A stretch of DNA of 64,000 nucleotides, from assembly GCF_033153115.1 (NCBI RefSeq), contig NW_026889776.1, positions 6,014,001 to 6,078,000 of the forward strand. The letters are read 5' to 3'. Shown here piece after piece: positions 1 through 64,000 of this stretch. The stretch comes from Saccostrea echinata (taxonomy: Eukaryota). Made by a program: the position numbers and the translations under genes. How positions within the stretch are numbered: position 1 is the first letter of the stretch; each line of letters begins with the position of its first letter. The notes beneath the pieces are model-generated. The model was not told the DNA's origin and made no database searches. It saw nothing but the letters and a program-made list of their open reading frames with translations.

Positions 1-167
1 AAATAAAAAAAATGCCAATAAGGATATAAAGATTTGATTGCTTATTCTTTAATATGTGTATAGAAGATTCTTTCTAATATATAAAATATTTATCACACTG
101 TAATAATGATTTTATGAGTTTGTACACGTCATAACTTTTTCACTTCACATGTTGAATAGTATCATTT

Positions 168-208
<41 letters not shown>

Positions 209-223
209 ATAAAAGAAAAAAAA

Positions 224-293
224 GGATCGTCCAGGATTTGAACCCGGGCCTCTCGCTTGCTAAGCAAGCATCATACCCCTAGACCACGGATGC
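224..293 (-). pseudogene. tRNA-Pro-derived sequence (pseudo-tRNA) embedded in a repeat element
   Basis: Reverse complement GCATCCGTGGTCTAGGGGTATGATGCTTGCTTAGCAAGCGAGAGGCCCGGGTTCAAATCCTGGACGATCC closely matches eukaryotic tRNA-Pro; acceptor stem mispairs; followed by poly-T. Confidence 0.7.
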
Positions 294-539
294 ACTTGAC
301 TTTACTGCAAATTAAATGCAAACATTAGGTCACATAAAATGTTTATATTCACGTTCGATATTTTTAACATTTTACACAATACATGTTGTCTAATTTAGCC
401 TTTACTAAACAGTACCAATAGATGTAATTAGAATATAAAGTCCGCCGACAACCTGTATTATACGTAATAATTCTCCACATGCTCCTGTACTTAAAATAGT
501 GCCAAGCGACTTTTAATTCAATAAATAAAAAAAAAAAAA

Positions 540-1050
540 CGGGACGGGACGGCACACTTTGAGAGGGGCGAGAAAGGCCATAGGGATTTGTGGTATAAAA
601 TTTCATTGCAAAAGCTCAAAAGCGTCTTGAGATATGGACCGGAAACGAAAGTGTTACACACAGACGGAATTAATGAATTTACGACCTTGAACTTTGACCT
701 TTTGAACTCAAAATCAATAGGGTTCTTCCTTAGGCCACAGGGAGTTGTTATTAAAAATTTCATTGCAAAAGCTCAAAGAATTCGCGAGATATCGCGCGGA
801 AACGAAAGTGTTAAAACAGACAGAATTTATGACTTTGACCTTTGACCTTTTGACCTCAAAATCAATGGGGTTCTTTTTTATGCCATAGGGAGTTGCTATG
901 CAAAATTTCATTGCAAAAGCTCGAAGGGTTCTCGAGATATCGCGCGGAAACGAAAGTGTTACAGATAGACAGAAATACAGACGGACGGACGGACGGACAG
1001 ACAGACCCAAATTAATATCCCCCATTTTCAGTGAAAGCAGTGGACAAAAA
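540..1050. mobile_element. Non-autonomous Helentron/HINE-like element with about 3 internal ~150-160-bp repeats and a (GACG/GACA)n tract; probably extends further left
   Basis: AAATTTCATTGCAAAAGCTC...CGGAAACGAAAGTGTT repeated at ~598, ~755 and ~903; microsatellite at 961-1006; short terminal hairpin-like end at ~1015-1050. Confidence 0.6.
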
Positions 1051-1359
1051 ACAACAGAGTTTACGAAAATATGATAAACTTCTGAAAAGTAACCTAGATA
1101 CATTGAATATGACTGTACAATCGACAATAACAATAACGTGATAAAAGTTCCTCTTTCATATACAGGATTTGTACTGAATATATTTTTCTGAAGAATTGTT
1201 TTAAATAACTTTCCCTGATTCTCAAAACGTATTTTTACAATTCTTCTGGAAATTATTGTCTAATAGATCTATGAAGAAGTATTATTTGTTCAACAGAATT
1301 AAGTTTTTCCCTCTTCTTTAGAGGAAAAGGCATGCACATATACACTAAGATACAATACA

Positions 1360-2362
1360 AACAAGAGGCCCAGGGGCCACATCGCTCACCTGAGCACTGT
1401 GGCTAGGAAAAAAAAAATCAGTTTAGTGTTGAAAAGCTTAAATGCATAAGTGGTCCCAACCTACCCCTAAAAGGGAGTGGGGGGTATGATTTGAACAAAA
1501 TAAATCTACACTTACTAAGGATGCTTAGATATTTTTTTGACTGTGACATTTTTCTCTACAAATTGAACTTTCATTGTGGCCCCACCCTACCCCTGGAGGT
1601 CATGATTTGAACAAACTTGAATCTACACTATCTTTGGATGCTTCCATATAAATATGACAAACAGAGGCTTTGCTGTTCTTGAGAAGATTTTTCCTATATA
1701 TTCCTATGTAAAACTTTGATCGTTCATTGTGGCCCCACCCTACCCCTGGGGGTCATGATTTGAAAAAACTTGAATCTACACCACCTGAGGATGCTACCAC
1801 ATAAATATGACCAATCATAGCTTTGCTGTTCTTGAGAAGAGGATTTTTGAAGATTTTTCCTATATATTCCTATGTAAAACTTTGATCGTCCATTGTGGCC
1901 CCACCCTACCCCCAGGGGTCATGATTTGAAAAAACTTGAGCCCACACCACCTGAGGATGCTTCCACAGAAATGTTATCAATCATTGCTTTGTTGTTCTTG
2001 AGAAAAAGATTTTTGAAAATTTATTCTATATACATCTATGTTATACTTTGATCGTCCATTGTGGCCCCACCCTACCCCTGGGGGTCATGATTTGAACAAA
2101 CTTTAATCTACACCACCTGAGGATGCTTCCATATAAATATGACCAATCATAGCTTTGCTGTTCTTGAGAAGCAGATTTTTGAAGATTTTTCCTATATACA
2201 CCTATGTTATACTTTGATCGTCCATTGTGGCCCCACCCTATCCCCGGGGGTCATGATTTGAACAAATTTGAATCTACAATACCTGACAATAATTCCACAT
2301 GAGTTTCGTCTTTTCTGGCCCATTGGTTCTTGAGGAGAAGATTTTTCAATAATGCCATTAAT

Positions 2363-2394
<32 letters not shown>

Positions 2395-2481
2395 GGAGGG
2401 CGTGGCCCTTCGTTTGAACAAACTTGAATCCCATTCACCCAAGGATACTTTGTGCCAAGTTTGATTGAAATTGGCCCAGTA

Positions 2482-2523
<42 letters not shown>

Positions 2524-2610
2524 GCCAACGACGACGAAAACGCCGACAGACAACAGACAAATTTCGATCAGAAAAGCTCACTTGAGCCTTCAGCTCAGGT
2601 GAGCTAAAAA
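1360..2610 (+). mobile_element. Helentron/HINE (Helitron-N-like) element carrying ~5 tandem ~167-bp Cg170-like monomers
   Basis: Termini ACAAGAGGCCCAGGGGCCACATCGCTCACCTGAG ... GCTCACTTGAGCCTTCAGCTCAGGTGAGCTAAAA; TGTGGCCCCACCCTACCC recurs at ~1575, 1728, 1894, 2059 and 2226. Confidence 0.82.
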
Positions 2611-2882
2611 GAACAGGGGTACATTTATACTTACAATTGTGGTTTCTCTGCGTGTTGTTCAGTTATTCTGTATTTTCGGTGTATACAAGTAATTATTAAC
2701 ACACAGTTTTATGGAATTAATTTTCAATGCGACACGGAAAGTTCAACTCCAGGTGGGGTCATAAATGCGAAAAGAGAGATAAAGCTGTACTATTCCTTTA
2801 ACAAACACTCGGTATAGTTGGAATAAGACATAAGAAGAAAACATGGTGTGAGAAACATTAATGATGAAAAAAGAATATTTCA

Positions 2883-2925
<43 letters not shown>

Positions 2926-3324
2926 TATTTTTTTTTATGTTCAGGGTGTTATAGAAAACGTGAAACCATTTCCTTTTGGTTATATTTTTTGTTTGTGTTT
3001 CAGTTAGTTAAAGCATAATTCAGAATTGTACAAAGAGAATTAAAAAAAAAGAAAGAAAGAAAGATGTGGAATGGCAAAAGAAATATGAACAATAACTCTT
3101 ATAAATTTTCGGTAAAATAAAATAATGTAATATATGGCGTCAACTTTGCTTAATCAATAAAGCTATCCGATAGAGGAAATCAATTACTAATGCATACATT
3201 TTTATTGAATACATTATTGAATTGTCGGAAATTCACACACATCTGAAACATCAATTTTTGATGTTTGATGCCAATGTTGAATGTAATGGCCTGATGATAT
3301 TTGTTGATATTTGCTTTAAGGACA

Positions 3325-3505
3325 TTGCTCAGGGTCATTTAGCAGTGAGGGTTCTTTATCGTACCAACGCCTATCGTGACAGGGGACCTGAGTTTTTAAG
3401 GTATCATCCGAGAAACTAGTGACATTCACTTCTAGGGAACGAGAATTGAACCTGGGCCTCCCGATTACGATGCAAATATTCTATTACAAGGCTACCGTGA
3501 CCGAT
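3325..3505 (-). mobile_element. Older, internally deleted tRNA SINE
   Basis: GCAGTGAGGGTTCTTTATCGTACCAAC body; decayed tRNA head GAATTGAACCTGGGCCTCCCGATTACG. Confidence 0.6.
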
Positions 3506-3589
3506 AGTTGCTTGTAGAAGTGGATGTAGAAAAATCAGGAATTATCCAGTTGAGTAGTGGTTTATGTGTTTGACTGAATACATGACTGT

Positions 3590-3874
3590 TTGTTTGTTTC
3601 TTTATTGTTTAACGTCCTCTCGAGAATTTTTCACTCATATGGAGACGCCACCACTTGCCGGTGGAGAGTTTTACTCGGCACGCAGGACCATTGAGAAGTG
3701 AGGGATCATTTTCGTGCCAGTACCTACTGCGACAAGGTACCTCGGTTTATACGGTCTCATCCGAAGGACCGGTCTCCACGTCCCACAGTGGGATTTGAAC
3801 CCGCGACGTAAGGATCAACTCCTTACTCTGCGACTCCAGAGCGAACGCTCTAACCACTGCCCCACGCGGGCGAC
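3590..3874 (-). mobile_element. tRNA-derived SINE, family A (long-variable-arm head, Deu/Nin-like core)
   Basis: A and B boxes on the minus strand; core CCTTCGGATGAGAC; (AAAC)n tail; 13-bp TSD AATACATGACTGT at 3577-3589 and 3875-3887. Confidence 0.85.
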
Positions 3875-5841
3875 AATACATGACTGTGTAATCACCACAT
3901 GCATGCTAATTATTACAAAATAATTTTCTATTGCACATCAAAATTCAAATTCTGGTAAAATCAGAGAAGAGAAAAGTTTTAATCGTTATGTAGATAAAAG
4001 CTCTACCCCTGATCCAGTATACCTAACAAAAAGTATATGCAATTTAAGAATTCTACTCCTGGTCATACCTGACAATAGTATACGGAGATAAACAATTACA
4101 TTTTTGTCAGGTTAATCCTGACAAAAATGTACGGAGATCAGGAATTCCATTCTTGGTTGGGTCAGACGTCTTCAATAAAATGAGATCAGGAATCCTACTC
4201 TTGATCTGGTCAGATTTCGATACAGTTTCAAAAGTATTTGATAGGGGAAAACTCATACAAACCTTTATTTACATGTTATGCATTTTTAGGAAAAGCAAAA
4301 ATGCAAACATAGCAATAAAATTGAGGATACTGTCAGAATTCCAAAGTACAAAGTAAAATGTAATACATTTTTGAAGAGAACATATGCGAAAAAAAACACT
4401 GATATTATCGATAAATTATATCTTTATATATTTTCCCTTAAGAGGTGCAAAGCACTTATTTATCAGAGGCAAACAAATTCATGAATTCAAGACAAATAAT
4501 AAACAATGAATGTTTATCATAAGTATAATGATAATTGTGCTGTTGACATGCATTATGTTTCATTGTTTCATGGATCAATAGATGAGAGATTGTTGAAAAT
4601 ATGGTATGTTTAGCATTTTCTTTTATAGCAAGTAAATTACAATAATATATCTTATAACTTCCTGCATGAAACAAAATCGTACATAATATTCGTAATGACC
4701 CATTGCATTTTGAGAAGGAAATACATTTGACTTAAATGTTTATTAACAATATGTCCACTAAAATTGCTACCAAAATATTTCACACACATGAATAAATATC
4801 ATTTTTTCAACACTATTGGTGAATTTAAATAGACATTGCCATTGATCAATAACACAGGCATATAAAAATTGTATCTCTAGGAAAGAAATTTAAATTTCAA
4901 TTCATCGCAAATCGCAAATAGAACTGCTCTGTTGGATATGCCAAAAAAATTAATAATGGTTTACAATTGCTTTTAGCAACAATTGCTTTTTAATTACTTC
5001 AATAAAAGTTTGTTTATTTCTCCTAATTTACAAAAGTTTCTAAAATATGTCGGTCTATCATGGAAATATGAACACATATCATATACTTTATCATACTTTT
5101 TATTTACAGTACCCTGCTAATGTACCAACTATTTCTCTTTATTTTATATTGACAATTTACCAAAGAAATCAGTCAGGTAAACTGAATATTGAAAAGGCTC
5201 TATAGATGAACCGATACAGACCAAAGACTGAGGATACGATAGTGACTGACTTGCAAATGAGCATTTCTTTTCCCATTTAACCGCCATTTTATTGACATTA
5301 TGAATATTTTATTTTTTAATCCTTTATTTATTATTTTCCTTTGTCCTTACTTTTTACTTTGTATTTGAATACTATTTGTACACATCCCCTTCGTCCACTA
5401 GGCAATGCTATATAAAATAAATAAATGTATAATTAGTTCTGAATGAAAATATTTGATAGATTGAAACCTCGTTTTGAAATTTTGTTTTTGTTTCTTTAAA
5501 GTCTATTATAAAGCAATTGAAATGATTGACTCCCCTACCGCATCTTATCTATCGTGGTATCTGCATTACATTAGGATCATTGCATAAAACTGTAACAACA
5601 AAGCGTTCTATTCTTTAAAAAAACACCAATTATTCATTAACGTATACATTGAATTGCAAAACCTCTTATGATAAAAACGTGCATTTTAATAAAGGAAACA
5701 GTTGCTCATGCTTGAAGCTCTTTTGTTACAAACTCCTTACCAGTCATAAGAAAAATCCCTTTTCAAAAGAAAATGTTCGACTCTCGGATCATTTTTATAA
5801 CAAAAAATATAATATTCATTCCTTTTTATTAACATTCTGTG

Positions 5842-6156
5842 ATGCTTGGACTTGAATTAATTTTTTTCATGTGTTCAGTGCAATTTGCAGTATTGGAACA
5901 AACTGATGTTGCTACTAACATAAAAGTGACTGCACCTGGCCAACGTATTAAAACTAGCAACGTCATTAAAGTTTTAAATATCATAGGACAGAAACAGTGT
6001 ATTCGAGAATGTTTACAGAACGGTCAATGTAAATCTGTGAACTATCAAAGACAATATCTAAATTGCGAACTTATAGCAACAAAATATGGTGATTCAGAAA
6101 CTTATTTAGTTTTGGATGCAGACTTTGATTACATTGCAATGGAAAATCAGCCGCAG
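5842..6156 (+). CDS. Copy 1, exon 1: signal peptide + PAN/Apple domain (MLGLELIFF...MENQPQ)
   Basis: ATG at 5842; hydrophobic N-terminus; PAN pattern C-x3-C-x5-C-x-S-V-N-Y-x6-C-E-L; ends CAG|GTTTGT (phase 0); 315 nt, same length as the three paralogous exons. Confidence 0.88.
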
Positions 6157-6419
6157 GTTTGTATTTTTATCAAACAATTCATTTAGCTAAGTCAAACAGA
6201 CACTTTAAAAAAGGCTTACATTTCGATTTGTAGCTATTGATAGGTTAATTTCATGTGTCGAATTTTAAAACTTCTTATTTTGCAAACCATGAATTTTGAA
6301 CAAAATTCAATGTGAAAATCGCAATTTCATAGTGAAAAAAAAAAAAACACGATAATATTAACTTTGGTGTTTATTTTTTTAACCTACCAACTTGAAGATG
6401 TATAATGACTTACTTTTAG

Positions 6420-6504
6420 GAGCTAACTGGACTTTGTAACTCAACGTCCTGTGTGGGGCAGTGTACTGTTTTGAGTAATGGAAAAGCATTCTGCATACAA
6501 AGAC
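6420..6504 (+). CDS. Copy 1, exon 2: Cys-rich linker (ELTGLCNSTSCVGQCTVLSNGKAFCIQR)
   Basis: TTTTAG| acceptor, |GTAAGC donor, phase 0 to 1, 85 nt; homologous to 35736-35820 and 57573-57657. Confidence 0.85.
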
Positions 6505-7909
6505 GTAAGCATAAACGTAAATCTTCTGAATACAAATTCTTGTTGAAGAACTATTTAAGAAGGAATACCATACAAAAAGTTTATTGCATTTTAAAAACAT
6601 ATCATATTAAATATGTTTTCAACACTGAACGACCATTATGACCATTTCAGAATTGAAAATTAACTTCTTTTTTTTTTAATTTCCAAATACATTCCAATTT
6701 TTATCGAAAATGCGATCCACTAATACTTCTTTACATACGGGTCAGCAGGCATGCTATCGAAGCCATCTTAGGACTAAAACATATCTTAAGAGATATCTTA
6801 GTCCTAAGTGAGACCATTGAATCTGTCCTAACTTAAGACATATCTTAGGATTTCTCCTAAAGTTAAGACACTGCAAGATCCGTTCTAACATGAACTTAGG
6901 AGACTCCAAACTTTGTACAATAATTTCCTATCAGACATTTAGTATGGGAGGGGGGGGGGCAAGGTGGGTCCTCCTATTACTCCCCTAAAACCTTTTACAA
7001 AAACGTTTCTTCTACCCCCGCTCCCCTCCCCAATAAATATATCGAGTTTAGAGGTTTTCCTTTTTTGTGTCTCTCAGAGTTAATCAGGAACTTTTTCTTT
7101 TTTTTTTGTTTGTACGTTTATTATACGGTTGTACATTTTAGCTACAATCTGTTGCTCTGCCCACCCCCTTCCCTCCAACTTTTAAAAACACTGAGTGCTT
7201 CGTTCCTACAATGTACCTATGTATAAATAATAGTCCAATTGTAATTTGCCGTACTATTATGATATTTCTTCTTAGCAATTAAGAAATTAAATTGACTTGA
7301 TTTAATATTGGAGTTAGTGGTTACAATTCCAAAAGTATTCAAGTGAAGATTTAGCGAGACACAGTAACTTGAAGAGGTCACCTCCAAGGGCTATTCATGC
7401 TCGCTATACCTTATATGAAATGGAGGAGGTTCTATACCGCGTCTAAAGCTATCTTACTATAATCGAGGAAGTATTTCCCTGATTCCAAGTATGGGAGCTA
7501 GATTCATCTAGCAAATCGTACAGGACATTTTACCATGAAATTTCTATTTCGAACTGGTATATCTTATTCATCAGTTTACTTTTAAAACCACATTACCACA
7601 GAGAGACATGCCATCAACTTCTGTTATACCGAGTTTACATTTTACCGCTTTCGACAGCCATGCTTGGATTCATGATACGCATTTATTCAACATCACATAA
7701 ACGCCTATAAATGAAAACTGTTTGATCAATCTAGCGTTTACATGATTCTTTCCCATTCTGTATATATTACGCAAACGTACGAACACCTAAATCCGGATGA
7801 ATATAACGAAATAAGAATATGATCAGTATCTGTTGAAAAAATTCTTCGGACTGCACCGATTTATGTGAGTCGGCCGGCAACGCCAAGCAAAGCTAATTTT
7901 ATTTTTGGC

Positions 7910-8610
7910 CTAATGATGCTTTCATATAAATATGTCTAATCATGGCCTTGCTGTTCATGATATTTTTTTTAAAAAGATTTTTCCTATATATTCTTATTTT
8001 AATCTTTGATCGCCTATTGTGGCCCCGACCTACCTCCAGGAATCATATAAAAAATATGAATCTACACTTTCTGAGGATGATTACATATAAATAAGACTAT
8101 TCATGGCTACGCTGTTTTTGATGTTTTTAAAGATATTTTTCCATATACTAGAATTCATATGTAAAAATTTCATCGCCTTTTGTGACCCCACCCTAGCCTG
8201 GGAGTCGTGAATAGAATAAACTGAACCTCCACTGTCTGAGGGTGCTTCCATATAAACATTACTAATCTGAAGATTTGAAAGGATTTTTCCCCACCTCTAG
8301 GGATTGATTACTATGCTTAAATCTTCACTCTTCAATTATCATTTTACTTAAGTTTCCTCATATCTAGACCTGTGGTTCTTTAGAAGAAGATTTTTAAAAG
8401 AGGTCATCAATTTTTTTCTAATTCTTAATTATCTCCTTAGCTTGGTTCTTCATTTGACGAAAGTTAGGTGTGCTGTTTAGCAAGTTTGGTTGAAATTGGC
8501 CCCGTTTTTCGTGAGAAAAAGTCGAAAATATGAAAGGTTTACTGACAGGCGGACGACGAAAAAAATGTGATAAGAAAAACTAATCTGAGTTTTCAGCTCA
8601 GGTGAGTAAA
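7910..8610 (+). mobile_element. Degenerate copy of the same Cg170-bearing HINE family (intron 2 of copy 1)
   Basis: Diverged monomers (TGTGGCCCCGACCTAC, TGTGACCCCACCCTAG); terminal TTCAGCTCAGGTGAGTAAAA. Confidence 0.65.
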
Positions 8611-8863
8611 ACAAATAATTTGCTTTGTTTTCAGAATTAGTTTTTGAAACATTTAATTTGATTGACAACACAAGTTTTTTTTTTTGTTTTTTTTTTGTTT
8701 TTTGTTTTTTGTTTTTTTTTTTTTTTTTGTTTGTTTTTGTTTTTGTTTTTTTTTTTGCGTGCAAAGGAATATGTACATTTTTTTCTGGAAAAAAAAAATT
8801 CCAGGTCTTTCAATCCCTTTAGTTTTAACCATGTTTTTCAAATATTCATCTTTCAAAAGTCAT

Positions 8864-9186
8864 TTGAGCGCTCGCTCCTTGATCGGGAGGTCGTGAGTTC
8901 GAATCTCGGCCGCGACTGACCTAAGTCGATAAAAAAAAGGGTAGCAACTGTTCCTTCGCCATGCGTTCGGCACTTTGAAGTGAAAGTTGCGGGTTCTTCG
9001 GATGAGACCTTAAAAACCGAGGTCCCCTGTCACGGCAGGCATTGGCACGATAAAGACCCTTCTCTGCTCAATGGCCCTGAGTGCCGAGTAAAGGTCAAAA
9101 TTTAAAGCCCTTCACCGGTATATGGTGACGTCTCTATATAAGTGGAAAATTCTCGAATGGGACGAAAACAACAAACAATCAATCAA
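8864..9186 (+). mobile_element. tRNA-derived SINE, family B, slightly 5'-truncated
   Basis: B box GAGTTCGAATC; core TTCGGATGAGACCTTAAAAACCGAGG; (AATC)n tail; TSD TCAAAAGTCAT at 8853 and 9187. Confidence 0.85.
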
Positions 9187-10134
9187 TCAAAAGTCATATA
9201 TCATGAAAAGAAGCAAATAATATATAAATAAATAGCTTTAAAAATAGAAAAATGATAGAAAATTAAAATTTATAATGTGACTTATAATAAATTAGACATT
9301 GAGAAATTAATCAAGGTCATGCATTACATTGTTATTTGGTCCCTTGTTTGTACGATTACTCATTTTAAAGTTTTGTCTTTAAAGATATGTTAAAAGAACT
9401 TCAGTGGGTAATAAATCAGATAAGGGTTCTTCAGATCCTTTCACTGATAAGATAATAAAGAATCTTCTGTATCAGTAAAAGACATCGCTGAAGGTTTAGC
9501 AGCTCTGTAACTTGCAGTATCGAAAAAGTAGCGATAATTAGAGTTATTTTTTAAGGGGCAGAATTAGAGTCATGGAAGGAAATATCAGAAGCAGATTTAA
9601 AGAGAACATAGAAGATGTAATGACAGAAAACAAAAGAGACACAAAACGAGCAAAATTTCTCATAATTCGAAAGAGCTTAACATTTGACCTTTGTCGAAAT
9701 GTGAATGACAAAGGTTCAAGACGAAGACTGCAGTTGGCCCCATGTCATGTCTTTATTAAATTTTAAAAAATAACGTAATCAGCCAAAAAAAAAAAAAAAA
9801 ATCAGGAGCAATAACTCATAATATGGGCTGATAAATCATACTGCAATGAAAAGATTGAAGAGTCTTCTACTTAAGAAGACATTGGTGCATTTTTCCTATC
9901 TCTACGCGGATTTCTTAAACTTTTTCGTCATTGGTGTTTCCACTTATATACATAAGTAATTAATCAACCATACATTTAGCAGTTACTTATACAACTTGAA
10001 TACATCTTCAAGGAAATAGAATAACATGCATTTAAACGTCATATTCTGTGTTTTGTTATTGATGTAATTCAATAATATCACCATAAGGAAATGATAAGGA
10101 ACTCATTAATTTTGTAACATAACTTACGAAAATA

Positions 10135-10308
10135 CAGTTATACTTTAGTACCTCAGACACGAATATCTCGAATACCATGGATATGTCAAGTGATTAAGAA
10201 GTCTCAACCACTCATTCTTTAAGAATTTAACTCTTAATATCTCAAATACTCGGATATCTCGAAGTTCTTCATTGGTCACATCGATTTCGAGATAACGAAG
10301 TTTGACTG
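10135..10308. mobile_element. Tc1/mariner-type MITE
   Basis: TA|CAGTTATACTT ... AAGTTTGACTG|TA; internal ATATCTCGAA repeats. Confidence 0.68.
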
Positions 10309-10392
10309 TAGATAATCATTTAAAAACCATTATATCTGCAGCATTATTGCCTGTTTTTTGAATCATATTTTGTCTCTTTTTTTGAACATCAG

Positions 10393-10563
10393 GTCGTTGT
10401 CCTGAAAATTACACGTTGAACACTACCCTTCACCTTTGCTTAGCATCTCATACCGAATCTCTTACATGGTATGAGGCTAGGGATTTTTGTAATTCTAAAG
10501 ACGGAAGGACAAGACTAGCTGTGCTGGATACCAGAAGCAAAGTGGAAGCAGCTCTATCAATTA
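10393..10563 (+). CDS. Copy 1, exon 3: N-terminal half of C-type lectin domain (RCPENY...LCL...TWYEARDFC...LAVLDT)
   Basis: CATCAG| acceptor in phase 1; long-form CTLD motifs CP..Y, C, W.EA..FC, LA.L; donor A|GTACTT is weak, so the 3' end is less certain (alternative 10617). Confidence 0.78.
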
Positions 10564-10998
10564 GTACTTATGTCTGTCTGTCCGTCTGTCTGTCTGTCTC
10601 TTTCTCTCTTTCACTCAGTACTTAATAGTTATTGATAAGTTATTCATTATGCACGTTAATTTCTACATAGTAATTCCAAATGCGTCTTAAAGTTGAAATC
10701 TGAAATCATTGCGAACCCGATTCTTCTGAATCATACATGAAATTCATGGTTTATGTTTTTTAACTGCCATTTCAATATTTGTTAACATGCGTTCTAGTTA
10801 CGCTTCATTTTCAATAGGCAATATTTGATCAATAGTTAGGATGTCAAGGGATAGGTATTTAACCACTCAGGACAAAATACTTCGGTATTCATACCATCCA
10901 AAATTGAGAAGATTTAGCTAATACATTTATCATCTTTTGCATGATTCCATTTTTACAACTTTAAATTAATCTTTAAATGTAGATATCAAGAAATCTTG

Positions 10999-11040
<42 letters not shown>

Positions 11041-11220
11041 ATCTTCTAAAATTAACCTTATAAATGTAAAGCATATTGTAACGTTAAATAGTATAGGCAA
11101 GTAAAATATCTAGGTGTAGCCTTAACACACCCGCGTACATTTTCTTTTGTTCTTGGAGGTATTCGTGAGGACTTAAACTATTATATTACAATAAATTTTT
11201 GGCTTTCATTATTTTTACAG

Positions 11221-11465
11221 CTCGTGCTTCATTTACACACTACTGGATTGGAGCAACATATAATGAAGCAGAGAGTCAATATTCTGGTAAAAACATTTTC
11301 TACTGGAACGATGGGAAACAGACTGATTCTACCCTTATGTCTCCATATACGATTGAACTTCGATCTGGATGTTGTGTTTTTCTTTACACTTTCACTGACC
11401 TGGTATCTTTTTGGTCAGATCCGTGCACTGATCGACGGGCGGTGATTTGTGAATATATCCTGTGA
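11221..11465 (+). CDS. Copy 1, exon 4: C-terminal half of C-type lectin domain (YWIG...FYWNDG...CCV...WSDPC...ICEYIL*); spliced product about 271 aa
   Basis: TTTTTACAG| acceptor in phase 1; WIG, W.DG, C, W.D.C and ICE motifs; TGA stop; the four exons total 816 nt in one open frame. Confidence 0.85.
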
Positions 11466-11826
11466 ATGTATTTTTTGGGGGGTAGGGGGTCGGGGGATGG
11501 GTTGAAGATGAACCATAAAAAATTTGAAATTTTTATGTAAATATTCATAAATTTTTTGGAGATTTTTTAACATTTTAAATTAATGGATCACCTGTATTAA
11601 CTAACCGTTGCATTGACTGAAGTTTCCGGATTTTGTTTTCGTCCATTTTCCCCCAATTTGTAGTAAATTCCATGGTTTTTATAATGTCCTTAGCAAATCA
11701 CAAATACAACTTTTCATCGGGTCCTATTTTAATTGATATATTTCGTTGTTTTATGCTAAATTTGACGACAGATTATTCTGTCAACCACATAATTACATAG
11801 GGCTAACGGCGGGTGACTCCGGTCGA

Positions 11827-12481
11827 CAGTGGCATATATTCCTGTCTGCTAATATGTAGGCTAGTTTATAACCTGAGGCGCAAAGTGTGGGTATGCAAGG
11901 AGGGGGTGGTCCTCTCTTCACAGGGATCGGGGGGTCAGAGGGAGCATTTTTGAAAACTCGAAGACATCTACGATTGTCATTTGACCAGTAAAAATAATAT
12001 TTTAAATAAATATATTTTCAGTTTGTATAATGATATGAAGACCTCTTAACAAAATCGAGAAGTCTTAACTTATCCTTTTACTCTGCTTAGAAAATATGGA
12101 AACTTCCTTACTGAATAGTCCAAATACGAACAATACATTTAGTTTCCTACTAACCAAAAATATGTCCAGTAATTAGTTTCATTTCCTGCACTAAATATGG
12201 ACTACTGTTGCTGCCCATGGTTTTGAAATTGTCTGATACATACCTTATATAACACTTGAATATAGAAATAGTTATGTCATGCAATGTAAAGTAAAACAGT
12301 AAATGTTGGATAGGTATAAAAGTGCGGATTGCTAAGAATGCTTTTTTGCATTTGTAACAAAATAAAATTAATAGATAAGATTTATTATCAACTTTCGTCC
12401 CCCTTTTTCAACTAAATTTTTATCCCTGAGAAAATGATGTGTAGGCTACAGCCTTTTTCCAATTTGGAATATACGCCACTG
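11827..12481. mobile_element. MITE with 16-bp TIR, nested in another repeat
   Basis: CAGTGGCATATATTCC ... GGAATATACGCCACTG; GTCGA duplicated on both sides. Confidence 0.75.
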
Positions 12482-25997: not shown

Positions 25998-27220
25998 AAC
26001 AAAAGGCCCAAGGGCCACACCGCTCACCTGAGCACTGTTGCTGGGGGGGGGGGGAGCAAAAATCAGTTCAGTATTGAAAAGCTTTAATGCATAAGTGGTC
26101 CCGACCTACCCCTGAAAAGGAACGGGGGGGGGGGGTATGATTTGAACAAAATTTAATCTACACTAACTAAAGATGCTTACATATTTCTTTTTCTGTTGCT
26201 TTTTTCCTACAAGTTTGGTCTTTCATTATGGTCCCACCCTACCCCCGGGGGTGATGGTTTGAACAAATCTGAATCTATACTATCTGAGGATGCTCCCATA
26301 TAATTATGATCAATTATAGCTTTGCTGGTCTTGAGAAGAAGATTTTTTTTCGAAAATTTGCCTATGTATTCATATGCATAACTTTAATCATCAATTGTGG
26401 CTCCACCCTATCCCCAGGGGGTCATGATTTTTTTTTTTCAAATATGAATCTGCACTATCTTAGGATACATCCGAATAGATAATAACCAATCATGGTTTTG
26501 CTGTTCTTGAGAAGATGTTTTCTATATATTCCTATATAAAACTTTGATCGTCCATTGTGGCCCCACCCTACACCAGGGGGTCATGACTTGAACAAACTTG
26601 AATCTACATTTCCTGAGGATGCTTCCACATTAAATGACCAATCATTGCTTCGCTGTTCTAGAGAAGGAGATTTTTAATTTTTTTCCTATATACTCCTATG
26701 TAAAGCTTTGATTGTCCATGGTGGCTCCACCCTACCCCCAGTGTTCATGATTTGAACAAAATTGAATCTAGACCACTTGAGGATACTTCCATATAAATAT
26801 GACCAATCATGGCTTTGCTGTTCTTGAAAAGAGGATTTTTTGAAGATTTTTGCTTTATATTCCTATATAAAACTTCGATCGTCCGTTGTGGTCCCATCCT
26901 ACCCCCGGTGGCCATTATTTAAACAAATTTTGATTCACACTACCTGAAAATGATTCCACTTGAGTTTTATCTTTCCTGGCCCAGTGGTGCTTGAGAAGAA
27001 GATTTTTAAAAGATGCCATTAGTTTTTCACTAATTTGTAATTATCTCCCCTTGGAAGAAGACGTGGCCCTTCATTTGAACAAGCTTGAATTCCATTTACC
27101 CAAGGATACTCTGTGCGAAGTTTGGTTGAAATTGACCCAGTAGTTCTCGAGAAGAAGATGAAAATGTAAAAGTTAACGACAACGACGACAAACAACGGAC
27201 AAATTTCGATCAGAAAAGCA
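25998..27220 (+). mobile_element. Cg170-bearing HINE, ~5 monomers, right terminus clipped
   Basis: Begins ACAAAAGGCCCAAGGGCCACACCGCTCACCTGAGC; collinear with 1360-2580; stops at GATCAGAAAAGC. Confidence 0.8.
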
Positions 27221-28204
27221 TTATACCATTTGTATATTTATTTGTATATATACATTTTTAATGATATTAAGTCCAATGTTGTATTTAATTGAGATTATTA
27301 ATGTAAATACATGTCAAGCGATAAATTGACAATACTGAACAAAATCTGTAAACAAGAAGCTCAAGGGCCTTAACGGTCACTTGATAATCCTTGGCACTTG
27401 TGAAAGGGATTTTATAATTAAGGTTAAGGCTCCCTTGTTTCATCATAACATGCATTAAGTTTGTCTGCTTAATATTCAGACGCAGAGAAGGACTTTTAGA
27501 GAATTTGTGCATTTTCATTACCCTAACAACAGAACCCCTGACACTAGAGCATGCTTATTCCAAACAATTATAACTTTGAAGAAAAGATAGATGTTTGCAA
27601 GTATGACACTTGTCCGATAATTTTTAATACGATATTATGTTTACAAAAGTCCATTTTTGTTTACTTCAGAATGCATTGTTTCTCCAGAACTTTCATTGTT
27701 TTCAATAAAAGACAATTGACAATGAATGTTTGCTAGTTGTGCATTAAATATGCAGTCAAGTGTTATTGCATATAAAGATCGATAGCTAAGAGATAATTGA
27801 AAGTTTAGAATTTTCAACATTTCCTTCTATTGAAAATAATTTTACAAAAAGATATCTTATTACTTCCTGAATAAGACTACAACGATCTGTCTATTATTAA
27901 TGATCCCGTTTATTTTTACGAGGAAATGTAATTGATATACATGGATATACAATATCCTGGTATGAAATTGTATTACAAACTTAAATCATACAAAATATTG
28001 TAAAACTGTTTATAAGTTTAAATAGACATTGTCATTGATTGATAAAAAAGAATCTTTTGAGAGATAAATTCTTAAATAAAAAGGATTCAAATCTTGAAAA
28101 AAAGGACTGGTCCCGTTCTGTTGTATAAATTCATAGAAATAATTACAAAATGGCATTATTTGGCATTATTTTCTGGCATTTTGTTCTTGAGCTTATCGAT
28201 TTCA

Positions 28205-28205
<1 letters not shown>

Positions 28206-28239
<34 letters not shown>

Positions 28240-29142
28240 GTTTCTGATCACCCGTTGTCCGTCGTCCGTCTGTAAAGTTTTCACATTTTCAACTTCTTCT
28301 CAAGAACCACTGGGCCAATTTTAAGCAAACTTGGTACAAAGTATCCTTGGGTGAAGGGAAGTTTAAATTGTTAAAATGAAGGGCCAAGTCCTCTTCAAAG
28401 GGGAGATAATCAAGAAAAGACAAAAATTGGGTGTGGTCATTAAAAAAATCTTCTCCTCAAGAACCACTGAGCCAGAAAGGCTGAAACTTATGTGGAAGCA
28501 TTCTGAGGTAGAGTAGATTCTAAATTGTACAAATCATGACCCCCGGGGTAGGTCGGCGCCACAATAGGGAATCCAAGTTTTACATTAGAATATGTAGTAA
28601 AAATCTTTAAAAATCTTCTCAAGAACCACTGGGCCAGAAAGGCTGAAACTTATGTGGAAGCATCATTGGGAAGTGTAGATTCTAAATTGGTTAAATCATG
28701 ACCCCCGGGGGTGGGGCGGGACCACAATAGGGAATCCAAGTTTTACATTGAAATATGTAGTAAAAATCTTAAGAAATCTTCTTCCCAAGAACCACTGGAC
28801 CAGAAAGGCTGAAACTTATGTGGAAGCATCATTGGGGTAGTGTAGAAGTAATTGTTCGAATCATGACCCCCGGGGATAGGACAGAGCCACAATAGGGAAT
28901 CCAAGTTTTACATTGAAATATGCAGAAAAAATCTTTAAAATCTTCTTCTAAAGAACCACTGGGCCAGAAAGGCCGAATCTTAATATGTGGAAGCATCCTG
29001 GGGTAGGGTAGATTCTAACTGGTCAAATCTTGACCCCTGGGGGTAGGGCAGGGCCACAATAAGAACTACAAGGGGGGATCAGGTGAAAAACAGCAAGGCC
29101 AAAGTTACTCAGGTGAGCGTTGTGGCCCATGGGCCTCTTGTT
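28206..29142 (-). mobile_element. HINE element in opposite orientation with ~4 tandem ~165-bp monomers, inserted in a T-run
   Basis: TTTTAGCTCACCTGAGCTGAAAGCTCAAGTGAGC ... CAGGTGAGCGTTGTGGCCCATGGGCCTCTTGTT; AAGAACCACTGGGCCAGAAAGGCTGAAACTT repeated; flanks match the uninterrupted 51098-51170. Confidence 0.85.
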
Positions 29143-30379
29143 TTAGTTTGCAAACTCTCTGAGACATTTCTATGTCATGGATATACGGACAGATCTTCAC
29201 AACACTCTCTCAATTAACAAGGTACTTACTAATCTGTTAAAATATTTAGTAAATCTAGATATTTTAACTTAGGAAATCTGTCAGGTATATTGAAATCACT
29301 TAATGAAAACTCGATATAATAATCGTTGCAAATAATAATAATAAAAAATAGGACATAGTGCTGTCTGAATTGCAAAAGTGAATTTCTTTTTCTTTTTTTT
29401 AACGATTTAACAAGAGACAAATGGACAATAACAGTCACCTGTGTAATACTTTGTAAGTTTGTTATTATGTCTTTCGTGTTTGTTCTCTATTATCTAGTTC
29501 TTTAAACTTGAGAACCCTTATACATACTCCATTATGTCTGACAAAGAATGCCTAAGACAGTTTAAAAATATATATAGGAATATTTCTTTGGTTTGAAGCC
29601 TTCTTTTAGGAAGATTTTCAATTCACACATTTTACAGATCCTAATCCAGTATAAACTGTGACACCGCAAATCGTAGCTACCCTTGCAAAAAGCAAATATT
29701 AAAGAGGTCCGTTTTATACACACACACTCACCATTCACATTAAAGAAACAATCAAACAGTTGCTCGTGAAAGGCAGAATTTTAAACTTTTTTTCACGTTT
29801 GTATGGTTAACTGAAAATGATTCCATTTAATCTACACCAAAACAGAATATTATTCAATATAAATAAAGCTTTGTAATTCATTATTGTTATAGCAATGACA
29901 AAATACTTTTTCATGATAAGAATACATTGTTTAAAAAAACGCACTCAATAAGTTCATTTTACTCTTATTACTGTGATTTTGAACTTGAATGGAATGTTTG
30001 AGCTGGAATTGGGAAAAGTACTGAGAATAATCTTTGAGAAGAAATTCCTGTTATTAAATATATAAATGTTAAAATGATGGTTTATTAAATTCCTTTTTAC
30101 TTAGCAGAACATGCAAAACATTTTTGAAATAAGATTTCGCTATTCGTCGTCGAGGAAAGAAGAATTTAGAACCCCAATGTACAGAACTGGATATTCAAAA
30201 AGGAGAACAATAACGCTAAAAAAAAATTTTTAAATTATATCTGTGATTGCAACGCACAAATAACAGAAAAACAAGAAAAATAGTAAAAGGACTGCGAATT
30301 ACTCACCTACTGACTCACTCACTAAAAAAAAACCCACAAGCGTGTCTCGATATAAAATTTAGACCTACTTTCGGCAATC

Positions 30380-30955
30380 AGACCCATTGCGCAGTGAGGG
30401 TTCTTAATCGTGCCAACGCCTGTCCTGACACTTGACACATGACATGGGTCCTCCGCTTTTAGGAGTTTATCCGAAGGATCCATGACTTTCACTTCTTGGC
30501 GAAGGAAAAGTCAATATCTTTGTCTACGTTTTAGGTATGGCGCGGCACGGTGAACGAGAATCGAACCCGGTCCTCCCGATCAAGAAATGAACGCTCTACC
30601 ACTAGGCTACTGTGACCGGTGTGAATCTGATATATGTACTGTAAGTGGTAGGTATAATCCAATTCTATCGAAGAAATAGGGTTTTTATTTGTTTGTATGT
30701 TTTACGTCTTTTCTTGAATTTTTCATTCATATTGAGATGCCACCGCCGTTGAAGGCTGCAAATTTAGAACTGTACTCGACACTTAAGCAGTAAGGGATAT
30801 TTTTCTTGCATGTAACGACTGCGAAAAGGGACCTCAGTTTATACGGATTCATCCAAATGATCGCTTTCCACGTCCAGTAGTGGATTCGAACCCGTGAGGT
30901 AACTACTTACTCAGCGAATCTAGAGCAAACGTTCTAACCACTGCGCCACGCGGAC
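30380..30955 (-). mobile_element. Two adjacent decayed SINEs (older type ~30380-30620; family A ~30685-30955)
   Basis: Bodies and tRNA heads homologous to 3325-3505 and 3590-3874. Confidence 0.7.
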
Positions 30956-31366
30956 TGTGTTTTTTTTTATTCGAATCATATGAAGGTATTGGCATAAAAC
31001 TAAAATTATTATAATTCTAAATCTTATGTTAAGTTTATTTGAATTGAAGTAATTGAAACCCATTGCGATATTGGAGAACAATTAATTTCTTATTCATTGA
31101 TAAAATCACTGGAGACATTTATTTAGTAAAGAACAAAGATCACTGAGGGCCCTTTTTGGCCCTGTGAATTTCTGAAAAACTGAAACTGCTTAGTTTGAGT
31201 GACAGTGCATTAAATTTCATTTAGACATTTGGCGATTGCGAATCTACCAAAAATGACGTAATTTTCTGGCTAGTCAATGCATTATGACGTCATGAAATGC
31301 GTCATTTTCCTAATATCCTGAACAATTCTACAAAAACAGCCAATTTTTAAAGCTATTTCTCTCTGA

Positions 31367-31533
31367 NNNNNNNNNNNNNNNNNNNNNNNNNNNNNNNNNN
31401 NNNNNNNNNNNNNNNNNNNNNNNNNNNNNNNNNNNNNNNNNNNNNNNNNNNNNNNNNNNNNNNNNNNNNNNNNNNNNNNNNNNNNNNNNNNNNNNNNNNN
31501 NNNNNNNNNNNNNNNNNNNNNNNNNNNNNNNNN
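31367..31533. other. Assembly gap
   Basis: Run of N. Confidence 0.98.
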
Positions 31534-32386
31534 CCTAATCCATAACTTTAGGAATTTCCACTAAAGACAAGTCAAATAGTGTTTCAAATATATGTATTAT
31601 ACATAAAAGTTACAACAGATCAGTTCACTGGAATTCGACTTCAGTGGGTTCCTGGTACGACATGTACGCACTCCCTCTCTCGGGACCTACTCAAGTAGAA
31701 ACAATACACAATATCAAGTTACAAGTTTTTACACAAATGATTTACCATACATTTACAAATCATTTAGCTTAGCACTTAGCATAGCATATAGCATTAAGCA
31801 GTACTGAGTTTATACACACTTGCACTTAATTACCCTGTACACTTATATATCCTACACATACTCAAGTCACAATACACTCAAATATATGCAAAATGCGTTT
31901 TTGAAACGTTACAAAACGGAACACCTTACTATAAAACCAGCGAACATTTACTACTAACAAAACTATTTATAGAAACGCAAACTTTACAAACACTATTAAC
32001 ACAATAAACAATTACAACTTTTACTGAATACTAAACACTATAAAAGCATGCTATTTGAACAAAGTTATCCAGGATCTTGAAATTAACAAAAACTGAATTA
32101 AAAGAATAAATAAAACTTGTACTCACCCCAGAAGCTGAGTGTCTGTATCAAAGGTATTTCATGCTTATGAACTTTTATAAAAATGAACTCAAATGACTAT
32201 GGAATTCGCACTATCATATTAACCATTTGAAACCCGTGCATGTTGTAGCGTAACACGGCAAGAAGAGAAAGAATTACTCAGCTGTGTCCATTAAATAGCC
32301 TTAAAGAAATGGGGCTCCATAAAGGATTCAAATAAAAGAGGTCCCCTACAGGATAACTGAGTATTATGCAAATGTAGATAAAATCA

Positions 32387-32414
32387 TATATATATATATA
32401 TATAGAGTAAATGT

Positions 32415-32457
<43 letters not shown>
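32387..32457. repeat. Interrupted (TA)n microsatellite
   Basis: Direct reading. Confidence 0.9.
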
Positions 32458-32461
<4 letters not shown>

Positions 32462-32495
32462 CACTAAAAATGACCAACGACACGGACAATAATAA

Positions 32496-32536
32496 TTGTC
32501 AAATTTTGGGGACGACCTGTCCCTTCCTCAGGACAA
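32496..32536 (-). ncRNA. Minimal type-I hammerhead-ribozyme-like motif (one core substitution) at a putative Penelope-like element end
   Basis: Minus strand TTGTC-CTGAGGA-A-GGGAC-AGGTC-GTCCC-CAAA-ATTT-GACAA; stems I and II pair perfectly; next to a (TA)n tract. Confidence 0.55.
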
Positions 32537-32746
32537 AGAAAAAAGTTAGGAAGTCATAAAAACAAAGGAAATACAGAAGCAAAAACAACTAACATTACTA
32601 CTAAACTACCAAACACTAAATATTTACAATGTTACATGTTTAATTTGGAGTTTATAAACAGTTGTGAACAAAGAAATCCGGAGCGCTATGAATTGCGTCC
32701 GGTCTATCGGGTGTACTCTGGTGAAGATTGATTTACATAATTGAAC

Positions 32747-32901
32747 NNNNNNNNNNNNNNNNNNNNNNNNNNNNNNNNNNNNNNNNNNNNNNNNNNNNNN
32801 NNNNNNNNNNNNNNNNNNNNNNNNNNNNNNNNNNNNNNNNNNNNNNNNNNNNNNNNNNNNNNNNNNNNNNNNNNNNNNNNNNNNNNNNNNNNNNNNNNNN
32901 N
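32747..32901. other. Assembly gap
   Basis: Run of N. Confidence 0.98.
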
Positions 32902-33038
32902 GCTTGCTTGAAGCTCTTTTGTTATTCAACCTGGTTTCGGATCGTATTAAAGAGTCCATTTAAACATCGGTTTGCTACAGGAACTCTGATCATTTTTAAT
33001 AATCGTTATCTTAACTTCACTCTCGATAGTGCTTTGTA

Positions 33039-33353
33039 ATGTTTGGACTTAAAAACATTTTATTAATTTGTGCGACGAACTGTGTCATATCTGAAAATAC
33101 TGATAACATCAACAATATACAAGTAACCGCACCAGGCCAATGTATCAAGACAAACAAAGTAATAAAAGTCTTTACTATCATTGGACAAAAACAGTGTGTT
33201 CGAAAATGTTTACGGAATGGTCAATGTCAATCTGTTAACTATCGAAGACAGCAACTCAATTGTGAACTAATTGCAGCAAAATTCGGAGATTCGGAAACTT
33301 CTTTAATTCTGGATTCAGAATGTGACTATATTGAAATGGAAAATCAGCCAAAG
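33039..33353 (+). CDS. Copy 3, exon 1: signal peptide + PAN/Apple domain
   Basis: ATG at 33039; PAN Cys pattern; AAG|GTTAGA donor; 315 nt. Confidence 0.88.
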
Positions 33354-33496
33354 GTTAGAATTGATTTAGCATTGTCCCTCGGGCACCATAAAGAAGCCCT
33401 GTAAATCTTTCTCTTGTGTTGACTGTGGAATTAATATATATGATGAAGATGAGGGGAACATTGTCTTCTAACAGAATCACAAAAAATTTTAGTATA

Positions 33497-34228
33497 CGCA
33501 TGTGAGTTAAGGCTAGATACAGGCGCTTCTATGCAAATGAGCTAATGAAAAACGCATAAAAGGTATATTTAATATTCAGAGAAAGGGTTGATTTATTTTC
33601 TTAGGCATACTTAGTACCCACGATATATTATAGCCAGAGCACATTATGACGTCATATTATGACGTCACTGATCTTACCCACTGGATATTATGAAACACAT
33701 CAACAAAGCAGCTTCGGCGCAAGGGATTACCCTATTTATTTTTACATAAAAATTGTATAATGCTAAGAAGAATATTTTATAGATTATTAAAACTACTGCA
33801 CAAATCCTAGGCATTTTCTCATTTGATCGGAATTTGAGGAAACTTATACCGGACTGTACATTTTTACCCTTATTCAATTTAAAACTTTACAAAAAGAAAT
33901 TATACAACGGAGCTGTTGATATTTGTGCAGCAATACCAGCAAACTTTGGAATATTTTGCTTCTTAATGTACCTTGTTTCAGTTAAATAAAATAGAGCATG
34001 CCCTTGCGCCGAAGCATTTTTGTTGATATCCATTATAATCTTGTGTAGTAAAGAACAATGACGTCATAATATGACGTCATAATGTGTACTAGCTATCTCA
34101 TGTCGTGGGTACCAAATATGTATTAGACGATAAGTTTTAACTTTCTGTGTGTAATAGATATAGTCCTTAGGCATTTTAATTAGATTATTTGCATAGAAAT
34201 GCCTATACCGAGCCTTAACTCACCTGCG
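33497..34228. mobile_element. Foldback-like MITE with long imperfect inverted arms (intron 1 of copy 3)
   Basis: TA|CGCATGTGAGTTAAGGCT ... AGCCTTAACTCACCTGCG|TA; inner arms GTACCCACGA...ATTATGACGTCATATTATGACGTCA mirrored at 34058-34112. Confidence 0.8.
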
Positions 34229-35735
34229 TATTGTTTTATTAAGGCAGATATGAATTTAAGTATAATTTAAAACAAATGTTGAATCTGATAAAAATAAATT
34301 TGAGGCACCGAGGGCAAAATATATCACACCATCACCTCAGTGCATTCCTTTAATTGAACTGGACATGCATTGTTTTCGATCGTCAACTAACCTTATTTGT
34401 GTAGTAGAATTCTGCTATCACCTACATACAATGTTTGTGTCTTCTTAGTATTTGATACTTAAGAACATGCTCTGATAATGATCAATTCTCAACCTGGGCT
34501 GGCTATTGGCGAATAAGTTGAGGCTTACAAGATTTCAACAACACCTTTTAAAGTGAGTAAGCGTCTAGGATTAGGCTGTCCGTAAAATATCACAGTGTAC
34601 CAGCTGTAGCTTCTTCTCGGAACTACCTAGATATGACCTCATAATAGCATATAACATCAATTAACAGCAAATTTGAGCCGACATGACATTATGTTTTTAT
34701 TCCTTTATCCTGTCTGATATACTGCGTATTCAAACAATACCAAAAAGTAAAATGTGAAATGTCCCCATTACACGTCCGTATATAGAATTAGAATTTATAA
34801 ATCGTGTATATCTTAGACTGGCACTGGTGATGAGTAAGGATAAATTGAAGATATGCTGCGTGAATATATAAGCGATTTATATGCTCTAACTGAATCTTGC
34901 TGGGGGATGAAGAGTAAAAAATGCCCTCATGTATTTTGTTTAGTTGAAGTAAAATTCAGACTTGCCCGAAGCACTTTATATATACAATCAAATACGAAAA
35001 ATTGACTTGTGTAACAAAACGTTCAAAAAATTTTGTTGATCACTTGTGCCGATGCAATGTGCAACATTGCGGGAAAATGTGATCAACAAAGTTATGTGAC
35101 ATCACCAAAAAGGTTTTATTATAATATCTGATAAAAAATTAAACTCTCTTCGCATATTGGCTCTTCATGTATCTAAGGTTTGCAAATTGAAATCAAAAGC
35201 TAGTTCTAAATAAAGGATAATGTTTCTAATGCATATTATAACTTCGGACGGCCTTAAACACAGCTGTGAATACATAGGGCTAATGGTGGATATGACCGAT
35301 TGACAGGGGATGCTTACTTTTTTTAAGTATCTTATCCCACCTTTGGAATTTCCGGGGAGGGGCCCCTGTTCACAGATTTGTATTTTTGTAGTATTTTTTT
35401 TAGATTGATAACTGTCCCTTTATCTTCACCTTTTTTCGATATTTTCATCAGGTTGTAGATTTCAAGAAACCCAGAAAAATAAAAGAAGCTGACAAAATTG
35501 TTACAGCTGAAATTCTGTGTATTTTGATTACAAATTAGATTTCTTTCTGTAAATTCATTAGTGTTACATGTAAGGTAGATTTCTATGTGAATGTAGAGAA
35601 GATGATGAATCTGAAAATTTTAAGGAAAACTTGTCTTTATTTGTAGTTGAAAAACGCGAAATTTAACACTAGTGAAACTTTATATTTGCTAATCTTATTA
35701 AGATGTGTAATAAACTACTAGTTGGTATTTTCCAG

Positions 35736-35820
35736 GGGCTAGCAGGATCTTGTAAGTCAACATCTTGCAAAGGGCAGTGTTCTGCACTGAGTAGCGGAAA
35801 AACAGCCTGTATTCAAGATC
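35736..35820 (+). CDS. Copy 3, exon 2: Cys-rich linker (GLAGSCKSTSCKGQCSALSSGKTACIQD)
   Basis: TTTTCCAG| acceptor, |GTAAGT donor, 85 nt, phase 0 to 1. Confidence 0.87.
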
Positions 35821-38800
35821 GTAAGTACACTTATGATTTTCCTTGTTCTGAGCACATATTCCAAACTTTGCAAGGAGCTTTTTAAGCATTTTTGTAAAAC
35901 ATTTTTACATATCTTGGACACAAAATTGAAAACTGCTTACTTACTTTCAATCAAGAATAAAAACCCACCAGGCGTTGAATAATAAGGGAATTTATAATTT
36001 AAAGGTGGGGGGATCAACGAGAAATATGTTGCTATAAAAACATAGCTACACAATCTTCATCAGTAATTAGTAGATATGATACGTTCATTTCAAAATTGCA
36101 ATGTACATTTGTATATGCTGCGTAAACATCGTGGAACTATTCCTAACGTAACTTATTGTGTAAATAGAATGTGGTTTCATTGCAAGATTTTAGAGCAAAC
36201 ACTTCCGATTAAAGAGCTGGGTACGTTAAGACCGATTTACGGCCCTGTAAAATCTGCAAAAATTAAACGCACGATTACATTCTATTAATTGTATCAATTA
36301 ACTGTTAAGGTTTCTCTGTTTGTAAAATAAAAATAAATTTTTCTCAACTCACGTGCCCTTTCATTTATATAACGTTCAAAACCGGTCTAATATTCCGGAA
36401 TTCCCCTATTTTGGACGTTTTCCTCCTCTTCAAGTCTATATTTCGACATGGCCGCATCCGAGTATGTATGCGAAACTTTGCAGAAAGAACAAATTCACTA
36501 CGATTTTTAATATTAAAGAGAAAAAACAACCTTACAAAAGTGCGGCCACATCCGTTTTTACAAAAAATTGAAGTAAAAAGTGCTGCATTTTTGGATAGAC
36601 GTCACCTTTTCTCCACAATAAAATCTATATTTTTAAAGAAATTAATTGTTTAATTCTATATCTGAAGGCTTAATTATTTTTTATTGTCTTTTAAATTCAA
36701 TTCTGCATTTGAAAAAAAAAATTAATACAATTATTTATGCAAATGAAAACCATATGAACCTTTCTCAGTGAAATTTACTATGGGACATTATATGTAAATT
36801 AGTGACGCAATGCATTGAAAAATATGACGTCACAAAGAGCAATCATGTTGAAACTATGTACTTGAAACAGATTCTTCAGTCTTCGCAACTATGATAAATA
36901 TTCAATCAATATTTACAGCGTGAAAAAATAATTTAACGACATAAGTTAGGATGGTTCAGACAATCAATTTACATTTAACCCTACATGTACCTCCAATTGG
37001 AACGCGCGTCTCCTTCATAATGGACATTGTCTTTATTTGACTTCAAGAAAAGATTATTTTTAACATTTTTATTGAAAATCATCAGCTTTCTTAAGTATGT
37101 TTTATTCGTTTTCAATTTATATATGTCTGGGATTCATGAATGTCAAAAGACAATAGCTAATGACTGGGGCGGGGAAAGGGGGGGGGGAGGTAAATGGGAA
37201 GCTTGGCGTACAGCAGTCACCATTTGAACATTTCTTTTCAAAACTTTTTATCCTTGTCACTGTATTGTTGCAGTTTTTATTTGACAAAATTAATTATGTC
37301 AGAAAGGATTCTAGTGTTTTATCGCATAATCAGGAAGTGTACATGACCAAATACTTCTAAATCTGCCACTGCCGACCTACATTTACTTATTGAAGGTCAA
37401 GAGCTTGGAATGGAAAAGTTCTTACATGTATTTACACTTATTAATTATATATACATTTATCATGCTGATCGGAATATTGACATCAGTGTTTTCAAGTAAA
37501 TCCGGGTTTAATTTATAATTCACAAGGAATTTTAGATAATTACCTTGACCAAGTTTATAAAGCTTAAAAAACGTATACATTGGTGTACGCTTTCGGTATT
37601 TTCTATGAAAATTTAAGTGAAACATGATACAATCAACCTTTTTTATTGTTATAAATAAAGATTATCTGTTCCCAGTTCTGTAAGAAATGCAAACACGATC
37701 TTGCATTACTTGTGTACAAGACACCCCCCCCCCCCTTTCCGCTCCAAAATCGATGGTTTAACTCGTTTTTTTTTTTTCAGAAATTGTTTTCCTAATACAT
37801 TTTTAAGGCATTCCAAGTCTTGAAATGAAAAAAAGAAAAAAAAGATTACTCTATAGATATTTATCTATATAAAAAACGAATGTACATATTAACTACACGT
37901 ACACTATTGTTAATCTTGAAGTAAGTGAGTATTTTTAAAAGGATTTTATCCAGATTATCCATGAAATAATACTAATATATTTCATAGGAAATATGTTTAG
38001 TATTCCAATAGATGTTCATCGGGGCTGGAGGAGCGTCCTGTCCAACATCACCTCTGTGAAAACGGTGCACATTATTATTAAATTTTAAAGATTCAACGTC
38101 TGTCTATGATGATAATCCAGAAAAAAAACAAATTAAAAGTATTTTATCGTTACTACAAGGACAAATGCACAGAATTGCGAAGGAAATGCCCCAGAGAGTT
38201 AATGTACCCAAAGGAAGTGATAAAATTATCATTGTAACCGAAATATATCAAATATCTTGCCTACGGCGGTGTAACATGTAAACATAGGGAGGAGTTCTAA
38301 AGAAAATCTTTATCTATTTTAATGCAGTTGTTGTCTTAGTAAATGACTAGATGTATCGTCTCGCAATTCATGTCAGCAGTTTGTTAGGTATATTTTTTTA
38401 AGATTTTTTTTTTTATCAGACACTTACATGAAAAAGAAACATAATCAAGCTAGTGTTATAATCCGGGAATGGCAAGGATAACTCTATAAAGAAGCAATGT
38501 GACGTGTTTTGCGCAATGTTCCCACAAGTAACAAAATAACACCATATTTCGTATAATTTGATAACTGAACTAGAAATAAAATCTCTATGTAGCTTATAAA
38601 AAGGGACGTGAAAGTGAATTTTGATTCTTCTATGTGAGTGTTCTGTTATTCTGCATTTCGATTATTTGTATTTTGTCTCTATGTAAATAGAAGTGGGGGG
38701 AGGGGTTACTGATAATCAAGTTATACATGTACTATAATGAGTACCAATAAAAAATTATATCAAGAATTTGATTTAAAGATAAATACACCCCTTTCCATTT

Positions 38801-39246
38801 CCTTTGGCTCCCCACTCGACTGTGACCGTTGGTCGATCTTTTACTGATCGATATCAATGGAAGTGGCTGCCGTTTCATGCTGCATTGCTTTGAAGAGGAC
38901 ATGCGCATATTTTCATAGCTGACGTGGATTAACTCTATATGTAAATCATACACATAATATTATATCCTTATTTTTATAACTTTTAGTTTTTTAGGGAATT
39001 ATGTCAGAGTGTACTACAGGCTTCTGAATCCCTTCCCGAGAATTCGTGTGCATTTCCTGTCGAATTCACTACGCAGATTTAGGCATATAATTTTCGATTT
39101 TGTTAATCAAATAATGAGTATGTACATGCAAAGTACTGTATTCGTCTCTAAAATTAAATTATTAGCATTGGCTATATAAAATATTTTGTTCGTCGAAAAA
39201 TTTTTCAAGTTCTGTAACACAAGTTATGATAAGGCTAGCTGCAATA

Positions 39247-53084: not shown

Positions 53085-53411
53085 TCGTTCACAGTAGCTC
53101 AGTCGGTAGAGCGCTCGCTCCGTGATCGGGAGGCCGCGACTGACCTGTCGATAAAAAAAATTGGTAGCAACTGTTCCTTCGCCATTTGCTCGGCACTTTG
53201 AAGTGAAAGTTGCGGGTCCTTCGGATGAGACCTTAAAAACCGAGTCTCCGTGTCACGGCAGGCGTTGGCACGATAAAGATCCCTCACTGCTCAATGGCCC
53301 TGAGTGCCGAGTAAAGGTAAAAATTTGAAGCCCTTCACCGGTACATGTATATGGTGAAGTCTCTATATGAGTGAAAAATTCTCAAATGGGACGTAAAACA
53401 ACATACAATCA
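53085..53411 (+). mobile_element. SINE family B with B box deleted
   Basis: TAGCTCAGTCGGTAGAGCG head joins directly to GGCCGCGACTGACC; core and tail present. Confidence 0.82.
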
Positions 53412-54340
53412 TAGTACGTCTAAACAGTGCTGCATCATTAACAATTTTCTACATTGCTCCAAACATTAACAATGGGACTATGAACATTCTCAAAAAGGCC
53501 ATTTTTCAAACTTTAGGGGAAATGTGATTAATCCGAAGACAGTCACTTCATTCCATAGTTAATCAAGACTTCATACGGTTGTGTCCAATGATTTAGGAAT
53601 TCCCAGTATTCCTTGTTTTAACACTGTTAATAACTTAAGAATTCAGTGGAATTGAAGCACATCTCATATTTTAGTCCAAATGAGCTAAATGTTTGAAGGA
53701 ATTGAATTTAAAAATTAATTTAAAAGAAAGAAGAAGAAAGGAACATATTACTGTAGGAATACATGAAAACGACGTTTAAAACCAAAAGAACACTTTGCAA
53801 TTCATAAAATATTCAGATGTATCCAGACAACCCTCTAGTTAAATGTCTCTTAGTGTGAACATAAAAAAATCACAAGTACGTAATAAACTTTTACAGTGCA
53901 TCTGAAGAATGTACTGTTTAGTGGATTGTATAACCCAACACCCTAAAACGTATTTTTTTTTTAAAAATTCAAATCGTATTAAAGATTTGGCATTATATTG
54001 AAATTCATAATTTTAAATCTTATATTAAGTTTGTTACAACTGAAGTAATTAAAATCAATCGCTTTATTAAAGAACATTTCATTTTTTATTAATTGATGAA
54101 ATCACTTGAAACCGATGAAGTAAATTTTTTTCGTTTGATCACATCTCTACTGTGCATTGGCTATCGGAAGTTATTTCATTTTCCCGCTTGTGTAAGGAAG
54201 ATTTTTTGAATGTTTGTTGAAATATGCTTAGACAATGAAATTAGTTGCGCATGCTTGAAGCCCATCAGATTTCTACATTAAATCTCATCATTTTTTAACA
54301 ATAATCGCAATCTTAATCTTATTTTCAGTGACATTTTGTA

Positions 54341-54655
54341 ATGTTTGGCTTAAAATTTTTTTTATTTATTTGCGCGATACACTGTGTCGTTTTGGAAAAA
54401 AATGATAACGTAAACAACATAAAAGTGACAGCACCAGGCCAATGTATTCAAACTAACAAGGTCATAAAAAGTTTAACTATCATAGGACAAAAACAGTGTA
54501 TTCGAAAATGTTTACAAAATGGTCAATGTAGATCTGTTAATTACCGAAGACAGCAACTTCATTGTGAACTAATCGCAGCAAAGTATGGAGACACGGGCGT
54601 TTCCTTAGTACTGGATTCAGAATGTGATTACATTGAAATGGAAAATCAACCAGAG
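54341..54655 (+). CDS. Copy 4, exon 1: signal peptide + PAN/Apple domain
   Basis: ATG at 54341; PAN Cys pattern; GAG|GTTAGT donor; 315 nt. Confidence 0.88.
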
Positions 54656-54962
54656 GTTAGTACTGATTTTTATTGTCCAGTTAGTGCTGATATATATTGT
54701 CTAATTAGTACTGATTTTTTAAAATTATTTTATTGTTATAAGTAGCCCAGTTTATATTTTATTAAATGATGATAACAAAAAATACTAAATTTAACTATAA
54801 TTTACTAAAGTGTTACAGATATTACTATAGTTGTAAATCAAAGTTTTGAATCTTATAAATCTAAGTATATTTACTATGGATTTTAGATTGTAATATTTTA
54901 TGTTTTCCAAATTCATACATGCACAGTTTTTATATTTAAGGGAGTTATAACTTGAACATGTA

Positions 54963-55975
54963 TGAGGGGTTATCAAAAAGTTCGTTGACTAACGTAATAA
55001 AATTAAAACCGCTTGAGGTACATCAATGGATTTTCAAACATTTAAAAGCATCTTTTCTGCTTTATGAAATTAATTATAAATCATAATTTTTTTTAATTAA
55101 TGAATTATTAATGTTTTTGTAAACAATGGTATGTCCAGGCGGCACAACCTCGAACATGACGTATTTTCTACCTGAGTGTAACTGAGAAAAAAATCTTCTG
55201 AAAACGAGGTAAATTTAATCATGTGTTATGAAACAATTGTTCCGTAAAAGTTGCAAATGTTTACCTCATTCTCTAAGTTCTATGAAATTATATCATCAGT
55301 TTTATTTTTAAAGGGTTAAAATGACGTCAAAAGGCGGAAAAATGTCATTTTACAACACTCTATAAAGTTTCAGCCCCAAGACAAATGGTATAGAGCTAGA
55401 AAATGTTTAAACAGGCTACTGCATCCGGATCAGTGCTTGTTTTTAAATGCCAAAACAGATTCATCGAAAAGAGAAAAACACAGTAGTCGGGGTGACCAAA
55501 GTCAGTCACGTCGAAAAGTTACTTTGATTATGTGTAGTAGACATTGAACTCCGACAAGTAAATTATGCTGGCATAATGAAGTGAGGATCTTCCCTGTGTA
55601 TAGATTCATTAACAATATCAATACATTGCAATCAGTCGTTCATGACATTGTAAAGTCATAAAATCAAGACAGAATTAGGTCCTTAATTAACTCCAGGGAA
55701 TCTCATTAAAATATGTGTATGAGAAATAGAGGAAGCCGGCATTGAATAATTATGACGTTGTCGGAAGTCATAAAAGTAAACGGCGACAGCACCGGATGAT
55801 CATATAATGTTTTTTTAATTTAAGGATAATTTGGTAAACTATCAAAATGCCGATTTGCAATTTCCAATACTTCTATAATTTTTTGTTGTTTTATGTTCTT
55901 GATAAATTCTATAATCAACGACTACATAGTATTAATTTTATCGCATCAGTCTACGAACATTTTGATAACCTCTCG
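54963..55975. mobile_element. Non-autonomous mariner-like element (~1.0 kb)
   Basis: TA|TGAGGGGTTATCAAAAAGTTCGTTGACT ... AGTCTACGAACATTTTGATAACCTCTCG|TA; no intact ORF. Confidence 0.78.
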
Positions 55976-56534
55976 TAAATACAAATATCATTTCCAATTT
56001 TTTTTTTTCATTATTTTATCGAATATAAGAGATTATAAGCTTTGAATTCTCAATAAAAGTTCTAGCGTAAAGTTTCTTGGTAAATCAAACTATCAATGTA
56101 TTTACTATAGTACAGTAAAACTATAGTAAACTTAAATTTTGTTAGGGTACCGGGAACAATGTCTCCTTACGCAATCATAAAAATTCTTAGTACATTTTTT
56201 AAATTAAGATAATATGAATTGAAATGGAACAAAATTTAAAGTCTGTCTACACGTATATTTAAAAAAATAAACCTTAAAATGTAATTTTTCAGCCTCTAAG
56301 GGCCAAAACTTCAAAAACATAGGGCTCATTGCATTCCCTTACTTGCATGTATAATTTAAGATTATTGATTTCAAGAACCTCAGAAAAATAAAACACACAA
56401 ATTAAATTGTCACAACTGAAATTGTGCGCATTTAAATAATTAATTAGATTTAAAATAATGCCTAGAGCTTAGGTTGTATTTTGAGTGAATAGATGAATAT
56501 GAACCTTGAAATTTTTCATTTTATCCATCATAAT

Positions 56535-57459
56535 TTTATACCCCCACTCCGGAAGAGAGGTGGGTATACTGTCTTACCCTTATGTGTCTGTTTCTGTGTC
56601 CCTGCGTCTGTCCGTAGCAGAATTTCGTAGCAATTTTCTCAGCAACTACTCATCACAAATGATTGAAAGTTTAGCACACTCTATGTTTAGGAATGCCATA
56701 TGGTGGAATTCATTTTTGCGCGAATCCGATGTCAACTTCCTGTTTATCTGTGCGTCTGACCGTATCATACATAATAAATTTTTGTCGCAGTTTTCTCAGC
56801 AATTACTCATCGCAGATGCTTGAAATTTTAGCACACTTTTTGTTTAGGCATGCCATATGGTGGGATTCATTTTTGTGCGAATCTGATGTCAACTTCATGT
56901 TTATCCATGCGTCTTACCGTACCATACATAACAAATTTTGGTCGCAGGTTTCTCAGCAATTACTTATTGCAGATGCTTGAAAGTTTAGCACACTCTTTGT
57001 TTAGGCATGTCATATGGTGGGATACATTTTTGTGAGAATACGATGTCAACATCCTGTTCATCAGTGCGTCTGTCTCTACCATTCATAGCAAATTTTGGTT
57101 GCAGTTTTCTCAGAAACTATTCATCGCAAATGCTTGAAATTTTAGCACATTCTTTGTTTAGGCATGCCATATGGTGGGAATCATTTTTGTACGAATCTGA
57201 TAACAATTTCCTGTTTATCCGTTCGTCTGTCCGTACCATACATAACAAATTTTGGTCGCAGTTTTCTCAGCATCTACTTATCGCAGATGCTGAGAGTTTA
57301 GCACACTCTTTGTTTAGGCATGACATATGGCGAAATTTTTTTTTGTACGAATCTGATGTCAACTTCCTGTTTATCCCTGTGTCTATCCATAAATGAACTT
57401 ATGTATTTACATCAGAACGGGGGTATTATTAGTGAGCATTGGCTCACAGACTTCTTGTT
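56535..57459 (+). mobile_element. Second HINE family with ~5 tandem 157-bp monomers (intron 1 of copy 4)
   Basis: 5' TTTTATACCCCCAC...GTGGGTATA inverted repeat, (TCTG)n-like tract, ATGCCATATGGTGG spaced 157 bp (56693, 56850, 57007, 57164), 3' GGGGGTAT plus hairpin GTGAGC-ATTG-GCTCAC. Confidence 0.8.
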
Positions 57460-57572
57460 ATTTTTAAAAACTTCATTATTTATAGTTTAAAAGATTGAAC
57501 CCTGAAATCATGAACATTGGAGTTTTATTAATTTTTATCTAAAAAAAATGTGTAGGAACTATATATTTCCAG

Positions 57573-57657
57573 GGGCTAGCTGGATCCTGTAAGTCAGCAT
57601 CCTGCAAAGGCCAGTGCACTGTTCTGAGCAGCGAAAAAGCATTTTGCATTCAAGGTC
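57573..57657 (+). CDS. Copy 4, exon 2: Cys-rich linker (GLAGSCKSASCKGQCTVLSSEKAFCIQG)
   Basis: TTTCCAG| acceptor, |GTAAGT donor, 85 nt. Confidence 0.87.
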
Positions 57658-59947
57658 GTAAGTATAAATATATTTTTATCCGTTCAGAACACAAATAATT
57701 TGCAGGAAATTTAGAAATCAGGTAATATTTTTATATAATAACATTCTAACTCGTTACATGTGTTTTGAAATGACGTAAACTTTATGACATTTTTCCCGTA
57801 ATGAAAGCGTAGGTCTGAAGTGACTTGACGACATATTATAGTACATGTATGACACCATATCTTGGTAGTTCAGAGAAATTACTGCAAAGGATGTACTGTG
57901 ATATTTTAAGAGAAGCCTTAACCTAACTTTTTGTCGAAGCAAAGTCTTGGAAAAAGTCTTTAAAAATGTCAATAGATTGTCATCATCTAGGAAGCATGAA
58001 ATGCCTGGAGATAACGAACAGTATTCAAGCTCAAACGTCTATTAAACAGTTCAAATTTTGGAGCAGAGAAAACACGGACCTCTAAAACATCAAAGGTGGG
58101 GTCATGTGCCACGGAGGAGTGAGCATCCCCTGTATTAATTTTTGCAATTGTTTTAAAGATATTTAGGGTTAGATGAAGCGCGGTAAAAGTGCGAAATGGT
58201 ACATGTATATAGTAAAGCTTTAACTGATGACGACTAATTTGTAAAAGTAAAAGATAAGTACAAATCTAAATTATCCTTGGTCCTTTCAGAACTGCGTGAA
58301 AGGTTTTTCACTTTAATGTCTACTAATTTTTGTAAGTGATATGAGCCATGGAAAAAACTGTATGTCAAATCAGGTTGGGGAATTTCATGTAAAAAATAAT
58401 GGTTAAAATCATAATTATTTTTCTATTCACGCAGATTTTCCCCCCAAAATACTTGCATTTATTTTACTTGATTTATCATAATTAACTCTCAAAACATTAA
58501 ACATATTGAACATTAGGTGTCATTCAAGAATTACTGGTTTATTTGTAGAATTACAATAAACATATTACCGACAATATGTGCCGATACACACTTTTCCTCT
58601 GCACAATTGGTATCAGTTCATCCTAAAAGTAACGATAGTTAGCTATAACAAATCAAAACATATCATTGTAGTAAATCATAGTTATCACTATAGTGTCATA
58701 TTAATCAATATAGCGTCAGGGTTATCATTATAGTTAATCAAAGTGTCAAAGTTACCACTTTAGTAAATGAAAGAATCGAAGATATCATCGTAGTATATCA
58801 AAGTTTTAGAAGTAATTACTATAATATTATAAAGTTTAAAAGTTATTTCTTAGGTAAATCAAATGTTCTATGAGAGAAATCTCATTACGTTCACAACAAA
58901 GGTATTATAAAGTTTTGTAGATTTTCCATATTTTACCAAAGATATCTGTTGATGCCTTGGTTTTCCAGTAATTCTACATACTTTTCATGCAATACATTTT
59001 GTTTAAAATTTAAATTTTAGTTTGATACTTTTAACTTTATTTTTATTATTCAATGACTGCTACTGGCAAGAAATTTCAAAAATAAATATTTGTCTTTCAT
59101 TTTGATTGTTCTATTAGTTTGACTGTTATATTAGTAAGCTACATTTATTAATGTCATTAAGTGCATCAAGCAAGATATACAGAGCTATTATACATAATGA
59201 TATTAAGTACATTTGAGTGAAAACTACAGTAAATAAAAGTTTTCATAGTGATCACTATAGTAATTCAGTAATTCAATGTTTTTAAAGTTTTCCCAGTGAC
59301 ATAGTGACATAGAACATGAAATATGAAGATAACGAACAGTTTTCAAGCTCAAAGTCCATTTAAACAATAGAAATCGGAAGCAGAGCAACCATGGACCTCT
59401 AAAAACAGAGGTGTGATCAGGTGCCATGGAGAAGTGAGTATCCCCATGTAAATAAAAGTGTAAAAGTTATCATTATGGTTAGCTATACATTTTCATAATG
59501 TTAAAGTTATCCAAATACTTAACTATAATCTACTATTTTGAAAGTATTACTTTTGTAAGTGCAGATTACCAAAGAATTAATACATTTTATCGATATTATC
59601 AACCTGATCCAGGGGCCATACATTTCAAATTCAGGTAGACGCATAATTGTTCATCAGAGCTATGTACTGAGTCTGTCTGTTAGATACTAAAGTTAATAGC
59701 CGAACTCCTTCCCTGTGCTCTTGAATTTTCCCAATCTGGTAAAAATACCCTTGCTCATTTATATCATTTTCCGAACTCCTTGCTAGATGTTCAGGAGACG
59801 AAAAAAAAAATTAAAGAATTATCGCATTTTATCTGTATGTCCAATAAAGTCCGATCCTAACAATTGAACCTCTGATCAAGATGCCATTTACAATTTTATG
59901 TAGATGTACCTACACTTGTTTTTTCAATAGTCATGTGCAAAAAAGAC

Positions 59948-60284
59948 TGATTGCCTTTATGTTTCATTCGAGAATTTTTCACTCATATGGAGACGTCTCC
60001 ATGTACCGGTGAAGGGCTTCAAATTTAGATCCTTACTCGGCACTCAGGGCCATTGAGCAGTAATGGATCTTTATCGTGCCAACGCCTGTCGTGATACGGG
60101 GCCTTGGGTTTTTTAAAGGTCTCATCCGAAGGATCCCCAACTTTTACTTCAATTTGCCGAGCGCCAGGCGAAGGAACAGTTGCTACCTATTTTTTATCGA
60201 CTAAGGTCAGTCGCGGCCGAGATTCAAACCCACAGCCTTCCGATCACGGAGCGAGCGTTCTACTGACTGAACTACCGTGACGGC
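59948..60284 (-). mobile_element. SINE family B, full length
   Basis: Reverse-complement match to 51914-52272; decayed TSD TGTGCA(A/G)AAAAG. Confidence 0.82.
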
Positions 60285-61297
60285 TGTGCAGAAAAGAAGA
60301 CTTTTAAATAATTAATGCATTTTTTCCGCCCAAACACCTGAACCACTGAGCCTGTGGTCAACTTATGAATGGAGTAAAATGCGCACTTGCTCATTATAAC
60401 TATGCACTTTGTGCGCTAAATGTAGAGGGAGGGATAAGAATTTTTTAAAGTAAGAATTAAAAGCTAGAGCCCTACTTTGGAGCCAAAATCTCTAAGTAAG
60501 TGATCATCTATTATACAAATCTGGTATCATTTCTCATTACAACAATCTTCTTCGTTTGCCTGCTAGATGCCCAAGAGCAGAAGAGATGTTTTTCAAAGAA
60601 TTAAATAAATGCATTTTCACTTTATGGTAATATCTTAGAAATTGGCTCAGTGTTTGAAAAGAAAAAGCTAAAATGTTCAAACGTTAAGGACCGACCATCG
60701 ACACACAACGTAGAAAAAAAAAACATACAGAAGACAGAGCATTCCCTTGCAAGAAAGCACATCCACCCCCGACATCTTATTATGCACTAACCCATCCACA
60801 CAAGGTTGTTTCAATATCCTCTCTATCTTCCTTGCCAGGGGATGAAAAGAAATAGTTCATCTGAGTGAATCAGACGACGTAAAGAGCATTAAATGTTCCA
60901 AATTTGATTTAAATATGACAGAAACATAGATATAGAAATTATTCATACTGGCTGTGTATAAATGGCAATTACATTGACCTTTTTAAGGACAGACGATACA
61001 TACACGCTTTTCTTTTTAAAAACCATGACATAACAACTTTAGTTGTTCGAATCAGTAAAATGAATAAGTTTAACTGCATAAATTATGATTTTACATTCAA
61101 AATTTTGAACATCAAAGAGCAGTTGCAATTTATTGATATTTTAGAAATGTGATATTCGCATCATTTACAACCAAAATAAGTCATGAAATATAGACAAATC
61201 CATGCATTGTTTTTGGTAACATCTCTCCTTAAGTTTATGTTCATGTAAGTGTTTATTCTCATTCTGGCATGTTTAAGTAAGTGCTATTCTTTTTAAG

Positions 61298-61377
61298 GTT
61301 GTGAGATTGGCTGGGTTCGGTATGAAACCAAATGTTACCTGTTCAACCATACAAGTCAATCATGGCCGGATGCAGCA
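61298..61377 (+). CDS. Copy 4, exon 3: start of CTLD (CEIGWVRYETKCYLFNHTSQSWPDAA); remaining exons are outside the window or lost
   Basis: TTTTTAAG| acceptor in phase 1; GW....KCYLF...W.DA; |GTAAGT donor at the same position as in copy 3. Confidence 0.85.
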
Positions 61378-61563
61378 GTAAGTCTCAAGTAACACGACAA
61401 TGGTTTAATCTTTTCAGTAGTGAAGCTACCATGCATGATTTTATTTCAAAGCATCCGATTTCTTTTCTGAAAAAATAAGGGGAAAAAAGAGAAACAAAAA
61501 AATATCGGACAGGAATCAATCTGAATTTTAGTAGTCATACTGTATGTACTCTGCAAAGCTTAA

Positions 61564-62346
61564 GGACATATGCAACGTAGTTTGAACTTAATTGTCTTTT
61601 TCCCTGGAGTTGAAGTGTTCCAATACTTAAAAGAACTATGTGCTACATTTTAATGTCTATATACTGTATGCTGTTGTACACTTCTTCTAAAACAAGTTTA
61701 GATACACAAAACATCTAAGATATATGTTTAGTATATGTTTGTATATTTTTCTTTTAATTATACAAGAATTTTCATCAATTGATAATTTTTCAAGACCCCT
61801 GGTAATGCATGCTGATTTTTTGTCCATGAACATCTGATGGTACTATAATCTTAAATTAAGAATATCTTGAAAAATTAACCGTAGGTAAGGTACGTTGCAT
61901 ATTAGTTAGAATAATCTAACTGTGTCTCGGGACAAGCCCTTACCACAGTTAGAATATTTCCCATATACTTGCAATGTAGCAAATCGGAGTGGATCCACTC
62001 CGAAATGATTTTGAAGAATACAAAAGGAGTTGCACTGAAAAAAACTACCAAATCAATTATAACAAACCTTTTTGAGATTGTATATGCCTTTAAACCTAAA
62101 AAAATAATCCATATAAATACGAAAATTCAACTCATTTTCTCAACGTTTTTTCCTCATTTCAAATTTAACGCCATATTGACATTCGGAACTCTTTGGATTG
62201 TTCATAGAAAAATGCACAGAGTTCGAGTTATCGGCCATGTTTATTTTGCAACATTGCCAATACACGGAGCGAATTCTATCTTTAAAGCGGGTCCGTAGGA
62301 CAATATCATTTTAACGATAGAATGTTCTATCTAGTTTAGTATGTCC
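61564..62346. mobile_element. Possible Kolobok-like MITE
   Basis: TTAA|GGACATA ... TATGTCC|TTTA; only a 7-bp TIR and an imperfect TSD. Confidence 0.35.
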
Positions 62347-62480
62347 TTTACTGTGTACTGTACAACACATCCTATTGTACGAATATTTAAGAAGACCATA
62401 TCTTATTTGTTGAGTTTGCCAGGGCATTAAAGAAAGTTGAAAATGAGGAATATTTTACATAACGGGCTTTGTATCCCATG

Positions 62481-64000
62481 TGTTTTGAACATATTTTATT
62501 GACATAAGCAAATGGATCGGAAACAAGTTCTTACAACTTACTGGTTCCTCTCCTTAAATATAACAATATGTCATGCAAAGAAAAAAAAATGCAGAGAAAT
62601 ATTAATGTTACAAGTAACATAATTGAAAGTTCTGTTCAATAACATAGTAATTTAAAATCTACAGGTTTCATTAATAAATTTATGGACAGCAGCAAAAATT
62701 GTATGATTAGTTTGTAGAGCAAATCTGTGTCATACCAAAGTAACAAATTTGTGTCAATATTGACCAACTCGTCGAGCAAAAACAGGCGGTTAAAAAGCTT
62801 ATTTCTAGCATTTCGATAATTTCTACATGTAAAAAAGAAATGATAAACATCTTCGTATTTACCACGTGAACAAAAAGGATTATCGATAATATTTCGATTA
62901 TAAAGATCATAATTAAGTAAACAGTTGTGTCTAAGTTTGGTATGAATTATGTTTTTATAGCGTTTACCACAAGAAAAGTATGTTAGCGGATTGCTGACTT
63001 TTGTAATAGTACATAAGTTTTTACGGAATGAATTAATTGAGATGGCTTCTTCGCTTCTACTTTTAATAAATTCCACTGTTTCACAGCATCTGGTACAAAG
63101 GACTTTTCGTATACTTCTAATCTACATCTTGGGACAATAAACTGTTCTTTATTACGGGTATTATATTTTGATACATTTTCTTGCTTGTTGGGGACAATAT
63201 TACTCAAATACTCAGGAACACACCCTTTATGAATTTTGAACATAGTAGTCATTTTTGCAATATAGCGCCTGGATTTTAAAATTTTCCAACCAGTTTCTAA
63301 GTAAAGTGTTTCTGAAGATACAAAAATAGGAAGCCCTGTGACAATTCTAGCGGCAGCTAGTTGCACTTTTTCAAGCTTATCAGCATCATGTTTAGAGCAG
63401 CCATCCCAAACAATAGAAGCCTATTCAAGCGTAGGTCTAATAAAGGTAGTGTACAATTTTGAAAGGTATTTCTACTCAGTTTGTACTAAAGTTTTTTCAA
63501 AAGCCCAAGTTTCTTATAAGCATTTTTTACAATACCGTCAATATATGCAGACCAGCTGAGGTTTTGTGATAAAAGTAGACCCAAGTGTTGATGGACTGGA
63601 ACGCACTCCAATCTGTCACCTTTAAAAAATATTTTAGGCATAACAGAAATAGTTTTCGTGTTAAAAAATAACCTTAGTTTTAGATGGGTTAAATTTTAGA
63701 AGCCACTTATTTGACCATAATTCCAAAATATGTGAATCGTGGTTTAACTTATATTCAATGTCTAAAAATTGTATGAAGATTGTTGAAGCGAATTGTCATC
63801 AGCAAACAATCTACACATTGACATATTTTCAGCAACATCGTTTACATAAATCAGAAATAAAAGTGGCCCCAAGACAGAGTCCTGCAAATATATCAAGTTT
63901 TGACGATAACAAATCCTTATACATAACTCTTTTTGACCTCTGACTTAGATAACTAGAGAACCACTGAAGGAGATCACCAGATATACCATAATTTTGTAAT
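62481..64000 (-). mobile_element. Decayed CR1/L2-group LINE, 3' part (reverse transcriptase plus C-terminal region), in intron 3 of copy 4
   Basis: Minus strand RLFADD (FADD at 63795-63806), FIRPTLEYASIVWDGC, QLAAARIVTG, LETGW and HTKLRH...C..G..E...HFFFTC across frameshifted ORFs; 3' end AATAAAATATGTTCAAAAC near 62482. Confidence 0.88.

What the first reader, a model, noticed from the sequence alone, without database searches (positions are those of the whole stretch)
5842..61377. Tandem array of secreted PAN/Apple + Cys-linker + C-type lectin genes: constant adaptor, variable recognition end
Seen: four + strand units, each starting with a 315-nt signal+PAN exon; three continue with an 85-nt 4-Cys exon and CTLD exons in compatible phases (0, then 1). 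By manual count the last 80 aa of the PAN exon are 82-89% identical (copy 4 vs copies 3 and 2), whereas the first CTLD exon of copies 3 and 4 is only about 48% identical (13/27). Known: PAN/Apple domains mediate protein and glycan interactions, and CTLDs are expanded bivalve recognition and biomineralisation (perlucin-like) domains. Inference: a small (~270 aa) secreted family with a conserved effector/oligomerisation module and a fast-evolving lectin head, i.e. a diversified pattern-recognition system. I do not recognise a named family with this architecture.
Basis: partly seen in the sequence, partly recalled or inferred. Interest (0 to 1): 0.8.

Follow-up and report, generated by a model that had tools for sequence, protein, structure and literature searches.

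The report
Oyster PAN–C-type lectin gene array
This stretch of a rock-oyster genome holds a tandem family of genes for small secreted proteins that join a well-conserved PAN/apple "handle" to a faster-changing sugar-binding lectin head; the design is real but ordinary for oysters and already sits, unnamed, in public protein predictions.

Summary
The window (Saccostrea echinata, C27:6,014,001-6,078,000) carries four + strand 315-nt signal+PAN exons. Three are followed by an 85-nt four-Cys exon and CTLD exons with GT-AG sites and matching phases. They encode intact proteins of 271 aa (copy 1), 266 aa (copy 3) and 265 aa (copy 4, whose last two exons lie beyond the window). Copy 2 is a lone PAN exon, a truncated copy of an intact chimeric paralogue.

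No gap touches an exon. No RNA evidence was obtainable. The splice chains rest on collinear exons in 15 of 18 loci examined and on contiguous RefSeq models from S. cucullata.

The array belongs to a cluster of 19 PAN exons, partly duplicated at 98.6-99.7% identity. Among type-B paralogues PAN has dN/dS about 0.15 and the CTLD about 0.5, with QPD/EPN/EPT/DPT switches. There is no overall positive selection, and the contrast fades in older paralogues.

The same PAN+4-Cys cassette, with the same phases, also precedes F5/8C and sushi domains here. Function is inferred. The scan's first readers noted related PAN-cassette families elsewhere in this genome.

The parts
5842..6156 (+). Copy 1 exon 1: signal peptide + PAN/apple. 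This copy has 4 Cys; the first and last Cys of the domain are replaced.
   Evidence: ATG, GT donor, phase 0. PAN_1 E 5.3e-8. Hydrophobic N-terminus, KD 2.20.
6420..6504 (+). Copy 1 exon 2: 85-nt four-Cys module, phase 0 to 1.
   Evidence: AG/GT flanks and frame. Weak EGF_Tme5 match, E 0.0068, below cut-off.
10393..10563 (+). Copy 1 exon 3: first half of a type-A CTLD (171 nt, phase 1 to 1).
   Evidence: 84-93% identical paralogous exons in L033, L034 and L039.
11221..11465 (+). Copy 1 exon 4: second half of the type-A CTLD plus the stop codon. No EPN/QPD motif.
   Evidence: Lectin_C 15.9-17.8 bits for the exon alone, below the cut-off of 22.6. The type-A relative P0003 scores 32.4 bits as a whole protein.
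19790..20104 (+). Copy 2: intact signal+PAN exon with nothing downstream.
   Evidence: PAN_1 E 4.8e-8. No Cys or CTLD exon in 20105-33038; the best tblastn hit has E 8.5.
19356..22288 (+). Tract of copy 2 that is 93.3% identical to the 5' part of the intact paralogue at C27:5837440 (L033). Homology stops at 22288, inside intron 1.
   Evidence: blastn.
33039..33353 (+). Copy 3 exon 1: signal peptide + PAN (6 Cys).
35736..35820 (+). Copy 3 exon 2: 85-nt four-Cys module.
41820..41902 (+). Copy 3 exon 3: type-B CTLD part 1 (83 nt, phase 1 to 0).
41991..42078 (+). Copy 3 exon 4: type-B CTLD part 2 (88 nt, phase 0 to 1).
42561..42790 (+). Copy 3 exon 5: type-B CTLD part 3, with WIG, QPD and WGD motifs, plus the stop codon.
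   Evidence: Lectin_C 37.2 bits for this exon alone, above the cut-off of 22.6..
54341..54655 (+). Copy 4 exon 1: signal peptide + PAN.
57573..57657 (+). Copy 4 exon 2: 85-nt four-Cys module.
61298..61377 (+). Copy 4 exon 3: type-B CTLD part 1 (80 nt). The gene continues outside the window at C27:6081650-6081737 and 6091466-6091695, where the EPN and WAD motifs lie.

Best explanation
The window is one block of a large tandem cluster in Saccostrea echinata. Its genes encode small secreted two-module lectins: signal peptide, PAN/apple domain, four-Cys mini-module, one C-type lectin-like domain.

Shown:
- Exon structure, phases and intact frames of copies 1, 3 and 4.
- The same architecture as contiguous predicted proteins in other oysters.
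- Two CTLD kinds in the window: type A in two exons, without a canonical sugar motif, and type B in three exons, with QPD in copy 3 and EPN in copy 4.
- Strong purifying selection on PAN and the four-Cys exon, and about three-fold weaker constraint on the type-B CTLD.
- Growth of the cluster by tandem and segmental duplication.
- Evidence for recombination in intron 1. The copy 2 lineage has a type-B-like PAN but a type-A-like four-Cys exon and CTLD. In this window its 3' part is missing.
- A PAN+4-Cys two-exon cassette that ends in phase 1 and also precedes F5/8C and sushi-type domains elsewhere in this genome.

Inferred:
- The proteins are secreted.
- The CTLD binds glycans, Ca-dependent in type B, with paralogues differing in sugar preference.
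- The conserved PAN+4-Cys cassette serves as a shared protein-binding or oligomerising handle that links different recognition heads to a common partner.
- The biological role is humoral or mucosal recognition.
For: Domains and gene models:
- PAN_1 in 4 of 4 first exons. Lectin_C at 37.2 bits in copy 3's last exon.
- Canonical splice sites and frames.
- PAN, Cys and CTLD exons in the same order on the same strand in 15 of 18 PAN-bearing loci examined in this genome.

Public proteins:
- A HMMER search of 1.84 billion representatives with the copy 3 PAN exon gave 68 proteins at E<=1e-3. The best are P0001 (265 aa, S. cucullata XP_062606562.1, type B) and P0003 (267 aa, XP_062606560.1, type A, recorded with the same longest-contig length of 253,661). 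Both carry PAN_1 + Lectin_C above Pfam cut-offs.
- Of 10 hits scanned, 5 carry both domains above the cut-offs.
- ESM Atlas: the nearest clusters are molluscan Lectin_C + PAN_1 sets of 69, 142 and 326 members.

Selection:
- Mean dN/dS over 6 pairs of 4 type-B lineages: PAN 0.15, Cys 0.17 (3 pairs), CTLD exons 1.07, 0.33 and 0.48.
- PAN dS 0.50 against CTLD dS 0.17-0.55.
- Fisher p 0.0068, 0.0032, 0.0039 and 0.085 (all 15 pairs).

Sugar motif: QPD (copy 3), EPN (copy 4, g6125, g5886, P0001), DPT (g5740), EPT (g5956).

Chimera in the copy 2 lineage:
- PAN dS 0.35-0.38 to g6125 against 0.80-0.84 to copy 1.
- Cys-exon dS 0.37-0.44 to the copy 1 group against 1.0-1.7 to type B.
- CTLD dS 0.24 to copy 1.
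- The AU test rejects one clade for all type-A-linked PANs, p 0.029.

Cassette in other architectures:
- P0053 (PAN + F5/8C) and P0022 (PAN + sushi-like), both S. echinata RefSeq. Exon 1 ends in phase 0, the Cys exon is 88 or 85 nt with phase 0 to 1, and the cargo starts in phase 1.
- P0041 is PAN+Sushi+SRCR and P0039 is PAN+Fibrinogen_C.

Secretion: hydrophobic N-termini.
Against: - No transcript evidence. The one run offered (X1; 'RNA' is only a guess) covers repeats and introns only, shows no exon-exon joint, and has one contig running unspliced across the intron 3/exon 4 border of copy 1.
- The word-indexed search of 5.8 billion proteins with P0001 returned 7 proteins and none encoded by this window, so these genes seem unannotated.
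- The homologous models are automatic RefSeq predictions. I could not see their RNA support.
- dN/dS of the CTLD is below 1 except in the 26-codon first exon (1.07, not tested for significance).
- Among older type-A genes PAN and CTLD are about equally diverged.
- Copy 1's CTLD lacks EPN/QPD, and its last exon alone is below the Pfam cut-off.
- The AlphaFold2 model of P0001 is confident only in the CTLD. PAN has pLDDT about 55 and the linker 33-42, so nothing is learned about the handle.
- Blocks at 98.6-99.7% identity may be uncollapsed haplotypes, which would inflate copy number.
Confidence: 0.72

Rival explanations
1. The proteins are shell-matrix (perlucin-like) biomineralisation proteins rather than recognition lectins.
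For: NCBI's automatic name for the closest full-length relative is 'perlucin-like protein'. A 2026 proteomics paper lists PF00024 (PAN) among domains of phosphate-mineralising systems (passage seen).
Against: The name rests on CTLD similarity only. Perlucin, from recall, is a single-CTLD protein without PAN. Paralogue-specific QPD/EPN switching and relaxed constraint in the CTLD fit glycan recognition better. No tissue data exist either way.
Confidence: 0.1
2. Much of the array is not functional: dead copies, lone exons and assembly duplicates, with few or no expressed genes.
For: Copy 2 is a lone exon. Two paralogues outside the window, g5826 and g6098, carry premature stops in the last exon. 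No protein from the window appears in the protein collection. Blocks A and C are 98.6-99.7% identical, in the range expected for oyster haplotypes (the range is recalled). No RNA support.
Against: Copies 1, 3 and 4 have intact frames and splice sites across 4-5 exons. dN/dS of 0.15 in PAN and 0.3-0.5 in most CTLD exons shows selection on the proteins.
Confidence: 0.12
3. PAN exons look constant because gene conversion homogenises them, not because the protein module is constrained.
For: DNA similarity between units extends 140-400 nt upstream of the ATG. The copy 2 lineage shows that exchange in intron 1 does occur.
Against: Synonymous divergence of the PAN domain (mean 0.50) is as high as or higher than that of the CTLD exons (0.17-0.55), while its non-synonymous divergence is 2-3 times lower.
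Confidence: 0.05
4. PAN exons and CTLD exons belong to separate neighbouring genes, and the joined models are an artefact.
For: No RNA evidence here. Introns are long, up to 9.7 kb, and one holds an assembly gap.
Against: The order PAN, Cys, CTLD recurs with compatible phases in 15 of 18 loci with very different intron lengths. PAN exons end without a stop at a GT donor. CTLD first exons start in phase 1 with no ATG or signal sequence of their own. The PAN-less relative on C1, by contrast, has its own 49-nt signal exon. Contiguous RefSeq proteins exist.
Confidence: 0.03

Closest known systems
RefSeq predictions in Saccostrea cucullata: XP_062606562.1 'perlucin-like protein' (P0001, 265 aa) and XP_062606560.1 'uncharacterized' (P0003, 267 aa)
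   Same: Same architecture and length. PAN is 71% and 53% identical to copy 3. They are of type B and type A respectively. Both are recorded with the same longest-contig length, 253,661, which suggests they are neighbours as here.
   Different: Another species, automatic models, no study of them found. P0003's closest relative here is g5584, not copy 1.
Characterised bivalve C-type lectins (signal peptide plus 1-4 CTLDs), as reviewed in PMC12842671 and PMC10140915
   Same: Secreted CTLD proteins with EPN/QPD-type motif variation. Lineage-specific tandem expansions.
   Different: Neither paper's main text mentions a PAN/apple partner. 'PAN' occurs only as an author name or as 'pan-genome', and 'apple' occurs 0 times (passages seen).
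Mollusc PAN/apple + fibrinogen-related proteins (4 C. gigas genes, Lottia FReDs, B. glabrata FREP1), as cited in PMC7588048
   Same: An N-terminal PAN/apple domain joined to a lectin-type recognition head in molluscs (passage seen). C. gigas K1Q0F5 has PAN_1 + Fibrinogen_C.
   Different: The head is a fibrinogen domain, not a CTLD. The four-Cys exon and the phases were not examined for them here.
Collectins and ficolins (vertebrate lectin-pathway recognition molecules)
   Same: Works-like analogy only: different sugar-binding heads (CTLD, fibrinogen) share one N-terminal adaptor that meets common partners (recalled knowledge).
   Different: The adaptor there is a collagen stalk that forms trimers. 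No collagen repeat is present here, and no partner is known.
Apple domains of factor XI/prekallikrein and the PAN module of HGF/plasminogen
   Same: Pfam PAN_1 match, with six Cys in copies 2-4.
   Different: A single PAN and no protease domain. P0001 found no solved PAN chain among the best 60 of 202 PDB matches; all 60 shown were CTLDs.

Membership tests
PAN/apple domain (Pfam PF00024 PAN_1) | Profile match above the curated cut-off | tested here: met
   4 of 4 first exons score 31.9-33.2 bits against a cut-off of 21.4.
PAN/apple domain (Pfam PF00024 PAN_1) | Conserved Cys framework: six in apple domains, a four-Cys core in PAN modules (framework recalled) | tested here: met
   Copies 2, 3 and 4 have 6 Cys after residue 25. 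Copy 1 has 4, having lost the first and last together.
C-type lectin-like domain (Pfam PF00059 Lectin_C) | Profile match above the curated cut-off | tested here: met
   Copy 3's last exon alone scores 37.2 bits against 22.6. Copy 1's last exon alone scores 15.9-17.8 bits, below the cut-off, but the full-length type-A relative P0003 scores 32.4 bits. I did not scan joined window models.
C-type lectin-like domain (Pfam PF00059 Lectin_C) | Ca-site-2 sugar motif EPN/QPD plus WND (motif names recalled) | tested here: inconclusive
   Type B: QPD...WGD in copy 3 and EPN...WAD in copy 4. The tripeptide is present, but the N of WND is replaced. Type A (copy 1): no EPN/QPD. Binding was not assayed.
Perlucin (name carried by the nearest RefSeq model) | Single-CTLD nacre protein without other domains (recalled) | tested here: not met
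   PAN and a four-Cys module precede the CTLD. Shell localisation is not testable here.
Collectin/ficolin | Collagen-like Gly-X-Y stalk N-terminal of the head | tested here: not met
   There is no collagen match or repeat in any exon. Pfam lists only PAN_1 and Lectin_C.
Mannose-receptor family (best PDB sequence matches) | Multiple tandem CTLDs with Cys-rich and FNII domains (recalled) | tested here: not met
   One CTLD per protein. The PDB matches cover only residues of about 108-265 of P0001.
Oyster PAN+4-Cys cassette proteins (grouping proposed here) | Exon 1 = signal+PAN ending in phase 0; exon 2 = 85-88 nt with 3-4 Cys, phase 0 to 1; next domain starts in phase 1 | tested here: met
   Met by copies 1, 3 and 4, by the gene for P0053 (88 nt) and by the gene for P0022 (85 nt).

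The most novel reading that the evidence does not exclude
Oysters use one two-exon N-terminal cassette (signal peptide + PAN/apple, then a four-Cys mini-module ending in phase 1) as a common handle. Exon shuffling has placed it in front of several unrelated recognition heads: at least two or three CTLD lineages, F5/8C discoidin, sushi/SRCR and fibrinogen-related domains. If the cassette binds one shared partner, such as a protease, a haemocyte receptor or itself, this would be a molluscan counterpart of the collectin/ficolin principle, in which many heads feed one effector route. The window would then show the shuffling in progress: a chimeric paralogue, a lone cassette exon, and a PAN-less sister lectin gene that has a plain signal exon in the same phase.
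Probability: 0.25. Interest if true: 0.65.

Novelty: new variant of a known kind. Interest (0 to 1): 0.4.

Why it matters
Bivalves lack antibodies and rely on very large lectin repertoires. How recognition heads are coupled to downstream effectors is poorly understood.

This locus gives clean, testable gene models for a lectin subfamily that recent bivalve CTL surveys do not describe in their main text. It shows that the N-terminal PAN+4-Cys part is the constrained part. It also links that part, by identical exon phases, to other lectin-like families in the same genome. That makes one experiment worthwhile: find what the cassette binds.

If nothing binds, the locus is simply one more lineage-specific lectin expansion.

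Tried and rejected
RNA support. The look-up of sequencing runs gave one run with 6% of the words. Laid on 5800-11500, it covered only repeats and introns. No conclusion on splicing or expression is possible.

Structure. AlphaFold2 of P0001 with a 14-row alignment gave mean pLDDT 60.9 and was good only in the CTLD. I made no fold search because the parts of interest were unreliable. The PDB sequence search showed only CTLDs among the 60 rows listed. Pfam on the 28-aa Cys exons gave 0 families for 2 of 3; copy 1 had two sub-threshold matches, EGF_Tme5 at E 0.0068 and SLR1-BP at E 0.0076.

Domain swap between CTLD types. The maximum-likelihood tree of last CTLD exons (36 rows, 71 columns) separates type A from everything else (100/99) and nests type B among lectin genes that gave no PAN match nearby (against the list). 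The AU tests do not reject the alternatives:
- all PAN-linked CTLDs in one clade, p 0.054;
- types A+B in one clade, p 0.11;
- type B without the PAN-less C1 gene, p 0.40;
- the non-A group attached next to the copy 1 group, p 0.43.
These groups were named after I had seen the tree. Two rows were dropped before these tests: Cgig_P0017, whose cut was wrong (score 25), and Scuc_P0011, a long branch. The deep swap therefore stays a hypothesis. Only the chimera of the copy 2 lineage has support (p 0.029; p 0.108 once those two rows are left free).

Gene conversion of PAN: rejected on dS.

Literature. No paper with PAN/apple together with a C-type lectin in molluscs turned up in searches. Several listings were author names or plant receptor kinases. 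Supplements were closed.

Other ORFs in the window gave no significant Pfam match.

Full report
WHAT THE WINDOW IS. The window is 64,000 bases at 33% G+C, with four N runs. The genome search places it at G000:C27:6014001-6078000. The assembly is Saccostrea echinata, on three grounds. RefSeq proteins XP_061169463.1 (P0002) and P0084 are 100% identical to translations of C3 loci L044 and L045. The contig lengths recorded for P0002/P0053 (15,108,934) and for P0022 (6,385,996) equal those of C3 and C19.

THE OBSERVATION. Four + strand ORFs hold a 315-nt exon that starts at an ATG and ends at a phase-0 GT donor: 5842-6156, 19790-20104, 33039-33353 and 54341-54655. All four match Pfam PAN_1 (E 4.8e-8 to 1.2e-7) and begin with a hydrophobic stretch. 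I had no signal-peptide predictor, so secretion is inferred.

blastn between units finds a second conserved block in units 1, 3 and 4. It is an 85-nt exon with AG/GT flanks, four Cys, phase 0 in and phase 1 out.

CTLD exons follow in phase 1.
- Copy 3 has three (83, 88 and 230 nt).
- Copy 4 has an 80-nt first one at 61298-61377. Its other two lie outside the window, at C27:6081650-6081737 and 6091466-6091695.
- Copy 1 has two (171 and 245 nt).

Exon lengths sum to 816, 801 and 798 nt, that is 271, 266 and 265 aa with no internal stop.

GAPS. No gap touches an exon. One ends 138 nt upstream of copy 3's ATG. One lies in copy 3's intron 2. One lies further upstream, between copies 2 and 3. One is intergenic (against the exon list). 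I could not test continuity with reads. By coordinates alone, the two other copies of copy 3 on C27 keep the same order and nearly the same spacing: 6824 and 7128 nt against 6827 nt. I read no letters for the gaps.

ARE THESE SINGLE GENES? There is no RNA evidence. The only run offered holds 6% of the words, and its label 'RNA' is a guess. Laid on 5800-11500, it covers repeats and introns. It shows two joints, both inside repeats at 7952-8480, and one 169-nt contig that runs unspliced over the intron 3/exon 4 border. The case therefore rests on two other lines.

(a) Collinearity. I fetched 20 further stretches of G000 and searched them exon by exon. Of 18 PAN-bearing loci:
- 15 have PAN, Cys and CTLD exons in the same order and strand despite very different introns;
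- 2, on C3, have PAN, Cys and the first two exons of a third CTLD kind, with the last exon beyond the fetched stretch;
- 1, copy 2, has PAN only.
Two of the 15 (g5826, g6098) carry a premature stop in the last exon.

(b) Public proteins. phmmer of the copy 3 PAN exon against 1.84 billion representatives gave 68 proteins at E<=1e-3. The best full-length hits are S. cucullata XP_062606562.1 (265 aa) and XP_062606560.1 (267 aa). Their sequences run without a break through PAN, the four-Cys stretch and a type-B or type-A CTLD, and both pass the Pfam cut-offs for PAN_1 and Lectin_C. Related models exist in C. virginica, C. gigas and C. angulata, and one has a Thr/Pro-rich stalk between the Cys module and the CTLD (P0011, 562 aa).

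These are automatic predictions, and I could not see their RNA support. A search of the 5.8-billion collection with P0001 found 7 proteins and none from this window, so the genes here appear unannotated. Joined models were never scanned.

THE WIDER CLUSTER. The PAN exon has 68 matches in the genome at E<=1e-3, a lower bound (150 of 179 candidates were scored). Nineteen of them, at E<=7e-24, lie on C27 between 5.459 and 6.125 Mb.

The four-unit block recurs three times: at 5.60 Mb (A), 5.83 Mb (B) and 6.02 Mb (C, the window).
- A and C are 98.6-99.7% identical over 3.3 kb around the PAN exons of units 1, 2 and 4.
- B is 83-87% identical for unit 1, 92% for unit 2, 98.8% for unit 4 and 99.7% for unit 3. 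Unit 3 was compared only from the ATG onward.
These are either very recent segmental duplicates or uncollapsed haplotypes. Reads would be needed to tell.

COPY 2. Its PAN exon is intact. Homology (93.3%) to the intact paralogue at C27:5837440 (L033) runs from 19356 to 22288 and then stops inside intron 1. Neither the queries from copies 1 and 3 nor the paralogue's own exons find a Cys or CTLD exon in 20105-33038; the best hit has E 8.5.

The intact paralogue is a mosaic.
- PAN: dS 0.35-0.38 to the type-B gene g6125, against 0.80-0.84 to copy 1.
- Cys exon: dS 0.37-0.44 to the copy 1 group, against 1.0-1.7 to type B.
- CTLD: type A, dS 0.24 to copy 1.
On the PAN tree, forcing all type-A-linked PANs into one clade costs 18.4 log-likelihood units (AU p 0.029). 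With the two copy 2-lineage rows left free, p is 0.108. Exchange in intron 1, by unequal crossing-over or conversion, is the simplest reading. The window's copy then lost its 3' part, or that part is unassembled.

CONSTANT HANDLE, VARIABLE HEAD? This holds among the four distinct type-B lineages (copy 3, copy 4, g5740, g6125; 6 pairs), in means:

| part | dN | dS | ratio |
|---|---|---|---|
| PAN domain | 0.076 | 0.504 | 0.15 |
| Cys exon (3 pairs) | 0.102 | 0.583 | 0.17 |
| CTLD exon 1 | 0.177 | 0.165 | 1.07 |
| CTLD exon 2 | 0.127 | 0.390 | 0.33 |
| CTLD exon 3 | 0.264 | 0.547 | 0.48 |

Within CTLD exon 3 the ratio is 0.54 in the loop part. Counts of non-synonymous against synonymous differences differ between PAN and CTLD with Fisher p 0.0068 and 0.0032 in the two independent pairs, and 0.0039 and 0.085 in two further pairs.

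Because PAN dS is not reduced, the constancy is purifying selection on the protein, not homogenisation. The sugar-motif tripeptide differs between paralogues: QPD, EPN, EPT, DPT. The same switching is seen in PAN-less relatives.

- No domain-wide ratio exceeds 1.
- The 26-codon first CTLD exon is too short to test.
- Among 36 type-A pairs the contrast is weak or reversed once divergence is old, e.g. PAN 59% vs CTLD 41% for copy 1-g5584, but 49% vs 61% for g5459-gC33.

TWO OR THREE KINDS OF HEAD. Types A and B share the phase-1 intron just before the WIG motif. Type B, and type C on C3, have one more intron, of phase 0.

A lectin gene on C1 (29,386,575-29,389,997, minus strand) has the same three CTLD exons: 59-68% identical to copy 3 by exon, 63% overall, with dS 0.50-0.74 to type B. 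Instead of PAN and Cys exons it has a 49-nt signal exon that ends in phase 1. No PAN or Cys match appears in the 12 kb upstream.

The last-exon tree puts type B with this gene (96/86), nested among other lectins that have no PAN match nearby, and far from type A (100/99) (against the list). The PAN tree puts the PANs of the copy 1 group, type B and type C in one clade (96/96) that excludes older type-A genes. This suggests heads were exchanged behind a conserved cassette. But AU tests on 71 columns do not reject the alternatives (p 0.054, 0.11, 0.43), so I leave it as a hypothesis.

THE CASSETTE ELSEWHERE. Prompted by first-reader notes on other pieces of this genome, I scanned further hits.
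- P0053 (S. echinata XP_061169133.1): PAN_1 + F5/8C.
- P0041 (C. virginica): PAN_1 + Sushi + SRCR.
- P0039 (C. gigas K1Q0F5): PAN_1 + Fibrinogen_C.
- P0022 (S. echinata XP_061181033.1): PAN_1 followed by a Cys module and further domains.

The genes for P0053 (C3, 10.04-10.28 Mb) and P0022 (C19, with twins on C23) are themselves tandem arrays. Short stretches around their splice sites show the same design. Exon 1 ends in phase 0. A Cys exon of 88 nt or 85 nt runs from phase 0 to phase 1. The next domain starts in phase 1. I did not examine a PAN-fibrinogen gene in this genome.

WHAT IS KNOWN. PMC7588048 (passages seen) says PAN/apple domains occur in four C. gigas fibrinogen-related genes, in some Lottia FReDs and in B. 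glabrata FREP1. A 2025 review and a 2023 genomic survey of bivalve C-type lectins (passages seen) do not mention PAN or apple in their main text; their supplements were closed. Seven searches found no paper on PAN plus CTLD in molluscs. ESM Atlas holds molluscan clusters with both Pfam families, of 69, 142 and 326 members, and a cnidarian one with EGF as well. The architecture is therefore catalogued but unstudied.

VERDICT. The genes are new, apparently unannotated members of an unnamed oyster lectin subfamily. The better-supported additions are the selection contrast, the chimeric and truncated copy 2, and the shared PAN+4-Cys cassette with fixed phases across several families. Function remains inferred. 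Interest is moderate.

Noticed in passing
window 56623-57384: 157-nt tandem repeat, 4.9 copies, 84% matches, inside intron 1 of copy 4. It produces three overlapping long ORFs that have no Pfam match.
   Followed up: partly
window 1572-2300, 25997-27219 and 28445-29061 (inverted): 166-nt (332-nt) satellite-like tandem repeat. It is present before copy 1 and twice, in opposite orientation, downstream of the truncated copy 2.
   Followed up: no
window 8858-9190, 51930-52262, 53132-53411, 59965-60268 (-), 48300-48491 (-) and others: Interspersed repeat of about 330 nt, copies 80-90% identical to one another. It had by far the highest depth in run X1 (727 in bin 8856-9046), so it is a high-copy mobile element.
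   Followed up: no
window 62636-63366, minus strand: Two overlapping ORFs in intron 3 of copy 4 that look like the tail of a retroelement. The only match is a weak zf-RVT hit, E 0.095.
   Followed up: partly
L051 (G000:C1:29384001-29394000), minus strand: PAN-less secreted lectin gene: a 49-nt signal exon ending in phase 1, plus the same three CTLD exons as type B, with an EPN motif.
   Followed up: yes
G000:C27 5.60, 5.83 and 6.02 Mb; also C18/C27, C46/C19, C75/C3 and C23/C19: The four-unit block recurs three times. Several contig pairs give matches with identical scores, which suggests either recent segmental duplication or uncollapsed haplotypes in the assembly.
   Followed up: partly
window 5842-6156, and L034, L039: The copy 1 group of PAN domains has lost the first and the last Cys together (Arg and Phe/Ile in their place). 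This fits the loss of one disulfide as a pair.
   Followed up: no
L032:4548-4715 (C27:6092548-6092715): Weak CTLD-like match (30% to copy 1's last exon, E 7e-4) about 0.9 kb downstream of copy 4's stop codon.
   Followed up: no
window 19374-19790, 32902-33039 and 53966-54341: DNA similarity between units (73-79%) extends 140-400 nt upstream of the ATG. This may be a shared promoter or 5'UTR. For copy 3 it runs up to the edge of the assembly gap.
   Followed up: no

Follow-up and report, generated by a model that had tools for sequence, protein, structure and literature searches.

Probable replacement of a C-type lectin head on a PAN–linker cassette in a tandem gene array of the oyster Saccostrea echinata

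Results

The window analyzed here, the whole stretch of 64,000 nucleotides (G000:C27:6014001-6078000), lies in a contiguous 700-kb array (C27:5,450,001-6,148,000) with 21 PAN exons of the window's family. Ten of them are followed by a linker exon and a lectin head that we call type A (the lectin domain of copy 1), nine by a linker exon and the type-B head of copies 3 and 4, and two by nothing; three orphan type-A fragments are also present. The predicted products are secreted proteins of ~270 aa with the order signal peptide, PAN, linker, and lectin, and the closest named relatives of the window's genes are Saccostrea proteins. Outside the array, type-A genes were found on contigs C19, C33, C40, C18, and C46, and a third head, type C, stands behind a PAN–linker pair of the array's family twice on C3 and once on C75. 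The ~8.5-kb stretch around copy 1 (window positions 4500-13000) recurs with 99% identity 418 kb upstream (G000:C27:5,600,359-5,608,848), and the whole unit of copies 1 to 4 is present three to four times, which reflects either recent segmental duplication or uncollapsed haplotypes.

All four copies lie on the forward strand. Copy 1 begins with an exon for a predicted signal peptide and a PAN_1 domain (5842..6156; Pfam PAN_1 33.4 bits, cut-off 21.4) that ends in a phase-0 donor, followed by an 85-nt linker exon (6420..6504, phase 0 to 1). The linker does not qualify as an EGF-like domain, as it has four cysteines versus six and reaches only 16.7 bits with EGF_Tme5, below the cut-off of 22. As originally predicted, the lectin domain is encoded by two exons of 171 and 245 nt with canonical splice ends and an open frame, the first at 10393..10563 (phase 1 to 1, without an internal phase-0 intron) and the second at 11221..11465 (to the stop, without EPN or QPD; Lectin_C E=0.023, below the cut-off). 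The four-exon model has AG/GT ends, phases 0, 1, 1, and an open frame of 271 aa, with all splices being predicted, and the stretch from 6504 to 10393 yielded no further lectin exon. A protein search with the second lectin exon of copy 1 as query, which was word-based and weak, gave no match. The dN/dS of the copy 1 head is near 0.5, which fits a gene under constraint. In copy 2, the signal peptide and PAN exon (19793..20104) is not followed by linker or lectin exons. Comparison with its intact paralogue at G000:C27:5837440, which has a type-A head, places the approximate junction of a ~9.2-kb deletion of the linker and type-A exons at 22285..22291 (near 22288), as positions 5839920 and 5849113 of the paralogue each align to C27:6036288.

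Copy 3 consists of the signal peptide and PAN exon (33039..33353; PAN_1 32.4 bits, cut-off 21.4), the linker exon (35736..35820, phase 0 to 1), and type-B exons of 83 nt (41820..41902, phase 1 to 0) and 88 nt (41991..42078, phase 0 to 1), followed by a third exon with QPD and WGD (42561..42786) that ends in a phase-2 GTAAGT donor. The pattern of 83, 88, and 230 nt in the original prediction is obtained when the third exon is read through to the first stop at 42790; given the phase-2 donor at 42786, this exon probably comprises 226 nt, and copy 3 most likely continues from there into an extra tail exon predicted at 45426..45453. The tail exon is homologous to the tail exon of a stand-alone lectin gene on contig C1 (E=3e-7; 84% identity across 44 nt, acceptor included). 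A phase-2 GTAAG follows the lectin domain in three of five B genes, and just the three copy-3-like genes showed the tail exon. Copy 4 comprises the signal peptide and PAN exon (54341..54655), the linker exon (57573..57657), and an 80-nt first type-B exon (61298..61377), with exons 2 and 3 lying past the window near G000:C27:6081650 and 6091468.

The PAN and linker of copies 1 and 3 are close paralogues (identities 67/105 and 17/28), whereas their lectin domains share little (34/125 pairwise, about 19% in a multiple alignment). Copies 3 and 4 are interrupted after W.(E/D)AA by a phase-0 intron that is absent from copy 1, and both head types are joined via a phase-1 intron, with the linker donor and the A and B acceptors all in phase 1. 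All of this agrees with what had been noticed before. Since 171 nt equals 83 plus 88 nt and a phase-1 intron lies shortly before the WIG motif in both types, A and B differ by one internal intron.

Type A can be counted among the C-type lectin-like domains (PF00059) by its relatives, by profile, and by fold. With Lectin_C (cut-off 22.6), exon 2 of copy 1 alone stays below the threshold at 15.9 bits; among whole A domains of relatives, P0010 and P0027 reach 32.4 and 34.2 bits, and P0026 and P0065 have no match. A profile from non-A domains matches copy 1 at E=4e-10, and a predicted model of P0010 (pLDDT 65) found only C-type lectin folds among the PDB matches listed, which suggests a lectin fold for the A head on the basis of this relative rather than of copy 1 itself. 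Canonical Ca2+-dependent sugar-binding CRDs are characterized by EPN or QPD together with WND-like motifs. None of the ten genomic A domains contains EPN or QPD, and W(S/A)D occurs in four of them. The B genes have W-x-D combined with EPN or QPD in four of five cases and with EPT in one; copy 3 has QPD and WGD, copy 4 has EPN and WAD, and the C heads have EPN and WND. By the motif rule, we take copy 3 to be of the galactose type and copy 4 of the mannose type. As far as motifs can tell, type B would thus belong to the canonical Ca2+-dependent sugar-binding CRDs, and type A would not.

The second lectin exon of copy 1 has 16 matches in the genome; of these, 15 follow a PAN exon of the family, and the remaining one stands by itself within the array as an orphan. 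A single first lectin exon of 168-174 nt is seen in all ten modelled A genes, and the missing intron is therefore a family trait; an intron loss with fast divergence in copy 1, which had been named as the finding that would speak against shuffling, fails as an explanation. A PAN profile search gave 376 matches at E<=0.001, and among the matches listed are annotated PAN–linker–A proteins from S. cucullata, C. virginica, and C. gigas. The 16 A domains form one side of a branch (100/100) in a tree built with 43 lectin domains; the genome has several hundred. Between copy 1 and its A paralogues, lectin and PAN dS agree in eight of nine cases (e.g., 0.12/0.10, 1.29/1.07, 1.66/1.67, up to saturation; here and below, dS was calculated from some 70-80 sites in each pair, using the simple NG86 correction), which indicates that the two modules were inherited together. 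Between copy 1 and all five B genes, PAN dS is 0.66-0.84 and lectin dS is 1.64 to saturated. Type A is therefore likely the old partner of the array's PAN family, and copy 1 the conservative gene. Deep A members lie at G000:C40:4,973,264-4,983,820, and in their named relatives P0014 and P0027 the linker and the head are separated by a Thr/Pro-rich, mucin-like stalk, which in P0014 measures about 300 aa; the linker-to-head intron may hence also receive spacer exons.

The closest relative of type B outside the array is a PAN-less gene at C1:29.387-29.390 Mb. Its signal-peptide exon, located 274 nt upstream, ends in phase 1; after a first intron of ~220 nt come exons of 80 and 88 nt and a third with a phase-2 donor, and then the tail exon. 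No PAN of the array's family was found in C1:29.365-29.465 Mb. All five modelled B domains are at a dS of 0.45-0.66 from this gene and at 1.44 to saturated from eight other stand-alone relatives, from which the C1 gene itself is separated by 1.7 or more, and B and the donor group are joined with 99/93 in the tree of 43 domains. Relatives of the donor, P0005 of S. cucullata, P0006 of Ostrea edulis, and P0007 of Mytilus galloprovincialis, have Lectin_C without PAN and represent the source family of type B: they share its exon sizes, phases, EPN/QP-type motif, and short G-ending tail, but unlike the array's B genes have no PAN or linker, the Ostrea and Mytilus proteins consisting of signal peptide and lectin only. 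Similarity also extends into introns. For the introns flanking the copy 3 head, including a short match in the intron upstream of its first lectin exon, 1/500 and 7/500 shuffles scored as high against the donor's introns, compared with 234/500 and 85/500 in the copy-1 controls; the upstream intron shows no match in copy 4 (157/500) and a weak one in the 5740k gene (20/500). The kept introns point to copying at the DNA level and not to retroposition. A 0.8-kb match to the donor region downstream of copy 4 may be a repeat.

It could be argued that the fusion is an artefact of gene modelling and that B exons are transcribed separately or the predicted linker–lectin splices are not used, as the linker introns of several B genes are long (3.6-11 kb) and filled with repeats, and as the joined proteins in the databases are predicted models. 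We regard this as very unlikely. The order PAN, linker, B1, B2, B3 is kept in 9/9 B units with matching phases in the five that were modelled, the donor's signal-peptide exon has no match within B introns, no stop exon was modelled near the linkers, and a joined model of 265 aa exists in S. cucullata.

The nearest relatives of type C are tandem genes on C14, at a dS of 0.53-0.58 and with an intron similarity that 0/500 shuffles reached in both tests. This tandem array of five genes lies at G000:C14:1,514,540-1,609,000. The C14 genes have an unrelated PAN-like exon that ends in phase 1 and is followed directly, without a linker, by the type-C domain. We considered these genes as PAN-less donors and rejected this, as the PAN-like exon is present (Pfam 19.4 and 18.1 bits, below the cut-off); it gave no BLASTP alignment with the copy 1 PAN. 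Type C thus likely represents a separate swap onto the PAN–linker cassette of the array family. The direction from C14 to PAN–linker is also likely, albeit less secure, as the forks that would support it are unstarred in the tree of 43 domains.

Separate trees for PAN and lectin domains had been proposed as a check. All PAN-linked heads (A+B+C) as one clade were rejected (AU p=1.4e-46), as was B+C (AU p=1e-70), so that at least one head replacement is certain under the model. A clade of A+B alone was not rejected (AU p=0.12), and neither was a grouping of the stand-alone relatives on one side without B, i.e., with the root on the stem of B (AU p=0.45), and the placement of all A-bearing PANs on one side was borderline (AU p=0.06). 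These unrooted tests are weak due to the long A stem and leave the direction unfixed, so that the case for a direction is built on dS and gene structure. That the A+B clade was not rejected, together with the common exon length and the intron before WIG, could be taken to mean that no shuffling took place and that A and B are sister heads, with the loss of one intron and fast divergence in A. However, the internal dS of A (1.3 to saturated) exceeds the split of B from its donor (0.45-0.66), and A can therefore not branch from the stem of B; the missing intron is shared by all ten modelled A genes; and, at 19% identity, A resembles B no more than it does the stand-alone lectins (17-21%) or type C (21%). 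The sole rescue would be a C1 gene that descended from a B gene and lost its PAN, which is opposed by its signal-peptide exon and by the Ostrea and Mytilus relatives. We consider a history without shuffling to be the least probable of all.

In the PAN DNA tree, the copy-1, B, and C PANs are grouped apart from deep A PANs (100/98), with no resolved order among the three, and the PAN split between B and copy 1 (dS 0.66-0.84) is near the distance between B and its donor. The 5837k gene is a mosaic: its PAN lies closer to a B gene (dS 0.35) than to copy 1 (dS 0.75), its head is at a dS of 0.22 from copy 1, and its intron after the linker is similar to that of copy 1. A nested position of B within A had seemed proven by this gene, but we dropped the argument, as the dS values show a later mosaic, likely from unequal crossover or conversion within the array. 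Later exchange has thus blurred the array. Could copy 1 then be the shuffled gene after all, with PAN and linker of a B-type ancestor duplicated ahead of a resident type-A lectin? Its PAN is indeed nearer to B PANs than to deep A PANs (dS 1.07 or more), the 5837k gene resembles a B-like PAN on a linker and head like those of copy 1, and orphan A exons are present in the array. However, no stand-alone type-A gene was found among the 16 genome matches, type A partners the deepest PANs, in Crassostrea too, the head and PAN of copy 1 co-diverge, and it is type B that has an identifiable PAN-less donor. We therefore hold this reversed scenario to be highly improbable.

Discussion

Our data suggest, with a probability of roughly 0.85, that copy 1 keeps the ancestral head and that copies 3 and 4 go back to a paralogue in which exons copied from the C1 stand-alone lectin, introns included, took the place of the original head. 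The original prediction of one cassette fused to two unrelated lectin domains thus stands with respect to the separate ancestry and the incongruent histories of the modules, but the view that shuffling made copy 1 the exception finds no support. Nor is there support for the proposed landing of the cassette in front of a resident lectin by partial duplication: in the case of type B, it is likely the lectin exons that entered the array as copies, and the donor stays on another contig with a signal-peptide exon of its own. We propose that a DNA-level duplication had its breakpoints in the ~220-nt first intron of the donor and, on the recipient side, in an array gene's long linker intron, which would allow the linker donor to splice in frame to the new acceptor, and that the chimera would then have spread through tandem duplication. 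A separate swap would have joined the cassette to the type-C head that is shared with the unrelated PAN-lectin genes on C14. In both cases, a head without canonical sugar and calcium motifs would have been exchanged for one with them.

Classical exon shuffling joins modules via phase-compatible introns. The junction at issue here is phase-compatible, as the type-C acceptor and the donor's signal-peptide exon are in phase 1 like the linker donor and the A and B acceptors, and comparison of the sequences indicates that the modules differ in ancestry and that a donor can be identified. The oyster case is like the classical one in its phase-1 intron junction and in the donor introns that were carried along, and unlike it in the terminal position of the B module (phase 1 to stop), which is not a symmetric, internal one. 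The mechanism is textbook, but the case is a clean and fresh example of it, and an unusually well-preserved one, with recipient, donor, phase, leftover intron, tail exon, and relative date in one genome. The head swap on one cassette seems to have occurred at least twice.

The swaps are predicted to have installed calcium-dependent sugar binding on the same secreted scaffold, and the outcome would be sugar recognition, likely in mucosal or haemolymph defence. The three heads on one scaffold offer a natural comparison for the roles of the PAN module and of the non-canonical head. Other oyster proteins with PAN_1 and Lectin_C have the same architecture (P0001-P0003, P0010, and P0014 of S. cucullata; P0027 of C. 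virginica; P0026 of C. gigas), and those of S. cucullata include all three head types, as in the genome of the array. In the databases, oyster PAN-lectins are named 'perlucin-like', 'macrophage mannose receptor 1-like', 'hepatic lectin-like', or uncharacterized, and in the literature, as covered by main texts outside closed journals, we found no account of this PAN-lectin family or of separate origins of its heads. An immune role may be assumed by analogy with bivalve lectins in general, as treated in the accessible text of PMC10140915. That paper describes bivalve-specific multidomain CTLD proteins, and its main text contains no match for PAN or apple domains, exons, or shuffling; domain grafting in lophotrochozoan RLRs is described in the accessible text of PMC8998645, and what is accessible of PMC3269628 is not relevant to head swaps. 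As far as the accessible parts of PMC10140915 and PMC8998645 go, the systems they describe likewise represent lineage-specific domain rearrangement in bivalve immune genes, and the oyster array differs from them by a replacement within the same fold that leaves the Pfam architecture unchanged, and by a traceable donor and approximate breakpoint. As old and new heads share their fold, such swaps would be overlooked in counts of domain architectures and missed by a domain-level survey.

In more distant proteins, the same PAN class precedes SRCR, sushi, F5/8, and TSP1 domains, which suggests that molluscs in general have varied heads on PAN cassettes. One may speculate that the PAN–linker cassette serves as a secreted scaffold for repeated use, with new recognition heads taken up again and again at its long phase-1 intron, and that two independent swaps of non-sugar-binding for sugar-binding heads in Saccostrea, with later exchange in the array, reflect a recurring, selected retargeting of immune lectins that is invisible to domain-architecture surveys. 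We put forward this broader idea tentatively and consider it rather doubtful in its entirety.

Several minor observations concern the array as such. Orphan type-A exons lie at duplication junctions (G000:C27:5819073, 6008269-6012184, and 6092548), and one is located 0.9 kb downstream of the third lectin exon of copy 4; they are possibly raw material for more swaps, or alternative last exons. In-frame stops or frameshifts are found in several A paralogues (G000:C27:5831275, 6104009, 5524853, 5535698, and 5559318), which indicates birth-and-death turnover of the array. The linker of the 6125k B gene (G000:C27:6134468) is 80% identical to that of copy 1 and has the same start, compared with 68-73% for other B linkers, and possibly represents a short conversion tract. 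Two tRNA-Ser genes called by ARAGORN in the window (3780-3871 on the reverse strand and 49262-49355 on the forward strand) lie within a dispersed repeat and are probably tRNA-derived SINE heads. Arrays of ~166-nt and 157-nt units occur within dispersed elements at window positions 1530-2590, 26000-27220, 28250-29100, and 56615-57390, and are presumably satellite- or Helitron-like repeats of oysters.
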